Part shown: piece by piece, positions 1-64,000 of the stretch
How the letters are laid out: each line of letters opens with the position of its first letter
Position numbering within the stretch: the first letter of the stretch is position 1
Position numbers and translations under genes: made by a program
The notes under the pieces: generated by a model
What the model was told of the DNA's origin: nothing
Database searches by the model: none
The model's input: only the letters and a program-made list of their open reading frames with translations
IMG/VR virus record: IMGVR_UViG_3300042924_005659
Length of the DNA stretch: 64,000 bases
From: a virus
Strand: one strand, 5' to 3'

Positions 1-296
1 TGTACGAATGGCTCTTTGATAGTTTGGTAAGTATGTAGTTTGCTTTGAATCCAAACGCAAGGATCGGAATTAAAAGATTTTCCTACTGATAATATGCTGC
101 TATACGGTAGCTGGCACTCTTCGGCCAATTCTTTACCTGCGTCGTCCGTGATCAAGGTAAAATCATCATGGTGCTTTCGTATGGTTGCAGCTGACAATGC
201 CATTATGTAGACCGCTGGCTTTATAAGTTCCCTACCGCCAATCATATCTAGATAAGGTAAGAACTTGTCCGCCCTAAATGAGTGAAATGCCTTCAT
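1..296 (-). CDS. Partial (runs off the window) putative nucleotide-diphospho-sugar transferase-like protein, DUF6734-like
   Basis: Not in the ORF track. My translation from ATG at 296 (ATGA overlap with the stop of 293..1324) gives MKAFHSFRADKFLPYLDMIGG...MALSAATIRKHHDDFTLITDDAGKELAEECQLPYSSILS...PCVWIQSKLHTYQTIKEPFV with no stop. This resembles the 'LS..TI.KH..TD..G..LPY..W..K..Y...PF.H(ID)' pattern of GT-A-like DUF6734 proteins (recalled, not searched). Confidence 0.45.
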   Translation of the reverse strand, partial: MKAFHSFRADKFLPYLDMIGGRELIKPAVYIMALSAATIRKHHDDFTLITDDAGKELAEECQLPYSSILSVGKSFNSDPCVWIQSKLHTYQTIKEPFV

Positions 297-1324
297 AGTT
301 GATTGTATCCATATCCAAAAAACAACAAGGTATTTTGTCGATAAGTGCCAGTACTAGGATCGTATATGAGCCCTTTAAGATAGTTGCCTTCTGCGGAGTT
401 TTCCATATTACCGTAGGTAGAGCGTTGCTGCGCTTGAAAAGCGGTACATCCTGGAGATGTAGGGGCTAGCGGACATGGACATATATTAGCAGGGGGCCCT
501 TGAGAGCATGGAGGCATGCACGCATAGCCCTCACAAGTTCCGGACAGACAATCGTTGCAACATGTAGTTATGCCAGGCGGGCAGGATGCCGCCCACCCTT
601 CCGGAATACCATCTCCTGGATTGGGATCTCCGTAGGCGGCTGAGTCCGAATAATAGCAACTAGAACAGCATAGAGTAGTTATGCCTACGCTAAGCTCAGC
701 ATCGCACTCATCGCAGTTGGAGACGGGTCCGCACACCGTTCCATTTTGCCCATTTCCCGAAGTAGGAACTGCGGGGCAAGGCTCACAACTAGCGCTGGTT
801 ATACAGCCATTCACTATAGTCCTACAGCAGCATAGTTCGATTGGCGGCGGAGTACAGCAGTCTTTCGGCTCACACTGCGGAACAGGAGGACAAGTACCGT
901 CCTCTGATATTACACAGCCGCTAATGATAGGCTCGCACGGTCCGCATATCCAATTAGGACATATCCCCTGACCGCCGCTGCATGCCTCTTCTGCTTCTGG
1001 ACTATCGCATTTTACGTCCGCAAAGTAAGACGCTTGGCAATCAATTACATCTTGCTCCACGAAACCGCCTGGGCCGGGTGTAGCCCCGTCAGGCTGAGGA
1101 GTAGTACCTTGTACAAGTATCTGGCAATTGCAGTCTTCCTCTTTTGCTACACAGTATCTAAACTTTTGAGACCAGGTAACAGTCTGAGGATCCCCGGGCA
1201 CCATGCCGCAATTTTCGGGGTCTTCCTCTGAGGTAGGGCAAACTTTAGACAAAGTTACACTTAAACAACACAGGTTCAATCCCTGGTCGCAACAACATAC
1301 AATTGCCGGATTAAAAACGCCCAT
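293..1324 (-). CDS. Extremely cysteine-rich protein (43 Cys in 343 aa), probable tail-tip or fibre component
   Basis: Hand count of 43 Cys including CCC, CC, CxC and CxxC clusters; Pro-rich; last member of the baseplate/fibre operon. The function call is inferred. Confidence 0.5.
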   Translation of the reverse strand: MGVFNPAIVCCCDQGLNLCCLSVTLSKVCPTSEEDPENCGMVPGDPQTVTWSQKFRYCVAKEEDCNCQILVQGTTPQPDGATPGPGGFVEQDVIDCQASYFADVKCDSPEAEEACSGGQGICPNWICGPCEPIISGCVISEDGTCPPVPQCEPKDCCTPPPIELCCCRTIVNGCITSASCEPCPAVPTSGNGQNGTVCGPVSNCDECDAELSVGITTLCCSSCYYSDSAAYGDPNPGDGIPEGWAASCPPGITTCCNDCLSGTCEGYACMPPCSQGPPANICPCPLAPTSPGCTAFQAQQRSTYGNMENSAEGNYLKGLIYDPSTGTYRQNTLLFFGYGYNQL

Positions 1325-1608
1325 CAGCGCTCTATGAAACTAAGTCCGTTTGGAAAAACCAGGACTTCAACCCCTAAGGCTTTCTTAATTCTATCTAGCT
1401 CTAGCTCGGAGGATCCCTGAAGCTGAGCCAGCAGCTGATTTACAGCGTCGCTCATGCGTTTTCTTTTTGCGCAAGCTGAGCAGCCTTGAGCGGAGGTCTC
1501 TGTCTCGACGGCATCGTAGGCAGCCTTGATGACCGGACTTACGGCTCTTACCTCTGCGTTGTTTAGTAGCCCGTGTACCGTAGAGTACGTCATTGCAAAC
1601 TTCTTCAT
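1324..1608 (-). CDS. Small CxxC protein (GCSACAKRKR)
   Basis: 94 aa ORF translationally coupled to the Cys-rich gene; single CxxC followed by a basic patch. Confidence 0.5.
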   Translation of the reverse strand: MKKFAMTYSTVHGLLNNAEVRAVSPVIKAAYDAVETETSAQGCSACAKRKRMSDAVNQLLAQLQGSSELELDRIKKALGVEVLVFPNGLSFIER

Positions 1609-1617
1609 GTTATTACC

Positions 1618-2022
1618 TTAAAATGAGGGCGAGTTGTGTGTTTCCGATCTTCGGTTTGTGTACTTAGTAAGTATAGATATGTCTTCTGATAGTATGTCTA
1701 TCTGGTTCTTCATTAAACTAATTGCATCGTTTAATGTCTGTTGGTTGTAGAAAACCAGATTCCACGCGTTAGCTCTATAGAAATCCTGCCCTGCATTAGG
1801 GGCAGCCTTTCTAAACATAGAGAAATCCACGGCCTTAACAATACCGTAAAAAACGTCTACTGGTCCTTCTAAATCGTTCTTACGTTTAATTAAAAGCAAA
1901 TTGCCGTCAACGAAAGAACCCGTAGTGCCGCTGACACCAGTAGTGATCTGAACTCTATAGTGAGGATCTTGATTTCCCTCTCTAACAGTAGTAGTTATGA
2001 AATTTATAGATAGGTTGGCCAT
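1618..2022 (-). CDS. Hypothetical protein with C-terminal coiled coil
   Basis: In-operon ORF with TAATG overlap; heptad-like QQTLNDAISLMKNQIDILSEDISIL. Confidence 0.5.
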   Translation of the reverse strand: MANLSINFITTTVREGNQDPHYRVQITTGVSGTTGSFVDGNLLLIKRKNDLEGPVDVFYGIVKAVDFSMFRKAAPNAGQDFYRANAWNLVFYNQQTLNDAISLMKNQIDILSEDISILTKYTNRRSETHNSPSF

Positions 2023-2300
2023 TAATAAGATCCTCCGTCTAGAACGTCTTTAGCCGGAGTTGCTTCGTATCTGCCAGTAGTGGCATTGAATACGAGCAGA
2101 TCTCCGTCCAACGATCCAGATAGACTAAATTGACTGTTGAGTGCAGTCAAATCTATGACTGACCCGGTTATATTTAACGTAAATAGTTTTCCGTCAGCCA
2201 GGTTTAAAGCAAGCTCTCCAGGATACAGTTCCGCCGGAGTAGGAACTACTCCAGCTTGAATTGAATATCTCTGAATTGTGCTTTTAAACTCGATTGGCAT
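2022..2300 (-). CDS. Short protein with an Mtd N-terminal-like fibre domain
   Basis: VPTPAELYPGELALNLADGKLF matches the 'P....L..GELA.N..DGKL' major tropism determinant N-terminal/fibre motif; ends in DGGSY. Confidence 0.6.
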   Translation of the reverse strand: MPIEFKSTIQRYSIQAGVVPTPAELYPGELALNLADGKLFTLNITGSVIDLTALNSQFSLSGSLDGDLLVFNATTGRYEATPAKDVLDGGSY

Positions 2301-3408
2301 TGTCGGGCGATCCGAAGAACATTCCTGCTGAGGTTATAGAACGAGTAGGCAACATGGAGGTGAGGCCAGCATCTGTACCTACGCCCTCTTCACAGTCTCC
2401 GTCAAAAGCCACCTGTTCGCTAAAGAACCAAACCATAGGACACTGACATGCGTCGTAGTTGGGAACAGGTCCGCTTTCTCCCTCAAGTACTCCCCAGGGA
2501 ATCCAGCCGTACATAAGCACCTGAGTTCCGTTCATAACAGGTACAGGCTTATACCCCTTTTTAACCTGCGCCTCAAGACTTATTCCAGGCGTTAGATACT
2601 TGTCGTACACCATCTCTTTGTTGTTCCAAGCCGCGGTATAAGGCAGCGATGTATTGTAGTTTGCCCAAGAGGCTGGAAAGCAGGCAGGCAAACACATATT
2701 TGCAGCCGTTACGCAGAAGGACGGAGTCCAGGCATACGACCACCCAGTTGCAATAGATCTGCCGGCTATATTGTGGTACGTTTGGGGAACTGAGCCGGTT
2801 ATCTCTGCTAACAGAGGCCCTATCAAGTTAAACTTCGCTACCTGCGCCCCATATCTAGATCTAGCGTCACACAGAGGTTCGCAGGCATTGTTTCCCATCT
2901 CTCCTAATGTTTTAGGTACAAATGCGGCAGCTCCCGTTGCCTTCGCAAAGAACTCCTGAGGAGTTTTGTAGCGATCATTTTGTGTGGGGCCTACTCGTGC
3001 ACAATCTGCATAAGTGGTATATCCAAAGCCGCTTATGTTTGGAGAGCCTCCGCCAGAAGCAATGTTGGGCGGCACTACCAAGTTTAAATTCACCTGCGGC
3101 AAACAGGCGTCGCCTGAAATGTAGGATACTCCGCCCTCCAGTCGAATAGTCTGATCTGGATCGTCTTCTGCTGCAGGAGTGTTGGTGACTTGTAAGCTTA
3201 CTGGGTTACAGCCTATCTCTGCAGGGGGTGGAGTCGGCCAAGGACGTCTGGCGTTATCGTTAACGCATTTTGGCCCATCGGGATCTCTTGGATCCGGTAT
3301 GCATATCTCAACAGGGATTTGACCTGAGTCACAATCTACAGAGACAGGTAGCGATACGCAGCCCGGTCCAGTAATTGGTGGAATAGGAATGCATTTATCT
3401 AGGCTCAT
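2284..3408 (-). CDS. Cys/Pro-rich putative tail-associated protein
   Basis: 374 aa in-operon ORF with many Cys-Pro motifs (CIPIPP, CLPQ, CEPLC, CQCP); position in the tail-distal module. Confidence 0.45.
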   Translation of the reverse strand: MSLDKCIPIPPITGPGCVSLPVSVDCDSGQIPVEICIPDPRDPDGPKCVNDNARRPWPTPPPAEIGCNPVSLQVTNTPAAEDDPDQTIRLEGGVSYISGDACLPQVNLNLVVPPNIASGGGSPNISGFGYTTYADCARVGPTQNDRYKTPQEFFAKATGAAAFVPKTLGEMGNNACEPLCDARSRYGAQVAKFNLIGPLLAEITGSVPQTYHNIAGRSIATGWSYAWTPSFCVTAANMCLPACFPASWANYNTSLPYTAAWNNKEMVYDKYLTPGISLEAQVKKGYKPVPVMNGTQVLMYGWIPWGVLEGESGPVPNYDACQCPMVWFFSEQVAFDGDCEEGVGTDAGLTSMLPTRSITSAGMFFGSPDNANRV

Positions 3409-3416
3409 ATAGATCC

Positions 3417-4334
3417 TTACTGGCAGTTAAATACGTTTGGATTATCTGAACTTTGAGGCAGCCCTACGTATATAAAGCGTATTATATGCGGAAAGCCAGA
3501 CAAAACCGAACTGTTAAGGAAGTCAGCATTTACAGCGTTCAGCTCTGCTCTTGTAAACGCACTGACTGCCAATGGACTTTGTGCGACAATCTTTACATCG
3601 CCATTTGCGTCAGGCTCCACTCCAGAAATGCTGTAAATTCCCTCGTTGCACAGTATGTCCTTGGAGTTAATTTTTTCTACCCACGGTCCACACTGCTCAG
3701 CCTGAGAGTCGTTTGCACCCTGCTGAGCGCCTATTATCACAGTGCGAGTATTAGTGAGAACCGAGATAGTGCAATTGTCCCCGGCGACCAACTTCACGTC
3801 GCCTACAACCGGCTGGGATTCGTCGGTATATCTAAGAGTGTCGGTTTGCTGCAGTAAAGGCAAAGCGCTTCTACAAGTTATCTCATTAACTCGTTGCTTG
3901 CACAAAGCTACTGCCGTGCTTGGCTCAAATGCAGCGTAGACAAATATAGGCTCAGCCGCAGCAAAGGGAGTAAACAGGTTTTGAAGATTGCTAAAGCAGA
4001 TATAACCCTCAACGGAGTATGCAGCTAAAGTAGGAAAGTCCTGCGAATCAAAATGGTATCGCACATATTCCTGCGTAGCATAAGCATCGTCTGCAAATTC
4101 CAGTACTGGATTACCTATCACAGTAGGCCCAACCAATAAGTTTATTCTTACCCTCAGCGGCTGACCTGGAGCTTTGTGCAGTGATGCCAGCTCTACAAAT
4201 GGCGCCTCTACAAAAGAATCGCCGGTTACATATATTTTAAAGTCAACTAAAGTCTTGCGCAAAGCATCTATTTGACTACTGTTGCCTGCAATGGACGCTA
4301 AGGGATAGGATATGCTACTAAAGGCGTCGTACAC
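3417..4334 (-). CDS. Baseplate/fibre-associated protein, paralogue array member 5
   Basis: Shares 'YP....LVDFKI' near the N-terminus and 'IYSISGVEPDANGDVKI' with its neighbours. Confidence 0.5.
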   Translation of the reverse strand: MYDAFSSISYPLASIAGNSSQIDALRKTLVDFKIYVTGDSFVEAPFVELASLHKAPGQPLRVRINLLVGPTVIGNPVLEFADDAYATQEYVRYHFDSQDFPTLAAYSVEGYICFSNLQNLFTPFAAAEPIFVYAAFEPSTAVALCKQRVNEITCRSALPLLQQTDTLRYTDESQPVVGDVKLVAGDNCTISVLTNTRTVIIGAQQGANDSQAEQCGPWVEKINSKDILCNEGIYSISGVEPDANGDVKIVAQSPLAVSAFTRAELNAVNADFLNSSVLSGFPHIIRFIYVGLPQSSDNPNVFNCQ

Positions 4335-4335
4335 T

Positions 4336-5169
4336 TTAACCTCCCGCCATGCTAAAGATAATCGAATTGCCCTCGGTAGTTATACGGAAAGCAGGTCTAA
4401 GTTCCCTAGTATCTTGTATCGGGTTGAAGGCGGCTGTCTTCAACGAAAGCACCACTGAACCATCCGCTTTTTGTTTTAACTTAGTTGCAAACGGTCCAAC
4501 CAAGGAACCCTCGAGAGTTTTTACATAGTGCACTAAAGTTATGTTCTTTAGGAATATTCCGTTAAGGTTCAAGACTTCAGACTGAGGGTAGTTGGGATCT
4601 ACGCACTCGTATCTAGTGAAGTGAGGATCACCTAGAACGCTAATTTTAATAGTGTTGGAGTCCAGTCGATCTACTCTAATGCCCTCGTTACCCGTCAGAG
4701 TGATATCGCCGGACTTTTCATTCAAAGACTGAACTTGGTTTTTGGGCAGGTACTCGCAAACAGCTGGCAAAAAGGTGGCAGCCTCAGGAGTAAGTTCGTA
4801 TTGTCCTTCGTCCACGGATTGCAGCAAGAAGCTTTTACTTGGATCGATTACCAAGCATCCTCCAAGTACGCCTTCGGAGTCAAATATCGATATTTGTTCT
4901 TTGGTAGAGCCAAATTCTATCTTGGCCTCTCCCAGTACGTCTCCAGCTGCTGAGCTTAATTGTAATGCAACCATAGCATCAGTCCTGGTTACTCTGCTGA
5001 CATAGCAGGGCTGCTCAGACGCATAGTTACCTCTTGCATATATTCTTGCGTCTACAATCCAGCTCTGAGGCAAAAAGCCGGAGCTAAAAGAAAGAGTGCT
5101 GCTATCCAAAAAGGGATAGTTTCTACTTGCGTTTAAATTACGCCATTCTAAATGCGGAATTGTATTCAC
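4336..5169 (-). CDS. Baseplate/fibre-associated protein, paralogue array member 4 (start revised to GTG at 5169)
   Basis: GTGA overlap with the upstream stop at 5166-5168 places EWRNLNASRNYPF at the N-terminus, as in the paralogues. The track start at 5307 overlaps the upstream gene by about 140 nt. Confidence 0.55.
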   Translation of the reverse strand: MNTIPHLEWRNLNASRNYPFLDSSTLSFSSGFLPQSWIVDARIYARGNYASEQPCYVSRVTRTDAMVALQLSSAAGDVLGEAKIEFGSTKEQISIFDSEGVLGGCLVIDPSKSFLLQSVDEGQYELTPEAATFLPAVCEYLPKNQVQSLNEKSGDITLTGNEGIRVDRLDSNTIKISVLGDPHFTRYECVDPNYPQSEVLNLNGIFLKNITLVHYVKTLEGSLVGPFATKLKQKADGSVVLSLKTAAFNPIQDTRELRPAFRITTEGNSIIFSMAGG

Positions 5170-6719
5170 GACGCTGCTCCTGCTACGCCTATCGTTCTTA
5201 TTCCAGGTAGGCCATTGCTTCTGGTGTAGTTTTGTACCAGGGTGCCTATTCCTTGGGCTGACAGCACACCTGCCGCCAATACAGAGCCGTTGGACACTAT
5301 TGCCCAAGCGTCGTTTGGAGCTCCACGAATTTCCAACATGCAGGCCGGATTCGAACTGTGCTGATACAGGCCGTAACCTACTCTCATGTAAATTCCGGAT
5401 TCTGGGAATGTATCTAGAGCACTAATACCAACAGATATCTCAGTAACGCCGATAGTGTCGTAGATCGTCGTTGGTCCAAGAGTAAGTGCGTAGCTGTCGT
5501 TTCCGTATACCACCTCACGATTGGATCTGAGGTTGGTATTCAATCCGCCAAACGCAACCAGACTTACTCCGTCATTTCCATAAAGCTGCCACTCTCCTAG
5601 AGCAGCATCGACGTGAAGAGCGTTTAAAGTCTCTCCAAAAAAGAATATAGGAGAAGTAGTACCAAATATAGCTACCGAGGGTCGAGTTGGATGCTGCTGC
5701 AAATAACTGAACGAGTAGGAATAGCTGGATACGCCATCAAATATCTCAAATGTAAGCTTGGTATTTGTATTTAACGACACTCTGTCTTGAGCAGGTGGCT
5801 GAGAATAAGTGCTGGTGAATTGAGCCAAGCCTTGGACAGTACCGCAGGTCTCCGGTATTTCCAATCTTCCCTTGCAAAATGCCTCTAATGGCAAATCTGA
5901 GGATATGACTACAGTCTCTTTGTCTCCGGCACCTTCGTATCTGGCGTACATAGGCTTATCTAGGACTATTACAAGCTCTCGGTCTTCGCCCTGGGGGACT
6001 AAGCCGTTGAGGCTTCTTATGGCATTAAACGCACAAGTGTTAGATTCCGGGCGTCCTCCGCACTGGCCTATAAATGCCTGCAGGCTCTGCCTCACCTCAG
6101 ACTTAGTGCCGCTGAATTGAATAGCCAGGCCTTTGGAATCGGACACCACTTCCAATCCGTTCTGGCCCACCAGCTGCACCTTGCCGTCTACTGTGGTGTC
6201 GAATCCCTGCTTTCCTATAGTCGTAACTCCGCCATATTCGTATCTACTTATGCAAGAGTCCGATATCATCGAAGCCTGAGGTCCAGAGAAAGACCAGGAG
6301 CCCTCTGTAAGAACTCCGGAACCGAAAACCACCCATCCGCCAACTCCAGGAACCTCGGGCTGTAAATGCACTATAGAGCCCGGAAGACTGTTAGTTCTCC
6401 GCACCTGAACAGTGGCAAGTACAAAAGCCCCAAGTACTGAATATTGCTCATTTGAAATAGTGGCAGCAGGAGTATCTGGAGAAAAGGGATGCGTCTGAGA
6501 TCCCATTATTGTGAGAGTTACCAAAGACCGGGTTGTCTTTATGCTGGCTACAAATGCGCATGCAGCCACTGCCCCAGGCACCACGAGCTTCATATCTACC
6601 AATAAAGAGTTTACTGCAGAGACGTCCGTAGAGGCGTAGGGCTCCAGAGTAGCCCTTTCAGCCACGGGATATCGTCGATATTCATTGTCGTTGAGGAAGT
6701 CTCTACTTACTACTTTCAT
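5166..6719 (-). CDS. Baseplate/fibre-associated protein, paralogue array member 3
   Basis: N-terminal FLNDNEYRRYP...VDMKLVVP; internal IRSLNGLVP motif. Confidence 0.55.
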   Translation of the reverse strand: MKVVSRDFLNDNEYRRYPVAERATLEPYASTDVSAVNSLLVDMKLVVPGAVAACAFVASIKTTRSLVTLTIMGSQTHPFSPDTPAATISNEQYSVLGAFVLATVQVRRTNSLPGSIVHLQPEVPGVGGWVVFGSGVLTEGSWSFSGPQASMISDSCISRYEYGGVTTIGKQGFDTTVDGKVQLVGQNGLEVVSDSKGLAIQFSGTKSEVRQSLQAFIGQCGGRPESNTCAFNAIRSLNGLVPQGEDRELVIVLDKPMYARYEGAGDKETVVISSDLPLEAFCKGRLEIPETCGTVQGLAQFTSTYSQPPAQDRVSLNTNTKLTFEIFDGVSSYSYSFSYLQQHPTRPSVAIFGTTSPIFFFGETLNALHVDAALGEWQLYGNDGVSLVAFGGLNTNLRSNREVVYGNDSYALTLGPTTIYDTIGVTEISVGISALDTFPESGIYMRVGYGLYQHSSNPACMLEIRGAPNDAWAIVSNGSVLAAGVLSAQGIGTLVQNYTRSNGLPGIRTIGVAGAAS

Positions 6720-6727
6720 AGTTGGCC

Positions 6728-8623
6728 TCAGATAATTATGGTTGCTGCCGTCTCGAACTCTCCCGCAGGAATATCTACTTCGTCATCTGAGGCATCGACA
6801 GCCTTGCACTTAGTGACAAATCCGGCAGGTTGTCCTGTCGGAGGAGGAGTATACTTAGCTACCACTTGAATGGCGCCAGTGTACTCACTAGGTATGCTGC
6901 CTAGCAAGGCATCGTACTGCCCTGTCAGATTTAGCGGAATAGACACACTTCCGGCGTCTGTCCAGGCGTTATCAGCAAACGTACGGTATAGCAGAGACAC
7001 GGAGGACTGGCCGTGTACGGCGTCGGAGAACTTCACTCTAACGCTTCTATCAGTTCCGATAAGCAAGTAAGAAGCAGTCGCAGACGGACACGGATTGACG
7101 GACTTCTTGTTAGGCGCCATGGCGGCAGTCTTCTTTATGTTTTCCGCAATCACTCTATTGCTGGCCTGTCCGCAAGGAGATCCCTGAGGAGTCGGAGAGC
7201 TGCCAAAATACGTAAATGTCAGGTTTATGTCTACATAGCCAGGGCTGGCGTTTAGATTGACTATTTTTCTGAATATAGGATCTACAATGACCAGACCCGA
7301 GGTGATCATTAGATACCCTGTGCATGAAGGAATATCGTTAGGCTGTTCTTGCTGGCAAGACGTAATTGGAAGCGACGACAAGTCCACGCTGGTCTCTATT
7401 ACGCCCTGCGACTCTATATTGAATAGAAGCCCCTTGTTAGTAGGATTTAGATTCTTATAGTAAAGATATGATGCGTCAGATATTGGAATACAGGCAATAG
7501 GCTGACCTTGAGCTATGGAATAAGACACACCATTCTCGTCAGTAGCCTCCATATTGTATTTAGCAGTCACTGCATGCTTCAGCTTCATCGACAGTGCGCG
7601 GATCGTATGGCCGGTGTTGTTCTCGGCCATGGCCTGAATCTGCAGCTTAAAGTTTTGTTGTGGCCAAAGTCTAAATCTTGGAGTAAACGAGCCGGCAGTC
7701 TGACAGCATGCAATTCTGCTGTTGAACCGCTGCGTAATCACGTTGTATTCGGTGACCAGCTCGCCTAATCGCTTTACCGCTTTATGGTACAGAACGGCCA
7801 CACCCTTAGTGTAATCCGATACGTCTTTATAATCTTGGCATCTGCAGCAGGGAGCACAGTGTGAGTTCAGGGCCACTTGAGGATTAGAGCCATTTATGTA
7901 CCTGCTGTCTACGCTGATGCAGTCTGCTGTTTGCGCCTGTATCGAAAATTCGCCTTTATCGTTGGCCTCTTGGCCGTTGATTCTGCGCAGCACCTGCTCG
8001 ATAGCAGGAACAGTGTCGCAAGGCTCTACTCCTAGCCCGGCCCCAGGAGATACGCTGAAAGTTACAGCTACAGGATCTTCTGCAGAGTAGTCCAGGGCAT
8101 AGTTATACCCTTCCAATACGTGTACTGGTCTTGCTGGCAGGATAGCATTATCGACATCCAGAGCTACAGTTCCAACCTCCGGCTCCAAGCAAAACGGAGC
8201 CAGCGGATATTGATTGATTGGATACGAGCTGAACTCTACCCCATCAATAATTACGTAGGTTATATAGTAGCCTTTTTGAACATTAGCCAGCGTACCGTAT
8301 ACGTATCCGCCTAGCGACTCCTCCGTCCTGTACAGAGTCTGAGATGTGTCATATGGGCCGTTCGTAGTACTTATTGCGTTTTCAAAATCTTGCCGGCTGA
8401 ACAGCTGGCCTGCAGAAGTAATTACGTTACATTTTAGTTTGGGTCCGAGGCCAGGATTCAAGGCTATGCTTACATACTCCAGCATTGCGCTGCTTAAAGC
8501 ACCGGCTGCGAATACCTTAAATGCCACTATTGGCGGATTTCCGGTCGGAGCAGTGGACAGGAAGGGCAGTCCGTTGGCCTCGCACTCCTCTAGAAAGCCC
8601 GCTGCATACTTCGTAGGGCTCAT
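6728..8623 (-). CDS. Baseplate/fibre-associated protein, paralogue array member 2 (start revised to ATG at 8623)
   Basis: GGAGG RBS upstream of ATG 8623, just after the stop at 8625. Contains LRRINGQ...DCISV...HCAPCCRC followed by a coiled coil, like 8625..9587. Confidence 0.55.
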   Translation of the reverse strand: MSPTKYAAGFLEECEANGLPFLSTAPTGNPPIVAFKVFAAGALSSAMLEYVSIALNPGLGPKLKCNVITSAGQLFSRQDFENAISTTNGPYDTSQTLYRTEESLGGYVYGTLANVQKGYYITYVIIDGVEFSSYPINQYPLAPFCLEPEVGTVALDVDNAILPARPVHVLEGYNYALDYSAEDPVAVTFSVSPGAGLGVEPCDTVPAIEQVLRRINGQEANDKGEFSIQAQTADCISVDSRYINGSNPQVALNSHCAPCCRCQDYKDVSDYTKGVAVLYHKAVKRLGELVTEYNVITQRFNSRIACCQTAGSFTPRFRLWPQQNFKLQIQAMAENNTGHTIRALSMKLKHAVTAKYNMEATDENGVSYSIAQGQPIACIPISDASYLYYKNLNPTNKGLLFNIESQGVIETSVDLSSLPITSCQQEQPNDIPSCTGYLMITSGLVIVDPIFRKIVNLNASPGYVDINLTFTYFGSSPTPQGSPCGQASNRVIAENIKKTAAMAPNKKSVNPCPSATASYLLIGTDRSVRVKFSDAVHGQSSVSLLYRTFADNAWTDAGSVSIPLNLTGQYDALLGSIPSEYTGAIQVVAKYTPPPTGQPAGFVTKCKAVDASDDEVDIPAGEFETAATIII

Positions 8624-8624
8624 A

Positions 8625-9587
8625 TCAACCTCCGTCCTGCGCGCAGCTCGTAGAGTCAACCGAAGACGTCAAGCATATGTTCTGCAGCTGTGCCACAGAG
8701 CTGGCAAGAATGGTTATTTCATTGGCCAAGGTGCTTAGCTTGTTGTTCAGGTTATCTACGTCTCCAACGACCACGTTAAGTTCGTTGCATCCGCAGCAAG
8801 GCTTGGCGCAGGTATCTGAGATCGAGATTCCGTCGCTGCTGGTATTAACAAATACGCAGTCGCCACCCACTATGGAAACGTTGCCTTGTGGGTCTCCGGT
8901 AAGGCCGTTTATTGTTCTGATGCACGGACTTAGCTCTATATCGTTGCAGTCGCATGTTTCTGTAAGTCCACCTCCATCAACAGCATTGAATCTAAGCGAG
9001 CTGTATCCTGAGGAAGAAGTTACGGATATGCTGTGATTAGATCCGCTGGTTAGAGATATCTGTCCAGACAGCACTGGAGTAGTAAACCCAGAGTTTACGA
9101 CTCTAATTCCGCTGATTCTCTTAATCCCAAAGGATACTACCGTAGCCTCTACTCTAGTCGCAGCAAGGTTAAAGGTCAGAGTGCCTATAGCGTTTTGAAG
9201 TCCGGAGATATCTCCTAAAATTGCTACTCCAGATATCTGTGAGAAGTCGTAATCAGAAGACGACGTAACTCCCTTTATGGCTACGGAAGAGTATTGCGAA
9301 AATCCTGTAAAAGCTACAGGCGAGGATACGGCAACACTGGGAGCTTGGAACTCTCCGTCGTATCCGAGCTCAAATACGAATCCTTGCGGATATACGGTAA
9401 TCGAGCTGATGTAAAAGCCGGATGGCTTCAGGCCCGGCATATAAGGCACCGCCAGCTTCATGTCCACAAACACTTCGTTTGGCAGCTCAAACGATGAGTT
9501 ATTAGCCTTCTGAGTAGCGAGCTGGCTAAGAGGGTAGTTTCTCAGAGAGTTAGAGTTAAGCCATTCAGTTCCAATAATTGCTGACAT
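8625..9587 (-). CDS. Baseplate/fibre-associated protein, paralogue array member 1
   Basis: EWLNSNSLRNYPL...VFVDMKLAVP; IRTINGLTGDPQGNV...TCAKPCCGC then a heptad coiled coil; GGAGG RBS. Confidence 0.55.
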   Translation of the reverse strand: MSAIIGTEWLNSNSLRNYPLSQLATQKANNSSFELPNEVFVDMKLAVPYMPGLKPSGFYISSITVYPQGFVFELGYDGEFQAPSVAVSSPVAFTGFSQYSSVAIKGVTSSSDYDFSQISGVAILGDISGLQNAIGTLTFNLAATRVEATVVSFGIKRISGIRVVNSGFTTPVLSGQISLTSGSNHSISVTSSSGYSSLRFNAVDGGGLTETCDCNDIELSPCIRTINGLTGDPQGNVSIVGGDCVFVNTSSDGISISDTCAKPCCGCNELNVVVGDVDNLNNKLSTLANEITILASSVAQLQNICLTSSVDSTSCAQDGG

Positions 9588-9596
9588 AAAGCCTCC

Positions 9597-9631
9597 AAGC
9601 CAGGAAGCCTAGTTTACTGAATGCCTGGCTT
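9597..9631 (-). promoter_or_regulatory. Intergenic inverted repeat (8-bp arms) abutting the RBS of 8625..9587
   Basis: AAGCCAGG-N19-CCTGGCTT directly followed on the minus strand by GGAGG and ATG. Confidence 0.3.
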
Positions 9632-9640
9632 ATCTAAATT

Positions 9641-11848
9641 TTAAGTTGATTTAACGAACTTGTACCTTAAAGACACTATTCCGAGTTTTCCAGAGTATCC
9701 ATCAGTAGAGGAGCGAGCCAGCTTAAAGAAAGTCTCTCCGCCTGCATAGGCGGTGTCTAGCTCCACCTGTGTGATAAAGTAGTCTTTAGGGGTGGCTGTA
9801 CCTGTAAGTATAGATAGGCCGCCCGATACAGCCCCATTTACGATATTAGCAGCATTCGTAAGGTTGTATTTCGTAGCAGGCGTTGTGGTAGGAGGAGGTT
9901 TCATGGTAACCCAGCTCAAATCCAATGCCGGCATCTGTACCGCTCCCGACGTATGCAGCGCCAAGAAGGTAATAACTAGATTGAGCTTATAGCTGCCTTC
10001 CAAATAGCCTGGAATATCTACCTTCCCGAGAATGGAGGAGTTCTTGCCCGGAGGCATTGCCGAATAGAATATGCTTGTAACGGCATCCTTCTCTATAAGG
10101 ATATCGTCGATTGTCAGAATGTCCGGCTGCCCTTCCAGCTTTCCATCCAGTCCAGCAACTCCTACTGTGACCTCTCCCTGGCCGTTTGCAAAGGTGGAGT
10201 TAAGGCTGATGTTAGTGCCTGCGATGATGCGTTCTACCACCCGGCCACGCTTCATTGCAAAGTTAGATATATCCTTAACTACTAGGGATCCCGCCTCGGT
10301 CGTGGAGGCATCCGTTACCGTGAACCCAGCCTTTATGATAAGCGGTCCAGTAGTCGCAGGTCTGCCGTCAGGATCTGATATCGTAATAGGAGAGTCTGCA
10401 GGAGTCTCAAGACTAGTTACTACCTTGATACCTCCACTAATTAGCTTGGTGTAAACCAGCGTAAGATCCGTAGGAGCCACTATCTGAGCAGCATCTGCTA
10501 AGCTCCAGTCTGTGAACTTTACGTTGGTATCTGGTAGTACGTGCTTGCCGTTGATCTTGTGCCAAGGCAAGGAGTTAAACGCGTCTTTCCACCATATGCC
10601 ATTGCTGTTTACGACAACGCTGATGTCGGTTTGCGCTACACCGTCCTTGAATACCACGTAAGTGCCGACTACCGTCTCCGGAAAGAGTTGATGAAGTCTG
10701 GGATCTGCATCAAAGTTATATCCGTACTTAGCACCATTTGGAATTGGAACATTTGGAAAGTACTGTCCTGTTGCCGGCAGCCAACCAGGCAAAGTAGGAT
10801 CTACGTACTGCCCCTTTATTAAATATCCTACGGTAGGAGAGGTGGAGTCAATCAAGGATACGTAGGATGTTGCCTGAGCGGCAGTGCTAGAGTTTGCCCC
10901 ATAGCTAACTCTATAGCCTGTAACGGTGCCAGTAACCTTAACAGCAATTCCCAACGAAGCAGCAGCCTTAAACACTAAAGAATAATCAGCGTTATTTAAA
11001 TTGAGCTGCTCAATGCCGTACTTGGTAAGAACTACATCCTTGAGCCTAAGCTCTCCTGACGTAATGGAATGCACTACGCCGGTAAGATAGATATTACCTA
11101 TAGTGTCAGGCGTAGCGTAGTTGTGACTGTATAGTTGAACCGCCGTGCCTGCAAGTAGAGCAGTTGCTGCCCCTGCTGGAAAAGCCTCGGGGTTAGATCC
11201 AAATATACGAGTAAGTACCAGCTCGGGAGTTGCCGGACGAGCGGTCAAAGGGAATCTCAAAGCCTGCGTATCTAGGGCAGTGGTCAGCGGAGGACGAACC
11301 AGCAAGTGCGTATCGTCCAGCAAAGTGCATACTGGAACGCTGACTAGTCCTGGCTTAGGAGTGATTGTGCCTGCGTTTAGCGCACCTGAGCTTAGATACA
11401 GCACTCCACGATCCTGCGGATTCAGCAGCAGATTGCTAACAATTGATTCGCCAGTGCAGTCAATGGCCACGTAGAGAGACGGGTCTACTAAGCCCTCAAC
11501 TACAATGACTCCGGAGTTGGCAGTATCCTTGTATACGACTATACCCGCAACCGTCGAGGACTCGGTAGCTTGCAGGTATCCGTCCTTGTACTCCATGTCT
11601 GCATAGGCGGGAGCAAACTTTGACGCAGTCGAATTAAAGTAAACTACATGGCCTGTTTTTACATCGTCTGTAAAAGGAGCACCAGTAATGAATATAGCGG
11701 CGGCAAGACTCTGCGCATCCTGGCGATCCTTGAGGTGCTGCGTGCGATAAGCCAGTTGTGCAATGGCGCGATTTGCGACCTCAGCGGTGATTGGCTCACC
11801 GTTTTTGATAGTCTCGATTACGCTCTGCCAGGGTTGAATTGAGCTCAT
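9641..11848 (-). CDS. Large baseplate-periphery or fibre-attachment structural protein
   Basis: 735 aa beta-rich ORF downstream of the wedge genes. N-terminal 'IKNGEPITAEVANRAIAQLAYRTQHLK' resembles fibre-anchoring N-termini. The function is inferred. Confidence 0.45.
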   Translation of the reverse strand: MSSIQPWQSVIETIKNGEPITAEVANRAIAQLAYRTQHLKDRQDAQSLAAAIFITGAPFTDDVKTGHVVYFNSTASKFAPAYADMEYKDGYLQATESSTVAGIVVYKDTANSGVIVVEGLVDPSLYVAIDCTGESIVSNLLLNPQDRGVLYLSSGALNAGTITPKPGLVSVPVCTLLDDTHLLVRPPLTTALDTQALRFPLTARPATPELVLTRIFGSNPEAFPAGAATALLAGTAVQLYSHNYATPDTIGNIYLTGVVHSITSGELRLKDVVLTKYGIEQLNLNNADYSLVFKAAASLGIAVKVTGTVTGYRVSYGANSSTAAQATSYVSLIDSTSPTVGYLIKGQYVDPTLPGWLPATGQYFPNVPIPNGAKYGYNFDADPRLHQLFPETVVGTYVVFKDGVAQTDISVVVNSNGIWWKDAFNSLPWHKINGKHVLPDTNVKFTDWSLADAAQIVAPTDLTLVYTKLISGGIKVVTSLETPADSPITISDPDGRPATTGPLIIKAGFTVTDASTTEAGSLVVKDISNFAMKRGRVVERIIAGTNISLNSTFANGQGEVTVGVAGLDGKLEGQPDILTIDDILIEKDAVTSIFYSAMPPGKNSSILGKVDIPGYLEGSYKLNLVITFLALHTSGAVQMPALDLSWVTMKPPPTTTPATKYNLTNAANIVNGAVSGGLSILTGTATPKDYFITQVELDTAYAGGETFFKLARSSTDGYSGKLGIVSLRYKFVKST

Positions 11849-11852
11849 AGGA

Positions 11853-12356
11853 TTATGGCGCCGTTACGCTAACAGTAAGAGGGAAAGTTACAAAAAGCTC
11901 AGAGCTAGCCGTCTTGGTTAGGTACTCAGCTCCGCCGGTGAAGTAAGCACGAGCTAGGATAATATCTGAAGTACGCTCATTTTCCACCTCGGCTAATACC
12001 AGGGCTGCCCCATAGCATATGGAGCCTGTGCCGAAGGCGGTTCCACCTAACTCTCCAGCGGAGGTGGCGCTAGACTGCCCAAAGAAATTAGTGGTGGTTG
12101 AGTAGGTACTTCCAACTACAGTAGAGATGAGATTTGGATCTCTGATTGCTGGTACTCTCAAATAGTTCTTATTTGAAAGTTCGCTGTAGTATGTTTTTGG
12201 ATTTGAAAAATTAGATATAGCTGCAGCACTTGTAAAGCCGACAGGAATATTACCGGCATTATTGGTGTACTCTAAGTACAGGTAGATCTTATGCGGCTGC
12301 TCAGCTACAGCTCGGGCAATACCTAATGGAAGTTCTGCAGTAAATGTGGTGATCAT
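11853..12356 (-). CDS. Putative baseplate wedge or tail-collar protein
   Basis: Position after the J/I-like genes; beta-rich 167 aa. Confidence 0.4.
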   Translation of the reverse strand: MITTFTAELPLGIARAVAEQPHKIYLYLEYTNNAGNIPVGFTSAAAISNFSNPKTYYSELSNKNYLRVPAIRDPNLISTVVGSTYSTTTNFFGQSSATSAGELGGTAFGTGSICYGAALVLAEVENERTSDIILARAYFTGGAEYLTKTASSELFVTFPLTVSVTAP

Positions 12357-12359
12357 AGA

Positions 12360-13553
12360 TCAATATCCGTAGATTGAGTATTTTACCTTCGCTGTGGCTT
12401 TAACAGAAGCCTGACTTTCATTTATAGTCAAAGCGGGAACTATCTGGCTGTACGAAGCTTTAGTGTTAAAGCTAAAATTTGCTTGGTTTATTGAAGTCGC
12501 TGGAACGTCTATATTTGTAAATATAAGCACCTTAACATCGACTGGCAGCATGGTCTTAAATGCTTTTAAAGCCGCTGCTTGAGGCCCCTGAATATCGCAT
12601 TTAATAATTACCATCGAGCTGGCTATTGCCGAACTGCGTCCGTATTTAAAAGTCTTAGGATCTCTATATACGGCCGGTATATCGGCTGCTAAGTATATAT
12701 CCTTATCGTGGAGTATCTGCAGCCGAGAGTCTAAGGGCGTACCTTGAGGCAGTATCTGGTTTATTTTTATAGGGTTAGACTTGTAGGCAGAGGTTGCATA
12801 AGCTCCGGAGTCTGTAATGATTAGAGCTAAGCCTTGCTGAAGTTCAAAGACCTCGACTGTTTCGTCTTTTTGCGTAACAGGAGTGCCGGAACAGGATCCT
12901 AGCATGTTCAGCATGTCTAAATAGGTAGGTCCGTAAGTACCAAGCCTCCACAGATACTTAAACGGAACTTTTGAGTAGACCTTATCCGACAGCTGAATTC
13001 CCAACGCGTAACCAAGCCTACTGGTTGTAAAGCCTGCCTCCCTAACAACATTTCTGGCATATAGCGTTACTTCCCTATTAGCTCCCTTTTCTGTGTCCTC
13101 AATTGTTCTCAAGGGCTTTTGAAACTTAATGACTCCTGCTTCCAACTTATAGTCTATGCCTTGCGTAAGAACTTTGGTTGGATTACTTACGTCATCGTAT
13201 AAATAGGGAATATCCAATACGTCGGAGTCTATGACGTAGGATATTCTGCTGTTGTCCAGCTGTCCATATGCGTACATAACTCCAGACAAACCATACTTTT
13301 TATTGAAGTCTCCGTACACGATTGGACTTTGCGTGTATGCACTAAATACTATTTTAGTCCATACGTGAGTTTGCCCTGCAGGTATTTCCTGGTTGCCTAC
13401 GGATCTGACCAATTCCGTAGCAGCTCGCTCAGACTGTTCGTGGTTTGACAAAACCCCCTGAAATAACTTTTTCAGTAGCTCTTTGCTACCAAATAGCCGA
13501 CTCCAGAATGAGCCTAGTAGAGCCAGAAGTTGTCTAGGGTATAAGCTGTTCAT
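12360..13553 (-). CDS. Baseplate wedge protein (P2 gpI / T4 gp7-like)
   Basis: Immediately follows the baseplate J-like gene with ATGA overlap; N-terminal LGSFWSRLF and C-terminal 'LKAFKTMLPVDV' are typical of wedge partners. Confidence 0.55.
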   Translation of the reverse strand: MNSLYPRQLLALLGSFWSRLFGSKELLKKLFQGVLSNHEQSERAATELVRSVGNQEIPAGQTHVWTKIVFSAYTQSPIVYGDFNKKYGLSGVMYAYGQLDNSRISYVIDSDVLDIPYLYDDVSNPTKVLTQGIDYKLEAGVIKFQKPLRTIEDTEKGANREVTLYARNVVREAGFTTSRLGYALGIQLSDKVYSKVPFKYLWRLGTYGPTYLDMLNMLGSCSGTPVTQKDETVEVFELQQGLALIITDSGAYATSAYKSNPIKINQILPQGTPLDSRLQILHDKDIYLAADIPAVYRDPKTFKYGRSSAIASSMVIIKCDIQGPQAAALKAFKTMLPVDVKVLIFTNIDVPATSINQANFSFNTKASYSQIVPALTINESQASVKATAKVKYSIYGY

Positions 13554-15313
13554 CTACGGCATTCCACAACGGCAATGTCGACCAACGCCGACTCTAGGAA
13601 GAAGGCTACCGTATTCTGAGTCAGTCCTCTGCTGGGCATCTTCGGCGGCTTAAGAGCATCGGACGAGTAGATAATGTCCTTTTCCAGCTTTTGTCCAATT
13701 ACGACAGCGTACAGGTGAACTGGCAGATCCACGGTATATCCAGAAGGAATATTCTGGTATGCGGTATGAATTAGTGCACTGGCCGGAATGGATTGGCCCA
13801 TCTCGAAGGAGTTAAACTTCGATACAAGGGCGGCCTTCAATGCAGCCATATCTGGATCCTGAGCTCCCGCAGGTTTGATCAATCGCATTTCCAGACTGCA
13901 CATAGCTGGAATAGGAGCGTGCACCAGAACGTCGGCACTGAGGCTCCGCTCGGCAGCCGAGTCAACGTAGCCCTGGATCTCAACTATGTTTGGCATCTTG
14001 AGATACTCGACATAGAAGTAGAAGAAGTCTACGAACCCTTCGCCAGTATTTAGAAATAGATTGCAGGGACCCGTTGGTGCCGTAGGGGACGGAACTACAC
14101 TGGAGGTCTCAACATACTCGTTGGCCAACCAAGGATTGGGGTTTCCCAGGCTGCCATTCTCTATCAGGCCCAGAGCAAGAGGAGTAGCGGCTTCCTTGAT
14201 GTGCGGATATGGCACTAGGAATCTAATAGTGGCCTTTTGATAAGCCGTAAATGCTGCGGATTCCGGCCCTTGTACCAAGTGCAGCGAATTACCTTCTAGC
14301 GTACGAACATCGGAAACCAGCTCGAGCCCTGCCTGCTGAGAAAGCGTGGACTTAATGTTTTCTACTGAGTACATTCCTGCCGCTTTAGAGGACGGCAGTA
14401 CGATTTCAAAGAGAGCCTCCTGATTGCTGACATCGTAGGAGATCATCTGCGCAGCAAGCTTCTCTTGAACTCTGGATGGATATGCGGCAGACTTTACGTA
14501 CAGGTCTATTCTATTGCCAATGTGGACTCCATCCACCAGGTCTCTGGTCATCTCCGGATCAAGGAATCCTACGACTCCAACATCCTTTATTCCCGAGAAC
14601 TGAGTTTTCAGCTTGGCCTTTATGTGATCTCTACCGCCAAATACCTTACCTACAATTCCGGTCTTGGCCTTGGATAGCAGAGTCACGTTGTCGTCCTCGT
14701 CTGCACCTCCAGTAAAATCGGAATCAGCCTTTGCTGAAGTAAGAGTGGAAACACTGGGAGTCACTCCGGTGACAACAGTGGTTGCTCGGATGTTTCCGGC
14801 AGATCCTGGCGTAACCGCAATAAGATCTATGACCACCGTGTATAAGGATCCGGACTGTTCAAAGACTCTTTGATTGGAGGCGCCGGTATAGTTCTCTAGC
14901 GAGACCAGGACGTAAGAGGCTGCCGGCTGGAACAACAGGCCTGCCATGGTAAACTGCATGTCCTTGGGGATTACGGTCGAGTTGTTCGACGAAAAGAACA
15001 TTCTAAGCGTACCGGACGCCGTCGACCCTTGGGCTCGGGTGACATTGAAGTTAGACAAGACTCTTTCAAGCTGGGTATCGTCCACCGCATCAGGGTTCTT
15101 AGATATCTCCAACAGGCTGCTTGAGATCAACGCTAAGTCGATCTGCTCCTGAATCCTCGTCTCCAAGTGAGCGTACAGCTTTATTACTAAGTCTCGCAAC
15201 ACTGTTCCAGCCGACAAATCCAAGGTGGGATAAGCCGACTGAACAAATGCTATAATCTGCTCTTCCTTTGAGAACACCGCTTCTGGAGACTGATCTGCTA
15301 TTGGAGTTTCCAT
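13550..15313 (-). CDS. Baseplate J / T4 gp6-like wedge protein
   Basis: LDLSAGTVLRDLVIK...LERVLSNFNVTRAQGSTASGTLRMFFS, 'IAVTPGSAGNI' and 'FTGGADEDDNVTLL' are hallmark baseplate J motifs. Confidence 0.85.
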   Translation of the reverse strand: METPIADQSPEAVFSKEEQIIAFVQSAYPTLDLSAGTVLRDLVIKLYAHLETRIQEQIDLALISSSLLEISKNPDAVDDTQLERVLSNFNVTRAQGSTASGTLRMFFSSNNSTVIPKDMQFTMAGLLFQPAASYVLVSLENYTGASNQRVFEQSGSLYTVVIDLIAVTPGSAGNIRATTVVTGVTPSVSTLTSAKADSDFTGGADEDDNVTLLSKAKTGIVGKVFGGRDHIKAKLKTQFSGIKDVGVVGFLDPEMTRDLVDGVHIGNRIDLYVKSAAYPSRVQEKLAAQMISYDVSNQEALFEIVLPSSKAAGMYSVENIKSTLSQQAGLELVSDVRTLEGNSLHLVQGPESAAFTAYQKATIRFLVPYPHIKEAATPLALGLIENGSLGNPNPWLANEYVETSSVVPSPTAPTGPCNLFLNTGEGFVDFFYFYVEYLKMPNIVEIQGYVDSAAERSLSADVLVHAPIPAMCSLEMRLIKPAGAQDPDMAALKAALVSKFNSFEMGQSIPASALIHTAYQNIPSGYTVDLPVHLYAVVIGQKLEKDIIYSSDALKPPKMPSRGLTQNTVAFFLESALVDIAVVECRR

Positions 15314-15314
15314 A

Positions 15315-15770
15315 TTACACCGTGGAGATGGTCACAGGGACCAAGATTGTTGAAGAGTCTTGAAATGTGAAGCGCAAGGACATTACCGCAGAGTCCAGAG
15401 TGACACTGAGTCCCTCTAGGGCGACGTCCTCCAACGCCTCGTCGACACTAGGAGCAAGCACAGAGCTCTTTATGTAGTTGATTATGTCGTTCTTTTCAGA
15501 GTAAAAGGCAAAAGACAAAGCCAGGGAGGTATGTATCTGTCCGCCAAAAAGCTTTGTTACAAAAGAAGTGCCGTACTCTGGCTCGCTGGCCACAGATCCT
15601 TTATCGGTCATCAGGCACTTAAAGAACTTTTGCACTACTTTGTACGGACCGGATATAGCAGAGCCCGAGTCAGATATGGCGATATTGACTGGCGCTATAC
15701 CTCCATAGCTAGGAGTCTCTAGCACGCATACATCTACAGCTTTTCCTATGTAGGATTGGGATACGGCCAT
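15315..15770 (-). CDS. Baseplate wedge gp25-like (sheath initiator)
   Basis: 151 aa with 'KVVQKFFKCLMTDKGSVASEPEYGTSF', immediately upstream of baseplate J. Confidence 0.7.
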   Translation of the reverse strand: MAVSQSYIGKAVDVCVLETPSYGGIAPVNIAISDSGSAISGPYKVVQKFFKCLMTDKGSVASEPEYGTSFVTKLFGGQIHTSLALSFAFYSEKNDIINYIKSSVLAPSVDEALEDVALEGLSVTLDSAVMSLRFTFQDSSTILVPVTISTV

Positions 15771-16186
15771 TAGTCCTTACCCTCCTCTACTGCCAGGAAC
15801 TTCTCGACATTGGCTTGCATTGTCGCCAGCATTCCGGAGTTCTCGCGCTGAATGTTTTTGCGACGACCTGCCTCATCAAGAATTCTGTGTATTCTGTTTG
15901 AATACCTGAAAGCCATATCTCTATGTGCGGCAGCCACCATGTCGTGTTGCAGCTGGGCCTTCATGGCATCAAAGAATTTGAACTTGTCCTTGCCTACTGC
16001 GTCAAGAAACTCCTGGGCCAGTTCGTTTCTATCAAACTGCTTTACCAGGTCCGCTGGAGTGTTGTCGTACTCTTTAGGCTCCCAAAGCAGTCTGAACGAC
16101 CCAGAAGACAACACACCTCCGCCGCTGGCAGAGTTCTTGGTTGCCTCCTTGATGGCGTCAAATATCTTTTGAGCCGCAGAATTCAC
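15770..16186 (-). CDS. Hypothetical helical protein
   Basis: In-operon ORF coupled to the sigma gene (GTGA-type overlap); no recognised motif. Confidence 0.55.
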   Translation of the reverse strand: MNSAAQKIFDAIKEATKNSASGGGVLSSGSFRLLWEPKEYDNTPADLVKQFDRNELAQEFLDAVGKDKFKFFDAMKAQLQHDMVAAAHRDMAFRYSNRIHRILDEAGRRKNIQRENSGMLATMQANVEKFLAVEEGKD

Positions 16187-16932
16187 AAGCCTCTCCTGTT
16201 CAATTGAGCGTATTCATCTAATCTTGCTGCAATGGACGTCGTGAGCTGACTGACTCTGCCTGGGCTTATTTTCAGTTTTTTGGCAATGTCGTTATTGCTC
16301 AACATCTTCTTATTGTTGTAGCCTAGCTTGTGTTCGAGAATAACCTGCTCCTGCGGAGTGAACGAGCTATACATGGTGTCCAGTACGTCTTTTTGAAATC
16401 CTGGATTCTGGGCTACGGTAATCTCCTGAGAGGTCACTGGATTATCTCCGGAGAACGCCGTAGAGCCTTCGCTGAAGACTCGTTTGTCCATTCCACGAAT
16501 TTTATTTAGCTGTCGGACGGACATACCTGTCAGATCAGCGAGCTCTCCGTCGCTGGCCACTCTGCCTTTGTTCTCATAGAACTCGGCCTCGTATCTCTTA
16601 AGTGCACTGATCTGCTGGTAGGCCCTTTCAGGAACAGGAGATGGGGTGAGCTCTCTAGAGTATCTGCTGAGAGGCTGTAGCTGCGTATAGACCCAGCTGC
16701 GCAAAGACGACCCCGAATTAGGAGCGTATTTCTTTATTGCCTTGGCGGCCAATAACTTGGCTCTGGTCTTTACTGCAGGCCCAGCATTGAGTCCTGAGTA
16801 GGCGTACACAGCCTTATCGATATCTGGACCGAGCTGATCCAACATCGCCTGCATCTGCGTAGAGTTTTGGCCTTTGGACCAGACTGCGTACATATCATCA
16901 AGAGATTGTTTTTTAATTGGAATAGGGTCCAT
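16183..16932 (-). CDS. Sigma70-family RNA polymerase sigma factor (regions 2, 3, 4; no region 1)
   Basis: Region 2: KAIKKYAPNSGSSLRSWVYTQL; region 3: ENKGRVASDGELADLTGMS; region 4 HTH: FTPQEQVILEHKLG...SNNDIAKKLKISPGRVSQL. Confidence 0.85.
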   Translation of the reverse strand: MDPIPIKKQSLDDMYAVWSKGQNSTQMQAMLDQLGPDIDKAVYAYSGLNAGPAVKTRAKLLAAKAIKKYAPNSGSSLRSWVYTQLQPLSRYSRELTPSPVPERAYQQISALKRYEAEFYENKGRVASDGELADLTGMSVRQLNKIRGMDKRVFSEGSTAFSGDNPVTSQEITVAQNPGFQKDVLDTMYSSFTPQEQVILEHKLGYNNKKMLSNNDIAKKLKISPGRVSQLTTSIAARLDEYAQLNRRGL

Positions 16933-16941
16933 AAGGCTATT

Positions 16942-18558
16942 TTACACTTTTTTCAACGGAGATTCAGCATTGGTTGGCTTGTTTAGAAATAATCCTGCAG
17001 GCTCGCCAGAATCAGACACTCCAAACATATCTAAATCCTGACTTTCCATTAAATGCCGCAATCTATAGGAGGTCATTATTTTATTGGATGCTGCTGAGAG
17101 GGTATACGTAACGGCTTCTACAATGCCGCGCTTTATCCAATTTTTAGCCAGTCCTGATACGTTTGCTCCTGACGCAGAACCAGCGGAGCGGTAAATCTTT
17201 ACGCAATCCCCAGGAGCTACATCAAGTCTAAATCCGCACATTACGTCCTGAGTCTTGGTAGAGAACACCTTGGAGAAGTAGTATGACTTGGCTAGTTCGT
17301 CCGCAAAACCCTTTGGTACAGATTGCTGAGTAGCGTTCGTATTTGGAGCCTTGGGGCTGGTAATCGGCACTATGCCTACCTGGGACTTAAACTGCCCATC
17401 GGGGACTTGGCTACCTCTAACGTTGCTTAAATACTCTGGGGTCGGAAACACTATAAACGGACCTCCATCCACCTTGCCTTGAAATGGAGCCACGTATTGA
17501 CCTGTGAAGTTGCCCTCAACTACGCTCTTGTCGATGTTTACAATGGAAGAGCCTGTGCCTCCACCGTACATGATTGCACCTATAGGTAGCTGTGCAGGAT
17601 TTGCAGAACTGCCTCCAAAGTCGCACTCCGAGTCCGGAATAAAGACGTCCACTGGAGCGAGTGGGTTGTAGGACATCATCAGGCACTCATCTACTCTTGG
17701 AGCCAGCACGGCGCCAAAAGCAGACGATAAAGAAACAAATTTCTCAAAAGCGCTGCTTCCACCGCTGCCGGTAAATATCACGGTTCCGACTAAATCATTT
17801 ATGGCGTGGGTGACCAGAGTTGCCGACCCCAACGCACTAGAGGCCTTGGAGTTAAGCTTCATCTTGCCTTTGGAGTATATTCTCTCCATGGCGGCAATGG
17901 CTGCCCCGTTGTTTGAAGGAGTATCGCTAGTTCGGAATCTCCTCAGAGGCTGACCTGCCTTGTATATTGCCGCAGGCCTAATGATGTCCTCCCACCAATC
18001 CTGCGACACATAGGCACTGTCTGCTACCACCTGCCCCTGACCTATGTATGTAGGCTGGACATGGTCTTTGTTCGGCAAAGAAGAGTCTTGAACGGTAAAC
18101 CAGGAGTCAGGTGCGTTTTTGTCGAAGTCGCCAGATGCAAATGAAGCCAGGTCCAGATCGTACATCCAGTGCACTAGTACAACGGTGGTAGCCACTCCAG
18201 TAGTGCTGAAATCCGCTGAACTTGACAGCACGTATCCGTCAAACAATACCCATTCGCCATCTCCTTGTGGAGTAGCCTTCGAGCCGTTTGGATGCGGCTT
18301 TCCAGAACCCTTAACTCTGAGCTTTGCCGACTTTCTGCCGGTAAGGTCCTGCGGGTCCAGAAGTTGGTTTCCGCCCGACGCGTTTGCGTTATTAAACGTG
18401 ATTCCTGACGGCACAACTACTCTAGCGATGGGAATTTGATTAAGTACAAACTCGACCACTGCCTCCACCACAGGCACAGTCTTGCCATTTACCTCCAGGT
18501 CTACCGAGACCTTGTAGGCGGCATGCTTGGCGCTGAGAGTGCTTGGAGTATTGGCCAT
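16942..18558 (-). CDS. Baseplate hub protein (T4 gp27 / Mu gp44-like)
   Basis: N-terminal VDLEVNGKTVPVVEAVVEFVLNQIPIARVVV and C-terminal RLDVAPGDCVKI...IVEAVTYTL...TSYRL; position after the tape measure. Confidence 0.6.
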   Translation of the reverse strand: MANTPSTLSAKHAAYKVSVDLEVNGKTVPVVEAVVEFVLNQIPIARVVVPSGITFNNANASGGNQLLDPQDLTGRKSAKLRVKGSGKPHPNGSKATPQGDGEWVLFDGYVLSSSADFSTTGVATTVVLVHWMYDLDLASFASGDFDKNAPDSWFTVQDSSLPNKDHVQPTYIGQGQVVADSAYVSQDWWEDIIRPAAIYKAGQPLRRFRTSDTPSNNGAAIAAMERIYSKGKMKLNSKASSALGSATLVTHAINDLVGTVIFTGSGGSSAFEKFVSLSSAFGAVLAPRVDECLMMSYNPLAPVDVFIPDSECDFGGSSANPAQLPIGAIMYGGGTGSSIVNIDKSVVEGNFTGQYVAPFQGKVDGGPFIVFPTPEYLSNVRGSQVPDGQFKSQVGIVPITSPKAPNTNATQQSVPKGFADELAKSYYFSKVFSTKTQDVMCGFRLDVAPGDCVKIYRSAGSASGANVSGLAKNWIKRGIVEAVTYTLSAASNKIMTSYRLRHLMESQDLDMFGVSDSGEPAGLFLNKPTNAESPLKKV

Positions 18559-19295
18559 TAGATTTCGTTGATAGCAAGAATAAAAGCGGCAATGGCATCT
18601 TCGATGATGGTGCCATTCAGAATAGCGTCGCTGTATTCTAATTTGTTTGCAGTGATTCGGGATACCAGATCTGGCTTAGAGAGTATTGCGGAGTATATAG
18701 GCATGCAATCGCCGGAATAAGGAGTACGAACAGTGGCAGAGAATGATACTTCGTCTCCGGTACCTGCACTGCACGTAAACGCCATTGCGTAGCCAGAAGT
18801 TCCAACTGCCGTATGATTTAGCGTCGAAGAGAAGCTGGCAGCCTGCATTCCGTTGACGCTAAACGTAAGGTTTGGAAAAGTACCAGTGACGGAAACTCTC
18901 CACATGTTTCCAAAGGGATCCGCCGTTCCAGTAATAATCGACGAGTACTTTATGTACTGAGAGGCCTGATTAACGACGACACCTATGGCGTCCTCGAATA
19001 TAGGCATAAGCTCATCAACTGACTCCAAATAGGAGCGCCAGTTTATCTTGTCAGCAAATTTGCTGTTTCTAATTATGAAGGACAGATGCCTAACTCTGCG
19101 GGCCACAAACTCCGGATCCGTAGAATCCAGGCCAAGCAATTTTGCTGCAGCCTCGTAATCTGCGCTGTATGCCAATGGCACTGAATCTGCAATTGCCGGA
19201 ATACCTGGCACAAAAGCCAGGTCCTGGCGGTTTGCTAACAGCTTTGCAAACGGAGCATCAGCAGGAACAGGATTGGAGCTTGAGTAAAACAGCAT
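18558..19295 (-). CDS. Hypothetical baseplate-module protein
   Basis: In-operon ORF between the tube-like and hub-like genes. Confidence 0.5.
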   Translation of the reverse strand: MLFYSSSNPVPADAPFAKLLANRQDLAFVPGIPAIADSVPLAYSADYEAAAKLLGLDSTDPEFVARRVRHLSFIIRNSKFADKINWRSYLESVDELMPIFEDAIGVVVNQASQYIKYSSIITGTADPFGNMWRVSVTGTFPNLTFSVNGMQAASFSSTLNHTAVGTSGYAMAFTCSAGTGDEVSFSATVRTPYSGDCMPIYSAILSKPDLVSRITANKLEYSDAILNGTIIEDAIAAFILAINEI

Positions 19296-19297
19296 GT

Positions 19298-19786
19298 TTA
19301 TTTACTGGGAATGATGGACATGGTGATGCTGAACTTTGCAAATCCGAACTCTGCGGGAGAGCTGCCAATTTCCAAAGTCATGCCTTCTATAAAGCCTTCT
19401 AGAACCACGGGCATTATCTGCAGCTTTACCGGAGTCTGAACTGCAGAAAAATTAGAAGCCTTATTATTGTTGTAGAAGTCTATGACCTTTTGTGCTGCGC
19501 TGTAATCTCTGGTTCCTCCGGTGCACACGGATGCAGGCAAAGCCATTCCCGTTATGATCGCCTTGGACATCTCGTTGCCAAGAGGATAGATGTACAGAGA
19601 GTCTCCCAGAGTGCTGAAGTATGCCACCTTGATCTGCTGGCTTACTGCAACTGAGCTTATGAGTATGTCGACACTGTTATTTACAAGTGCCGCTTTTCCA
19701 GTGAGTTCGATGTTAGACATCTGCCCTGGAGTCGCGCCGTCTATATGTACTACGGCACCGCTAGAACGTGCAAATAGATCAGGCAT
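19298..19786 (-). CDS. Tail tube initiator / tube-fold baseplate protein
   Basis: SSVAVSQQIKVAYFSTLGDSLYIYPLG parallels the tube protein's QNLQLSYQQQVSFVYDLAKADDVYYIAG; follows the tape measure. Confidence 0.6.
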   Translation of the reverse strand: MPDLFARSSGAVVHIDGATPGQMSNIELTGKAALVNNSVDILISSVAVSQQIKVAYFSTLGDSLYIYPLGNEMSKAIITGMALPASVCTGGTRDYSAAQKVIDFYNNNKASNFSAVQTPVKLQIMPVVLEGFIEGMTLEIGSSPAEFGFAKFSITMSIIPSK

Positions 19787-22731
19787 TATGCACTCACCTT
19801 CGTATCAAGGCTCTTTAGAGATTCTGCGGTAGAGCTCATCGAGCTTGCCATCAGTCTATTGACTGCCAGGAGATCGACCATAGTCTTAGCAGAAGTCAGT
19901 GTTGCTTTTTGCGCTTCATCCGTCTGCTTCTGCTGCTCAGTCATCTTCTCCCGCTCGACCTTGTCTTTGTTCATTATGTCCCGCTCTACCTCAGTTCGAA
20001 GCGTCTCTATCTTCTTGGCTCGTTCGGCGGGATCCTTTGTTTCCAAGATTTGATTAAAGGCAGTCATGTCTGCCTTCTGGCGCTCAAGAATCTGTAGTCT
20101 GGCGGTATCTCCCGAGCTCTTTGCCGCAGCTAAATCTGAGTCTATATTGGCCAACGACTCCTGAACGGCCTTTCTCATGCCGGGATCGGTAACTCCGCTG
20201 GCGGACTGTAGTAGCTCAGTGAATGAGAAGCCGTCCTGATCGACTGCGGTCTCTGCCTCTTGTTGAGACATTCCGCCCTTTACCTTTTCCGCTATCTTGC
20301 TGTCTCGTATCTGCTTAAGGCCTTGGGATAACACATTCTGCATGCTGCTATCCGACTTGAATACGTCATTCAGCATTCTCTGATTCTCAGTAATAGCAGT
20401 AGCGGTTATCTCCATGCTGGTCATTCCGCCATTTCTAGCACGCTCCGCCTCTTCGGCTTGGCGTATGCGTGCAGTGCGCATAGTTCCCTTGTCGGAAGCT
20501 AAGCCGAAACGATCCATGCGCTCGCCAAGATTGGACAGCATGGCGTTCTTGACCTCAGGTCTTAATGCCCCAGAGGTCTCCAGCTTGTTCAAGAGATCTA
20601 CTCTGGCCTGCTGGCTGTCCAGCTTATTAAAGGCAGCTGCAAACTGAGTAAAGTCCATGGCCTTGATCTGATCGGCAGTCATTCCAAATGCCGACATCAG
20701 CTCAGAGCCGCCTGCCGTGGTCATGTCGGCAACTACCTTCTCTATGTCCACACCTTGTTCGGTAAAGGCGCGCTTTACGGCTCCGGTAACGCTTACGTTC
20801 TCGTTTTGCGCATAGAACCTATTGATATCGTTCATCGACATGGACATTCCTGCAGCCACGGCTTCTCGACCGGTAAATGCCGCCAGGTTTATTCCCTGCT
20901 TGCTGGCCAACAGCTGATTGACCGCCCCTGGATCAATGTCTCGCCCGGCACGGAAGTCATTTACAAAAGATTGAATCTCCTGCTCGGAGACTACGCCGGC
21001 ATTTCTAGCCAACTGCAACGAGGCAAACGCCTGTACAGACGGATTCTCCATTCCCTTCGCAGCGATGTCTCTCGATAATGCCAAAGCTTGATCCATAGTC
21101 ATAGGCGTTCCCATGGTTCTGGATAGAGCTACACGAGACATGGCGGCCGTGCCCATTGCGATTCCTGCCGATCCTCCCAGGCCCATGTCCTGAGCTAGCT
21201 GCGCTGCAGTCTGCAATACGGCCATGGATCCACGGGCATCTTGTCCTGCGAACCTGCCTATTTGAACCGCCTGCTCAACTTGCTGCATCATGGAAGCTCC
21301 AGCCTTTCGCTGAGCCTCGGCCTGCAGGAATTCCTCAGTACGGGCATCCACAGGTCCGGTAAATCCTGCCTTTAGTCTGGAGAATTCCCGGCCTGCGGCA
21401 TTAGCCAGCTCCTCGCCAAATCTTCCACCATAAATGCTCTGCATGGACTGAGTTATCTCATTAACCTGCATGCCCATGCGCTTACCGGCCTCTACGACGG
21501 CGCTAAAGCCTTCAAGCTGTCGTGCTATGCCGTCTTCTAGTCTCTTTACGTCTTCTGGCTTTATGGCACCAAAGAGATCTACTCCACTTGAGCTAAGCAG
21601 CCCAGAACGAGTAAGCTCCTGCATTAGCTGCCCGGACTTGCTTGCACCCATTCTACGCAGACCGGAATATGGACCACCTTCGGATTCAAGTTGAGAGGTA
21701 AGTCCTGCGGCGATGCGATCCAACGTGAATACACGTTTGCCGTTTTCCTCAAAGGTAGCCGTTCCCAAAGCGCCCATCATTGAGAGAGATTGTGTTGCCG
21801 CTGAGGTAAACTGCATTGGATTTCTATCCAATCCAGTAATCCCCATCAACATGTCGCCAAGGCCGGCCATCGCTCCTGCTTCGGCGCCGCCCATGGTTCC
21901 TGCTGGAATCATCGACGATACTGTCATGGCAAGATTGCCAAGATTTGCGGCATTTGTAGCCGTGTTAAGTATGGTCTGCGCTTTGCGCTTTAATGCAGGA
22001 TTGTTATTAAGCAGCTCATTCGCTTTCTTGGCTGCCTCGGGAGTGTTCTGTCTTGCCAGCTCCATTAGCGGCTGAAGCTCAGGATCAGCTATGCTCTGAC
22101 CTGTTGCCGCAGTGAACAGATCGAATACGCCTTTGAAGCGAGATCCCTCGCCAGACAAAGCATTTACATTGGCCAGCTGTACTCCTAGATTGTAGCCTTC
22201 GCCCTGCTGTTCAAATCTCTGTAGCGGGACTCCGAAATTAGTATTGGAGTACTTTAAGTATTCTCGAGTCTGCGCAAGCTCTTCGTTGTACAGATCTATG
22301 GCGGCTTGGCTTGAAAAGTCGGCAGGCATGCTGAGAGCACGAGGAATGGACTTGCCTAATCGTCCTTGCAGTTGCGCATACATGAACGCTCCTGCATCTC
22401 CTCCGCCGATTGGCATGGAAGACATCATGGACGACACCGCGCCTGATATAGGTCCGAACATTCCTCGTAAGCCAGGAGAAGTGACCAGTCCTCCGGCCAT
22501 CTGAGTCATGGCGCCGGCCTCTGGCCCAAACATAGACCCTACAATATTGCTAAATTGTCCAAACATTGTTGGACTCGTAAATGGCTGCGGACCAAGATAA
22601 GTCGTATTGGCCAATGGCACATTGCTACCAGACATTTGCATATTTGCCTGGAGTTGGCTGGCAATTTGAGCCATCATGGCTCTATTTTGCAGCTGATATG
22701 CCTGCAGAGGATTTGAGAAGGGATCGTTCAT
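19786..22731 (-). CDS. Tail tape measure protein
   Basis: 981 aa, helical, Ala/Gly/Gln/Met-rich; directly downstream of the chaperone pair with the slippery site. Confidence 0.8.
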   Translation of the reverse strand: MNDPFSNPLQAYQLQNRAMMAQIASQLQANMQMSGSNVPLANTTYLGPQPFTSPTMFGQFSNIVGSMFGPEAGAMTQMAGGLVTSPGLRGMFGPISGAVSSMMSSMPIGGGDAGAFMYAQLQGRLGKSIPRALSMPADFSSQAAIDLYNEELAQTREYLKYSNTNFGVPLQRFEQQGEGYNLGVQLANVNALSGEGSRFKGVFDLFTAATGQSIADPELQPLMELARQNTPEAAKKANELLNNNPALKRKAQTILNTATNAANLGNLAMTVSSMIPAGTMGGAEAGAMAGLGDMLMGITGLDRNPMQFTSAATQSLSMMGALGTATFEENGKRVFTLDRIAAGLTSQLESEGGPYSGLRRMGASKSGQLMQELTRSGLLSSSGVDLFGAIKPEDVKRLEDGIARQLEGFSAVVEAGKRMGMQVNEITQSMQSIYGGRFGEELANAAGREFSRLKAGFTGPVDARTEEFLQAEAQRKAGASMMQQVEQAVQIGRFAGQDARGSMAVLQTAAQLAQDMGLGGSAGIAMGTAAMSRVALSRTMGTPMTMDQALALSRDIAAKGMENPSVQAFASLQLARNAGVVSEQEIQSFVNDFRAGRDIDPGAVNQLLASKQGINLAAFTGREAVAAGMSMSMNDINRFYAQNENVSVTGAVKRAFTEQGVDIEKVVADMTTAGGSELMSAFGMTADQIKAMDFTQFAAAFNKLDSQQARVDLLNKLETSGALRPEVKNAMLSNLGERMDRFGLASDKGTMRTARIRQAEEAERARNGGMTSMEITATAITENQRMLNDVFKSDSSMQNVLSQGLKQIRDSKIAEKVKGGMSQQEAETAVDQDGFSFTELLQSASGVTDPGMRKAVQESLANIDSDLAAAKSSGDTARLQILERQKADMTAFNQILETKDPAERAKKIETLRTEVERDIMNKDKVEREKMTEQQKQTDEAQKATLTSAKTMVDLLAVNRLMASSMSSTAESLKSLDTKVSA

Positions 22732-22738
22732 AGATACG

Positions 22739-23092
22739 CTATTCGTCTATTTTACCAAAAAGCGCCTTCCACTCTTCATAAAGCTCCTCGTTAGTCTGCT
22801 GCTGTTTGCGAATAGTCAGATCTATTGAATAATCCACCTTGTCCAGGTATTCAGACGTAGCCGTGTTTAATGGCTCCAGGGGGCTTTCGTAGATGCCCGC
22901 AGCTACTATCGCCCGTCTGTTGTCCAATACGACTGCAGCCAATTCTCGCTGCCTTAGATAGGATCTAAAGGCCAATAAAACATTCTCTCTGGCTACTCCC
23001 AAAACGCTGCCATCTGGTGCATGGCTATAAAGAGCATTTTGATATGCGTCAAGAATCAGTAGGGACCATCGGCCCCATTTGGAAAAAAATTT
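22739..23092 (-). CDS. -1 frame C-terminal segment of the tail assembly chaperone (GT-like frameshift product)
   Basis: The frame of the 22739..23002 ORF stays open upstream through the slippery site (FSKWGRWSLLILDAYQNALYSHAPDGSVLGVAREN...) and has no in-frame ATG near the overlap. Confidence 0.7.
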   Translation of the reverse strand, partial: KFFSKWGRWSLLILDAYQNALYSHAPDGSVLGVARENVLLAFRSYLRQRELAAVVLDNRRAIVAAGIYESPLEPLNTATSEYLDKVDYSIDLTIRKQQQTNEELYEEWKALFGKIDE

Positions 23093-23847
23093 GCATCCGC
23101 TGTCTCCTTGGTCATCTGCAGGACTTCCGAGTCGAATCTTTGATACTTCTCGAAAAGTACGTTATATAGAGGAGTGCTTATGTCTGCAAATTTATCTACG
23201 GCAGCCCAAAGTACTTTTTGTCCAGGAGAGCCGTATACCGAGGCCTCCTTCTTCTGCATGTTTCCTGCGGAGTCCTTAACAAAGAAAGTTTCTTTTTTAG
23301 GTACGCTAGGATACATATCGAAGACGTTTGAATATGACTTGAGGTTAATGCCGTCCTCAGAATCAAACTGAAGTTCGCACAAAGATACAGCTAGGCAGAA
23401 CCTCATGTGCGCTCCTGCCAAAGCCATCATGGAGGAGTAAGGTACTCTACCGCTTTGAATTACAATTGCTTCAGATACAGCATCGAGCTCTGAAGTCGAC
23501 AGTGTCTTAAATGTAGCTTTAACCTTGCCGCCAAATAACTCAAATGTACGACGGTATGCCTTATTCGACACTACAGACTTAAGAAACTTTATCTTCTCTT
23601 CCTCAGGAATGACTAAATCCGGCTCGGGCACCTTTGCACCCTGCTGAAGATTTTCATTTAGCTGCTTTATATTTTCACTTAAGTCTTCAATCTTCTGCTG
23701 AGCCTGCTTAGCAGACTGACGCATATCTGGAGGTAAATCATCCTCTGCCACAGGGGCTACCTGCTCTGGTGGAGCATCAGCCTCAACTAGGTTTCCCGCC
23801 TCGTCTGCCTTATAGATCTTACCTGGCTTTAGGGCCTTGAAGTCCAT
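23056..23847 (-). CDS. Tail assembly chaperone (G-like)
   Basis: Upstream of the tape measure; ends ...ADANFFPNGADGPY with a slippery run 10 codons before the stop; 'FELFGGKVKATFKTLSTSE' is a chaperone-like core. Confidence 0.75.
   Translation of the reverse strand: MDFKALKPGKIYKADEAGNLVEADAPPEQVAPVAEDDLPPDMRQSAKQAQQKIEDLSENIKQLNENLQQGAKVPEPDLVIPEEEKIKFLKSVVSNKAYRRTFELFGGKVKATFKTLSTSELDAVSEAIVIQSGRVPYSSMMALAGAHMRFCLAVSLCELQFDSEDGINLKSYSNVFDMYPSVPKKETFFVKDSAGNMQKKEASVYGSPGQKVLWAAVDKFADISTPLYNVLFEKYQRFDSEVLQMTKETADANFFPNGADGPY
23083..23092 (-). promoter_or_regulatory. Programmed -1 ribosomal frameshift site (A AAU UUU / U UUU UUU)
   Basis: Minus-strand GCA AAT TTT TTT CCA contains two overlapping X XXY YYZ heptamers in frame; the -1 frame is open to 22739 and the +1 frame stops within 15 codons. 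Confidence 0.75.
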
Positions 23848-23849
23848 GT

Positions 23850-26576
23850 TTATTCCTTGGTTCTAATTTTATTCTCAGCGATAATGGTGTAGTTGCCCTC
23901 AAAGCTTTGGGCTTGACTACTTAGAGTTACAGGCTTATCGAAGCCATCCTTCTTGAATCTTAGCTTGTCGTCGACAAAGCGCGAATCGGGATTCATTTTT
24001 CCAAACTTTTCCAGCAGAGCTGTTGTGCCTGGCCAGAAGTAGCTACGATCTGCCCCAATTCCTGGAGTGGCAGCTCCTGAGGGCTTCGTAGGATCAACGC
24101 CCTTGAAGATCATTGGCTTGCCTACGCCTTGAGCACGATAGGTCTGCTGCCAATCACTTTCAAACATTACAAATTGAGTGTCATCCGGAATGCCCCGCAA
24201 CTCAGAGCCTGGGTAGCAGAAGGTGAGGTTCTTGAGAGAGCTAGACGTCGTACCTACTACCGACAAGTCTACCTGCTCCTGCATTTCCTGTTGGCTCTGT
24301 ACGTAATCTTGAATGCCGTCAGATTGATCTGAAATAGCGGTTTGAATGGTCTTTACGTATTCCTGTAGAGTGGAGTCCTCCAGCTTTCCTATTTGAGTAC
24401 TTACTCCAGCATAGGAGCTAGAGGTCATGCCTCTTGAGAATACGCCGGAGCCCTTCACCAGGAACTGCATGTCTCTGTCTTTTCCGGAGGCCAGCAGGCT
24501 ATTTCCCTGCATGAAGAATCCGCCTGCAGTCTGCATTCCGACTCCGCTGCTTGTAAGCAAAAAGTTGGTGCTTGCATCAGGGTTGTCGACATTTGTTACA
24601 AACAGCACTTGCTCAGACAGAGATATGCTTCGAGATCCCTTGGTGACTATGTCTGCCTTTCCAGAGTCTACATACACTCTACAGTTGTTAGTTTGATTGC
24701 CTATATAGACCTCTGAGGCTACGCTACAAACGCTGGATTTAGGCGCCTTAAACCAAATACCTTTATAGGTATTGCTGTTGTTATTGGGATCCTTGAAGGT
24801 CTCGTCGTCCTCCTGGAAGACGTTTGTGGCCTCCGCCTTGGACTCAAGTAGAATGCCTCCTGCTCCGTCGTTACCTGCCAGAACTGACACGTTGCGATCG
24901 GCGTGAAGCCGTATGTCGCCAATATTGGCACTTAGCTCAACGTCCGTTCCAGCTATATGAGACACGGTGTCTCCAGCCATCGACACCACGTTTCTACCTG
25001 CTCGCAAGGTGATGTCTCCTGGGCAGGATATATCTATGGATCCCGCACGCATACTTATTGTGGAGCCGTAGCCGTCCTGAAGATGAATAGACCCATCTTC
25101 GTGCATCATTATCATTGCGCGGGATGCAAAGTACTTAGCCTCTTCACGAGCATTGATCTGCAGCTTGCCCAGCTGAGGAAGCTTTGCAAACATTCGTTCG
25201 GAGCTAACGCCATTAGAGGCAGACACAAATCCTGAGCCATCTATCGTGGTCCTGAAGTTCGCTAAGTCTATTTCGTCTATATCCTTAAACGTCCAGTCAT
25301 TGGTGCGCTCTTTAAAATTAAGAGTCGCCCTATGATTCTTGAATGCCGCAAGGTCGGAGCTGGCGGCTGTATACAACAAAGATGCGTGCGGCAGCTCTTC
25401 TTCAATGCCGGTAATAACTGCGTCTGCTGCATTGACCTCATTTTCAGATCTTGCCTGCTCAGCCGTCTCGGCGTCGTCTCCACGACTGTCGTCGGGGCGA
25501 TATTGCTCTCTGGGAACAGGAATGAGGCAGTCTTTTATAAACGCAATAGACTTGGCAGAAACTACCGTGTAGGCTCCGGAGGTATCCACGTGCTCTCTGA
25601 ATACTCCGTTTTCATCCTGTTCATCGGAGGCAGTAGCGAGCCGTACTGATTCAAGCTTTGGCACCGTTACAAAGCTAAGTTTGAGATTTCCTAAGTAACC
25701 CTCGAATTCAGAGTAGCGCCACCAGCCTATCTGATCGACCTCCTGAGGCTTGTACGTGCCTGTAATCGCTTCCTTGCCTGGATAGGAGGATCTGTCTGTA
25801 GCGTCGGCTTTAGGTGCTTCTCCGTATTGTTCGGTTCCACCCAAAGACTCTATGACATAGGGATTAAGTCTGCGGACCTCGGTATAGTCTCCTACATCGG
25901 CAAATTTAAGAACTTCGGAACCAGCCGTATTCTGCTCATAATTAAATGCACTGACTCTTACCAAGGAGTCCAGGTAGTGGCACTCCACAGAGCAGTCCAG
26001 TCCGGATACAAGGGATGCGTGCAGTGCACCTACAAAAAGTCCGCAACCAAAGGAATTAAGTACTGTCGTATCTCCAGGATACGCATCAATAGGTTTACCT
26101 GCATTAAAGTTATGGAAGACGCAGTTAAGAGGCCCAGTGTCTGATATGTCGTCTCTGAAGCTGCCTACAGGCGAATTCGCAATGAGCTCCGGACTACCTA
26201 GGGAATTGCTCTCTCCTAAGTATGAAGATATACCTCCCAGAATTACAGCCTGGTTTACTCCAAGCGCTGGAGTAGTCATCGCTAAGACTCTACTGCCTAC
26301 GCCGTATAGAGAGCTGGTTCTAGTCGCAAAGCTATGAGTGCTGCCGGTGGGATCCAGGGCCACACCGACCATGTCTGGCATGCCAGCCACTCTAAGCCGG
26401 TAGCACTGCAACTGCTGGTTGACTTCCAATACAGTTGCTACGAACGTATAGTCGTTTAATAGCGACTTACTGACCAATTCGGAAACGCGCATAGGCTGGT
26501 CGTACTTAACCGAAGTTAAGGGTGAGCCTGCTGCCGCAGAAACTTTAGTGGAATTAGTAGTGAGTGGGGTGCTCAT
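23850..26576 (-). CDS. Baseplate central spike (T4 gp5 / P2 gpV / VgrG-like) with long extensions
   Basis: N-terminal OB-like ATVLEVNQQLQCYRLRV...GVGSRVL...AVILGGI; beta-helix repeats HEDGSIHLQDGYGSTISMRAGSIDISCPGDITLRAGRNVVSMAG. Confidence 0.7.
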   Translation of the reverse strand: MSTPLTTNSTKVSAAAGSPLTSVKYDQPMRVSELVSKSLLNDYTFVATVLEVNQQLQCYRLRVAGMPDMVGVALDPTGSTHSFATRTSSLYGVGSRVLAMTTPALGVNQAVILGGISSYLGESNSLGSPELIANSPVGSFRDDISDTGPLNCVFHNFNAGKPIDAYPGDTTVLNSFGCGLFVGALHASLVSGLDCSVECHYLDSLVRVSAFNYEQNTAGSEVLKFADVGDYTEVRRLNPYVIESLGGTEQYGEAPKADATDRSSYPGKEAITGTYKPQEVDQIGWWRYSEFEGYLGNLKLSFVTVPKLESVRLATASDEQDENGVFREHVDTSGAYTVVSAKSIAFIKDCLIPVPREQYRPDDSRGDDAETAEQARSENEVNAADAVITGIEEELPHASLLYTAASSDLAAFKNHRATLNFKERTNDWTFKDIDEIDLANFRTTIDGSGFVSASNGVSSERMFAKLPQLGKLQINAREEAKYFASRAMIMMHEDGSIHLQDGYGSTISMRAGSIDISCPGDITLRAGRNVVSMAGDTVSHIAGTDVELSANIGDIRLHADRNVSVLAGNDGAGGILLESKAEATNVFQEDDETFKDPNNNSNTYKGIWFKAPKSSVCSVASEVYIGNQTNNCRVYVDSGKADIVTKGSRSISLSEQVLFVTNVDNPDASTNFLLTSSGVGMQTAGGFFMQGNSLLASGKDRDMQFLVKGSGVFSRGMTSSSYAGVSTQIGKLEDSTLQEYVKTIQTAISDQSDGIQDYVQSQQEMQEQVDLSVVGTTSSSLKNLTFCYPGSELRGIPDDTQFVMFESDWQQTYRAQGVGKPMIFKGVDPTKPSGAATPGIGADRSYFWPGTTALLEKFGKMNPDSRFVDDKLRFKKDGFDKPVTLSSQAQSFEGNYTIIAENKIRTKE

Positions 26577-26583
26577 AAAAGTA

Positions 26584-26609
26584 ACTAGGCTCCGTTTCCG
26601 GAGCCTAGT
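26584..26609 (-). terminator. 11-bp GAAA-loop hairpin after the tail tube gene
   Basis: ACTAGGCTCCG-GAAA-CGGAGCCTAGT on the minus strand, followed by TACTTTT then ATG. Confidence 0.65.
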
Positions 26610-26642
26610 ATAGCGCTTATCTTTGGATTTACAAACTCTAGG

Positions 26643-27116
26643 TTAGGCCAGTTCCATAGTCGAGAAGATCATCTGGACGTTCTCTCCGATGATTGCTGTA
26701 TCGACGTTCATGGTAAGTCCAAACTGTGCAATAACAGGCTCTCTGATGGTAATTGTATTGGTGTCTACATCAGTCTTGTCACAGCCTGCTACGCCTGAAA
26801 GCTCAAGATTCTTACCCTTAACATTGCACACATTGCCAAAGGTAGTGTAGAAGCTCTTTACGATTCCCTTCGAGCCTACGATCTTACCCAGTGCGAGAGT
26901 ACCTGAGGCACGGCCGGCGATGTAATAAACATCGTCTGCCTTAGCAAGGTCGTAAACAAAGCTCACCTGCTGCTGATATGAGAGCTGGAGATTTTGAATT
27001 AAAAGTCCAGAGCTCTTACCATCAGCACCCAAAGAGGGAAAGGTTAAAGTAGCTTTATCGACGCTGAAGCCGCCTACTACGTTTCTAGGTGTTTTGCCGA
27101 AAATTTCTGTAGCCAT
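26643..27116 (-). CDS. Tail tube protein
   Basis: 157 aa immediately downstream of the sheath; LIQNLQLSYQQQV...YYIAGRASGTLALGKIVG. Confidence 0.8.
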   Translation of the reverse strand: MATEIFGKTPRNVVGGFSVDKATLTFPSLGADGKSSGLLIQNLQLSYQQQVSFVYDLAKADDVYYIAGRASGTLALGKIVGSKGIVKSFYTTFGNVCNVKGKNLELSGVAGCDKTDVDTNTITIREPVIAQFGLTMNVDTAIIGENVQMIFSTMELA

Positions 27117-27128
27117 CTATGGTTCCTT

Positions 27129-30005
27129 TTAGATTACGAGGGTGATGTCAATGATGTTCATTGGCAGCGGTACGCTGATTTGAATCTTGACGAGAAGCGT
27201 ATCCTGTGCGGTTGCTGGAACCGTGATAGAGACGATCTCGTAAGTCTTCAGCTGAGGACCTACTGTAATTGCACCATTGGTGGCGGCAAGAGTTCCGAGG
27301 GTCTGACGAATTGTGGCCTCGACGAGAGCCGTAGTCTCTTCCGTGATGTTTACACGGCCGACTAGGTTGCGAAGAGCGTCACCAAGCGTAAACGACACGG
27401 AGTCTACGTTGCAGGTTACCGACTGTTCCTTGCGATAAAGATCCAAGGTAGAAGTGCTGAGCTGACGCTCAGAGTAGATCTTGCCTTCGTTGGTATTACG
27501 AACTACCCAGATGCCTCCGTCGCGAAGAGTGTCCAGATCTGCCTCGCTGAAGAGCGGAGACGTGATGTTCAGGCCGTCGAAGCCAAGCAACTCTACGTTC
27601 GAGAGTGGCTGTTGTGGACGAGAGCCGGAACGAAGACCTGCGAATGCGCAGGCAACGTACCAGTTCTTTACCGAGGATCCGTCTACACGAAGTCCGTTAA
27701 CTCCACGATCTGGGACAACTGCGAATACGCGCTCTGAGCTGAAGCCGCCCGCAACAGCTACATACTTGGATGCAGCAGCTGCCGAAGTTAGATCGCGGAA
27801 GATCTCGATCTTAAAGTTGGAAATAGCTGGGTCTGTTGCAGAGCTGATTACGAGAGTGTCGTTATCAACTACTGCAAGCACCTTGTACTCAACGTAAGTC
27901 GTTCTACCGTAGGCATCAGTGTTAAACTTGGTGCGGACATAGTCACCGACCTGGACAGTTTCCGTAAACTTTGGAGCAACTGCGCCGCCCGACTCATTAA
28001 CGGCATTTACGTACCACTTGCCTGCAGCGAATACAGCACTGGTGCCGAAGATATTGACGCCGTTTGCGTCCTTATCCTGGATCTTGTTGTGGAGTTCGAT
28101 CTCCGGAGCAATCCACATGACGCGGAAGCGGCCGGTTGCAGGAGCAGACTCGTCTGTAACGTGGCCGACGAAGGCGTTCCAAATTTCGGACGAAGTGGTA
28201 AGTGGAACAAGGCCGTAGCAGTTGCGATTACCCTTGGCGAGAGACAAAGCGTCTGCAAAGCCACGAGTACCATTCAACGTCTGCGAGACGGTGGGGATGA
28301 AGTGCACTGTTGCGCCGTTGGCATTGGACCACGCCTTGTAGACACCATATGCCAGAGGATTGTCTGGGTGGATGGTACCGAGCTGAGTAGTGATGTCGGC
28401 CAGGGTATTGACCGAACCGACTTCGCGGGCAATGGCCTGGAATGCACGATACTGAAGGTAGAACTTACCTGCAGTGACATATGCATCGGTTTGACCGCTG
28501 TTTACGGCGGAGTCGCGAGTGATGAGAATGTTCTCTACCAGCAAGTTACGTGCATCAGAATCGGTTGGATTCTGCAAAGTCCAGTTTGGATTGACTCCGT
28601 TTGGTTGGTACTTACCGAGCTCAACAGTCTTCTTCTTGGAGAGTCTGAGGTGGGCTGGGGTAACTGACGAAGTAACCGCATCAGCAAAAACCAACTTATC
28701 TAGCACTGGGACGGATGCGCCAGTCACGGGAATCGTGAAGACGTCGCCACGAACAAAGCCCTTCTGTTGATTGGCTAGAGTGCCTCCTGCGCCACCAGCA
28801 ACTAAGGTTATTTTAAGACCGTAGCTGCCAATAGTGATATCTGCAGTCTGGCCGTTAAGGACAGTAAATGTGCTGGTTACGTCAGCGCCATTGTTTGTAG
28901 AGACCTGGAACTGAGGGGCATTTGTGGTGTTTTCGTTTGCAAAGCTACCACCCTTGATGCAGCTAAGGATGTAGGTGGTGTTTGGAGTGCTAGCAGAGAA
29001 GCCGCCGGCGACAGTGCCAACAGTTGCAAAAGTACCGCCTGCGCCTAGAGTCAACTTAGTGTGAGCAACAGTGATGCTGAAAGATACGGTTGCACCAACA
29101 AAAGCTGTGTTATTAGAGAAGGCGAGTGCAACTGTAGCCCCACTTGGCAGAGCAGTAGTCACACCGGTTGTTTTGCCTGTTCCCGTAGCGCTATCTAGTC
29201 CAGTGTCGGAAACTACTACGTAATCTACGGTCGTTGAAGTAACGGCCGTTACTGTGAGAGTATAGTTCGTTACAGTTCTACCAATAGATCTTGGATCTGC
29301 TGCATAAACAGTAGCTCCAGTGCCAGTTAGATAGGCTGCTCTACTTAGGGTAAAGTTAAATCCAGATACTCCTCCAATGCCGCTTTGGCTAGCGCCAGTT
29401 GCCGCACTAGATAACCCTTGGCTAGCCTCAGCGGCTATGTTATCCTTCTGAGTGCCTCCAGGCGTGCCAGACGAAGCACCAACTACAGTACCATCGAAAC
29501 CGGTTACGACCGAAGTGTGGGCCAGACCTGAAGAGCTATAGATCTGGACAATATCGCCAACGGCGACATCCTGCACCAAGTTTACGTTACGAACTGTGCT
29601 AGAGCCCTTCCAACCCTGAGTTGAAACGCTGGAAGAGATGCTATTGGTACCTGCTGAAAGCGCAGTAGCAGCAAAGTTATTAGATTGAGCTAACTGAGCG
29701 TAAGTAAGGTAAGCGTCTTCTACGAAAACCTTAGCATAATCGGCATCGAGCAATGAGGCATAGGCAATGCTGGGAATGGCGTAAGTGGTATCTGCAGTGA
29801 AGATACTTCTATCCGTACCGACATGGCTTGCGTCACTGCGCGTTGCTACAGTGGCGATAAAGCCAGAGGACTTCTCTGCGGCAACACCATAGCGAACTAG
29901 CTGGCAGCTAGGACCTACGATGCAGGCTCTGAGCTGCTGGGCCACGACATCAGGGGTAGCTTCAAATTCACGTCTAACGATTACGGCTGGTTTTGGGCTG
30001 GCCAT
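27129..30005 (-). CDS. Tail sheath protein with a large Ser/Thr/Gly-rich inserted domain
   Basis: C-terminal sheath motifs HPDNPLAYGVYKA, CAFAGLRSGSRPQQPLSNVELLG, DLDTLRDGGIWV, VTCNVDSVSF, VPLPMNIIDITLVI. Confidence 0.85.
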   Translation of the reverse strand: MASPKPAVIVRREFEATPDVVAQQLRACIVGPSCQLVRYGVAAEKSSGFIATVATRSDASHVGTDRSIFTADTTYAIPSIAYASLLDADYAKVFVEDAYLTYAQLAQSNNFAATALSAGTNSISSSVSTQGWKGSSTVRNVNLVQDVAVGDIVQIYSSSGLAHTSVVTGFDGTVVGASSGTPGGTQKDNIAAEASQGLSSAATGASQSGIGGVSGFNFTLSRAAYLTGTGATVYAADPRSIGRTVTNYTLTVTAVTSTTVDYVVVSDTGLDSATGTGKTTGVTTALPSGATVALAFSNNTAFVGATVSFSITVAHTKLTLGAGGTFATVGTVAGGFSASTPNTTYILSCIKGGSFANENTTNAPQFQVSTNNGADVTSTFTVLNGQTADITIGSYGLKITLVAGGAGGTLANQQKGFVRGDVFTIPVTGASVPVLDKLVFADAVTSSVTPAHLRLSKKKTVELGKYQPNGVNPNWTLQNPTDSDARNLLVENILITRDSAVNSGQTDAYVTAGKFYLQYRAFQAIAREVGSVNTLADITTQLGTIHPDNPLAYGVYKAWSNANGATVHFIPTVSQTLNGTRGFADALSLAKGNRNCYGLVPLTTSSEIWNAFVGHVTDESAPATGRFRVMWIAPEIELHNKIQDKDANGVNIFGTSAVFAAGKWYVNAVNESGGAVAPKFTETVQVGDYVRTKFNTDAYGRTTYVEYKVLAVVDNDTLVISSATDPAISNFKIEIFRDLTSAAAASKYVAVAGGFSSERVFAVVPDRGVNGLRVDGSSVKNWYVACAFAGLRSGSRPQQPLSNVELLGFDGLNITSPLFSEADLDTLRDGGIWVVRNTNEGKIYSERQLSTSTLDLYRKEQSVTCNVDSVSFTLGDALRNLVGRVNITEETTALVEATIRQTLGTLAATNGAITVGPQLKTYEIVSITVPATAQDTLLVKIQISVPLPMNIIDITLVI

Positions 30006-30012
30006 AGTTCGG

Positions 30013-30699
30013 TCATGCTCCTAGTTGATAGTTGATCTCTGTGTTCTTCATTATAGCATTAACTGAGATTTGTCTCAGCAAACGAGACGCCTGGGGAGTT
30101 AAAGTCCAGGAGTAAACAAATTCGTACTGCACCGGAATCTGAATTACGATATTTTCCAGATTTTGTTCCATATCTCCGGGCTCATTGATTGCCGGGACTT
30201 CCCATCGAGAAAAGCCCATCCATTCTCTTAATAGTGGGCCAAAATGGCTTAAATAGCCATGTACCTCTCTAGCAATCAGTTCGGCTTGAGCTACTGTTTT
30301 GGCTAACACCAATACAGTATGAGTACCAGTGATTCGCTTGTAATAGTCCGATCCAGTGCCTCCTAAGGCTCTGTCTCCGATACTAAGTTTATTCTCCTGC
30401 CACACTCCTGGCTTTATCAAAATGGCAGGACGGACGCCCATTTGAGATACGTTAACTGAAAAATAGTTTTCAATTATTACTTGAAAAGGTGCCTTAAGCG
30501 CCTCTTCAGTAGCCTCGGGAGCCCAGTAAAATTCTTTTAATTGTGGGTGCAATATATTGTCAGAGCTACTAAATAGCTGGCGCAGACAATCCTGCAGCAC
30601 TCCGCTTACAGCAAGCCGGGAAGGAAACTGGCAACCTATATGAGCCTCTGGATTTAGCTCTGCAGGTTTGTCAATCTCAGTTGTATTAGGCTCGGCCAT
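30013..30699 (-). CDS. Tail terminator / completion protein
   Basis: Directly upstream of the sheath; RPAILIKPG, HTVLVLAKTVAQAELIAREV and IQIPVQYEFVYSW fit the lambda gpU-like fold. Confidence 0.6.
   Translation of the reverse strand: MAEPNTTEIDKPAELNPEAHIGCQFPSRLAVSGVLQDCLRQLFSSSDNILHPQLKEFYWAPEATEEALKAPFQVIIENYFSVNVSQMGVRPAILIKPGVWQENKLSIGDRALGGTGSDYYKRITGTHTVLVLAKTVAQAELIAREVHGYLSHFGPLLREWMGFSRWEVPAINEPGDMEQNLENIVIQIPVQYEFVYSWTLTPQASRLLRQISVNAIMKNTEINYQLGA
30050..30058 (-). promoter_or_regulatory. TGCTATAAT extended -10 box 44 nt upstream of the sheath ATG
   Basis: Exact motif inside the last codons of 30013..30699, followed by an AGGAG RBS and the sheath start; could be a coding coincidence. 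Confidence 0.45.
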
Positions 30700-30706
30700 T
30701 CAGATA

Positions 30707-30735
30707 ATTATAGTAAAAAACCTTTAGCGATGCAA
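30707..30735 (-). promoter_or_regulatory. Sigma70-type promoter TTGCAT-N17-TATAAT, probably giving a leaderless mRNA
   Basis: -35 at 30730-30735, -10 at 30707-30712; only 7 nt to the ATG at 30699 and no RBS. Confidence 0.65.
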
Positions 30736-30736
30736 T

Positions 30737-31297
30737 CTACATTTTGCAGACCACGAAGTATTCGCTTTTATCTAGCTGATTTTCTTCAAGTATTTCAAAA
30801 TTCGAGATGCCAATACTGAGCAGCAAGTTTCTAATTTCAACCTTGCTGAAATAGACAAATCGATCCTGCTGAAATACTCTTAGTTCGTCTTTTAATGTTT
30901 CTTTAAATACGGTAAAGATCAGTGTGGAGCTACATACCTTTTTAGCTGATTGCAGCAGCTGCTTCAAGATAAGTTTGTTTTTTAGCTCATCTCTGTCTAT
31001 GTTGTAGGTAACCGTACCAAATAGGCAGACCAAATCGTATTTGCCGGAGACGGGAATAGCAGAATAGGTCGGACACTTGCAGTGCGCTAGAGCTTCTGGT
31101 CTGATATCTACGGCCTCGTAGTGAACCTTTATGTCCTTTAGTCTTAGCCAATCCTGTAAAAAACAAGGCCCAGAGCCTACATCAAGCACTGAGCTAAAAG
31201 AAAACCTATCCAAGATTGAGAATCTTTTTTCTGCTGCCGCTTTGCCGTAGCCGTTACTGAGTCCGTCTCTATATATGTCGTTTATAGAAAAGCTCAT
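30737..31297 (-). CDS. Class I SAM-dependent methyltransferase
   Basis: Motif I VLDVGSGP, motif II YEAVDIRPE, YDLVCLFGTVTYN; visibly more A/T-rich than flanking genes. Confidence 0.85.
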   Translation of the reverse strand: MSFSINDIYRDGLSNGYGKAAAEKRFSILDRFSFSSVLDVGSGPCFLQDWLRLKDIKVHYEAVDIRPEALAHCKCPTYSAIPVSGKYDLVCLFGTVTYNIDRDELKNKLILKQLLQSAKKVCSSTLIFTVFKETLKDELRVFQQDRFVYFSKVEIRNLLLSIGISNFEILEENQLDKSEYFVVCKM

Positions 31298-31298
31298 G

Positions 31299-31706
31299 TT
31301 AGCCCAGGATTTCCTGCTTTCGATTCTCCGTCAGCAGATTGATGGATACCAGATAGTCCAATCCAGCTAGAGTAACCTCATTGTCCGTCGAAATCTCTTG
31401 TGCAGCTCCGGCGAGTTGTTGGAAGTCGGCAACCTGAGGATCAGTAAGAGCCGCAGCTCTAAATGCAGCTCTCTCGTCTGCCGTAAATCGCAGCAAGAAT
31501 TGATACGCCGTGTATGTTTTTGGAGTATGGGTTGGATTTCCGAAGAATCTTGGATTTTGATTCTCGTCGTAATTCTGGCCTATAAGGCAAGATTCGTTTT
31601 CTGATAGCGCTACTAAATATAGTCCGTCTCCTGGATTCCAGGAAAAATCGGCAATCGCTACGTTGATAACGGTATCTGTATTGGAATCAATTATTGCGCA
31701 ACGCAT
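31299..31706 (-). CDS. Putative tail fibre assembly / accessory protein
   Basis: MRCAIIDSNTDTVINVAIAD...CLIGQNYD is typical of small genes following Gly-rich fibre genes. Confidence 0.45.
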   Translation of the reverse strand: MRCAIIDSNTDTVINVAIADFSWNPGDGLYLVALSENESCLIGQNYDENQNPRFFGNPTHTPKTYTAYQFLLRFTADERAAFRAAALTDPQVADFQQLAGAAQEISTDNEVTLAGLDYLVSINLLTENRKQEILG

Positions 31707-31715
31707 AGATGCCTC

Positions 31716-32660
31716 TTAGTAAGCGATAATCAACACGTATCCATTTCCGCCTCTACCGCCAGAGCCAGTGGTTATATCGTTCAATGCCCCGCCTCCGCCT
31801 CCGCCTCCGCTACCGCGATAGCCAGCACCACCACTGTTTGCGGAAGTGGAACCGCCTCCGCCTCCACCAGGACCTCCAAATCCAGGACCAAGCACTCCAC
31901 CAAACGGAGATCCTATAATCGCTGCTGCGCTGAGTGGAGGCGTTGCTGTGTTTATTGAGCCGCCATTAAGTACGTTAGTGTTTCGAGCTACATTGGGCCA
32001 AGTAACCGTAGAAGTGTTTACTGTGGGTTGGGTAATACCCCCACCAGAACCCGCTGCGCCCGCACCACCTGTACCTACTCCTCCGCCGCCTGCACCACCA
32101 TTAGAATACGGATTAAGTACGGTAACACCAGTTCCGCCGAAGTTAGTACCACCGTTACCGCCAGCGCCAGCCGAAAATGTCGTTCCGTAAACCATTCTAA
32201 CTGCTGCGCCACCTGATATACCGCTAGTATTTGATCCACCCTGTCCTAGTCCACCGCCAACTGCCGTGATAAGAGTGCCTGGTAGGCCTGGAACGGTAAT
32301 GGTAGTGCTTGCGCCGCCGCCCCCGTTACTTCCCGAGGCATTATTTGTTATAGCGCCAGATCCGGCGGTTCCACCCGCTCCAATGGTTATTAGAAGAGTA
32401 GAACCTACGCTCAATCCTAGCTCTCGAACATCAAAGGTAGTTAATACAGCACAGCCTCCAGCGCCACCACCTCCACCGAAAGAGTTAGTACCAGATGCTC
32501 TTCGGCCTCCGCCTCCACCGCCGCCTCCACCGCCCACTGCAAGGATGGTCAGCTGCGTAGCGCCCGCAGGAATAGTGTAGCTGCCGCTAACATCAAACTC
32601 CTTTAATTCGATAGGGCTAGACCTAACACCTAGTGGAAATCCAAAAATACCAGTATTCAT
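31716..32660 (-). CDS. Glycine-rich fibre/structural protein
   Basis: FDVSGSYTIPAGATQLTILAVGGGGGGGGG...GGGGGAGG...GGRGGNGYVLIIAY is the phage glycine-rich (polyglycine II) domain pattern. Confidence 0.75.
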   Translation of the reverse strand: MNTGIFGFPLGVRSSPIELKEFDVSGSYTIPAGATQLTILAVGGGGGGGGGGRRASGTNSFGGGGGAGGCAVLTTFDVRELGLSVGSTLLITIGAGGTAGSGAITNNASGSNGGGGASTTITVPGLPGTLITAVGGGLGQGGSNTSGISGGAAVRMVYGTTFSAGAGGNGGTNFGGTGVTVLNPYSNGGAGGGGVGTGGAGAAGSGGGITQPTVNTSTVTWPNVARNTNVLNGGSINTATPPLSAAAIIGSPFGGVLGPGFGGPGGGGGGSTSANSGGAGYRGSGGGGGGGALNDITTGSGGRGGNGYVLIIAY

Positions 32661-33070
32661 AGTAAACCAGACTCGACGATTACATTGAACGTTTCGGTAT
32701 TGTTAGTCGAGGCTCTAAGCAAAGCAGTATTTCCACCAGGTAGAATGAATCCCGCCAATTCGTTTACTTCCATTCTAAACGCAGCAACAGAGGTGCTGGG
32801 AGTAATTGAAGGCACCAGCTTCTCGCAGATAAGTCTATTGGTGGTTCCGTTGTCTAGGGACAAATAGAATCTAATTACTCCGTTAGTAGTAGTTCCGGTT
32901 GCTTGAACTATCACTCTGGATATGCGTTCGCCTACTCCGGCAGCGGCAGAAGTAGCAGGCCCTGCTGCCACAGTGACTATAGTTCCAGTGCCGTCTCTAT
33001 TGGTGTTTGCAGTAGTAAGCTGACTGTATTCCAGGTTTGGTTGTACCGTAAACTGTGCTGTTGTAGCCAT
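32657..33070 (-). CDS. Small beta-rich virion accessory protein
   Basis: TANTNRDGTGTIVTV...ATGTTTNGVIRFYLS; commonly found beside Gly-rich fibre genes (recalled). Confidence 0.45.
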   Translation of the reverse strand: MATTAQFTVQPNLEYSQLTTANTNRDGTGTIVTVAAGPATSAAAGVGERISRVIVQATGTTTNGVIRFYLSLDNGTTNRLICEKLVPSITPSTSVAAFRMEVNELAGFILPGGNTALLRASTNNTETFNVIVESGLL

Positions 33071-33079
33071 ATATATACC

Positions 33080-34150
33080 TCAGACTATTCCTCGTGAGTA
33101 TAGAGAAAGTATCTCGGCGGAGCTTAAGTCTCCTCCGCTGGGAGTGTTCCAAGTAAGAGTTCCAGAGCCGTTTGTCGTAAGTACTTGTCCGTTAGAGCCT
33201 CGAGTAGTAGGGAAGGTATAGGAGTTGGCTCCTGCAGCGTAGAATGTAATTGTGTTGCCGGTGTCGTTGACTTCAAGTACATTGCCGTTGCCTCCTCCTT
33301 CCCAGTCTCCTATTCTGGTTATGTTTACTCCTCCAAATCCCATACTGCCGGACTGGTCGGAATTATTAAAGCCAAAATCAGTTGTATTGACTGAAAAGTA
33401 AAGACTATTTTCTACCTTGCTGTTAGTGTAGGTGCCGCCTAGACCGGCGCCTCCAAACAAATTAATGGTACTTCCGGTTGCGCTGCTGCCAATAGTAAAA
33501 GTTTGAGCAGCAATAGCACTGGCGGCAAAGTTTACGGTAGTAGCAGAGTCCGCTATGTTGAATGTGGAAGACGACGTGGTGATGTCGCCACCATTGACGG
33601 CCAGATCTCCTGCCACTGTCAGCGTATCAGTAGTCTTGTTGTAGGTGAGTCCGGCATCTCCACCAAATGCACTGCTGTCGTTAAATTGAACTTGAGTATC
33701 CGAACCGCCAGGAGATCCGCCGCCACCTGATACGGTGGACCATTTCAACGTGGCATCGTTGCCCGTCACTACATCTATGGCAAGAACTTGATTTGCCGAA
33801 CCTACAGCCGTAGGCAAGGTGTATACGTTGTTATTTGCTACTGTAGTTGCCGCCGTAAGGGCTACGTAATTAGACGAATCGGAATCAGCAAATCTGAATT
33901 CTTTTTTGTCTCTAAGTGTCATGTGCCCAGAGAAGCTCTTTGCGCCGCTGATGGTCTGCGTGGTCGAGATGGTGACCAGATTGCTGGTCAGATCACTCAT
34001 TGCAGACAATGACTTTACGGTACCAGAGCTGTTCTTAAAAAAGATTTTCTCGTCGACAGTGTTGATTGCCAACTCACCAGCCGCCAGCTGTCCACCCGTG
34101 GGAACAGCTGTAGAAGTTGCGCTTCTTTTAATGAGTACCGTATGGGCCAT
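33080..34150 (-). CDS. Tail fibre protein with Mtd_N-like N-terminus
   Basis: IKRSATSTAVPTGGQLAAGELAINTVDEKIFFK; repeated fibre joints YTLPTAVGSANQVL and YTFPTTRGSNGQVLTTNGSGTLTW. Confidence 0.75.
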   Translation of the reverse strand: MAHTVLIKRSATSTAVPTGGQLAAGELAINTVDEKIFFKNSSGTVKSLSAMSDLTSNLVTISTTQTISGAKSFSGHMTLRDKKEFRFADSDSSNYVALTAATTVANNNVYTLPTAVGSANQVLAIDVVTGNDATLKWSTVSGGGGSPGGSDTQVQFNDSSAFGGDAGLTYNKTTDTLTVAGDLAVNGGDITTSSSTFNIADSATTVNFAASAIAAQTFTIGSSATGSTINLFGGAGLGGTYTNSKVENSLYFSVNTTDFGFNNSDQSGSMGFGGVNITRIGDWEGGGNGNVLEVNDTGNTITFYAAGANSYTFPTTRGSNGQVLTTNGSGTLTWNTPSGGDLSSAEILSLYSRGIV

Positions 34151-34162
34151 GGGAACCTGCTT

Positions 34163-34528
34163 TTAAAAATCGTCTTTAGTCGACTCTACTACAGCTGGCC
34201 TCTTAGAGACTGTTTTACTAGAAGCTTTTAAAGAAGCCTCCAGTTCAAAGATTCTGGATTTGGCGAGTGCCAACTGTCCGTCTAGATCTGCAATGCGAGC
34301 ATTTGCTTGAGTCAACGCATTGCGCATAACGCTCTCGTCAGAAACCAACTTAGAGCTAGTACTGTCTAAATTGGACTTTATCTTGGCGAGTTCCTCTGTC
34401 AGATGTCGATTTTTTGTAAGCTCGACATGGAGGTTAGTCTCCAAAATCATGTTGGAGTTGAACAACTCCTGGCACTTTCTTTGAAGTACGGGGACGGCGA
34501 CGATCTCTAAGTAATTTGGCTCTTGCAT
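34163..34528 (-). CDS. Coiled-coil protein between fibre genes
   Basis: Continuous heptad pattern LTEELAKIKSNLD...LTQANARIADLDGQLALAKSRIFELEASL. Confidence 0.55.
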   Translation of the reverse strand: MQEPNYLEIVAVPVLQRKCQELFNSNMILETNLHVELTKNRHLTEELAKIKSNLDSTSSKLVSDESVMRNALTQANARIADLDGQLALAKSRIFELEASLKASSKTVSKRPAVVESTKDDF

Positions 34529-34543
34529 GAGGCCATCTTAGTA

Positions 34544-36391
34544 TCAGTACCCACCGCCGTCAACTGTGTTTGTCCATGTTGGAACTCCAGAAGCATTTAC
34601 TGATAGAATCTGGCCTACAGAGTTTGTCCCATCCCAGGTTCCTGCGGCAGTAACGTTCAGTGCAGAAGAGCCGTTGCCATAGATGACACCGTTGGACGTA
34701 AAGCTGGTGACTCCAGTACCGCCGTTACCTACAGCAACAGTGCCTGTTACGTTTGCTGCGTTTCCGGTAATATTGCTGTCCGTGAATGCTAATGTCTTTG
34801 TGGCAGATCCATTATAGAACTTTAAAGTACCTGCGTTGTTCCAAAGATCTCCGGAAACTGGCGCGGAGGGATCTGCAGCTGCGCCCGCTAATAGGATATT
34901 GGCGGTTGAGGACGAGGTGGTAACAGTGGTTACCTTGCCGGTCATTGTTCCGCCGGCCTTGGGTAGAGCGGCGTTTGCTAAATCATATGCAGACTTAACT
35001 GATGCTGGAGTGGCTGCAGTCGTTGTAGACGTCGAGCTGATGCTATCGGTCAGCTGCAGAATACCGGTCTGAGAGGTGCTGCCTGTGCGAACGTCCGCAT
35101 AGTCGCCAGCAGTAACTCGGCCGTAAGAATCAACAGTAATAGATTTTGCAAAATTAATGCCTGCGCTGCCTATACTTCCAGTATAGCCAACTATTGCTAA
35201 GTCTATGCTGTCTGCGTTAACTACGATTCTGCCTGAATTGGCGGTGACTACGTTTAACGTGTTTCCTGATTTTGTGAGGCCGTCGCCTGCGGTAATCTGC
35301 CCGGCACCAGAAAACTGAGCCCAGTTAAGAGATGTACCAGAGCCTCCACCGATCACAATAGGAGCATTAGTGGTAAGAACCCAACCGGAATCCGCGTTTA
35401 CTGTGCCTTCTTCTACAAAAGTAAATGCTCCTGGAGTGACTTCAACGTCAGAATCAAAGTCGGTAGCTCGATCCCAAACACCGTTAGATCCGGTACCTGC
35501 AGTAGTCACTACCCAAATACCATTCTGGGCTCCAGTGCTTTGGTCTTTGAGCAAAATTCTATCGCCGGCAACGAGAGTAACTCCATCGATAGAGTTAGTC
35601 GCTCCTGTGATCTGGCCTCTCGCTGAGGTGCCGCCTGTTGCAGAGTAGGTAACAGAGATATTGGCCGTAGACGCGACATGGACTGAGTCTTTTACGTCCA
35701 AGCCTGTCTTAACTGCATCTACATACTGCTTAGTAGCTGCATGCAGCGCTGAGCTGGGATCTGCAGCAAGAGTAATTGCTCCAGTCATCGTGCCGCCTGA
35801 TTTTGGCAAAGCGGCATTAGCCAGATCATAAGCAGACTTTACGGAATTAGGAGTGGCTGCCGTAGTAGTCGAGGTGGAGCTAGTCGAGTCCGTAAGCTGC
35901 AGAATACCTGCAGAGCTAGTGCTTCCAGCAGCAACTGCAAACAACGCGTTGTCTCCGTGAGTAGCGTCGTTATTTGTTACAGTTACGGATAAAGGACTGG
36001 TGGCTCGTAGTTTAAACGTATCTCCGCCAGAGGCAGCAGCGGTGTTAGTGCCGTCTGTAATATTGGAGAACGCGTTTGCAGAAACGCTAGACCAACTAAG
36101 AGTGCCGCTGCCGTTGGTAGTAAGTACGTTGCCGTTAGAACCACCGGTAATAGACAAAGTGGTGGTACTGAACGTCTTTACTCCGGTCGGCGTTTGGTTA
36201 GTATCAAGTGTAAGAAACGCTCCAGAACCTCCGATCTTAATGACAGAGCTGGAGGCCGAGCTGTTTCCGCCCTTGCCGTAGTACAGAATGTCGTTGTTCT
36301 CGTTGAACGCCAATTCTGCATTTACAGTCTGCGATGTAGTTGGTGCAGTAGAGTCAGACGATCTGCGCTTAATACGAATTGTGTTTGCCAT
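34544..36391 (-). CDS. Tail fibre protein with Mtd_N-like start and two phage tail-fibre repeats
   Basis: IRIKRRS...APTTSQTVNAELAFNE; two copies of GST.(S/Q).GILQLTDS.SSTSTTTAATP.SVKSAYDLANAALPK.GGTMTG (classic fibre repeat); ends DGGGY. Confidence 0.85.
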   Translation of the reverse strand: MANTIRIKRRSSDSTAPTTSQTVNAELAFNENNDILYYGKGGNSSASSSVIKIGGSGAFLTLDTNQTPTGVKTFSTTTLSITGGSNGNVLTTNGSGTLSWSSVSANAFSNITDGTNTAAASGGDTFKLRATSPLSVTVTNNDATHGDNALFAVAAGSTSSAGILQLTDSTSSTSTTTAATPNSVKSAYDLANAALPKSGGTMTGAITLAADPSSALHAATKQYVDAVKTGLDVKDSVHVASTANISVTYSATGGTSARGQITGATNSIDGVTLVAGDRILLKDQSTGAQNGIWVVTTAGTGSNGVWDRATDFDSDVEVTPGAFTFVEEGTVNADSGWVLTTNAPIVIGGGSGTSLNWAQFSGAGQITAGDGLTKSGNTLNVVTANSGRIVVNADSIDLAIVGYTGSIGSAGINFAKSITVDSYGRVTAGDYADVRTGSTSQTGILQLTDSISSTSTTTAATPASVKSAYDLANAALPKAGGTMTGKVTTVTTSSSTANILLAGAAADPSAPVSGDLWNNAGTLKFYNGSATKTLAFTDSNITGNAANVTGTVAVGNGGTGVTSFTSNGVIYGNGSSALNVTAAGTWDGTNSVGQILSVNASGVPTWTNTVDGGGY

Positions 36392-36416
36392 GACTTACCT
36401 TTCTATGTGAGCCTGG

Positions 36417-36425
36417 ATTATAGTA
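36417..36425 (-). promoter_or_regulatory. TACTATAAT -10 box upstream of the fibre gene
   Basis: Exact motif in the 55-nt intergenic gap, followed by an AAAGG RBS. Confidence 0.55.
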
Positions 36426-36446
36426 AATTAAACTATAGATGCCAGC

Positions 36447-37658
36447 TTATACTATCTCAAACCAGGACATGTCTGCCAATATATTAGTATTACTACCAGT
36501 GCCTGCAGCTACAACAAGAGTAAAGGTATCGCTAACTCCAGCTAAAGTACGCCCCAACTGAAAATTAAAGCTATTTGCGGAGTTTATGTTTACAGTCTCT
36601 TTGTTGTTTATATAGCCTCCAATTATGTCCGTGCCGGTAGCACCAGTAGTGCCAGCAGTATGAACGCAATACGAAACATTGTTGTTGTAATGCGTAGTAA
36701 AAACGGGGGCAGTCCCGGTAAATGAGGGATTTAGAAGAACTCTGTAGCTAATCCAGGTACTTGAAGTTGCAGTTATGCTTATATCGGAAGGGATTATGAC
36801 GCTGTCCAAACGTCCTGGAGCAAGACGTATTGACAAAACAGGTCTGTAGTTTCCATGAGCTCCTAGATCTAGAGGCGTTGTGCCGTTAGAAATATTGTAT
36901 CGTCTACTAAATCCCTCGTATCCACCATCGGATATCACGCTAGAGCAGATCTGCTTTGCTGTAGAGTTGGCTAACGTAGTATTTACGTTTTCAATCTCTT
37001 GTCGCAACGGCAGTACCGCAGTGGTCATATAGGTGGTTGGTTTTAGATTCTCGTTATGAAATATATGGGCTACTATGGGACGACCGTCGACTATAAAGCC
37101 CACTCGTACGTCGCCTACTCCGAGCCACTCAATATCCATCCACAGAATGTTGCCTTTGGTTAGGTCTATCGTTCTACCTGAGGGACCGGTTCCATTGAAC
37201 TTATCTCCATTCCAGGACGATTGAGCTACTTTTGTTTCCTGTATAGCGCCAGAAACAAAACTTCTAAGAACTAAGTAGATCGTGTTGTCTAGTTGCTCAA
37301 GAAATATTCCATTCTCGGCACCAAAGTATCCAACGCGTTGTCGTAGATTTGGTTGGGCTGCGGCAAAGACAAACGTGGTGAATATAAGTAATGACTTTCC
37401 CGGCTGATACGGGAATACTCTCTTTGTCTCTCTAATAACTCTGGCTTTAGATAATGTATTTACAGACAGATCTATTGCACTTTCGTTCGGCAGATATGTA
37501 ACGGATCCCCCGGCGGTCGTAGAGGTAGACCATTTGTCGTTCTCCTGGTATCTATGCTGCGAATCAAAAATGGTAAATGGATTTGATACTCTAAGCCGGT
37601 TAAACGCATCTACGGCGTTTGGTACAAATCCAACCTCATTGTTAAAAAGATAGCTCAT
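36447..37658 (-). CDS. Conserved phage virion-associated beta-sandwich protein
   Basis: DAFNRLRVSNPFTIFDSQHRY...YQPGKSLLIF...GDVRVGF pattern recalled from structural genes of aquatic T4-like phages. Confidence 0.55.
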   Translation of the reverse strand: MSYLFNNEVGFVPNAVDAFNRLRVSNPFTIFDSQHRYQENDKWSTSTTAGGSVTYLPNESAIDLSVNTLSKARVIRETKRVFPYQPGKSLLIFTTFVFAAAQPNLRQRVGYFGAENGIFLEQLDNTIYLVLRSFVSGAIQETKVAQSSWNGDKFNGTGPSGRTIDLTKGNILWMDIEWLGVGDVRVGFIVDGRPIVAHIFHNENLKPTTYMTTAVLPLRQEIENVNTTLANSTAKQICSSVISDGGYEGFSRRYNISNGTTPLDLGAHGNYRPVLSIRLAPGRLDSVIIPSDISITATSSTWISYRVLLNPSFTGTAPVFTTHYNNNVSYCVHTAGTTGATGTDIIGGYINNKETVNINSANSFNFQLGRTLAGVSDTFTLVVAAGTGSNTNILADMSWFEIV

Positions 37659-38965
37659 ATGATTCTCCAGCCAGAACGATAGATAAATTGCAATGCGCCG
37701 TTATTTAGATTTAAAATTACAGAAGCCTGATTGTCTATCAGTCCAGTAGCGGCAGTTATAGTGATTGCTCTATTGACGTATCCAGCTTGACCAGACTCAT
37801 CTTTGACTGTGAGCATCTGACCAGTTGCAGGATTGCTTGGCAACGTAATGGCAACGGTGCCGGCGTAGTTGACTCCGATATACGCATCCGTGATCAATGC
37901 CGAATAGCTGGACGAAGTCACAACAACAGTATTCGACAAACCTACTGAACCGGCTGGACCCGTAGGACCGGCTGGACCCGTAGGACCGGCTGGACCCGTG
38001 GCCCCAGGGGCCCCAGGAGCCCCTGGAGAACCGGGAGGCCCTGGAGGACCCGGAATACCCGGAGCACTTGGAGTGGCAGGGCTTGTGTAGTTAGGTACTG
38101 CCCACTCAGGAGTTGGCAGTGGCGCTTTGACAGTGCTTGTTGCAAATGCCGTAGAGGGAGGAGTAAATCCTTCTTTGTTCAGAGACACCAGCAAAGGCAC
38201 TATGTCTACCAGTGGCATTTCCTTGATCTGCATCTTGGCGGCAACTGGATGCAGGCCCAATCGCCCTATGATCGAGTAGTCTTTGATCTCGTATAGACGG
38301 CTAGTCTCAGCCTCCATCCACAGGTCTCTACTTGCTGCAACTGGAAATACCAGGCATCGGGCTTCAATGGCTCTGATCTCCTGAGGACCGGCAACGCTAG
38401 GCTGATCTCTTTGGTCCTCAGTACTCATAGCCAGTACTGGAAACTCTACTCCTGGAAAGTAGCCATCCTTGAATCCCGTGCCTGCGCAGTCACGGCACAT
38501 GCTGTGGACCAAGATGCCGGTATTCTTGTCGGTGCAGCTGCAGGCGGGACCATAGTATCTACGTTTAAATAGAAAACCCTTGGCAGCTCCTCTGTCGTTT
38601 CTCAGAGCCAGGTTTTCCTTACGGAGCAGCTCTCGTACCAGCCCCAGGTTTTTATCGTTTACGTTTCCCTGCAGTCCCCGCGCAGGAGAGTAGTATTCTC
38701 CAGCTGGAGTAGTCAGCTTTACTCTGTAAAAAGCCGCAGAGGGCATACCGGCATCTCTGAACTTTACGTCCATGAGATAGTCCACCTTCTGGCCGGAGCT
38801 TATGACGTAGTATTCCCCCGTATCGAAGCCAGTGGATATAGGGCTGAACTGAAGTTCAAATGTGTGCGGATATGGATCGTCGAACCGGGAGTCTAATACC
38901 CACGATACTGCAGTACGACCTAGTCCATCATAGAGAATGCGCAGGTCCTTGAAAGGCTCTCCCAT
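37655..38965 (-). CDS. Neck/head-closure protein fused to a collagen-like stalk and a C-terminal fibre domain
   Basis: C-x-C...C-x-x-C-x-GTG motif (ACSCTDK...MCRDCAGTGFKDGY); about 12 G-X-Y triplets; C-terminal ITLPSNPATGQMLTVKDESG domain. Confidence 0.6.
   Translation of the reverse strand: MGEPFKDLRILYDGLGRTAVSWVLDSRFDDPYPHTFELQFSPISTGFDTGEYYVISSGQKVDYLMDVKFRDAGMPSAAFYRVKLTTPAGEYYSPARGLQGNVNDKNLGLVRELLRKENLALRNDRGAAKGFLFKRRYYGPACSCTDKNTGILVHSMCRDCAGTGFKDGYFPGVEFPVLAMSTEDQRDQPSVAGPQEIRAIEARCLVFPVAASRDLWMEAETSRLYEIKDYSIIGRLGLHPVAAKMQIKEMPLVDIVPLLVSLNKEGFTPPSTAFATSTVKAPLPTPEWAVPNYTSPATPSAPGIPGPPGPPGSPGAPGAPGATGPAGPTGPAGPTGPAGSVGLSNTVVVTSSSYSALITDAYIGVNYAGTVAITLPSNPATGQMLTVKDESGQAGYVNRAITITAATGLIDNQASVILNLNNGALQFIYRSGWRII
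37949..38000. repeat. 18-bp tandem repeat (about 2.9 copies) encoding collagen GPTGPA
   Basis: ACCGGCTGGACCCGTAGG repeated from 37949. Confidence 0.85.
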
Positions 38966-38973
38966 AAATCACC

Positions 38974-39831
38974 TCAGACCTGGTCGTATGGGCCAGGCAG
39001 CCAGGCAAAACCGCCCATGATGTTGATCTCGAATTTCTTCTCCTGGCAGAACATCTGGAACTTTGCTAATTCCTGTTCGGCCATCTGAAGGTAGGTAGCT
39101 CCCTTGTTCTTGTCGTCTACGCTAAGACCTCCAGAGCTGTAGGGCAACTGGTTTCGGAAGTAGTGGTACGACGCGATCTTCATCAACTCTCCGATAGTGG
39201 CGTTGATGTGCGCCCGGCGCCAGGGAAAGTTGTGTATATCGTACTGTCCTACGTCGGGAGACATGGAATTCCAGGCGTCGATAGGCCGAGTGATGCAGAA
39301 GGCGATCTCGTTGTCGCTGAACTCTACGTCATTTAACAGAGTATTGGACTCCGGATAATCCCGTAGCGCCATGCGGATCTCCGCTACCGTCACTGGTCGG
39401 TTTATCGAACTGATCTTGGGTGTGATCTCAAGATACCTGGGAGTCTGGTATATGAGCTTGCCGTCCAGGTTGTAGACCTGAATTGATGCAAGGTGCAAGC
39501 CTGGATCAGACAGAATGTTCGGCGGAATGTATATCTCAATCTCGCCGTAATCCGAACGAATTACGGTGACGTCTATCTCAGTGTAGTTCTCGTTGAATAG
39601 AGATTCCCGCACTACATAGCGCAACTTCATATCCACTATGTTCAACGGATTGTTGTCAGGAGTGAATATCTGCGTGCGAAAGAAGGCGGCTCCGTCCTGA
39701 GCAACCTGGTCCACCGGCAAGTAATTAGACTTTGATCTATAGGGGCTTGCCGGGATCTTGTGTCGGTTGGCTCCAACGACTACCGCCACTGGGCCCAAGA
39801 CGATATTGCTTTGAGTGCTAGGGTAGGGCAT
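38974..39831 (-). CDS. Head-tail adaptor (SPP1 gp15 / T4 gp13-like) with an N-terminal Ig/BppU-like domain
   Basis: VTVAEIRMALRDYPESNTLL...EFSDNEI...RNQLPYSSGGLSVDDKNK is typical of large-myovirus adaptors; position after the capsid genes. Confidence 0.6.
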   Translation of the reverse strand: MPYPSTQSNIVLGPVAVVVGANRHKIPASPYRSKSNYLPVDQVAQDGAAFFRTQIFTPDNNPLNIVDMKLRYVVRESLFNENYTEIDVTVIRSDYGEIEIYIPPNILSDPGLHLASIQVYNLDGKLIYQTPRYLEITPKISSINRPVTVAEIRMALRDYPESNTLLNDVEFSDNEIAFCITRPIDAWNSMSPDVGQYDIHNFPWRRAHINATIGELMKIASYHYFRNQLPYSSGGLSVDDKNKGATYLQMAEQELAKFQMFCQEKKFEINIMGGFAWLPGPYDQV

Positions 39832-39834
39832 GGG

Positions 39835-40365
39835 TTATACCGTCGTTATAGTTCCAAGAACGTTGCAGGAAGCGGCAATGGTATTTACGGTGCTGGAATA
39901 GAAATAGCCGTCCCAATACTCCTCTGGCTCCGGAGTATAAGCATACGCAAAAGCTCTGGCTGTGACTGGATTGGTCTGGAGTCTCGTGATGTCTCCGGTC
40001 TCCTCACCTCCTACGGTCACTGAGGCAAAGCCATAAAGCTCTCCTCTGAAGGTGGTCGTAGCGCCAGAAGTTCTGACGGACTCATAGCTATCTAGAGTCG
40101 CTGAGGAGATCAGCACAGATACCTGAGTTGCCGTAATTACAAATCTATTTGGAGTGACGCTTTTGGTAACTGTCTCAATAACGGCATTTGGATTCGGACT
40201 ACCCAACGCGCCGATCAATCTAGCATCGTAAAGTTTAAACACAACGTCTTGAATGTCTGGTATGGCTATATTGTGAAAAAACCGCTCCGTAGGAAAAGAC
40301 ATGTAGAAGTCTTCGCCTACGGGAATAGCGGTAAATACAGTATTGCTTGCGTTTCCAGCTGACAT
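39835..40365 (-). CDS. Hypothetical structural protein
   Basis: In-operon ORF upstream of the adaptor. Confidence 0.5.
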   Translation of the reverse strand: MSAGNASNTVFTAIPVGEDFYMSFPTERFFHNIAIPDIQDVVFKLYDARLIGALGSPNPNAVIETVTKSVTPNRFVITATQVSVLISSATLDSYESVRTSGATTTFRGELYGFASVTVGGEETGDITRLQTNPVTARAFAYAYTPEPEEYWDGYFYSSTVNTIAASCNVLGTITTV

Positions 40366-40375
40366 AGATGCAGTA

Positions 40376-40384
40376 ATTATAGCA
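40376..40384 (-). promoter_or_regulatory. TGCTATAAT extended -10 box upstream of the neck module
   Basis: Exact motif in the intergenic gap, 10 nt before the ATG at 40365; no obvious RBS. Confidence 0.55.
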
Positions 40385-40411
40385 CGCCAGCCGGTAGAAA
40401 ACTAACGTTGA

Positions 40412-41746
40412 TTATTCGGCAGGTTCTGCAGTTACTACCACTAGTGTTGCAAAGTTGCCGCCAACGTTAGAGTCCTGAATAGCCAGAGTCTTTATTGGCT
40501 GAGTGCCGTTGGCAGAACTTCCATAGGTAAACGTATATGAGTTGGTTAAGTTTGTGGTGATCGAGTTTGCAACAGGCAACGGTCTGGCAGATTTTGAGAA
40601 ATCGTTCACAGTAAAGTTTAGATACTTTGCCGGATCTTTAAATCTGTTTAAAATCTCCGCTCTGTTATTTCGACAATAGGTAAGGTTGCAGGCGTTATAC
40701 AGCTTGCCAGTAAAGACTATATTTCCGGCAACGTCTCGGCCTCTCACGTCTACGACCATATTGTTTTTTGCCAATCCTCTTACGTCTGTTTCAGAATATA
40801 CAAAGTATATTTCGTTGGCAACATAGGCTAGTGGTACGGAGACTCCATTACTCACAGGATTATCGTAGGTTCCAAGCCCAGTATAAGCAGGAAGATAAGG
40901 CGTTGGCTTGCCGCCGTATGCGTCTGGACCATAGTTGTCGATCAGTGCGCAGAACTCAAGACGCCAAGTGTTTTGATTACTTAAACGACAAGCTACAATT
41001 ATTGGATGCGGATTACTGTTAGTGTCGTAGGTAATGATTCTATTATTACTGGCAAGGTTGGAGTAACTGGAACCTGATGCGATCAGCTCAATGGTATCTG
41101 TAGGCTTTACTACATACTCTGCGGCTGTTGATGCTCTACTGCCAACGCCGACAACTTCCCTAAGGGCTGCCGAATAGTTAAGTCTGACTTCTCCAGCCGC
41201 AGTACAGCCCACTCTAGCGGTAAGTAATCCGGAAGTCTCGTAGATATAGGTACTGCCCGGTCCCTGAATCCAAGTAGGGAATACTGTACTAGAGGACGGA
41301 TCAAGAAAAGATCCAATCTTTTGCTCTAAATTAGAGTTCCATAGCCAGCCATTTGGATATACCGGGTTACCCATTAAAAAAGTGTAATACGGAATAGCTC
41401 CAGAGAGTGCTTCCTGCTCTGGATCATTAAGTATGGCGTTTGGGGCTATGAGTACAGGTCTAGTAGCAGATGTAGGATTGCTGGATACGTTGAAAGCCTG
41501 TACTGAAACCTTGTAAGAAGACACCTCCCAGTTGGGAGTATCAAAGAACAGATTTACACGCCTACCCATGGTCCAACCTGTATCGTAGGTTGGCAAATCT
41601 GTATTTGTATTAAATCCAGGTGCAGGCCAAGGAGCGTTGGTACCATCCATTGTGCTAGGAAAGCTTAATGGAAAAGGCTGAAATCTATGATCAGCCGCGT
41701 TTCCTAGGATAAGGTATCGGGTATACGTGCTTCGCTGGAAGCTCAT
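40412..41746 (-). CDS. Head-proximal beta-rich protein, paralogue B
   Basis: Colinear with 41760..42818 (see findings). Confidence 0.55.
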   Translation of the reverse strand: MSFQRSTYTRYLILGNAADHRFQPFPLSFPSTMDGTNAPWPAPGFNTNTDLPTYDTGWTMGRRVNLFFDTPNWEVSSYKVSVQAFNVSSNPTSATRPVLIAPNAILNDPEQEALSGAIPYYTFLMGNPVYPNGWLWNSNLEQKIGSFLDPSSSTVFPTWIQGPGSTYIYETSGLLTARVGCTAAGEVRLNYSAALREVVGVGSRASTAAEYVVKPTDTIELIASGSSYSNLASNNRIITYDTNSNPHPIIVACRLSNQNTWRLEFCALIDNYGPDAYGGKPTPYLPAYTGLGTYDNPVSNGVSVPLAYVANEIYFVYSETDVRGLAKNNMVVDVRGRDVAGNIVFTGKLYNACNLTYCRNNRAEILNRFKDPAKYLNFTVNDFSKSARPLPVANSITTNLTNSYTFTYGSSANGTQPIKTLAIQDSNVGGNFATLVVVTAEPAE

Positions 41747-41759
41747 TGTGCCTCCAAGA

Positions 41760-42818
41760 CTAGCTAATTGGATTTATCGTGATCGCAATCTGCGGATAGG
41801 AGGTAGCAGTGCCGGAGTTTATAAGGGCTAAGCATCTATAAGGCTCGGATCCAGCTACGTAATCTCTGTCGATTGTGATTCGCTGCGAGTTAAAAGCAGT
41901 AGTAGTTACTGTAGGCAGAGGACGGAAATTGGCATTAGCCCAGGCTCTTGATACTTGTAGGAATCTAGTGGGGTCAAATAGCTTAGCTACTACTCCTGAC
42001 TTATTGTTACTGGAGTAGGTTAGATTGACGCAGCTTACTAGGTTGCCGGTAAATACTGGAGTGCCGCCGCTATCCTTACCTACAACTGTAACTGCCAATC
42101 CGTCAACCGCCAGTTTTCTGAAGTCTGAGGCGCCGTACTTTAGGACGTACTCGTAAGAGGTCTCTGTAGCAGTAAGGGCGCCGGTTGCCGTAGAGGTAGG
42201 GAATCCCGTTGCATCAGATCCGACAATTACTACTCTACCAGTACCGTCTAGATCCAACGAAGCGTTAAATTCGACGTAGTAGCTGTCAGAATTGTTTTTA
42301 ACTCTTGTTGCCAGTACGGTTAAATTTGAACCTGTAGTAAGGTTATCTGCAATGTGCCCATTAGTGGCAACATCTAGAATATCTGAGGGCTGAACCCAGG
42401 CAGAATTTGCCGCCGAGGCTCGGGCTCCAACAGGAACTACGTTTGTTAAAATACCGCAGTAAGTTACGTTTATAGCGGTATTTAGAGTGTTCGCAAAGGC
42501 AACATTTCCACGTATGAAGTGGTTAGTTACATTTGCCACCGTGTCTACGATCATAACGTTAGGGGCAGCTAGAAGCGGAGTTCCAGCAGCGGTATGAGCG
42601 TACTCTAGATTGATGCTAAAGGTGCTTGAGGGCCAGGCCGGAGTCTCAAAGAAAATATTAACAGCCCTACCTGAAACCCATAAAGAGCTGTTAATAACTG
42701 GAGCGCTAGTACTAAATGCCTGCGGAGCAACTGTAAGCTCGTTGGCAGTAGGGCTGGCAGGAGTGCCTCGATCCTGAAGTTTCAGATATCGAGTTACAGG
42801 AGCCTGATGGAAGTTCAC
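41760..42818 (-). CDS. Head-proximal beta-rich protein, paralogue A
   Basis: GTG start with AAGGAG RBS; colinear with 40412..41746. Confidence 0.55.
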   Translation of the reverse strand: MNFHQAPVTRYLKLQDRGTPASPTANELTVAPQAFSTSAPVINSSLWVSGRAVNIFFETPAWPSSTFSINLEYAHTAAGTPLLAAPNVMIVDTVANVTNHFIRGNVAFANTLNTAINVTYCGILTNVVPVGARASAANSAWVQPSDILDVATNGHIADNLTTGSNLTVLATRVKNNSDSYYVEFNASLDLDGTGRVVIVGSDATGFPTSTATGALTATETSYEYVLKYGASDFRKLAVDGLAVTVVGKDSGGTPVFTGNLVSCVNLTYSSNNKSGVVAKLFDPTRFLQVSRAWANANFRPLPTVTTTAFNSQRITIDRDYVAGSEPYRCLALINSGTATSYPQIAITINPIS

Positions 42819-42842
42819 TTGAACGCTCCTTTCGAGTAGTTA

Positions 42843-43418
42843 TTAGCTAACTACATCAAGGAACGTAAGGAGCTCCTCGTCAGAAACACCACCGGGGACG
42901 TCTGCAGCTGCAGCCTTGTTCATTGGAGCTACTGGAACGCCAGCGGCCTCAAGACCAGAATCAAGAGCGTGGTTCATGGCAGCGAGGGAGAGCTTGATCT
43001 GACCTTCGCTAGCGTGCTTGACGTTGAGGTTGCCGACGATGGTGTCGATGAGGGCATCGACTGAAACGCCGCTGGAGACCATTGCTGCAAACTTGCCATT
43101 GAGCTGCAGAGCATGGGCAAGGTCTGACTCGGACTCAAACTGAAGACCGTGTTCGGCGCAAGCCTTTACGAACTCAGGAATGTAGTAAGTGCCAACAAAG
43201 CTCTGGAGGGCAGCGATCTTACGGGACTCGTTGTTTTGAGTATCTGACATTTGAGATTCCTTTTTGGAGTATTTTGCCTTAGCCTCAGCTAATTGCTTCT
43301 GGTAGTTTTTCTTGAAGCCTGCCGGATCGGGCTTGTCTGCACCGATGGAAACCAGGTGCTTGTACATAGCCTCGATGAATTCTGGGGAATTTGGATCTGT
43401 AGGGCCGTCTGAAAACAT
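42843..43418 (-). CDS. Putative internal head protein (K-x-A rich)
   Basis: Follows the MCP; contains KIA, KFA, KHA and KAA motifs. Confidence 0.5.
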   Translation of the reverse strand: MFSDGPTDPNSPEFIEAMYKHLVSIGADKPDPAGFKKNYQKQLAEAKAKYSKKESQMSDTQNNESRKIAALQSFVGTYYIPEFVKACAEHGLQFESESDLAHALQLNGKFAAMVSSGVSVDALIDTIVGNLNVKHASEGQIKLSLAAMNHALDSGLEAAGVPVAPMNKAAAADVPGGVSDEELLTFLDVVS

Positions 43419-43437
43419 TTTCGTATCCTTGGTAATT

Positions 43438-43465
43438 CCTACGGGGGGATTTCTCCCCCCGTAGG
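43438..43465 (-). terminator. Perfect 12-bp GAAA-loop hairpin after the major capsid gene
   Basis: CCTACGGGGGGA-GAAA-TCCCCCCGTAGG; no U-tract, so it may be a stabiliser or attenuator rather than a classic intrinsic terminator. Confidence 0.6.
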
Positions 43466-43471
43466 TGTTGC

Positions 43472-43499
43472 ATCATATCTTTGAATTATGCGAAGTCAA
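43472..43499 (-). promoter_or_regulatory. Possible promoter TTGACT-N16-TATGAT overlapping the MCP stop
   Basis: -35 at 43494-43499, -10 at 43472-43477; the start site would fall at the base of the hairpin. Confidence 0.4.
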
Positions 43500-44463
43500 C
43501 TCGGGAGACGGCTGCAGCATTTGCAATACCGCCACCAAGCATCTCGTAGGCGTACCAGGAGAGCATTGGACCTTCACGCTTGACGAACATGGTGGTGTCC
43601 TCAAGGAAGTAAAGGCGACCAAGGAACTCAGGTGCAGCAAAGAGGAACATGCTGTTGTTGGGGACGAGGTCGTCCTTAATGGTGGTGATCCAGTTGAGGC
43701 TGCACCACTTGGTTGCCTCGCCTGCCCAGCCATTGACCAGAATGTTCTGAGCCATGTCGCCACCGACTTCTTCACGAGTCCACTTCTCGAACTCGAGAGC
43801 AGTCTTCTGGTTGACAAGAGCGGTCTGAGGACGGAGGCGAGCGCCTGCGGTCATCATGAGCTTCTTGGCCTCAACGACGTTCTCACGAGTGAGACCGCCG
43901 GAGAGAGTCTTCCATAGCGTGATGTTGGTGCCGTTTGGACCGTAGGGAACTAGCTCGTTTGCGGTCATGAGGTCGTTGGAGAGCAGCGAATTGATCGTCT
44001 GGATGAACTTGCCGTCTTCCTCTGCCTGGAGATCCTTGAGCGCATTGTCGCTAATGACCTGACGGATGTCGAGATCATAGTCGTGAAGCTCCGCAACGTC
44101 CTTGTTGAACATTGGAGTTGCAATGCGGCTGAAGGTAACGAGCCAACGCTTACCGTAGATGTAGGTTCCGCTGGGGAACTCACCGAAGGGAATCGACATC
44201 GCTCCAGGTGAATCTGGCTCGAGTTCGACGACCTTGGACGGCTTATCGGTGGAGACCTGCTTGGTGAGGTCGTCGCCGGTAATGGTCTGAGCGGGGAGAA
44301 TCTTGCGGAGGAAACCCTCTTCACGAAGCTTCATGCGGATGTAATCCGACGTAGCGCGTGCAACTTTGATAGTTGACTCTGGGTTAAACTCCATCTGGTC
44401 GATGTGCTGACGAACTACTTGGTTCGCCCGCTTTTCCATATCTGAAAGATGTTCTAGTGCCAT
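43486..44463 (-). CDS. Major capsid protein (HK97 fold, encapsulin/linocin-like size)
   Basis: SDYIRMKLREEGFLRKILPAQTI...TPMFNKDVAEL...DIRQVISDNALKDLQAEEDGKFI; protease-scaffold-decoration-MCP gene order; AGGAG RBS; hairpin downstream. Confidence 0.85.
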   Translation of the reverse strand: MALEHLSDMEKRANQVVRQHIDQMEFNPESTIKVARATSDYIRMKLREEGFLRKILPAQTITGDDLTKQVSTDKPSKVVELEPDSPGAMSIPFGEFPSGTYIYGKRWLVTFSRIATPMFNKDVAELHDYDLDIRQVISDNALKDLQAEEDGKFIQTINSLLSNDLMTANELVPYGPNGTNITLWKTLSGGLTRENVVEAKKLMMTAGARLRPQTALVNQKTALEFEKWTREEVGGDMAQNILVNGWAGEATKWCSLNWITTIKDDLVPNNSMFLFAAPEFLGRLYFLEDTTMFVKREGPMLSWYAYEMLGGGIANAAAVSRVDFA

Positions 44464-44507
44464 CTGTATTTACTCCTGGGTAGGTTTAGGTTTAGGTTTA
44501 ATTTGAA

Positions 44508-45083
44508 TTAGATTGCTGGCCACCAGTTGACGTAGAAATAAACCATATTTACGCCGTACTGGTTCTTGGCTACGCCTGAAGTAGCAATACCAATGACCTG
44601 GTTGGTGTTTTGAGTGGCATTTATGGCGTAGCCGTATGCACTTGGAGTACCGGTGCTAGCAAAAGTAGCAATCTTGCCTGCTGCGGAAGTGCTAGCCATA
44701 AGTAGTTGACCTGCGGTGGGAGCACCGTCGTACTCAGTGGTACCGAGCTCGTATGCGCCGGTACCAACGAGGCAGCTAACGCCGACTTCGCCCTGAGCGA
44801 CTTGAGTAGACTTCTGAGCAGCCATGTTGCCCTGATAACGAACTGCATCGTTATCTTCGATACCGCCACGTGCAAAGAGTGGCATTGCATTACCGGTAGC
44901 TGCACCCTTTGCAAACTGGCCGCTGGTGTTAAGGTAGCCGATAGCGCCAGCAACAACACCAGTAGCGGTGGTGCCGTTATAGCCAGCAACGGGGCAAACG
45001 CGAGAAAGTTGACGCTCATCCCACCATCCACGGACGGGATCGAGCATGTTTGTGGTCATCTGAGTTAAGTTCTTGTAAGGCAT
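44508..45083 (-). CDS. Capsid decoration / cement protein
   Basis: 191 aa Gly/Ala-rich ORF directly upstream of the MCP (GAIGYLNTSG...YELGTTEYDG...GQLL), beta-tulip-like by position and composition. Confidence 0.55.
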   Translation of the reverse strand: MPYKNLTQMTTNMLDPVRGWWDERQLSRVCPVAGYNGTTATGVVAGAIGYLNTSGQFAKGAATGNAMPLFARGGIEDNDAVRYQGNMAAQKSTQVAQGEVGVSCLVGTGAYELGTTEYDGAPTAGQLLMASTSAAGKIATFASTGTPSAYGYAINATQNTNQVIGIATSGVAKNQYGVNMVYFYVNWWPAI

Positions 45084-45142
45084 TGTTTATTCTCCGAATC
45101 TTGGATTCGTATAGTGTAGAACAGAAGTTCTTTCTTTTCAAT

Positions 45143-45535
45143 TTAGCTGAGGAGAGCCTCGCACCAGGCCGACGAGGACTGGTTGCCAGGAACCGCAGCG
45201 GATTTTGCGGAAACAGAGGAAGGAACACCTACCGCAAGATTACGAGCCTGGCCCACTTCGGCCTGAAGGGCAGCAATCTTGTTGGTAAGAGACGCGATAG
45301 TCTTGAGAGCGCCATCATTTGTCATGATGTAGTTTGCGAACTCAGACTGACGAGCTGGATCAAGTCCAGCGTGTTTGACAAGGTCTGCAACCCGAGCTTC
45401 GGCTTCCTTACGAGAAACCGGGCTTGGAGTTGCAGTTGGCTGGGGTGCGGAGATAGTCGAAACCATCTCAGGCACACGCTCCATGAAAGATGCGATCTTT
45501 TCTAGCGCTTTAACTGGAATTTTAATATTACTCAC
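45143..45535 (-). CDS. Small head protein (K-x-A rich)
   Basis: 5 of 8 lysines are K-x-A. Confidence 0.55.
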   Translation of the reverse strand: MSNIKIPVKALEKIASFMERVPEMVSTISAPQPTATPSPVSRKEAEARVADLVKHAGLDPARQSEFANYIMTNDGALKTIASLTNKIAALQAEVGQARNLAVGVPSSVSAKSAAVPGNQSSSAWCEALLS

Positions 45536-47082
45536 GACTGAATCCCTTTATAGATTGAGTTAAGTTCATTGCGAAGACGGCTGGCGGAACGCAGAGTCTG
45601 GAACTTTGCGCCTGCGCGCTTTACAGCACCGTCACAAGTCTGAAGGAAAGAAACCTGAGCTGCGGAGAGCTTGGTAGGATCTACCTTACCTGCAGCAATC
45701 AGAGCAGAAGCCTTGGCGTAGGAGCGAACATCGGACTCCTTCATGCCTTCCTGTTGCATGAGTGCCATAAGAGCAGCTTCATCCTCAGGAGTCATTGGAG
45801 GCTCTTGGCCCTCAGCACCCATCATGGCAGGATCCATCATGGCGGCCATCTCGTCTGGAGCGCCACCGCCTGCTGGCATTGCAGCCATGTCCATAAGTGC
45901 TTGCTCGGCAGCAGCCTCTTCGTCAGAAGAAATTTCCTCTTCTGATTCGGGAGACTCCTCCTCGCCTTCCTCTTCCTCTTCCATCATTTCGTCTTCTGCG
46001 AGCTTACGAAAGGTGCGGCCCTTGCGGGAAGAGCCCTCCTTCTCTGCTTTAATCTCGGCTTCGAGTGCAGCAGCAGCCTTCTTTAGCTTCTTGAGCTGAG
46101 ACATCTTCTCCTCAGCGTCATCGCCTGGCTTCTTGTCTGCCCAGTCTGGAACGCCATCGCCGTCGGCATCTGGCTTCTTCTTCTCAGACTTTTCGGCAGG
46201 CTTGGCATCAGCCTGAGCGCCGGCCATAACTTCTGCAAACTTAGGAGTGCCGTCGATCTCAGCAAGAATGTCGTAAGCTGCGATCTTCTCAGCCATGCCG
46301 TGAATCTGAGCTGCGGCTGCGGCTTGCTTCTCGGCCTGAATTACTGGAAGAACGTGAGGAGCTGCAAACTTGTCCATGACAGCGGTAACAGACTGAACAA
46401 AAGACTCAGCATCACGAGCGGCTGCAGTCTTCATGTCCTCGCGCATGGACAACATGTCACGGATGGCCATCTCGCGAATTGCAGCCAACTTAGCTGCAGC
46501 GTCCTTGCCCTGCTCCTTGGTGAGAGGGATGTTGCCATCGTTATCAGCGTTTACTGGATAAGCAGCGGTGCCCTTAGCATCCTTCTTGCTGTTATCTGTT
46601 GCTTCTTGGTCTACGTTACCGGTGACGTAAGAGTCCGCCTTCTGAGAAGCCTTAACGATATTGCGAAGTTCTGCAGCAAGGCTGCGAGCCTCTGCAATAA
46701 ATGCATCAGCGGCGTTCTTACCCGAGGGGTGAGAAGAACCGGGATCGTTGTTGTCATTAAGGTTGTACTTACGCTCGACCTCTGGTGCTTCACCAGATGG
46801 GCGAACCTTTACACCCTTGTTGTGTCCAGGATCCTTCTGCTGACTACCAGCTTCAAGCTTGGTGTCGCTGTCGGTTCCGAGAGGATACATTGCCTTGTTG
46901 TCAGCGGTGTTTTCTGCGTAGCGATGACCAACAACTGCAGGAGAGGTGTGGTCGTCAGCTGCAGAGTTGCTGCCGCTGGGGTGTGACGTGTTTAGAATGC
47001 TCTCGCCTGGATTCTCAGCGCGCTTCTGAGTAAGGGCGCGAAGCTGTTCGACTAAAGCGCGGTGTTCAAAGCTAGTGGCCAT
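45532..47082 (-). CDS. Putative capsid scaffold / core protein
   Basis: Between protease and MCP; low-complexity, coiled coil, acidic run EEEEEGEEESPESEEE, DADGDG motif, many K-x-A. Confidence 0.6.
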   Translation of the reverse strand: MATSFEHRALVEQLRALTQKRAENPGESILNTSHPSGSNSAADDHTSPAVVGHRYAENTADNKAMYPLGTDSDTKLEAGSQQKDPGHNKGVKVRPSGEAPEVERKYNLNDNNDPGSSHPSGKNAADAFIAEARSLAAELRNIVKASQKADSYVTGNVDQEATDNSKKDAKGTAAYPVNADNDGNIPLTKEQGKDAAAKLAAIREMAIRDMLSMREDMKTAAARDAESFVQSVTAVMDKFAAPHVLPVIQAEKQAAAAAQIHGMAEKIAAYDILAEIDGTPKFAEVMAGAQADAKPAEKSEKKKPDADGDGVPDWADKKPGDDAEEKMSQLKKLKKAAAALEAEIKAEKEGSSRKGRTFRKLAEDEMMEEEEEGEEESPESEEEISSDEEAAAEQALMDMAAMPAGGGAPDEMAAMMDPAMMGAEGQEPPMTPEDEAALMALMQQEGMKESDVRSYAKASALIAAGKVDPTKLSAAQVSFLQTCDGAVKRAGAKFQTLRSASRLRNELNSIYKGIQS

Positions 47083-47109
47083 AATGGTGTAGTTCCTTTA
47101 CGTTTGTAT

Positions 47110-48465
47110 TTATTCTACAGTGTTCTGACAAAATCCGCAAAAAATCAAATCATCTAGGTCGCTAGCGGAGGCAGCGGACTTGATGGAGTTAAGGGTCTCA
47201 AGCTGGTAACGAATATACTCTTTTGCCCAACTTGTGTCAATGTCGGAGGATAGCTTAATTGGGTTGGACTTTCCAATTTGAGTTCCGGCAATACGACCCA
47301 TCAACGGAGTAGTGACGGATCTGTACGGGCTAATGCTGGAGCACAGCTCTGCAATCTTGCCGGAAATCTTCATAGTTGCAGGCTCATACAGCGAGCTTGA
47401 AACTAGGTCGTCCGCATTAAATTCTCGTAAGGCGTCTGCAACAGCAGATTTATTAAAATTAGCAGCCTGACTAGAACTCAACTTAGATCCCGTCATTAAT
47501 GTGTAAAATTCTGCTGGACGCAGCATTACCCCATTATCAGACAATCCACGCATTACAGAGTCTAGGTGGGTTGGGATATAGCTAGATAGTTTCTTGACAA
47601 CGGTATCGACGTCTTCCTGATTATCTAGTACGACTGGGCGCATAACGCCGTCGATGCGCTTCTCCATCTTGGAGATTTTTTCAAGAATTTTACGCTTGTC
47701 TTCTGCTGACTTAAAGCTGCAATTAAGCGTAGCCTCTATACCTTGAATATCATTTAAAGTATAGCCTAGCTCTTCAGCTAAAGCAGCACCGCCTGCAACT
47801 CCAGTAGATGCTTTCTTTAAAGTATAAGCAACTCTATCGGCAGGACGAATAACTCTAGAGATATCGAAGAAGGTAGAGCTGGGATTATCCACTCCTACTA
47901 CCTTGCCGTCATCGAGAATCTTGCCCAAAGCTTCTTTGACGTGCCAGCAGTACTCTCGGGGAGTCTTTGCCTTATTAGAGCAAATTGAGCATACGTCGTG
48001 AGCGATTTTGCAAGCCATGGAGACCGGATAGCTGCCGTTGCGCTCTAACAAAGATAGCTCTTCGGCACACTTGGAGTTGTCGAGTTCCATAAGAAGCTCG
48101 ACTCTGTCCATGTCCTCGTTGTATACGGCAGCCTTTACAACGCCGTAGCTAGGATCCATAGGCGTATTCTTATGGTGCCGGAATACCTTGGCATGGCTGA
48201 TAAAAGTGGGGTGATCTCGTTGAAGATTGGCTCGTTTCCAGCCATCGCCGTTTCTGTTAAATCCGAACTTCTCGGAAGCAGTCATGGCAATAGTGTGAAC
48301 AGCCGTCTTGTCTCTCCCTGGAGTATAGCCCTCGATCAGGCGAGAGAACATATTTGCTCTCTTCTCCTGACCAGAGTCCAGACCCTTAGATGAGAATCTA
48401 AGGATCTCGAACGGAGCGTCGCTACCGAGGTTAAAGTGATCTGGGCTGAAAGCTTTGATAAACAT
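47110..48465 (-). CDS. Prohead maturation protease (HK97 gp4/assemblin-like fold inferred) with a Cys/His insert
   Basis: NRNGDGW...FRHHKN...GVVKAAVYN...VELLMELD...VSMACKIAHDVCSICSN...YCWH; position upstream of scaffold and MCP. Confidence 0.65.
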   Translation of the reverse strand: MFIKAFSPDHFNLGSDAPFEILRFSSKGLDSGQEKRANMFSRLIEGYTPGRDKTAVHTIAMTASEKFGFNRNGDGWKRANLQRDHPTFISHAKVFRHHKNTPMDPSYGVVKAAVYNEDMDRVELLMELDNSKCAEELSLLERNGSYPVSMACKIAHDVCSICSNKAKTPREYCWHVKEALGKILDDGKVVGVDNPSSTFFDISRVIRPADRVAYTLKKASTGVAGGAALAEELGYTLNDIQGIEATLNCSFKSAEDKRKILEKISKMEKRIDGVMRPVVLDNQEDVDTVVKKLSSYIPTHLDSVMRGLSDNGVMLRPAEFYTLMTGSKLSSSQAANFNKSAVADALREFNADDLVSSSLYEPATMKISGKIAELCSSISPYRSVTTPLMGRIAGTQIGKSNPIKLSSDIDTSWAKEYIRYQLETLNSIKSAASASDLDDLIFCGFCQNTVE

Positions 48466-48474
48466 TGGAGTTAC

Positions 48475-49653
48475 TTATTGAACGGGTACGTCTCGGCCAA
48501 CAACATTTTCATATATCGTTGGCGTATCGGAGAAGAATCCTGGCTCAGCTCCTAATACAGCCGGATTGTAGCCAACTCTAGGTACTAATCCAGAGAGTGG
48601 ACCGCCGGTAGGATCTTCTGGAGCGTTAAATCCGTAATTATATAAGTTGAACAGCTGCGGAATAGTCATACCTGCAAGAGCTGCATACATTGGAGCTCTA
48701 CCGAAGCCTGAACCTTTAGGCCCTGTAGGCATTCCTCCAAAAAGGGTTGGGGCTACTGCGGCTCTTACGCCTGCAGCAGTAGGGATTCTAGATCCAGGTC
48801 GAAGCAAAGGAGTTTGCGGGTTAAATCTAGCAGTAGTAGTTACAGGCGCACCTTTTCCTTTTCCTGATCCTGATCCTGGCCGGGTGGCGGTTATATCAAC
48901 AGGAGGTGTGCTGCTACCTCTTATTAAGAGGTTTGCAGCACTTGGACTTACACCGGGACCAACCATACCTTGAGACGCCATAGCAGCACGTAATGCCGTA
49001 GGATTTGGAGTATCTACTGAAACTGGTTGACCTGCACCTGAAACTGGACGCATTGCAACTGCGCTAAGAGGAGCCTCAACGCCCTCTAATTTATTAACAG
49101 CTCCAGTACGGACTCCTAAAGATCTACTAAGTTGTAAATCTGCTGCCGCTGGAGTCATGTACATTGGAGCTCTAGGGGCATTTGGAAAGTAGCTTCTTGG
49201 ATCAAGTAAAGCTCTATTTAAAAAGCCCTTAGTTGCCCCATAAGCTCCAGCACCAGAAAGTAAAGTAGCCCCAGTACCAAAGCCGCTTTGATCGGCTCCT
49301 ACAAAAGGAACGTCTAAAAACGGAGAATAGAATCCTGCGCTCGTAGGATCTAAAAAGGCCCCCGCACCATAGCTTTGCTGAGTCTCAATTGGCCGAGCTA
49401 GAAGCTCAGGAGCTCCGCTCATGGTTCCAGTGGGTCCACTCTGCACCTGAAATGGAGTTCCAGCATCTGAGAGTAGTCCTCCGCCAGAAGGAGTTGCTCT
49501 ACCCAAATATGCCGGAGCATTCTGAGCGCCTCTTACAGCGGAGGTAATATCTTCTGAGCCAAGAGGAGCGAGCTGTTGACTCGTAAAAGTAGGATCTTCT
49601 GCTCGCTTGGTATAGGCCTGGGCAAACTTAGCTGTAAGCTGATCTACGTTCAT
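48475..49653 (-). CDS. Gly/Pro/Ala-rich putative internal or ejection protein
   Basis: N-terminal KFA and KRA motifs, low-complexity body, hydrophobic segments GATLLSGAGAYGAT and MYAALAGMTIPQLF. Confidence 0.45.
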   Translation of the reverse strand: MNVDQLTAKFAQAYTKRAEDPTFTSQQLAPLGSEDITSAVRGAQNAPAYLGRATPSGGGLLSDAGTPFQVQSGPTGTMSGAPELLARPIETQQSYGAGAFLDPTSAGFYSPFLDVPFVGADQSGFGTGATLLSGAGAYGATKGFLNRALLDPRSYFPNAPRAPMYMTPAAADLQLSRSLGVRTGAVNKLEGVEAPLSAVAMRPVSGAGQPVSVDTPNPTALRAAMASQGMVGPGVSPSAANLLIRGSSTPPVDITATRPGSGSGKGKGAPVTTTARFNPQTPLLRPGSRIPTAAGVRAAVAPTLFGGMPTGPKGSGFGRAPMYAALAGMTIPQLFNLYNYGFNAPEDPTGGPLSGLVPRVGYNPAVLGAEPGFFSDTPTIYENVVGRDVPVQ

Positions 49654-50948
49654 TATTTGCCCTTTCCGCTATCGGTAAGTCCAGTTAGCTTGGGAACCAC
49701 GGAGTATTCCTTGTGCTGCTCACGCATCTTGTCTTCCATGGCCAGCATCTGATTCAACGAGAAGTCGTCAATCTGCTCGCCAGCCTCTAGTCTACGGCGC
49801 AACATGGAACGAAGCAATGGCTCGCTACGAGTTGCGGTAGGAGCAATAGAATTAATTTCAGACAAAGCCTGTTCGATTTCCTCTGGGCGACGAGATCCAA
49901 TGATGGGATCAGTCTTCATGAGTTTGTGCAGAGTTAGAGCTTTATCGATTCGAGAAGACTGATCCACGAAGTCAGGATCGGCTAGCGTATCCAGGATTCC
50001 TCTTTGAATAGACTCGCTCGGAGTGTCGATGCCAGGATTTAACTGCCCGGCGATTGTTCCTAAGTGCCCAGTCAGATCAATCAGCGATGCTTCTTTTCTA
50101 ACGGGACGCTTAATCCCACACATATCATTGAGAAGCTGAGTGCGCTCTAAATGATTTACGTAAGCATCGTGTTCCGCCTCAGCAAGCTTGGTATTGAGCA
50201 ACCGAACCTGGTTGAAGCCTTTGACAATGGAGTCCAGCGAATCCAGTTCCTCATTACCTAAAGAGAAATAACCAATCTTATCGGCAGCAAGCTTAATGCA
50301 TTCTGCTCCGGTAATGCCAGTAGCCAAGCTAATGACATCCATTGCTTCCTTGCCATGACGCTCAAGCATTTCTCTTGCCCAATGCGTACGGCGATAGGCA
50401 GTTACGGAAGCAGTCTTTTCCTTGAAGTGGCTGATGCTCTTGGCAAGGCTTTCACAAGCCTGGTTGTATCTGTTTCTATTAGTTTCAATGGCAAGCTTTT
50501 CCTGCTTGTCCAAAGAGGCAGCACTCTTGCTCAAAACATCAAACGACGGAGCTGTAGCCTGCTTTTCAACGAATAAAAAGCTATCGTCCTGGGCAGGCTC
50601 AAAATAGTTTGCAGACTCTGATAGATAAGAAAAAGAAGCCTGTGCTGCCTTCTTATTATCTACTGAAGCAGAATTTAAAATTCTAGCAACTGCTGCCTCG
50701 CCATCTGCTAGTGGAAAAGAGTTTCCTCTTTCCTCCAATCCGGCGGACTTAAAGTAAGCCAAGTGCGCTGCACCATTGTAGGCTTCTGCTGCTCGCAGAA
50801 TATAATCATTAGGGTAGTCTCCCTGCGATGCAGCTTTTACAAGAGCGTCAGTCGGATCCAGGCCATCATTGACATAGCCGGCAGTCTTATTTACCAGCTG
50901 TACCAGGCGCTCTCTGTTATCCGAAGATATATGCTTTAAGTCGTTCAT
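49653..50948 (-). CDS. Helical internal head protein (K-x-A rich)
   Basis: 13 of 28 lysines are K-x-A by hand count. Confidence 0.55.
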   Translation of the reverse strand: MNDLKHISSDNRERLVQLVNKTAGYVNDGLDPTDALVKAASQGDYPNDYILRAAEAYNGAAHLAYFKSAGLEERGNSFPLADGEAAVARILNSASVDNKKAAQASFSYLSESANYFEPAQDDSFLFVEKQATAPSFDVLSKSAASLDKQEKLAIETNRNRYNQACESLAKSISHFKEKTASVTAYRRTHWAREMLERHGKEAMDVISLATGITGAECIKLAADKIGYFSLGNEELDSLDSIVKGFNQVRLLNTKLAEAEHDAYVNHLERTQLLNDMCGIKRPVRKEASLIDLTGHLGTIAGQLNPGIDTPSESIQRGILDTLADPDFVDQSSRIDKALTLHKLMKTDPIIGSRRPEEIEQALSEINSIAPTATRSEPLLRSMLRRRLEAGEQIDDFSLNQMLAMEDKMREQHKEYSVVPKLTGLTDSGKGK

Positions 50949-51841
50949 TGTTGCTCTATTTTACCCTGATTTTGATTTTCAACAAAACGAGGAGGATTAT
51001 TGGGATGTAGGGCTGCCAGGTCCTGATCAGAATACTGCCCCGATCTAATAGGATCTGCTGGCAAGGCATTGTGATTCATAAGACCAAAGGTGAAAGATTT
51101 CAGCATTACGCTGACGATCTGAGATGTAAAGGTATCGTCTTCCTTTACTCCACCGAAGATAGCCTCAATCTTCTTGCGCTCATTAATATTGTCCTTGGCT
51201 AGTCCAATAAGCTCGGTGGCATTTCTAGCATTAGGCATAATGCCGTTGGCAGCCTGGATACCCTTGGACAATACCAAGTTGTCAAATAATGTCTCAAAAA
51301 GCTTTTGCATCTGATGCTGAGAGCACTTCTCAATGGCTTCGATCATCTCTCGACCACCAAAGATAGCTACTCGTTTCCAGAAAGCCTCTGTGCTGAACGG
51401 AGCAGAGCGCATGATTGGCTCTATGACCCAACGGTTTAAGTAACCGTAATTAGTCAGGTTGTCCAAAACGTCAAAGAAGCATTTGACGTAGTATTCGACG
51501 ACAGGTGCTTCGTGCCCAACTACCTTTGCGACTTCCTCAAAGGAGTAGCTGGCTAGTACACGGGTGTCGACGTCCAGGCGATACGAAGGCCCATTCTCGT
51601 AGAGCATGAGAGCGTCAGCAATGTCTGGATGAGCGTCTTTGTACGCCTCGACAACGTCGACCGGCTCTTGGCGAATTACCTTGAGCAGTGCGTAGAGTTC
51701 TCTTACGTACTTATCGTCGTCCTTGCGGGGTTCACGCCATTCGTCTAGTAGTTTGACTACATAGTTATAGCGCCAGTCTGGACTTTTAAGTCTACGTGGT
51801 GCCGGCTGGCGATTCGATAAAGATACGTTTGCTCTACGCAT
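50945..51841 (-). CDS. Hypothetical helical protein
   Basis: In-operon ORF (PDWRYNYVVKL); not K-x-A enriched; no function recognised. Confidence 0.55.
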   Translation of the reverse strand: MRRANVSLSNRQPAPRRLKSPDWRYNYVVKLLDEWREPRKDDDKYVRELYALLKVIRQEPVDVVEAYKDAHPDIADALMLYENGPSYRLDVDTRVLASYSFEEVAKVVGHEAPVVEYYVKCFFDVLDNLTNYGYLNRWVIEPIMRSAPFSTEAFWKRVAIFGGREMIEAIEKCSQHQMQKLFETLFDNLVLSKGIQAANGIMPNARNATELIGLAKDNINERKKIEAIFGGVKEDDTFTSQIVSVMLKSFTFGLMNHNALPADPIRSGQYSDQDLAALHPNNPPRFVENQNQGKIEQQ

Positions 51842-51851
51842 TACGTCTTAT

Positions 51852-52430
51852 TTAGTCAGGCTTTTTAGTAAATCCAGCAGTCTGCTCAATTATGCCATCT
51901 CGGAGAGCTGGATGGACAGGGCTGTGGAGAGCTTTTGCTACACTACCAAAATAGCCTAGATTTTCTGGCTCTAGCTTTTTTAGCTTCTTAGCCGTATTAA
52001 ACTCCTCAGCAATTGCCTTAATGGCTTTTCTTCTAGCTAAGGTAGTTAATAATCCCCCTCCTAATGCTCCGCCTGCAGCGCCGATGATGGCGCCAAGGTG
52101 TTTATCGCCAAGTCCTGCTCCAATGCCGTACCCGGCTGGACCTCCGATTGAAGCTCCTCCTAACGTACCAGCAAGCATGCTCAGCATTGGATACTTTACA
52201 GTCCAACTAACGTCCTCTGACGGAATGCCTGCAGCCTCAGCTAGAACTTGCGATATGTTATTTCTAACATGAGCGTGTCCGTATAGAGGCATTAAGCCTG
52301 GAACTCCATAAAGATAATCTGCTACTACGTGCCCCGGGTGGTTAGGATCTCCGAAAGGAACATCTTCTGCTTTTAGTCTTGCGGCCTGCTTTAACAGCAT
52401 AGTGTGAACATTGTTTGCAATTTTGATCAT
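51852..52430 (-). CDS. Glycine-zipper membrane-active putative ejection protein (start revised to 52430)
   Basis: The ATG at 52430 lies 4 nt after the upstream stop; MIKIA...LLKQAA; hydrophobic LAGTLGGASIGGPAGYGIGAGLG...GAIIGAAGGALGGGLL. Confidence 0.55.
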   Translation of the reverse strand: MIKIANNVHTMLLKQAARLKAEDVPFGDPNHPGHVVADYLYGVPGLMPLYGHAHVRNNISQVLAEAAGIPSEDVSWTVKYPMLSMLAGTLGGASIGGPAGYGIGAGLGDKHLGAIIGAAGGALGGGLLTTLARRKAIKAIAEEFNTAKKLKKLEPENLGYFGSVAKALHSPVHPALRDGIIEQTAGFTKKPD

Positions 52431-52434
52431 AGTA

Positions 52435-54561
52435 TTACACCAATTGGTTAAGGTCTGTTTCAACTGCAGATCCAGAGTCAGACTGAATCTTACGTTCCTT
52501 GAGCTTAAGAATCAGCTCGCCTAAGTGATTAAAGGTATTACGAACCGACTCTTCCATGCTGGGAATATCTTCCTGGCTAAAGCGCTCAGAGAACTTATCG
52601 CCATGGAAAAGCATCAGGAAGTAGATACGACCGAGTCTGTCCAAGGCCTGATTGAGATCGACCATGTACTGATCCAATGGCGTATCGATGTCGGCTCTAT
52701 TGATCAGCTCAGAGATATTGGCTACGTCAAAGACATTGCGCTCGCCTGACTGAGCAGCCTGCATGATGTTGTCGACGGCCTGCTGATTCAAGGCCGGCTG
52801 AGTCTGGTTCATGCCGCTAATACCGTCTAGGACTCTCTGATTGAGCACGTTTCCAGGGGCGCCACTCATAGCACTCATAGTGTCGGCTTGCGGATACTGT
52901 TCCGGCACACCCAAAGTTGGATTCATGCCCATTGGGACTGGGGGAGTGTTCGGATTGAAGACCATGCCAGGATCAAAGAACGGGCCTTGAGCCTTTTTCT
53001 GGAAGGTATAGCTGGCCTCCTCTAGAGCAGCCGCCTTCTTCAAGGCGTCCTTGGCCGTATCAATGCCAAATCCTACGCCGGCAACCAAAGTTACATATGC
53101 GTCCCGGCGAGTGGCCTGCTTGAACAGCAGCTTGCCATTGCAAGTGGCGGTAAATCCGCTTCTGTCCTTGGCAACCTTAATTTCATCAAAGAGACCTTTG
53201 ATCTTTGCGTCGATATCTCGAGCGTCTCCAAGATCGATCTTTGGGCAGGAGTACATCTTCGCCTTGAACGAGTGTACCTTCGCTGCCTTTGGTACATACA
53301 GCGTATTGTCGATAAGTCGCATACGGCGATACGCTGGAGACACGACGACCTTCTCCATGGGGTAGCCGCCATAGTGAATCTTGTAAGTGGTGGCGCCGTC
53401 GAACTCAACCTTATCCGTTAGACAGAAAGGTGCAGACGCTTGAGATCCATCTGCCTCTACGAAGATATTGTAGGAGACTTGCTTATCGGAAACTCCGACA
53501 GTATCAGCAGTAGTCTTGGCGGACTCAGCCGAAGACAGCCCGTCCAAGAACTTCTTGAAGGCTTCAGTTCCGCCATCAAAAGAAGAAACAAAGGTCTTTA
53601 CAGACTCTACGCAGCAAGGTGTGACTTTGTCGTTGTCGGTAGGAATGAAGACGTGCTTGTTGAAGTTGTCTACTCCAAGCTCCGGCATCATTACGCCACG
53701 TGCAAACGCTCCGCCCTTCATGAGCAGGTCGTACACGCAGGCGCCGTCCACAGCGTTAAGCTTCATTGGGCGCTGAATCTTGTAGGGAATCTTTCCTTCG
53801 CCTCTATTGTCTCGAAGGACGATGCCCTCCTCCAGTAGCTCCTGCTTCTCCGAATCAGTCATTGATTCAAATACAGGTTGAGGGCTATTGGCGTCGATGA
53901 CCTCTACCTCTGGCACCTTCTCGTTGTCGAGCTGCTCGACTTTAGCCTGCTTGCATGAGCTAAGAGCCTCATACAACTCCTCGCCATAGGCTTCAGAAGC
54001 AAGCTTGTGCAGTCTTGGATTCTGCATTAGCGTACGAGTGTAGATATCCGCCAGACGGCAGTCAGCCTGCTTTAAAAACGACGGAAACGTCCAGTCAAAG
54101 TTGACGGCCAAGCTCTGCATCTTATCCATGCTGAGCTTGGTGTTAATGGTTGGATTGTAGATTTTGCTTAGATCCAAACCTGACTGCATGCCGACCATGA
54201 CATCGCCACGGGACATGCCTGAAGGCTCTCCCAGTTCCTCTGGACGAGAGTTGAGCAGAGTGTCAACCCAGTTTTCCTTGTTGGGTACGAACTTGTCCTG
54301 ATTCTGATTGTAAAGCAGCTCAGCGCCCTTTAGCTCTCCGTTCTTGTAGAAGACAGGAACGAACAACTGACGACCAGCTACGTCAAACTTGAACAAGCCG
54401 ATGGCCTGAGTGCCTTCGTCGTTCTTGTTTACGACCTCGAAGCCAAGCATGTAGTCGAGCAAATTGGGAATCTTGTCCCGAATGTAGGCAAAAGCCAGCT
54501 GAAAGAAATTCTGCTCGAATGATGCGTCGTCCGCAAGTTTAATGAGATTCTTTCTAGGCAT
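52435..54561 (-). CDS. Large head-module protein (K-x-A rich), function unknown
   Basis: 708 aa; KLA, KQA, KLA, KQA, KVA, KQA, KKA motifs; Met/Pro/Gln-rich segment near the C-terminus. Confidence 0.55.
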   Translation of the reverse strand: MPRKNLIKLADDASFEQNFFQLAFAYIRDKIPNLLDYMLGFEVVNKNDEGTQAIGLFKFDVAGRQLFVPVFYKNGELKGAELLYNQNQDKFVPNKENWVDTLLNSRPEELGEPSGMSRGDVMVGMQSGLDLSKIYNPTINTKLSMDKMQSLAVNFDWTFPSFLKQADCRLADIYTRTLMQNPRLHKLASEAYGEELYEALSSCKQAKVEQLDNEKVPEVEVIDANSPQPVFESMTDSEKQELLEEGIVLRDNRGEGKIPYKIQRPMKLNAVDGACVYDLLMKGGAFARGVMMPELGVDNFNKHVFIPTDNDKVTPCCVESVKTFVSSFDGGTEAFKKFLDGLSSAESAKTTADTVGVSDKQVSYNIFVEADGSQASAPFCLTDKVEFDGATTYKIHYGGYPMEKVVVSPAYRRMRLIDNTLYVPKAAKVHSFKAKMYSCPKIDLGDARDIDAKIKGLFDEIKVAKDRSGFTATCNGKLLFKQATRRDAYVTLVAGVGFGIDTAKDALKKAAALEEASYTFQKKAQGPFFDPGMVFNPNTPPVPMGMNPTLGVPEQYPQADTMSAMSGAPGNVLNQRVLDGISGMNQTQPALNQQAVDNIMQAAQSGERNVFDVANISELINRADIDTPLDQYMVDLNQALDRLGRIYFLMLFHGDKFSERFSQEDIPSMEESVRNTFNHLGELILKLKERKIQSDSGSAVETDLNQLV

Positions 54562-54580
54562 GTTTATCTCGAATAGGAAT

Positions 54581-54610
54581 TTACCTGACGGGGTTTCCCC
54601 CGCCAGGTAA
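54581..54610 (-). terminator. 13-bp GAAA-loop hairpin (one G-U pair) after 54624..55208
   Basis: TTACCTGGCGGGG-GAAA-CCCCGTCAGGTAA on the minus strand; the mismatch is a G-U only in the minus-strand RNA. Confidence 0.6.
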
Positions 54611-54623
54611 GAGTAGTTAGCTA

Positions 54624-55208
54624 TTAAACGTTGTGCTCGGCAACAACGATTACAATCTCAGCAGTGTCTCCTGCGGCACCGCTACCGATGTTAGCACTGA
54701 TTGCAGTCTGGCCTGCAATAACTAGGTTAGCTGCAGTAGCGTGTAGTGCTGCCTCTTTAGCCTTTCCTGAAGTGGCTGAGGCTGCAGTAAAGATAGGAGC
54801 AGTCGCATTAACAACGCTAGTGCCACCGGCAGTGAGAACCAAGGTCTCGTCTCCTCCAAGACCAGCAGTAGTGCGCATAAATACTGCCACTACAGTGCCT
54901 GGCTTGTGAATGGTCAAAGACGTATTGGCGGTATTTGAAGACAGGCTGAGATGATAGAAATCAAGGTTGGTGCCAAACTTGATCTTAGCATCTGCCATAT
55001 CTCTCAGGATTGCCTGCTTAGCCAAAACTCCGGTAAAGTCTGCAGCACGCTCAGAGATGCACTCTACAGCGTTGTTCGCAAGTTCCTTGCCGTTGGGGCC
55101 AACGTATGCAAAGAATCTTGAGCCTCCAGAGGTGTTCTTGAAGATGTGCGTAGCAACGGAGAGTTTACGATAGTTTTCTAGATCTGAAAAAAGATTGTTA
55201 TCTGCCAT
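54624..55208 (-). CDS. Probable abundant virion (decoration-like) protein
   Basis: AAAGGA RBS, Ala/Thr-rich beta C-terminal domain, followed by the same hairpin type as the MCP and tube genes. Confidence 0.45.
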   Translation of the reverse strand: MADNNLFSDLENYRKLSVATHIFKNTSGGSRFFAYVGPNGKELANNAVECISERAADFTGVLAKQAILRDMADAKIKFGTNLDFYHLSLSSNTANTSLTIHKPGTVVAVFMRTTAGLGGDETLVLTAGGTSVVNATAPIFTAASATSGKAKEAALHATAANLVIAGQTAISANIGSGAAGDTAEIVIVVAEHNV

Positions 55209-55300
55209 ATTATTTTCCTTTGGTAAATTGAAAGGGCCTTATTTAGACTAGTCCCAATCTACTACTAGTTTTTATTAAAACTGTCGACAGTAGGGGCAGT

Positions 55301-55828
55301 TTAAATTGCCCCTTCACCTCCAGCAGGAGCAGGTCTATTAAACCCCGGGAGGTTCTGCACGCCCTGGCCGAGGCCAAGGGCTCCAATACCCTTATTGAAA
55401 AGGCCACCAAGATAATCTATTCCGGCATCTACCTTAGCGCCACGTTCTGGGCTAGATTCGCCGTAGTACTGTAGACCACCTGCGCCAAGGCCACCAAGAC
55501 CACCACCGATGAGGCTACCCATGAGAGCAGAGCGGAGATAGCCGCGAAGACTCTTGTCCTTACCGAAAACAGCATTGGCCAACAAAGAAACGGGAAGGCC
55601 GGCAAGAGCGCCTGCGCCTGCGCCGATACCTACACCGGGACCATAGCGCTTTCCAGCTTCAAGAGCATCGCTGCCCATAGCCATAGCCTTGTCCATCATG
55701 CCGGGCTCAGCGCCACCAATCATGGGTTCCATATCCATGGTTCCCTTGTTTGCCTGCTTGTAGTGAATTAAAGTCGCCGCAATAAGAGGCTTCTTAACCT
55801 GTGCGAGTTCGTAAGCTTGTTTGATCAT
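55301..55828 (-). CDS. Glycine-zipper putative ejection / internal protein
   Basis: MIKQA...YKQA; GVGIGAGAGALAGLPVSLLANA and ALMGSLIGGGLGGLGAGGL hydrophobic helices. Confidence 0.55.
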   Translation of the reverse strand: MIKQAYELAQVKKPLIAATLIHYKQANKGTMDMEPMIGGAEPGMMDKAMAMGSDALEAGKRYGPGVGIGAGAGALAGLPVSLLANAVFGKDKSLRGYLRSALMGSLIGGGLGGLGAGGLQYYGESSPERGAKVDAGIDYLGGLFNKGIGALGLGQGVQNLPGFNRPAPAGGEGAI

Positions 55829-55851
55829 AAATGCTCCTTTTAGGTAGAAAG

Positions 55852-55860
55852 ATTATAGCA
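55852..55860 (-). promoter_or_regulatory. TGCTATAAT extended -10 promoter upstream of 55301..55828
   Basis: Exact motif in a 39-nt intergenic gap, preceded by T6 and followed by an AAGGAG RBS. Confidence 0.6.
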
Positions 55861-55867
55861 CAAAAAA

Positions 55868-57727
55868 CTAGTAAGTGCCTTTAGGGCCCTTTGAGATTTC
55901 TCCAGTAGCCAAGGCGGGAATCCAAGATGTGCCGTGGATTTGAGATGTGGATCCACGTTGCACGTTATCCAAGAATGTCTTTTTAAGGTTAAATCCTCCG
56001 AGCTGGACCATCCAGTCTCGATCTCCAATAAGTGACATCATGGCTCTCGTCATGGTTGGCTTAAATGGAGGAGGATTTTTATGCGCAACCACTTCATTGA
56101 ATCCGTTTTCTTTTAGCTCCTTAGCAACACTTGGAGTTATACGGGTTCCAATCGAATAGTGCAAAATTGGCTTCTCTAAAAAGTGATTTAGATACTTGCC
56201 TGGCTCCCCAGATACGAATCCCTGTCTGGGTTCGTAGCGAGATGCAAGATAGTCGTAGCTGACCAAATCTTCAGGATACGTGCCAGGAACTACGTCCGGC
56301 TCTGTAATTTCCACCTGATTGATAAGCCCACGAGCCACGACTTCTACGTTTCTACGATGTGCTGGCAGGCCGTTCTCTTGTAGGGCAGACTTGAACTGCT
56401 GGACAAAACGGCGTCTAGCCTCGCCAATGCCTTTTAATTCTGCCAAATCTTTAGGATTGACTATGCCGTCTGAGAGTGCATCTCCGGCTTCAATGGACTG
56501 GCCTGGCTTGACGGTTACGGCTTGATCTGTAGGCACATAGTATTTTTCATTATTTACGTGAACGTAATTACCGCCCTGTGGAGCAGGTTCGATCTTACCT
56601 ACAATGCCATCTGCAGTCGTGACAGGAGCGCCGTCAGTAAAGGTTTTTGGAACTTCTACTAATTGGTTTAAATAGTTAAATCCGGTAACACTGCGCTTAG
56701 CTTTGCCCTTTGCAACACCGCCACCGTGCTTTGAGTTAAGCATGCCTTGGCTTACAGGTTCAGCAATTGCCTGAGCGGCAGTGATGCCGACATTCATGCC
56801 GGTCTCGGCCAACTTACCGTGCTCTCTGACGCCTGCCGCCCAGCGAGGCAATCCGTTCATTGCGCTGACAGCGGCAATGGGAGAATAGATCATAAGTCTC
56901 TTTTTACCTGCTTGGGACAAAGACTTAAGAATGCTGGAGTCCAAGTATGTACCCTTCTTGAACTCTCCTTCGTCTCTAGCCAATATGGAGCCCATGTTGT
57001 CTGGGTCATCCGTATCAACCATCAGACCCTGGCCATCCTCGATATCCTCGTCTGTGACTACCAAGCGGTGAGCTGCGCCTGTAAGACGCTTGGCAAAGTA
57101 GCCTGCGTCACCTACTGCCAGTTTTACATCGATGGCGCCTGAGCGAGCACCGTAGGAGCCAGCCCAGTACTCGACCGGATCTACGCCCTCGGAGTAAGAA
57201 TTGACGACTGGGATTGGAACCGGGCGACCCTTGTTGTCGCTATACATCAAGTCGGTGCCAATCATGGAAGACAACTGATTCTTGTTTCCACGGGCGCCTG
57301 CGTAAACCTGCATGGCAAAGGGATTCTCGGACTTCAAGGCCTCGTCGTACACCGAGTCAACCAGGTTGTCCTGGTACTTCAAGGTCGCATCTACAATCGC
57401 GGCGTCTCTCTGCTCGGGATCCTTTACGGTGCGTAATATGGTTCGAACGTCCTTTTTAAGAGCGTCGGTGATCTTGCTCTTGGCCTTGGTAGGCTTGAGG
57501 CTTTCCAAGGTAAAGCTGGATAGAGGCGACTGTCTTGCGCTCTTTAGACCAATTAGAGTCAGCTTCTGCACCATGTCCTTGTAGTCATCTGGCTTCATTG
57601 AAGTAGCCATCTGAGTAAGGAACTTGCGCATAGAGGACTTGTCCCAGACTCGAGCGTGGTCTCGGTGTTCCTCGGGAAGCGATGAATTGATGAGCAGTTG
57701 ACCTACTGTGGTTATCGATGGTTCCAT
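55868..57727 (-). CDS. rpoC: DNA-directed RNA polymerase beta-prime subunit, C-terminal half (split rpoC; bridge helix and trigger loop; no NADFDGD)
   Basis: TTVGQLLINSSLP; GARGNKNQL; bridge helix YWAGSYGARSGAIDVKLAVGDAGYFAKRL; trigger loop GITAAQAIAEPVSQGMLNSKHGGG; TGFNYLNQLVEVPK; SBHM VKPGQSIEAGDALSDGIVNPKDL; RRNVEVVARGL. Probable start MEPSITT at 57727 (track start 57751). Confidence 0.9.
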   Translation of the reverse strand: MEPSITTVGQLLINSSLPEEHRDHARVWDKSSMRKFLTQMATSMKPDDYKDMVQKLTLIGLKSARQSPLSSFTLESLKPTKAKSKITDALKKDVRTILRTVKDPEQRDAAIVDATLKYQDNLVDSVYDEALKSENPFAMQVYAGARGNKNQLSSMIGTDLMYSDNKGRPVPIPVVNSYSEGVDPVEYWAGSYGARSGAIDVKLAVGDAGYFAKRLTGAAHRLVVTDEDIEDGQGLMVDTDDPDNMGSILARDEGEFKKGTYLDSSILKSLSQAGKKRLMIYSPIAAVSAMNGLPRWAAGVREHGKLAETGMNVGITAAQAIAEPVSQGMLNSKHGGGVAKGKAKRSVTGFNYLNQLVEVPKTFTDGAPVTTADGIVGKIEPAPQGGNYVHVNNEKYYVPTDQAVTVKPGQSIEAGDALSDGIVNPKDLAELKGIGEARRRFVQQFKSALQENGLPAHRRNVEVVARGLINQVEITEPDVVPGTYPEDLVSYDYLASRYEPRQGFVSGEPGKYLNHFLEKPILHYSIGTRITPSVAKELKENGFNEVVAHKNPPPFKPTMTRAMMSLIGDRDWMVQLGGFNLKKTFLDNVQRGSTSQIHGTSWIPALATGEISKGPKGTY

Positions 57728-58602
57728 GGCGTGAGTACCTCGCTGCCACACTGAGTCTTGATTACCTTGTAATGAGAGTATGGCGCAGCAAGAGCCAAAG
57801 AACTCTGCTTGCCAAACACTCCGGACATATCAGGGCCAAACCAGTCTATGGCTTTATTGGCAATAAACTCGTAGCCAGGCATTCTGGAGCCCATACCTAA
57901 TAAGAATTGTCCAAGTCCTCGCAACTGTCTACCGAAGCTACCCATGCCGGAAGTCCAGTCATCGATCTTATTGGACATATGCGTAGTGGCAGCATTTGCC
58001 ATTAAAGATCTAACCAACGGAGAGTTTCTATCCAAGCTACCCATGATAGCTTGTGGCATCTGGCTAAACTGCTGATTTGCAGCGCTTTGCCCTACTACTG
58101 TTCCTAGCTGTGCTCCAGATCGCAATCCAAATGGATCCCATTGCCCGCTAGCCGTAGTGGCAAAAGGATTGGCATTTAGTCTAGTTGCACCTGCCGCTAC
58201 TCCCTGGAGAGTTGGTCCCGCTCCAAGTCTTGCAGCATTGGTGTATCCGCCTACTGCTTGGACTGGATCTATACCTTGCAGCAATTGACCTGCGTATGGG
58301 CTGAAGTTACCAGAAGCAAATCCTCTAACTGCTGCAGGATCCTGAGACATCTGCAGTGCTCTTTGCCCCAAGGAGCTAAGTCCTTGCATGTACTCAGGAC
58401 TGAATCCCCGGGTTTTAATTGCTTGATTGTATTCCGCAGATCCTGGTCTTAAATGGCCATAGGCCTGCAGATCCTTGGATAGAGCAGAGCCCCAAGCCTG
58501 AGTATCAGTAGGAGATACATTAGGAGGCATAAGACTGCCTTGAAAGGCAGGCGGAGTGTAGGCTTGCTTTATTAGAAATTGTTTAAGCAGGGGATCCATC
58601 AC
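57712..58602 (-). CDS. Gly/Ala/Gln-rich putative internal or ejection protein
   Basis: LLKQFLIKQAY start; low-complexity body; amphipathic C-terminal helices. Confidence 0.45.
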   Translation of the reverse strand: MMDPLLKQFLIKQAYTPPAFQGSLMPPNVSPTDTQAWGSALSKDLQAYGHLRPGSAEYNQAIKTRGFSPEYMQGLSSLGQRALQMSQDPAAVRGFASGNFSPYAGQLLQGIDPVQAVGGYTNAARLGAGPTLQGVAAGATRLNANPFATTASGQWDPFGLRSGAQLGTVVGQSAANQQFSQMPQAIMGSLDRNSPLVRSLMANAATTHMSNKIDDWTSGMGSFGRQLRGLGQFLLGMGSRMPGYEFIANKAIDWFGPDMSGVFGKQSSLALAAPYSHYKVIKTQCGSEVLTPWNHR

Positions 58603-58831
58603 GTAAGTCCATTTTGTGCAGAGCTACCTGCTCCGGAGTCATTCCTGTAATCTGCTGTACTTCCTTGGCAAAATCCGGCAAACCTAAATGCGTAAATTTA
58701 TAGGTGCCGGCTGCAGTCTCGGTAACAGCAAACACTACTCTGTCTTGGTCGTCGTAAATCAAAATCGAAGCCAGTTCTTTTTCATACTTGGCCGGAATCA
58801 GAACGTTTCGTTTTTGAGTACGTGCTCTCAT
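58583..58831 (-). CDS. Small hypothetical protein
   Basis: 82 aa in-operon ORF overlapping its neighbours. Confidence 0.5.
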   Translation of the reverse strand: MRARTQKRNVLIPAKYEKELASILIYDDQDRVVFAVTETAAGTYKFTHLGLPDFAKEVQQITGMTPEQVALHKMDLRDGSPA

Positions 58832-59286
58832 CAGCGCAGTAGATCCGTTATTGATCGCATCAAAACAGTAAAGTCTTCCGACTCATCAGATGCCTGAGCA
58901 ACCATACCTGGCGGAGGAGCTGCAGGCAAACCCATTGCGGCGGGATCCATCATGGCAGGATCCATTGGAGGCATAGGCGCAGGAGCAGGCATTCCAGCAG
59001 GAGCCATTGCCTGCATCATGGCTACCTGAGCGTCCATGACTTGTTGCAGCATTGCTTTGATATTGGAGATTTCTCCAACGATATCCATTGGTGGAGGCAT
59101 ACCCCCAGCCATAGCGGGATCCATTGGTGGAGGCATACCCCCAGCCATAGCGGGATCCATTGGTGGAGGCATACCCCCAGCCATAGCGGGATCCATTGGT
59201 GGGGCGGGCATAGGAGGCATTTGCCCACCTGGGGCAGCTACCACAGCCTTTTTGGAAGAAAAAAGTTCTAGATATGGATCGACCAT
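58831..59286 (-). CDS. Met/Pro-rich low-complexity protein with a central coiled coil
   Basis: (PPPMDPAMAGGM)x3, then IVGEISNIKAMLQQVMDAQVAMMQ, then more MDPAM motifs. Confidence 0.6.
   Translation of the reverse strand: MVDPYLELFSSKKAVVAAPGGQMPPMPAPPMDPAMAGGMPPPMDPAMAGGMPPPMDPAMAGGMPPPMDIVGEISNIKAMLQQVMDAQVAMMQAMAPAGMPAPAPMPPMDPAMMDPAAMGLPAAPPPGMVAQASDESEDFTVLMRSITDLLR
59083..59202. repeat. Perfect 36-bp tandem repeat, 3 copies plus 12 nt
   Basis: ATCCATTGGTGGAGGCATACCCCCAGCCATAGCGGG at 59083, 59119 and 59155, partial at 59191; in-frame coding. Confidence 0.95.
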
Positions 59287-59324
59287 AGAGTACCTATTTT
59301 ACTAAATTTGCAATAAAGGGACAC

Positions 59325-62300
59325 TTACCTACGCCCAATTTCTATATTTGGACCTGGGTTTATTTCTCCATCAGCTATACCGCCTACTTCTGGGAAAACT
59401 TGAACAATAAGGCCAGGTCTTGAGTAGGTTATCTTTGGCGCAGATGGAGGTTTGATAATAAATGCTGGAATACATACTTCAGTCTTAGACACTGTCAGTA
59501 TATTGCTAACTCCGAGGAACGTATTCACGGTACGCAAGGTTGGAGTATTTACGCGACTTACTGCAGAAGCCTGACCACTTAGGGAGATGGTTGGACTTAG
59601 TGAACCTGTTACTGCCAGCTTGCACTCTATCAACGCAAACTTAATAGTAATGTAGGCTCCCAAAGATGCAGAAAGTCGGCTAATGCAATTAATTGGCAGC
59701 GGTACAGTACCGGGCGACAAGACTGTTAAATCCGGTGGAAGATCAGAAACTCCGAGACATCCGTAGACCGGATCGCAATCCGCTGGCGCGAAGAGACCCA
59801 ATTTCGAGCTAGCAGATCCTCTGAGCCCCATGTTTACCTTGCAGAAAACTGAGCCTGTGGTCAAAGCAGGAGTCAAAGGCGCAGCGGGCAGCGCTCTTTG
59901 CTTTGGCAATGAAACAGACGCTACATTGCATATCGCTGCTATCGCCTTAGTAGGCATTATCTTTGTAGTGCTATTTGGACTTAGATCGGCCGCAGCAACT
60001 AAAGATGTTGCAGCGATAGGTAGCGTCAACGCATTTGTGGTTACTCCTACCGTGAATCCAAACTCCGCCAAGATAGGAGCATGATTGACTTCGATGCTTC
60101 CCGTAGCGGTGGTGCGCTTGCTGTTATGCTTTAATCCTAGCTCAAACATACCAAGCCACGTTTCGGCTCGTCCGTTATTTGCAGTCAATCTATTGGAGTC
60201 GAGCGTTAGGAAAGGATCATCCAGCAGATCCAAACTATAGATCGAGCTTAGAGTGTCGTAGCTAGCAGGAGCTGCCTTGTACGGGTGATTGTTTGGCAGA
60301 TTGGCCTGTAGATTAAACTTGTGGGCCAAGTAGCCTTCGACGATTTGAATGTCCTCGTCGCTAAGGCGTCCTTCGACCACTACGACCTCTGCATAAGTAT
60401 CATTAGTATCGTGGAGATTGACTGTGGTTGTGCCTGTTGTGCCGGCAATTCCTCCGCCTAGGTGATATCCAACGCCTATACCAGTAGCTGGCATATAAGT
60501 AGTCGCGTTCTGCACGTTCCATGTAGTGACTGGCGTGCCATTGACTCTCAGGCCTCTATCTGCCAACCCCCCATAATAGCCACACAATACTCCAGGATTA
60601 GTGTTCACTGCCGTAGCTGCCGTATCGTATGTAGATCCCATGAAGAGCACTGGTCTGCCTAAGCCAAATCCAATTCCTTGTACCTTGGGATTTCCTGCTC
60701 CAGGTAGAGCATACTTTCCTATAGCTGCGTGTATATCTGCAGCGTTTGCAGGCTTTTGATACACCAGGAAATAGGTAAATGAGGATTCGGCCACTGAGGC
60801 AGGGGCATATAGCTTGTCCGCAGTACTGTTATCGAACTGTGCGCCTCGGAAGGACGTATTGAATGTAGCGACATTGGGTTGCGCTGCAGGAACGCCTTCA
60901 GCTAAGGTAATCGATTCAGTCGTAATGCTATTAGACCAACTGGAAATAGCTTGACCTACCGTAGAGGACAAGCTTTCGTATTTAAACCAAGCTCTGACTC
61001 CTAGATTTGCAGGAGTTACAGGCCCAGGATTAGCAACTCTTCCGCCAGTCCTTGCTGAACGAAGATCTGACCCTACATACTCGAGTTTAGCGCTTCCTCC
61101 GTAAGTGTTACGAATGAAGCTAGGAGAAATAAAGTCATTTGACGAGCTCAGCGTAATTGCCGAAGCATTGTCTGACGCCGACGTAACACGTACAGATCCA
61201 TAGGAATTCAGAATAGTCGATTCAAAGCCCGTGCCATTCTTGGCTGCAATTACAAAGTCCGCCGGCTGGCTTAGATCCGAGCCCATATTGGATCCGTCGC
61301 GGAATACTCTTTGAATGCCGATCTTGGAGTCCAGATTCAAGGCAAACAACGAAGCAGAGTTTACTGTGCAGGATACTCCGCGAGGAACAATGCTTAGAAC
61401 GTACTGAGAGTCTAGGAATGTTGCAGCACCTGGCCAAGTATCGAGGGCTAGGAACGTTTCAGCAAAGTGAACAGGATCGTTGATTGAATACAACGAGGAC
61501 TGCCCTACTGCAGAGAATCGGCGGATCGTCGTCTTCTGGCCGTCGAAGTATCTGTCGAGGTATACGTCTACAGACCAAGAATCTGTAACTCCTGGAATTC
61601 CAGAAATATAAGACAAAGCAATATTGGAATAGTCGAACTGCTGCAGTCTTGGTAAGACGTCCTGCAAAGACTCATCTGGCAAAGAGAAATACTGTTTTTG
61701 CGCAGTATTGACTTTGTAGAACTCTGGGTTAAGAGACGTAGACACGTCATCGTAGCCCCACTGTACTAAGTCTCCAGTGCTCTTCAGTGCATATATCTGC
61801 CCTCTGTAGGTATCTAGCTGAGAGACAACGTCGCCAAATATAAGACCCGACGAGGCCACGTTACGAATTGCAAGAGCCTCTGCCGGAGGAGAGTATAGAA
61901 GCGCGTTACAGCTAGCAGGCACTAGGTCTCCGCCAAATACGATAACTTCGTCATCTGTACTTACGATTACGCTATAGCCTGCCCCATATGGGAATCTGGT
62001 GCTTCTTTGGAAGTGGTATTGGTATCGCCCCGCAGCCACCAGCTTAGCCTTCCTGCTACCGCCTCTACGGAATGCAGTAGGTACGTTAGTGGCATTTGAT
62101 ATTGTGCCTTGCCGCACGCCAAATCCTAGTAAGGCCTGTACAGCCTCTACTACAGGCTCTCTATTTGGATAAATTTCTGATATAGGGGCGTTTATAGCAT
62201 AAGGGTGATCTAATGGCAGTATGGCTGGGCACAAAGCTCCAGCCCGGTGAATAATGTATCCCTCTAGCCTATCGCTATAGTTAGTTCTGTAGCTAGGATC

Positions 62301-64000
62301 ATCGGGAGTCTTCTCGCTCAACGAGTTATCTACAAACGCAACTACTCTTTGATCTGTACTTCCCGTACCTCCAACGTAACTGGTAATTTCGAATCCAGTC
62401 GACGTCATTGCATACGCGGTGAACTCGCCGCCTGCGACAGCCGGGCAATTGAATCCCTTATTTTCTCCAGAGTAGGAGAAGCCTGGTACATTGCATTGGC
62501 CCTTGCTGTTATCTCCGAAGGCTAAAATATCTCCGGCATTGACTGCAAAAGTACCGCCTGGCACAAATTGAGAGTAGCTTGAAGAGGCTCTGCCGACTAT
62601 GTGTGCTTTACCTGCACTTACAGTTGAGAATTGAATATCGAAATAAGGAGCCGGAATAGTCGATATAGAGCCCCAGGCAAGCAGCTTGTTAGTGGATGCG
62701 TTTATGGCTACGGTGAAGGTATCTCCGCAAGCAACCATAGAGTACGTGCCTGCGGGACTGACAGCCTGTCCTTGCGTGTTGCTACCCCAGCACGCCACTG
62801 TCCCATCTGCTCTTAATGCTGCAGCGTGGCGATTTCTGGAACTTACCGATGTAAAAGTGCTGCCAGTTGGGACAGTCAAAGCACCGTCTGAACCGGCACT
62901 ACCCCAAGCAACCAGAGTTCCTTGTGTAGCGTTGTACGTGGCTGCCTTGATTGCGTAGTAAGAATTGCTGCCTGCGGCAACGGCAATTGCGTGCTCAAGC
63001 CCGGTTAGCTGGGAGCTGGAGTAGTATCTACTCGTGGTCTTAGCTCTTATAGATGCAGGAATTGCGTTATATGCTGCAGTGAACTCTGCTTGAGTTGGCG
63101 CAGCAACAACAACATGTTTGTATGGGCCTACTTGAGTAATGGTAGTAGGGTTAAAAGATACAGTGCGTCTAGTGTTTGCATCTGGTACCGCTGTGTAGTA
63201 CGGCGCACCAGTATCTCCCCAAGAAACCATGGTTCCACCTGTACCCGTCGTACGAACAGCGACAGCGTAGTACGAGGACCAACCAGTGCCTAGCTTGATA
63301 TAGGATCCTGCTGGAGTGCTAGTGACTAGAGTTCCATACCAGTCCGCTCCCCACGAAGCTAAAGTATTATCGGACTTAATTGCTACAGTGTGATAGTAGC
63401 CTGCGGCGATATCCAAACATCCAGTGCCCAATCCGACAGGATTCGTGGTCTGCCCATGGCCATTATCGCCCCAGCAAACTACTGCACCATTAGACTTGAG
63501 AGCAACAGTGTGATAGGCGCCAGCAACTATCTTTACAACGTTAGATTGAGCGTTGACCGGTACGTTCAACTGACCTGAGCCATTGTCACCCCAGCAGACA
63601 ACTTTACCATTAGTTGTAAGGGCAGCAAAGTGTCTCTTACCGCCAACTACTTTAGTACATACTCCTAAATCTGAGGGGGGTGTCAATAAGCCATCGTAGT
63701 CTGCTCCCCAGCAGACTACCGTACCATCTGTTTGCTTTATACCTGCAGCAGTGTATTCAGCTATGGCTACATCGGTGAAGTCAAAATTGGGAACACTTCG
63801 TATCGGGGCAGGTAGATTACCTCCATTAAATCCAACTACAGTAGCGCGAGAGTCGGACTTAAGAACAATAGATCCCTCTATAGCGCTAACTACTTTTTGA
63901 CAGGTAATAGATATATCTGCCGCATCTGCTCTTTGAGAGTTGTAGTTCTGGCCCCAGCTAAAAATAGTGTTATTGGACTTAACTGCATAGGCGCACTTCT
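59325..64000 (-). CDS. Large RCC1-repeat / LamG-like adhesin-type protein, 5' truncated by the window edge
   Basis: Many RCC1-like repeats (VAAGYYHTVAIKSD..L..WG). The frame stays open beyond the track's TTG start to the window end (KCAYAVKSNNTIFSWGQN...GTVVCWGADYDGLLTPP). A LamG-like region ends EGYLAHKFNLQANLPNNHPYK. Confidence 0.8.
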   Translation of the reverse strand, partial: KCAYAVKSNNTIFSWGQNYNSQRADAADISITCQKVVSAIEGSIVLKSDSRATVVGFNGGNLPAPIRSVPNFDFTDVAIAEYTAAGIKQTDGTVVCWGADYDGLLTPPSDLGVCTKVVGGKRHFAALTTNGKVVCWGDNGSGQLNVPVNAQSNVVKIVAGAYHTVALKSNGAVVCWGDNGHGQTTNPVGLGTGCLDIAAGYYHTVAIKSDNTLASWGADWYGTLVTSTPAGSYIKLGTGWSSYYAVAVRTTGTGGTMVSWGDTGAPYYTAVPDANTRRTVSFNPTTITQVGPYKHVVVAAPTQAEFTAAYNAIPASIRAKTTSRYYSSSQLTGLEHAIAVAAGSNSYYAIKAATYNATQGTLVAWGSAGSDGALTVPTGSTFTSVSSRNRHAAALRADGTVACWGSNTQGQAVSPAGTYSMVACGDTFTVAINASTNKLLAWGSISTIPAPYFDIQFSTVSAGKAHIVGRASSSYSQFVPGGTFAVNAGDILAFGDNSKGQCNVPGFSYSGENKGFNCPAVAGGEFTAYAMTSTGFEITSYVGGTGSTDQRVVAFVDNSLSEKTPDDPSYRTNYSDRLEGYIIHRAGALCPAILPLDHPYAINAPISEIYPNREPVVEAVQALLGFGVRQGTISNATNVPTAFRRGGSRKAKLVAAGRYQYHFQRSTRFPYGAGYSVIVSTDDEVIVFGGDLVPASCNALLYSPPAEALAIRNVASSGLIFGDVVSQLDTYRGQIYALKSTGDLVQWGYDDVSTSLNPEFYKVNTAQKQYFSLPDESLQDVLPRLQQFDYSNIALSYISGIPGVTDSWSVDVYLDRYFDGQKTTIRRFSAVGQSSLYSINDPVHFAETFLALDTWPGAATFLDSQYVLSIVPRGVSCTVNSASLFALNLDSKIGIQRVFRDGSNMGSDLSQPADFVIAAKNGTGFESTILNSYGSVRVTSASDNASAITLSSSNDFISPSFIRNTYGGSAKLEYVGSDLRSARTGGRVANPGPVTPANLGVRAWFKYESLSSTVGQAISSWSNSITTESITLAEGVPAAQPNVATFNTSFRGAQFDNSTADKLYAPASVAESSFTYFLVYQKPANAADIHAAIGKYALPGAGNPKVQGIGFGLGRPVLFMGSTYDTAATAVNTNPGVLCGYYGGLADRGLRVNGTPVTTWNVQNATTYMPATGIGVGYHLGGGIAGTTGTTTVNLHDTNDTYAEVVVVEGRLSDEDIQIVEGYLAHKFNLQANLPNNHPYKAAPASYDTLSSIYSLDLLDDPFLTLDSNRLTANNGRAETWLGMFELGLKHNSKRTTATGSIEVNHAPILAEFGFTVGVTTNALTLPIAATSLVAAADLSPNSTTKIMPTKAIAAICNVASVSLPKQRALPAAPLTPALTTGSVFCKVNMGLRGSASSKLGLFAPADCDPVYGCLGVSDLPPDLTVLSPGTVPLPINCISRLSASLGAYITIKFALIECKLAVTGSLSPTISLSGQASAVSRVNTPTLRTVNTFLGVSNILTVSKTEVCIPAFIIKPPSAPKITYSRPGLIVQVFPEVGGIADGEINPGPNIEIGRR

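Follow-up and report, generated by a model that had tools for sequence, protein, structure and literature searches.

Few cleavage rules of capsid maturation are known from experiment: L/I-x-E in T4, S/A/G-x-E in phiKZ and SPN3US, a cut after Lys in HK97, and V/L-x-A↓S in the herpesviruses (the arrow marks the scissile bond; the T4 and phiKZ motifs are also cut after their last residue). The DNA analyzed here, a viral stretch of 64,000 nucleotides (the window; IMG/VR record IMGVR_UViG_3300042924_005659), raises the question of which rule its prohead protease follows. An earlier note on this DNA had proposed, from hand counts, that lysines followed two residues later by alanine (K-x-A) are the processing sites of the head proteins, a specificity other than the Glu-ending motifs that T4 and phiKZ use. 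We put the probability at about 0.75 that the phage's own prohead protease recognizes its substrates by a motif with K-x-A at its core and that the cut most likely falls after the Ala (Lys at P3, Ala at P1). If true, a Lys-x-Ala rule would add a new specificity to the known assemblin fold. The motif occurs in a group of large, mostly uncultured phages of 120 to 230 kb whose head genes are almost without annotation; cultured members include Arash, Vibrio phage D69, phage G and the Bxz1-type mycobacteriophages. Among the papers searched, none links a K-x-A motif with prohead proteases.

K-x-A counts in the head module

The ORFs concerned are listed below; for the enriched proteins, observed and expected numbers of K-x-A are followed by z from per-protein shuffles.

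43486..44463, minus strand: major capsid protein of the HK97 fold family, 325 aa (PHROG major head protein, E 1e-5)
45143..45535, minus strand: small head-module protein, 130 aa; 5 of 8 Lys in K-x-A (5 vs 1.4, z 3.5)
45532..47082, minus strand: scaffold-like Ala/Lys/Glu-rich protein, 516 aa, between the protease and capsid genes; 15 of 44 Lys in K-x-A (15 vs 7.8, z 3.0)
47110..48465, minus strand: prohead (capsid-maturation) serine protease, 451 aa, with an N-terminal propeptide, an assemblin-fold core and a helical C-terminal part; 12 of 34 Lys in K-x-A (12 vs 2.9, z 6.0)
48475..49653, minus strand: head-module protein with a candidate short propeptide (KFA at residues 9-11, KRA at 16-18)
49653..50948, minus strand: all-helical core or internal head protein, 431 aa, orthologue of Arash gp220; 13 of 28 Lys in K-x-A (13 vs 3.1, z 6.3)
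51852..52463, minus strand: small head-module protein with N-terminal KIA and KQA (14-16, 25-27), weak if taken alone
52435..54561, minus strand: conserved head-module protein, 708 aa, orthologue of the abundant Arash virion protein gp218; 12 of 52 Lys in K-x-A (12 vs 4.1, z 4.2)
55301..55828, minus strand: small head-module protein with K-Q-A at 3-5 and 24-26
55868..57751, minus strand: C-terminal half of RNA polymerase beta-prime (Pfam RNA_pol_Rpb1_5, E 2e-21), unenriched internal control
57712..58602, minus strand: head-module protein with a single K-Q-A at 12-14, weak if taken alone
58831..59286, minus strand: small protein with a single K-K-A at 12-14, weak if taken alone

The hand counts in the earlier note were exact throughout (13/28, 12/34 and 5/8). 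The N-terminal sites it had named in the capsid protein and in the ORFs starting at 48475, 51852, 55301 and 57712 are all present, and the RNA polymerase fragment is near background, as it had said (4 vs 3.8). It had also cited a sheath protein with sites at only 2 of its 30 Lys. No ORF has exactly 30 Lys, the nearest being 27129..30005 (31 Lys, 2 sites) and 16942..18558 (31 Lys, 3 sites), and K-x-A is at background in every tail-side ORF. A search of the 91.9 kb contig for the Arash portal gave no homologue.

When all 400 a-x-b residue pairs were scanned over the head module, K-x-A was the single outlier (82 observed vs 36.8 expected, z 7.5); the runner-up pair reached z 3.4. The other 41 ORFs of the window contain 56 vs 56.7 expected. 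Enrichment of individual head proteins over their composition, on which the earlier proposal depended, survives shuffling (z 3.0 to 6.3), and the protease shows the highest enrichment of any protein. In the protease, 49653..50948 and 52435..54561, Ala is at background one and three residues after Lys, and the enrichment lies at the second position alone. Two residues after Lys, Ala is the only enriched residue (2.53-fold), just as Lys is the only residue enriched two positions before Ala; none of V-x-A, L-x-A and I-x-A exceeds expectation (0.90, 0.87 and 0.84). No x-x-E pair was enriched in the scan of the head module, where the enriched pair ends in Ala. As a calibration, the same scan applied to T4 gp67, gp68, gp21 and gp22 ranked I-x-E and L-x-E above all other pairs and thereby recovered the known code of gp21.

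A general basic-x-small motif is ruled out by the ratios for R-x-A (0.88), K-x-S (0.90) and K-x-G (0.79), and a DNA-level motif by frame specificity together with normal codon usage: AAR-NNN-GCN occurs 57 times in the coding frame vs 1 and 3 times in the other sense frames. For the three main proteins, the shuffles, the +1 and +3 offsets and the 400-pair scan dispose of an artefact of composition, offset or low complexity. The scaffold-like protein is a different case. Because Ala three residues after Lys is as frequent there as Ala at the second position (15 each) and the protein is Ala-rich, its signal is partly compositional.

The earlier note had further suggested that the motif labels the ORFs packaged in the head. 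This holds statistically for proteins with many sites but not for those with a single N-terminal one: K-x-A occurs within the first 40 residues of 11 of 17 head ORFs vs 8 of 41 others (p 0.0017), and a lone N-terminal K-x-A is not diagnostic of a head protein.

The protease and its predicted self-processing sites

Three elements of the protease gene bear on how the enzyme may be released.

47845..48315, minus strand: catalytic core, residues 51-207 (range of the fold match; invariant columns in a 53-sequence alignment)
48355..48363, minus strand: K35-R-A37, predicted N-terminal autoprocessing site (conservation and predicted disorder)
47809..47817, minus strand: K217-K-A219, predicted autoprocessing site at the junction of the core and the C-terminal helical part (conservation and linker)

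The catalytic domain has the beta-barrel of the assemblin fold, as do T4 gp21 and herpesvirus assemblin. All 53 homologues aligned, some as little as 26% identical, have His98 (48172..48174) and Ser149 (48019..48021, within P-V-S-M-A-C). Since they are invariant and occur in His-then-Ser order, we read them as the putative catalytic pair; the order is as expected and the spacing is like that of gp21. Downstream of Ser149 there is a Cys159-x2-Cys162...Cys173-x-His175 cluster. The protein matched no Pfam family at E<=0.01, and so is not a member of Peptidase_S77, S78 or S21, and a PDB sequence search with the family profile gave no match. The only PHROG matches were PHROG 18299 "head maturation protease" (E 5.9e-5) and PHROG 2774 (E 1.3e-13). 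On the strength of this pattern of matches, the protease is a separate sequence family inside the assemblin fold.

Seven K-x-A lie within the catalytic domain itself, and the two best-conserved sites of the protein are in the predicted disordered linkers on either side of the core. In the 53-sequence alignment K35 is invariant and A37 at least 90% conserved, and the site is found in 93 to 100% of 109 homologues; it falls in a segment with pLDDT<50 (34-36) directly ahead of the core. At positions 217-219, K-x-A occurs within one residue in about 100% of homologues, in a linker (213-223) that also has pLDDT<50.

The protease gene (47110..48465) is followed by the genes for the scaffold-like protein (45532..47082), the small protein 45143..45535, a decoration-like protein (44508..45083) and the capsid protein (43486..44463). 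This gene order recurs in Arash, D69 and phage G.

Substrate candidates and conservation of the motif

Further candidate sites lie in the capsid protein and in the helical protein.

44359..44367, minus strand: capsid K33-V-A35, candidate maturation site in register with the phage G cut
44425..44433, minus strand: capsid K11-R-A13 (M-E-K-R-A↓N), second candidate propeptide site (conservation and fit to the consensus)
50829..50837, minus strand: K38-A-A40↓S41 of the helical protein, candidate fixed N-terminal processing site (family conservation)

The capsid protein is homologous to phage G gp27 (PDB 6wkk) and to Arash gp226. Phage G gp27 is cut after Ala27, which shortens it from 282 to 255 aa and from 31.2 to 28.2 kDa (Hua 2017, PMC5646251), and on recomputation these published masses and lengths fit a cut after Ala27 and at no adjacent bond. 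This cut is known from the published mature length, not from a printed N-terminal sequence. Capsid K33-V-A35 aligns with A25-L-A27↓Q28 of phage G, each 10 residues ahead of a conserved N-arm Arg. Among distant capsid homologues, K-x-A stands 11 residues ahead of that Arg in 25 of 25 distinct sequences, one residue off the register shared by the window and phage G. The phage G site, the sole experimental one in the clade, has Ala at P1 and Ala instead of Lys at P3, and the phage G capsid protein contains no K-x-A. All the computational tests support the proposal of a specificity different from the T4 and phiKZ motifs, and the residue at P3 in phage G limits it.

Three close relatives have K-V-S at capsid positions 33-35. 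K11-R-A13, by comparison, is invariant in the window and in all five close relatives and matches the extended consensus given below, with a hydrophobic residue at P5 and Glu at P4. Because of the K-V-S variants, the site used in that subclade may be the upstream one. In the mature capsid body K-x-A is depleted (10 vs 34.2), but avoidance of the motif there is only suggestive, as five other pairs of 194 are equally depleted.

The helical protein 49653..50948 belongs to a family in which K-x-A is strongly enriched (709 vs 276 in 57 loci; 12.4 +/- 1.8 sites per protein). In its all-alpha AlphaFold model, residues 98-130, 283-309 and 417-431 form linkers, and many K-x-A lie within the predicted helices, not the linkers. 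At about 20% identity the family alignment keeps only six invariant columns, K38 and A40 among them, and the K38-A-A40 site is present in 100% of 40 distant homologues. Its Arash orthologue gp220 was detected as a virion protein (PMC10585845); the published Arash proteome reports coverage only and gives no termini. The family of 52435..54561 has 726 vs 310 K-x-A in 71 loci. These two proteins and a terminase-proximal ORF outside the window had no match in Pfam, PHROGs or the Atlas, and a BFVD fold search was uninformative. For 45532..47082 we infer a scaffold role from position and composition. In 30 loci its family has 306 vs 159 K-x-A, with 10.0 +/- 1.6 sites per protein whose positions turn over. 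The RNA polymerase subunit has a family ratio of 0.81 in 61 loci, and the decoration, 50945 and RNA polymerase families show ratios of 0.6 to 0.8 and an unexceptional rank, so that avoidance of the motif in proteins kept intact is again only suggestive.

K-x-A is the top pair in Arash gp218-225 (44 vs 19.7), in Vibrio phage D69 (47 vs 18.5) and in a protease fusion of mycobacteriophage I3 (18 vs 8.1). Among 75 distant metagenomic loci, whose proteases are 27 to 45% identical, it ranks first in 57; the per-locus counts there are diluted because greedy longest-ORF calling picks antisense ORFs in GC-rich DNA. In the complete genome of the relative G001 (66% GC) the test took in all ORFs; 3 of 621 reached p<1e-3, and all three are orthologues of the enriched proteins. 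In G001 the scaffold-like orthologue has 14 vs 6.3 sites and that of 52435..54561 has 15 vs 3.6. Among 120 protease homologues the enrichment is 3.5- to 4-fold in every identity tier. Phage G gp19, a homologue of the protease (34% over 181 aa), has 8 vs 2.4, and the module-wide enrichment in phage G is weaker (20 vs 10.8, the third-ranked pair). The phage G multi-omics paper gives no cleavage sites, and our literature search found no second experimental terminus among the Bxz1-type phages. Felix O1 was considered for comparison and set aside as irrelevant, having an S49 protease instead.

At the level of single residues, the Lys and Ala of the motif are more conserved than other Lys and Ala; conservation in diverged homologues was a check that the earlier note had proposed. 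Of 57 motif Lys, 40 are invariant, compared with 39 of 109 other Lys (p 4e-5); for Ala the figures are 33 of 57 in the motif and 71 of 198 elsewhere. Motif Lys also drift less to Arg in G001 (64 kept, 5 replaced) than other Lys do (103 and 38; p 4e-5). The large comparisons use phylogenetically related sequences, so pooled p-values of this kind overstate independence. Smaller sets point the same way: motif Lys are invariant at 4 of 5 positions in five orthologues of 45143..45535 (other Lys 0 of 3), conserved at 2 of 2 in three orthologues of 55301..55828 (other Lys 2 of 9), and conserved at all three (K9, K16, K267) in the single orthologue found of 48475..49653. The comparisons support purifying selection on the motif residues.

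K-x-A as a proposed cleavage code

The residue following K-x-A is enriched for Ser (2.65-fold) and Ala (2.1-fold), and a hydrophobic residue is preferred at P5. The fuller consensus predicted from these sequences is most likely hydrophobic(P5)-E/V/I/T(P4)-K-x(not G/P/N/D)-A↓S/A/E. Its flanking preferences alternate (P5, P3, P1) and are combined with a small P1' residue, which fits a strand-bound protease substrate.

We propose that the substrate would bind as an extended strand and be cut after the Ala. Inside the procapsid, cuts in the disordered linkers at K35-R-A37 and K217-K-A219 would free the protease core, which would then degrade itself at its additional sites. The scaffold-like protein, 49653..50948, 52435..54561, 45143..45535 and the product of the terminase-proximal ORF would each be cut at about 10 to 15 sites. 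Fragments of the scaffold-like and helical core proteins would exit or rearrange. The capsid protein would lose a short N-terminal propeptide at A35↓R36 and/or A13↓N14, and several small head proteins would probably lose one too. A motif of this kind would allow the mature capsid N-terminus and the points of protease self-release to be predicted from sequence, and would separate head proteins built for degradation (scaffold, core) from those kept intact (RNA polymerase subunit, decoration protein).

The enzyme might instead read K-x-A and cut another bond, straight after the Lys (K↓x-A) or after the residue following the Ala. HK97-type capsid proteases cut after Lys, HK97 gp4 after Lys103, and this is a precedent; Lys is also the stricter residue, resisting change to Arg, and the phage G evidence is a published length. 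We nevertheless regard another bond as unlikely, given that the phage G masses and lengths match no neighboring bond, that Ala27 is in register with A35 of the window, that the fold relatives have their defining residue at P1 and a second determinant at P3, and that Ser and Ala are enriched at P1' as at assemblin sites. Somewhat less probable still is a docking or targeting motif that is not cut and binds the inner shell surface, the portal or a protease exosite. T4 uses a short N-terminal capsid-targeting sequence, the enrichment marks head proteins that co-assemble, and many sites of the cargo protein lie in predicted helices. For docking, however, there would be no need of 10 to 15 copies in each protein at positions that turn over, nor would seven copies be expected in the catalytic domain of the protease. 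The best-conserved sites fall within disordered linkers at domain borders, and the capsid site coincides with the measured phage G cut. The T4 control, moreover, shows the same statistical signature arising from a cleavage code.

The strict demand for Lys over Arg would also suit modification or cross-linking of the Lys by another enzyme (methylation, acylation, isopeptide bonds); alternatively, a host protease could read the motif. Both seem quite improbable. No candidate modifying enzyme was seen in the head module. In hosts as varied as Mycobacterium, Bacillus/Lysinibacillus, Vibrio and Salmonella the motif goes together with the phage protease family, which speaks against a host factor, and no protein is more enriched than the protease. 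The enrichment might, lastly, be an artefact that stems from composition, low complexity, helical periodicity or a motif in the DNA. The equal +2 and +3 counts in the scaffold-like protein point that way, and the ORF caller did mis-pick antisense ORFs in GC-rich loci. As a general explanation an artefact is barely credible in view of shuffle z values of 4 to 6, background counts at +1 and +3, the sole outlier among 400 pairs and the frame specificity of AAR-NNN-GCN. The signal also holds at 66% GC, and ORF-calling errors dilute it and do not create it.

Cleavage after K-x-A by the phage's own protease would resemble known maturation systems in several respects. In T4, the maturation program covers gp22, gp67, gp68, gp23, gp24 and internal proteins. 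The gene of the T4 protease gp21 (PDB 5jbl; MEROPS S77) likewise adjoins the scaffold and capsid genes, and T4 too has a short P3-x-P1 motif that is enriched in its scaffold, core and protease proteins but not in those of the tail. The self-processing and the loss of N-terminal propeptides that are predicted here would also be shared. Here, however, P1 would be small and neutral, not acidic, and P3 basic, not hydrophobic, and the protease lacks a Pfam S77 match, is 451 aa long, continues into a long helical C-terminal part and carries a Cys/His cluster downstream of the Ser. phiKZ gp175 and SPN3US gp245 also come from large myophages whose head module includes a gene for a multisubunit RNA polymerase; there too the motif occurs in many head and internal proteins, several sites can share one propeptide, and Ser is preferred at P1'. 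They differ in having Glu, not Ala, at P1 and a small residue, not Lys, at P3, and their S/A/G-x-E cleavage was found by mass spectrometry (PMC3323674, PMC10052503), whereas ours is predicted only.

Herpesvirus assemblin (MEROPS S21; VZV protease, PDB 1vzv) cuts at (V/L/I)-x-A↓S, with a hydrophobic residue at P3 where the phage has Lys. It has two sites per substrate, compared with many here, and no detectable sequence similarity to the phage proteins. Ala at P1 with a small P1' would bear on the evolution of specificity between phage and herpesvirus assemblins. More tentatively, and somewhat short of even odds, K-x-A↓ could be the common code of the whole gp19/Bxz1-type branch of assemblin-fold proteases, with an Ala-specific S1 pocket linking it to the herpesvirus A↓S rule. 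In that reading the branch would comprise hundreds of uncultured phages of 120 to 230 kb together with cultured Salmonella, Vibrio, Bacillus/Lysinibacillus and Mycobacterium phages, and the motif alone would predict mature termini, self-destructing scaffold and core proteins, and protease-trimmed cargo. Phage G is the nearest experimental case, gp19 and gp27 being homologues of the protease and the capsid protein and the gp27 cut aligning with K-V-A35, although its capsid site lacks Lys at P3 and its module-wide enrichment is weaker. HK97 gp4 (MEROPS S78) is also an assemblin-fold enzyme, and it shortens an HK97-fold capsid protein from the N-terminal side at a site with Lys. That Lys is at P1 in HK97 and most likely at P3 here, where there is also a separate scaffold and no Pfam S78 match. 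HK97 removes a delta domain of about 100 residues, and the predicted capsid propeptide here has 13 to 35.

K-x-A in the head module

Positions 42843..59286 hold the head module of a large myophage, and every long ORF of the window lies on the minus strand. In window coordinates, the features of the module are:

Head-module features of the window
55868..57751, minus strand, C-terminal half of RNA polymerase beta-prime (Pfam RNA_pol_Rpb1_5)
between the RNA polymerase half and the protease in gene order, minus strand, several unannotated proteins
47110..48465, minus strand, protease-like protein (PHROG head maturation protease)
45532..47082, minus strand, scaffold-like protein rich in Ala, Lys and Glu
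45143..45535, minus strand, small protein
44508..45083, minus strand, decoration-like protein (weak match to XM1 gp53 minor capsid protein)
43486..44463, minus strand, major capsid protein (PHROG match)

Lys-X-Ala (K-x-A) had been proposed as the recognition code of the prohead protease from hand counts, all of which proved exact on recount. With expected counts drawn from shuffles of each protein, the excess outlasted this composition correction in five proteins: the protease (12 vs 2.9 expected, z 6.0), 49653..50948 (13 vs 3.1, z 6.3), 52435..54561 (12 vs 4.1, z 4.2), 45143..45535 (5 vs 1.4, z 3.5) and the scaffold-like protein (15 vs 7.8, z 3.0). When all 400 a-x-b pairs were scored for the head region, only K-x-A stood out (82 vs 36.8, z 7.5, against z 3.4 for the runner-up). 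Outside the module, the window carries baseplate, fibre and other virion genes, and in this non-head control set of 41 ORFs K-x-A stood exactly at expectation (56 vs 56.7), as the head-specific proposal had implied. The excess is real and far beyond chance.

Residue composition accounts for part of the signal in one protein. Lys-to-Ala offsets of +1/+2/+3 occur 4/12/1 times in the protease, 3/13/3 in 49653..50948 and 4/12/5 in 52435..54561, and the low +1 and +3 counts tie the signal to the +2 offset. The scaffold-like protein gives 6/15/15; since its +3 count equals its +2 count, part of its excess reflects the composition of Ala runs. A motif acting at the DNA level is ruled out. The five genes carry AAR-NNN-GCN 57 times in their coding frame; the other sense frames have 1 and 3 copies, and antisense has 20. 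Codon usage is the same within and outside the motifs, so the signal is at the peptide level.

The same blind scan was calibrated on T4 gp67, gp68, gp21 and gp22. I-x-E (15 vs 5.9) and L-x-E (16 vs 7.0) came out as the top two of 400 pairs, and these are the experimentally known cleavage code of gp21. The scan found nothing in T4 tail proteins. The K-x-A signal of the window is stronger than the I/L-x-E signal of T4.

The further suggestion that the motif labels head cargo held in part. K-x-A falls within the first 40 residues of 11 of the 17 head-module proteins vs 8 of 41 others (p 0.0017), and this clustering fits short N-terminal propeptides; a lone site is not diagnostic.

The window belongs to a 91.9 kb fragment of the virus record, and beyond its limits there is a sixth rich ORF. 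This ORF encodes 448 aa close to the large terminase gene (genome 21575..22921, plus strand; L007:5576-6922) and lies about 4.7 kb upstream of the first window base. It holds 16 K-x-A vs 4.7 expected (14 vs 4.6 in its orthologue in G001, a complete relative of 183,468 bp with terminal repeats) and has no match in Pfam or PHROG. It is likely another substrate of the protease, with its gene outside the head module.

Conservation among relatives

Distant homologues of the protease occur in Salmonella phage Arash, Vibrio phages D69, D148 and D181, phage G (gp19) and Bxz1-type mycobacteriophages. Of the 400 pairs, K-x-A ranks first in Arash gp218-225 (44 vs 19.7, with L-x-K second) and likewise in the D69 head module (47 vs 18.5). 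It also leads (18 vs 8.1) in a 1,408-aa protein of mycobacteriophage I3 whose N-terminal part is the protease. The excess is weaker in phage G (gp19, 8 vs 2.4; module, 20 vs 10.8, pair ranked third). Among 120 protease homologues ranging from 99% down to about 30% identity, K-x-A was 3.5 to 4 times as frequent as expected in each identity tier, in line with the expectation that it would be kept in diverged homologues, and R-x-A was flat.

We also counted all ORFs within 10 kb of the protease in 75 metagenomic viral loci (protease 27 to 45% identical). K-x-A was the top pair in 57 and ranked 2nd to 7th elsewhere, mostly behind low-complexity repeats. Family ratios were 3.0x for the protease, 2.6x for homologues of 49653..50948 (57 loci), 2.3x for those of 52435..54561 (71 loci) and 1.9x for the scaffold. 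There was no enrichment in the capsid (1.05), decoration (0.58), 50945 (0.70) or RNA polymerase beta-prime (0.81) families, the last agreeing with the near-background level first reported for the polymerase fragment. In G001, at 66% GC vs 49% in the window, only 3 of 621 ORFs in all frames reached p<1e-3, and these are the orthologues of the protease, 52435..54561 and the terminase-proximal ORF.

Selection acts on the motif residues. Across five orthologues (55 to 89% identity), Lys is invariant at 40 of 57 motif positions vs 39 of 109 others (odds ratio 4.2, p 4e-5), and Ala at 33/57 vs 71/198 (p 0.004). Between the window and G001, motif Lys was kept in 64 of 81 cases and became Arg in 5; other Lys was kept in 103 of 195 and became Arg in 38 (p 4e-5). 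The 49653 family, at ~20% identity, has only six invariant columns, two of which are K38 and A40 of one site. Sites per protein are steady in the three substrate families (12.4 ± 1.8, 10.4 ± 2.3 and 10.0 ± 1.6), yet most individual positions change, with a few remaining fixed. This is the pattern expected if many sites serve as "degrade me" signals and a few are defined processing sites.

A putative cleavage code and its protease

Flanking preferences were compiled from the four enriched families (201 sequences, 2,258 sites; arrow, presumed scissile bond). At P5, hydrophobic residues are favoured (F 3.3x, L 2.3x) and charged ones depleted; P4 prefers E, V, I or T; P2 disfavours G, P, N and D. 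After Ala, Ser (2.65x), Ala (2.1x) or Glu is preferred and L, I, V and P are avoided. The selected positions alternate (P5, P3 and P1), a pattern that suits a substrate held in beta-strand conformation. The herpesvirus rule is A↓S. Ser is also reported to be preferred at P1' in SPN3US, and the small P1' here recalls both.

As the best explanation, with a probability of about three in four, the phage's own assemblin-fold protease recognises φ-x-K-x-A↓(S/A) as a cleavage code. Predicted cutting would release the protease itself, degrade the scaffold and core proteins and remove propeptides. T4 and phiKZ maturation works in a like manner, but their defining Glu at P1 is absent here; the putative P1 Ala and small P1' match those of herpes assemblin, but its hydrophobic P3 is absent. 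Given these partial matches, we class K-x-A as a variant within a known kind of system. No paper in the literature collection that was searched describes a K-x-A prohead protease code.

The serine singled out in the earlier note's VSMAC motif, Ser149 of P-V-S-M-A-C, is indeed invariant among protease homologues, as is His98. The protease did not match Pfam S77, S78 or S21, which places it in a separate sequence family inside the assemblin fold. Nearly all homologues retain two sites, K35-R-A37 and K217-K-A219, which fall in low-confidence linkers (34-36 and 213-223) flanking the modelled protease core, the layout expected for self-release. The predicted fold of the 49653..50948 protein consists solely of long helices plus three disordered linkers, with 4 of its 13 sites in or at linkers, several at helix ends and others inside helices. 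On this model it would resemble a scaffold or core protein chopped small, as is T4 gp22, which is cut into small pieces.

The sole solved relative of the window capsid protein is phage G gp27, which is shortened from 282 residues (31.2 kDa) to 255 residues (28.2 kDa) according to N-terminal sequencing (Hua et al. 2017, PMC5646251, Table 1). A cut after Ala27 (R-V-A-L-A↓Q-A-M) gives recomputed masses of 31.19 and 28.17 kDa, and neighbouring bonds misfit. Window K33-V-A35↓R36 aligns over phage G A25-L-A27↓Q28, each site 10 residues ahead of a conserved N-arm Arg. In 25/25 distinct distant homologues K-x-A lies 11 residues before this Arg, offset by one residue, and there the Arash and D69 proteins read K-E-A↓G. 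The alignments support a capsid cut after Ala at the N-arm site; phage G has Ala at P3, so they are no proof of Lys at P3. In the window's subclade, 3 of 5 close relatives read K-V-S at the K33-V-A35 site. Further upstream, M-E-K11-R-A13↓N shows no variation and matches the extended consensus. The mature N-terminus could therefore be N14, R36 or both successively.

Other features of the module and its relatives

Just after the strand with the predicted catalytic Ser (47938..47994, residues about 158-176), the protease has invariant Cys159, Cys162 and Cys173. In the window these residues form a C-x2-C ... C-x-H cluster, to which the consensus of the family adds another Cys, and the cluster looks like a small metal-binding insert. 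We know of none comparable in T4 gp21 or herpes assemblins. Two homologues (P0060 and P0067; 716 to 727 aa) carry Hint/intein Pfam domains PF07591, PF13403 and PF14890, so some genes of the family appear to be interrupted by inteins. I3 gp103 (L084:11839-16065; PHROG 2774) is the protease fusion found in Bxz1-type mycobacteriophages; the long polypeptide behind its protease domain is probably scaffold- or cargo-like.

In the decoration-like protein 44508..45083 and its family, K-x-A is if anything depleted (0.58 to 0.60), though statistically unexceptional, which fits a protein that joins the shell exterior beyond the protease's reach. The RNA polymerase half 55868..57751 is encoded within the head module and, unlike its neighbours, lacks K-x-A enrichment. 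In Arash (gp206 and gp216), the virion proteins detected in greatest abundance include the beta and beta-prime subunits (PMC10585845), which suggests that a virion RNA polymerase is packaged, as in phiKZ-like phages. Adjoining the module, 59325..63998 encodes a very large protein (>1,450 aa) that begins with RCC1-like repeats (Pfam RCC1_2, E 8e-35) and continues past the window edge.

The window and G001 share 71% identity in the protease and 88% in the capsid protein. Their GC contents, ~49% vs 66%, represent an unusually large base-composition shift for close relatives, and presumably this tracks different hosts.

What the first reader, a model, noticed from the sequence alone, without database searches (positions are those of the whole stretch)
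55868..57727. Split, zinc-site-less, cell-like RNAP beta-prime C-half embedded among head cargo genes
Seen: the protein begins at the TTVG motif (close to but before the cyanobacterial rpoC1/rpoC2 break), keeps the bridge helix and trigger-loop His (SKHGGG), has only about 10 aa where E. coli has SI3, and contains no cysteine. The four ligands of the beta-prime C-terminal Zn site (E. coli DDCGT and RS...C...VC..CYG) read DEDIED and YSPIAAVSAMNGLPRWAAG. No beta or NADFDGD-bearing partner is in the 64 kb, and the gene is flanked by K-x-A cargo genes. Known: phiKZ/AR9-like phages encode split multisubunit RNAPs, some virion-packaged, but far more diverged from cellular enzymes. Inference: a distinct phage transcription system, with an oxidation-proof virion-packaged subunit pairing with partners encoded elsewhere (or with host subunits) and the baseplate-encoded sigma.
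Basis: partly seen in the sequence, partly recalled or inferred. Interest (0 to 1): 0.8.

Follow-up and report, generated by a model that had tools for sequence, protein, structure and literature searches.

The report
Zinc-free phage RNA polymerase back half
This gene encodes the rear half of the beta-prime subunit of a large lake phage's own bacterial-type RNA polymerase; it has lost its zinc site and every cysteine, its partner chain is encoded elsewhere in the genome, and the enzyme is probably carried inside the virus particle.

Summary
Window 55868-57727 (minus strand) encodes a 619-aa beta-prime C-terminal half. It starts at TTVG and keeps the bridge helix and trigger-loop His. It has no SI3 and no cysteine. 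The four C-terminal Zn ligands read I229/A286/P294/A297.

It is not an orphan. A 91%-identical relative and a complete 183-kb relative each carry one gene fusing all of beta to the NADFDGD-bearing front of beta-prime. That fusion ends where this protein begins. The visible contig is only about 53% complete.

The closest cultured homologues are Salmonella phage Arash gp216, gp206 and sigma gp10, which are abundant in Arash virions (PMC10585845). Head-module synteny and a sigma-like gene (16183-16932) are conserved here.

Across 105 homologues, all but two have exactly four cysteines (the ligands) or none. One ancient loss is not rejected (AU p 0.48).

Virion packaging and any adaptive reason for cysteine loss remain inferences. 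K-x-A enrichment is absent from this gene and its immediate neighbours.

The scan has reported this cysteine-free, zinc-free two-chain phage polymerase before on other DNA, and my independent tests agree. I rate it a new variant of a known kind.

The parts
55868..57727 (-). beta-prime C-terminal half (619 aa, zero Cys) of a two-chain phage RNA polymerase
   Evidence: Pfam Rpb1_5 at E 2e-21. PDB beta-prime chains at E 8e-34. AlphaFold model with pLDDT 87; Foldseek TMq 0.70-0.72 to T. thermophilus beta-prime. Full-length homology to Arash gp216 at E 4e-58.
57701..57712 (-). TTVG motif at residues 6-9, marking the split point (E. coli beta-prime about 571)
   Evidence: Alignment with E. coli RpoC and orthologues. 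The partner fusion ends at about E. coli 550.
57083..57199 (-). bridge helix region (residues 177-215)
   Evidence: Alignment. Model helix at 184-219.
56837..57043 (-). former Zn-cluster region; ligand positions are now I229, A286, P294 and A297
   Evidence: Column mapping to E. coli C814/C888/C895/C898. Model pLDDT is 92-94 across residues 220-300.
56654..56800 (-). trigger loop (residues 310-358) with invariant His334 and a 10-aa tip where E. coli has SI3
   Evidence: Low pLDDT at residues 342-344 is consistent with a mobile loop tip.
57712..58602 (-). upstream 296-aa ORF whose stop overlaps the target's start by 16 nt (likely translational coupling); function unknown
   Evidence: ORF list. 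No Pfam or PHROG hit. Conserved upstream of the gene on all contigs that carry the exact protein.
16183..16932 (-). sigma-70-like factor (249 aa, zero Cys), the likely specificity subunit of this polymerase
   Evidence: Sigma70_r3 at 27.6 bits against a cut-off of 25.3, plus a region-4 HTH. Homologous to Arash sigma gp10 at E 4e-9. Sits next to homologues of Arash gp12-14.
52435..54561 (-). homologue of Arash virion protein gp218; K-x-A enriched
   Evidence: tblastn at E 1e-12. K-x-A 12 observed against 4.1 expected, p 6e-4.
47110..48465 (-). head-maturation-protease-like protein, homologue of Arash gp222
   Evidence: 40% identity, E 2e-35. phrog_18299 head maturation protease at E 6e-5.
43486..44463 (-). 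major capsid protein
   Evidence: 30% identity to Arash MCP gp226, E 8.5e-30. phrog_2522 major head protein.

Best explanation
The gene encodes the C-terminal half of beta-prime (bridge helix, trigger loop, funnel and jaw region) of the phage's own bacterial-type RNA polymerase.

How the enzyme is built:
- It has two chains. The first chain is all of beta joined head-to-tail to the front of beta-prime. It carries the NADFDGD Mg site and ends about 85 residues after that motif.
- The second chain is this protein, which starts about 15 residues further along the E. coli numbering. Nothing is missing between them.
- A phage sigma-70-like protein (window 16183-16932) most likely gives promoter specificity.
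- No alpha or omega homologue is encoded.

Zinc status:
- The N-terminal beta-prime zinc ribbon is deleted in the whole family.
- In this clade the four Cys of the C-terminal zinc cluster are replaced by I/A/P/A, while loop length and predicted fold are kept.
- The core enzyme should therefore fold without structural zinc.

Shown here: identity, fold, motifs, the partner in close relatives, the sigma homologue, synteny, purifying selection, and the 4-or-0 cysteine rule.

Inferred: the enzyme is packaged in the capsid and delivered with the DNA for early transcription, as suggested by the virion proteome of the cultured relative Arash. Also inferred: cysteine and zinc loss suits a protein that must survive outside the cell and refold after ejection.
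For: Identity and fold:
- Pfam, PDB and fold matches.
- Motif alignment.

Partner chain:
- The complete 183-kb relative G001 (80% identity) and G003 (91% identity) each carry one ORF with Rpb2_6 and Rpb1_2, 34-37 kb upstream of their beta'-C gene.
- The junctions are exact and the zinc ribbon is deleted.
- A 1640-aa fusion protein, P0209, lies on 172-177 kb contigs from the same kind of samples. My exact protein lies on 174-176 kb contigs.
- The P0209 gene length, 4923 nt, equals the feature an earlier scan note places in this same genome.

One RNAP set, no alpha or omega: G001 has a single set and no alpha or omega homologue.

Links to Arash:
- Full-length homology to Arash gp216.
- Arash gp206 has a beta plus beta'N architecture.
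- Arash gp206, gp216 and gp10 give 3516, 1210 and 467 spectra in virions. My arithmetic puts that at about 2.3, 2.0 and 2.0 spectra per residue.
- Head-module synteny and the sigma homologue.

Cysteine rule and selection:
- 103 of 105 homologues of 600-660 aa have exactly 4 or 0 Cys.
- Arash gp206 has 1 Cys in 1525 residues and the G003 fusion has 3 in 1638, against a contig proteome average of 1.3%.
- dN is 0.06-0.17 with synonymous sites saturated, and dN/dS is 0.11 in the one unsaturated pair.
Against: - There is no proteomic or biochemical data for this phage or its clade.
- The Arash virion list holds 116 of 272 proteins, including obvious replication enzymes. The authors themselves allow for co-purification.
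- The partner gene could not be read directly from the visible 91.9-kb record.
- Several other large virion-module ORFs here are also Cys-free. Zero Cys in 619 aa is therefore low but not unique.
- Trigger-loop Arg933 of E. coli is not conserved: it is Asn here and Gly in Arash.
- This gene lacks the K-x-A signature that marks several downstream head proteins.
Confidence: 0.82

Rival explanations
1. It is an ordinary intracellular (non-virion) phage RNAP subunit used for middle or late transcription. Cysteine and zinc loss is neutral drift, made possible because the split-and-fused architecture no longer needs the zinc cluster for assembly.
For: - The Arash 'structural' proteome includes many enzymes and may contain contaminants.
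- The gene has no K-x-A signature.
- Other proteins in the module are also Cys-free.
- Zn-retaining and Zn-free relatives coexist at 43-47% identity.
Against: - The family-wide 4-or-0 cysteine rule over sequences diverged to 43% identity, and the near-absence of Cys in the about 1600-aa partner, argue for selection rather than drift.
- The position inside the head module is conserved between this phage, Arash and D69.
- gp206 is the protein with the most spectra in Arash virions.
Confidence: 0.13
2. The protein pairs with host beta and a host beta-prime fragment, or otherwise modifies the host RNAP, rather than forming a phage enzyme.
For: No partner lies in the 64-kb window or the visible 91.9-kb record.
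Against: - Close relatives encode a dedicated partner whose C-terminus abuts this protein's N-terminus in E. coli numbering.
- The visible record is only about 53% complete.
- Identical proteins lie on 174-176 kb contigs.
- Host beta-prime is not split, so no free site exists for this half.
Confidence: 0.03
3. It is a decaying or catalytically irrelevant remnant, or a fragment of a host rpoC on a mis-binned bacterial contig.
For: Loss of a zinc site that is conserved in bacterial beta-prime, and even in phiKZ gp74 (PMC8287921), could be read as decay.
Against: - Strong purifying selection, with 45 invariant columns including His334.
- A confident full-length model.
- Only about 23% identity to bacterial RpoC.
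- The contig is a dense one-strand phage structural module with MCP, protease and tail genes.
Confidence: 0.02

Closest known systems
RNA polymerase of Salmonella phage Arash (gp206 beta-beta'N, gp216 beta'C, sigma gp10; PMC10585845) and Vibrio phages D69/D148/D181
   Same: - Two-chain layout and split point.
- Full-length homology (26-29% identity, E 4e-58 for gp216).
- N-terminal zinc ribbon deleted.
- Almost no non-ligand cysteine.
- A sigma homologue beside the tail/baseplate genes.
- The beta'C gene sits upstream of the protease and MCP.

   Different: - Arash and D69 keep the four Cys of the C-terminal zinc cluster and read AADYDGD at the Mg site.
- This clade has I/A/P/A at the ligand positions, and its partner reads NADFDGD.
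- Arash has a helicase gene right after gp216, which is absent here.
Cyanobacterial and plastid split beta-prime (rpoC1/rpoC2)
   Same: Beta-prime is cut between the Mg-site half and the bridge-helix/trigger-loop half, within about 10-20 residues of the same place (chains 8h3v_B, 8syi_Z, 8qma_B).
   Different: - The cyanobacterial front half is a separate gamma subunit, not fused to beta.
- The back half carries a very large SI3.
- The zinc cysteines are kept there (this last point is from my own knowledge, not tested here).
phiKZ and AR9 multisubunit phage RNAPs (PMC8287921, PMC7618050, PMC9209446, PMC7824862)
   Same: - Phage-encoded beta/beta-prime homologues with beta-prime split before the bridge helix.
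- One set is virion-packaged.
- AR9 also lacks the N-terminal zinc domain.
   Different: - Those enzymes have 4-5 chains with beta also split, two paralogous sets, and no sigma homologue. Here there are two chains, one set and a sigma homologue.
- phiKZ gp74 keeps the four-Cys cluster.
- Sequence and fold similarity to them is far lower than to bacterial beta-prime.
Natural rpoB-rpoC fusions of Helicobacter and Wolbachia (own knowledge)
   Same: The beta C-terminus is joined directly to the beta-prime N-terminus. Full bacterial-type fusions of 2258-2261 aa appear as distant hits (P0192/P0193).
   Different: The bacterial fusions keep beta-prime whole and keep both zinc sites. Here beta-prime is cut again after the Mg site.
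Zinc-free 'C-minus' paralogues of zinc-ribbon ribosomal proteins (own knowledge: Makarova, Ponomarev and Koonin 2001)
   Same: A structural four-Cys zinc site is replaced by ordinary residues while the fold and loop length are kept.
   Different: It is a different protein family. Those paralogues serve zinc limitation inside cells. No such link is shown here.

Membership tests
Bacterial-type msRNAP beta-prime, C-terminal half (Pfam RNA_pol_Rpb1_5) | Rpb1 domain 5 profile match above the curated cut-off | tested here: met
   77.1 bits against a cut-off of 28.5, E 2e-21.
Bacterial-type msRNAP beta-prime, C-terminal half (Pfam RNA_pol_Rpb1_5) | Bridge helix, and a trigger loop with the catalytic His | tested here: met
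   Residues 177-215 and 310-358. His334 is invariant in 59 sequences.
Bacterial-type msRNAP beta-prime, C-terminal half (Pfam RNA_pol_Rpb1_5) | Overall fold superposable on solved beta-prime | tested here: met
   Model pLDDT 87 and pTM 0.73. Foldseek E 7e-29 and TMq 0.70-0.72 over about 650 columns.
Bacterial-type msRNAP beta-prime, C-terminal half (Pfam RNA_pol_Rpb1_5) | Four-Cys zinc cluster (E. coli C814/C888/C895/C898) | tested here: not met
   I229/A286/P294/A297 and zero Cys in the protein. This makes it a variant, not a standard member.
Arash-type two-chain phage RNAP | Full-length homology of the beta'C chain to Arash gp216 / D69 0264 | tested here: met
   E 4e-58 over residues 1-619. 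tblastn at 4e-52 to D69.
Arash-type two-chain phage RNAP | A partner chain fusing beta to the NADFDGD-bearing front of beta-prime in the same genome | tested here: inconclusive
   Met in G001 (complete, 80% identity) and G003 (91% identity). Not readable in the visible 53% of this genome. Indirect support comes from P0209 on 172-177 kb contigs and the scan note e1-5816131.
Arash-type two-chain phage RNAP | Phage sigma-70-like factor homologous to Arash gp10 | tested here: met
   Window 16183-16932: Sigma70_r3 above the cut-off, and E 4e-9 to gp10.
Arash-type two-chain phage RNAP | beta'C gene inside the head module, upstream of the protease and MCP | tested here: met
   Shared order with Arash gp216, gp218, gp220, gp222 and gp226.
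Arash-type two-chain phage RNAP | Both chains and sigma present in purified virions | not testable with these tools
   Known only for Arash, by LC-MS.
phiKZ/AR9-type phage msRNAP | Beta and beta-prime split into 4-5 polypeptides, two paralogous sets (virion and non-virion), and no sigma homologue | tested here: not met
   One fusion gene plus one beta'C gene in the complete relative. A sigma homologue is present. For the definition, see the reviews.

The most novel reading that the evidence does not exclude
The window clade's polymerase is a fully functional multisubunit RNAP core with no structural zinc and no cysteine at all in its beta'C chain. On this reading it is the phage's only RNAP and is sigma-dependent. 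It is packaged in the capsid and threaded into the host with the DNA, and cysteine and zinc loss is an adaptation to surviving outside cells and refolding without a metal after ejection. That would make it a natural counter-example to the view that beta-prime zinc sites are universal and needed for assembly. It would also be a third, cell-like lineage of virion RNAPs beside the N4/crAss-type and phiKZ-type enzymes.
Probability: 0.35. Interest if true: 0.8.

Novelty: new variant of a known kind. Interest (0 to 1): 0.62.

Why it matters
In E. coli the C-terminal beta-prime zinc cluster is regarded as a folding and assembly scaffold (my recollection of Markov et al. 1999, not checked here). Recent structural papers call beta-prime zinc domains a shared feature of all multisubunit RNAPs (PMC7618050). 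Even the very divergent phiKZ enzyme keeps this cluster (PMC8287921).

This family offers a natural matched pair. Zn-retaining and Zn-free enzymes of 43-47% identity share the same two-chain layout. That makes the role of the zinc site directly testable.

The system is also a cell-like, sigma-using phage RNAP. Current jumbo-phage reviews do not cover it (PMC7824862, PMC13282480). It is abundant in metagenomes and has cultured handles in Arash and the Vibrio D69-type phages.

Tried and rejected
1. The giant ORF upstream (59325-63998+) as the missing partner. It has no similarity to Arash gp206. It is an RCC1-repeat protein of 4030 aa on full contigs.

2. The upstream 296-aa ORF as a missing beta-prime piece. 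It has no family hits, and the junction analysis shows nothing is missing.

3. Repeated independent loss of the zinc site.
- A FastTree tree nested the window clade inside Zn-retaining clades.
- An IQ-TREE tree needed 3 changes.
- The AU test did not reject one clade of all Cys-free proteins (delta lnL 0.98, p 0.48).
- I withdrew the claim. The shared P..A replacements fit a single loss.

4. Reading the partner directly from this genome.
- The visible record lacks it.
- The 174-kb records are not held by the genome tool.
- The metagenome scan did not list the window's own scaffold.

5. A Sigma70_r2 profile search of the genomes gave only sub-threshold hits. The sigma gene was found instead through synteny with Arash.

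6. The geometry of the four replaced residues could not be measured, because model coordinates are not exposed.

7. A literature search for the E. coli zinc-ligand residues found nothing in the held library.

Full report
**1. What is there**

All genes in the window's right half run on the minus strand. The finding's coordinates hold an ORF from ATG 57727 to stop 55868, 619 aa. A GAGG lies about 10 nt upstream of the ATG. The stop of the preceding 296-aa ORF overlaps the start by 16 nt.

Pfam places residues 181-476 in RNA_pol_Rpb1_5 (E 2e-21, 77 bits against a cut-off of 28.5). It gives a weak Rpb1_4 match before that. phmmer against PDB returns 94 beta-prime chains. The best are SI3-less enzymes of Clostridia, Thermus and Bacillus (E 8e-34).

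An AlphaFold model built on 59 family sequences is confident (mean pLDDT 87, pTM 0.73). It superposes on T. thermophilus beta-prime over its whole length (Foldseek E 7e-29, TMq 0.70-0.72). Matches to phiKZ-like phage subunits are much poorer (TMq 0.28-0.45).

**2. The residue-level claims hold**

Aligned with E. coli RpoC, the protein shows:
- A start at M-E-P-S-I-TTVG, matching E. coli at about 566-574.
- GARGN at 144-148.
- The bridge helix at 177-215.
- A trigger loop ending in KHGGG. His334 is invariant in the family alignment.
- Ten residues where E. coli carries SI3.

It has no cysteine. E. coli ligands C814, C888, C895 and C898 correspond to I229, A286, P294 and A297. The loop between the last three positions keeps its length. 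The region is modelled at pLDDT 92-94.

Cyanobacterial RpoC2 chains align from their residues 6-15 to query residues 26-28. The split therefore lies about 10-20 residues before the cyanobacterial one.

**3. The missing partner**

The visible record is an IMG/VR contig of 91,930 bp that CheckV rates 53% complete. It holds no Rpb1_2 domain and no homologue of Arash gp206.

Close relatives settle what the partner is:
- G003 has a beta'C that is 91% identical to the target.
- G001 has one that is 80% identical. G001 is 183,468 bp with terminal repeats and is rated 100% complete.
- Each has a single ORF carrying Rpb2_6 and Rpb1_2, 34-37 kb upstream of its beta'C gene.

In this fusion the beta C-terminus runs straight into the beta-prime N-terminus with no linker. 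NADFDGD is intact. The chain ends about 85 residues later, near E. coli 550, just before the TTVG start of the second chain. The beta-prime N-terminal zinc ribbon (E. coli about 68-98) is deleted in the whole family.

G001 has one RNAP set only, with no detectable alpha or omega.

For this phage itself:
- The identical beta'C protein lies on 174-176 kb contigs from JGI, ENA and NCBI samples.
- A 1640-aa fusion protein (P0209, 88% cluster) lies on 172-177 kb contigs.
- Its gene length, 4923 nt, equals the feature that scan note e1-5816131 places in this same genome.
- I could not read both genes from one record myself.

**4. Relatives with biology**

The nearest cultured homologues are Salmonella phage Arash gp216 (26% identity over the full length, E 4e-58) and Vibrio phages D69, D148 and D181. 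Arash gp206 and D69 0261 show the same beta plus beta'N architecture by Pfam.

The Arash paper reports LC-MS of virions. Gp206 has the most spectra (3516). Gp216 has 1210 and sigma Gp10 has 467. The authors caution that abundant enzymes may co-purify (PMC10585845). Per residue, by my arithmetic, these are about 2.3, 2.0 and 2.0. That would fit an equimolar complex.

Gene order is shared between this phage and Arash:
- beta'C.
- A gp218-like protein (52435-54561).
- A gp220-like protein (49653-50948).
- A protease-like protein (47110-48465, 40% identity to gp222).
- The MCP (43486-44463, 30% identity to gp226).

Homologues of Arash gp12-14 lie at window 12360-15770. The ORF beside them, 16183-16932, is a sigma-70-like protein. 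Its Sigma70_r3 match is above the cut-off, it has a region-4 HTH, and it matches Arash gp10 at E 4e-9.

**5. The cysteine rule**

Among 105 database homologues of 600-660 aa (43-93% identity), 36 keep all four ligands and 69 have none. All but two have exactly 4 or exactly 0 cysteines. Longer homologues with more cysteines carry intein or Hint domains.

The partner chains are almost Cys-free too: Arash gp206 has 1 in 1525 residues, D69 has 2, and G003 has 3 in 1638. The contig's proteome averages 1.3%.

The Cys-free state shows replacement patterns xAPA (this clade), xGYD and one other. A FastTree tree and an IQ-TREE tree placed the window clade beside Zn-retaining groups. However, the AU test does not reject a single clade of all Cys-free proteins (p 0.48). 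One ancient loss is as good an explanation as several.

The gene is under strong purifying selection. dN is 0.06-0.17 with synonymous sites saturated, and dN/dS is 0.11 in the only unsaturated pair.

An unsplit relative exists. P0190 (2150 aa) has beta and whole beta-prime in one chain, with the zinc cysteines kept.

**6. Literature**

Two broad reviews of jumbo-phage biology describe only the phiKZ/AR9-type multisubunit enzymes. Both state that these lack sigma homologues (PMC7824862, PMC13282480).

phiKZ gp74 keeps the four-Cys cluster (C288, C341, C350, C353; PMC8287921). [quoted passage not shown]

I found no paper that analyses the Arash-type enzyme or its zinc loss.

**7. What is not supported**

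- The K-x-A motif is enriched in five genes further downstream (p from 0.0065 to 2e-6). It is not enriched in this gene (4 observed, 3.8 expected) or in its immediate neighbours.
- Pairing with host subunits has nothing in its favour once the dedicated partner is seen.
- Virion packaging and the reason for cysteine loss remain inferences for this phage.

**8. Relation to the rest of the scan**

Other follow-ups have reported the same cysteine-free, zinc-free two-chain polymerase on other genomes, and the fusion chain on this genome. My tests were run independently and agree.

New here are:
- The AU test, which tempers any claim of repeated loss.
- The exact 4-or-0 tally.
- The K-x-A result for this gene.
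- The comparison with phiKZ gp74.

Noticed in passing
L016:3783-9902 (minus strand; G001 fusion gene, residues about 762-1167): The beta-beta'N gene of the complete relative carries a roughly 396-aa insertion that is absent from G003. It starts with Cys, ends ...HN followed by Thr, and has two LAGLIDADG-like motifs. It looks like an intein with a homing endonuclease inside the RNAP beta part. The database copy (P0144) carries Pfam PF14528 and PF14890.
   Followed up: partly
proteins P0034, P0043, P0058, P0073, P0108: Several beta'C homologues are 150-420 aa longer and carry LAGLIDADG, Hom_end_hint or Hint domains. Inteins therefore also invade the second chain of this polymerase.
   Followed up: no
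window 59325-63998 (minus strand, runs off the window): A giant ORF upstream of the RNAP gene has RCC1 repeats. On full-length contigs it is 4030 aa (2844 aa in one variant). It is unrelated to Arash gp206.
   Followed up: partly
window 293-1324 (minus strand): A 343-aa ORF has 43 cysteines (12.5%), in sharp contrast to the Cys-poor virion module.
   Followed up: no
P0190 / L047:3605-10057: A single-chain form (2150 aa) holds beta and the whole of beta-prime unsplit and retains the zinc cysteines. It sits on a 14-kb metagenome contig whose neighbours have no Pfam hits. It may be an earlier or re-fused state of the family.
   Followed up: partly
window 45143-54561: K-x-A (Lys with Ala at +2) is significantly enriched in five head-module ORFs. 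The strongest are 49653-50948 (13 observed against 3.0 expected, p 2e-6) and the protease-like 47110-48465 (12 against 2.9, p 1e-5). It is not enriched in tail genes, the MCP, sigma or the RNAP chain.
   Followed up: partly
window 37655-38965 (minus strand): A collagen-repeat tail-fibre-like protein (Pfam Collagen and many PHROG tail fibre families).
   Followed up: no
whole record: The genome record offered to the tools (91,930 bp) is shorter than the piece the scan's notes refer to, which has features up to 83 kb before the window start. Identical proteins lie on 174-176 kb contigs. 'Own genome' searches therefore see only about half of the phage.
   Followed up: partly
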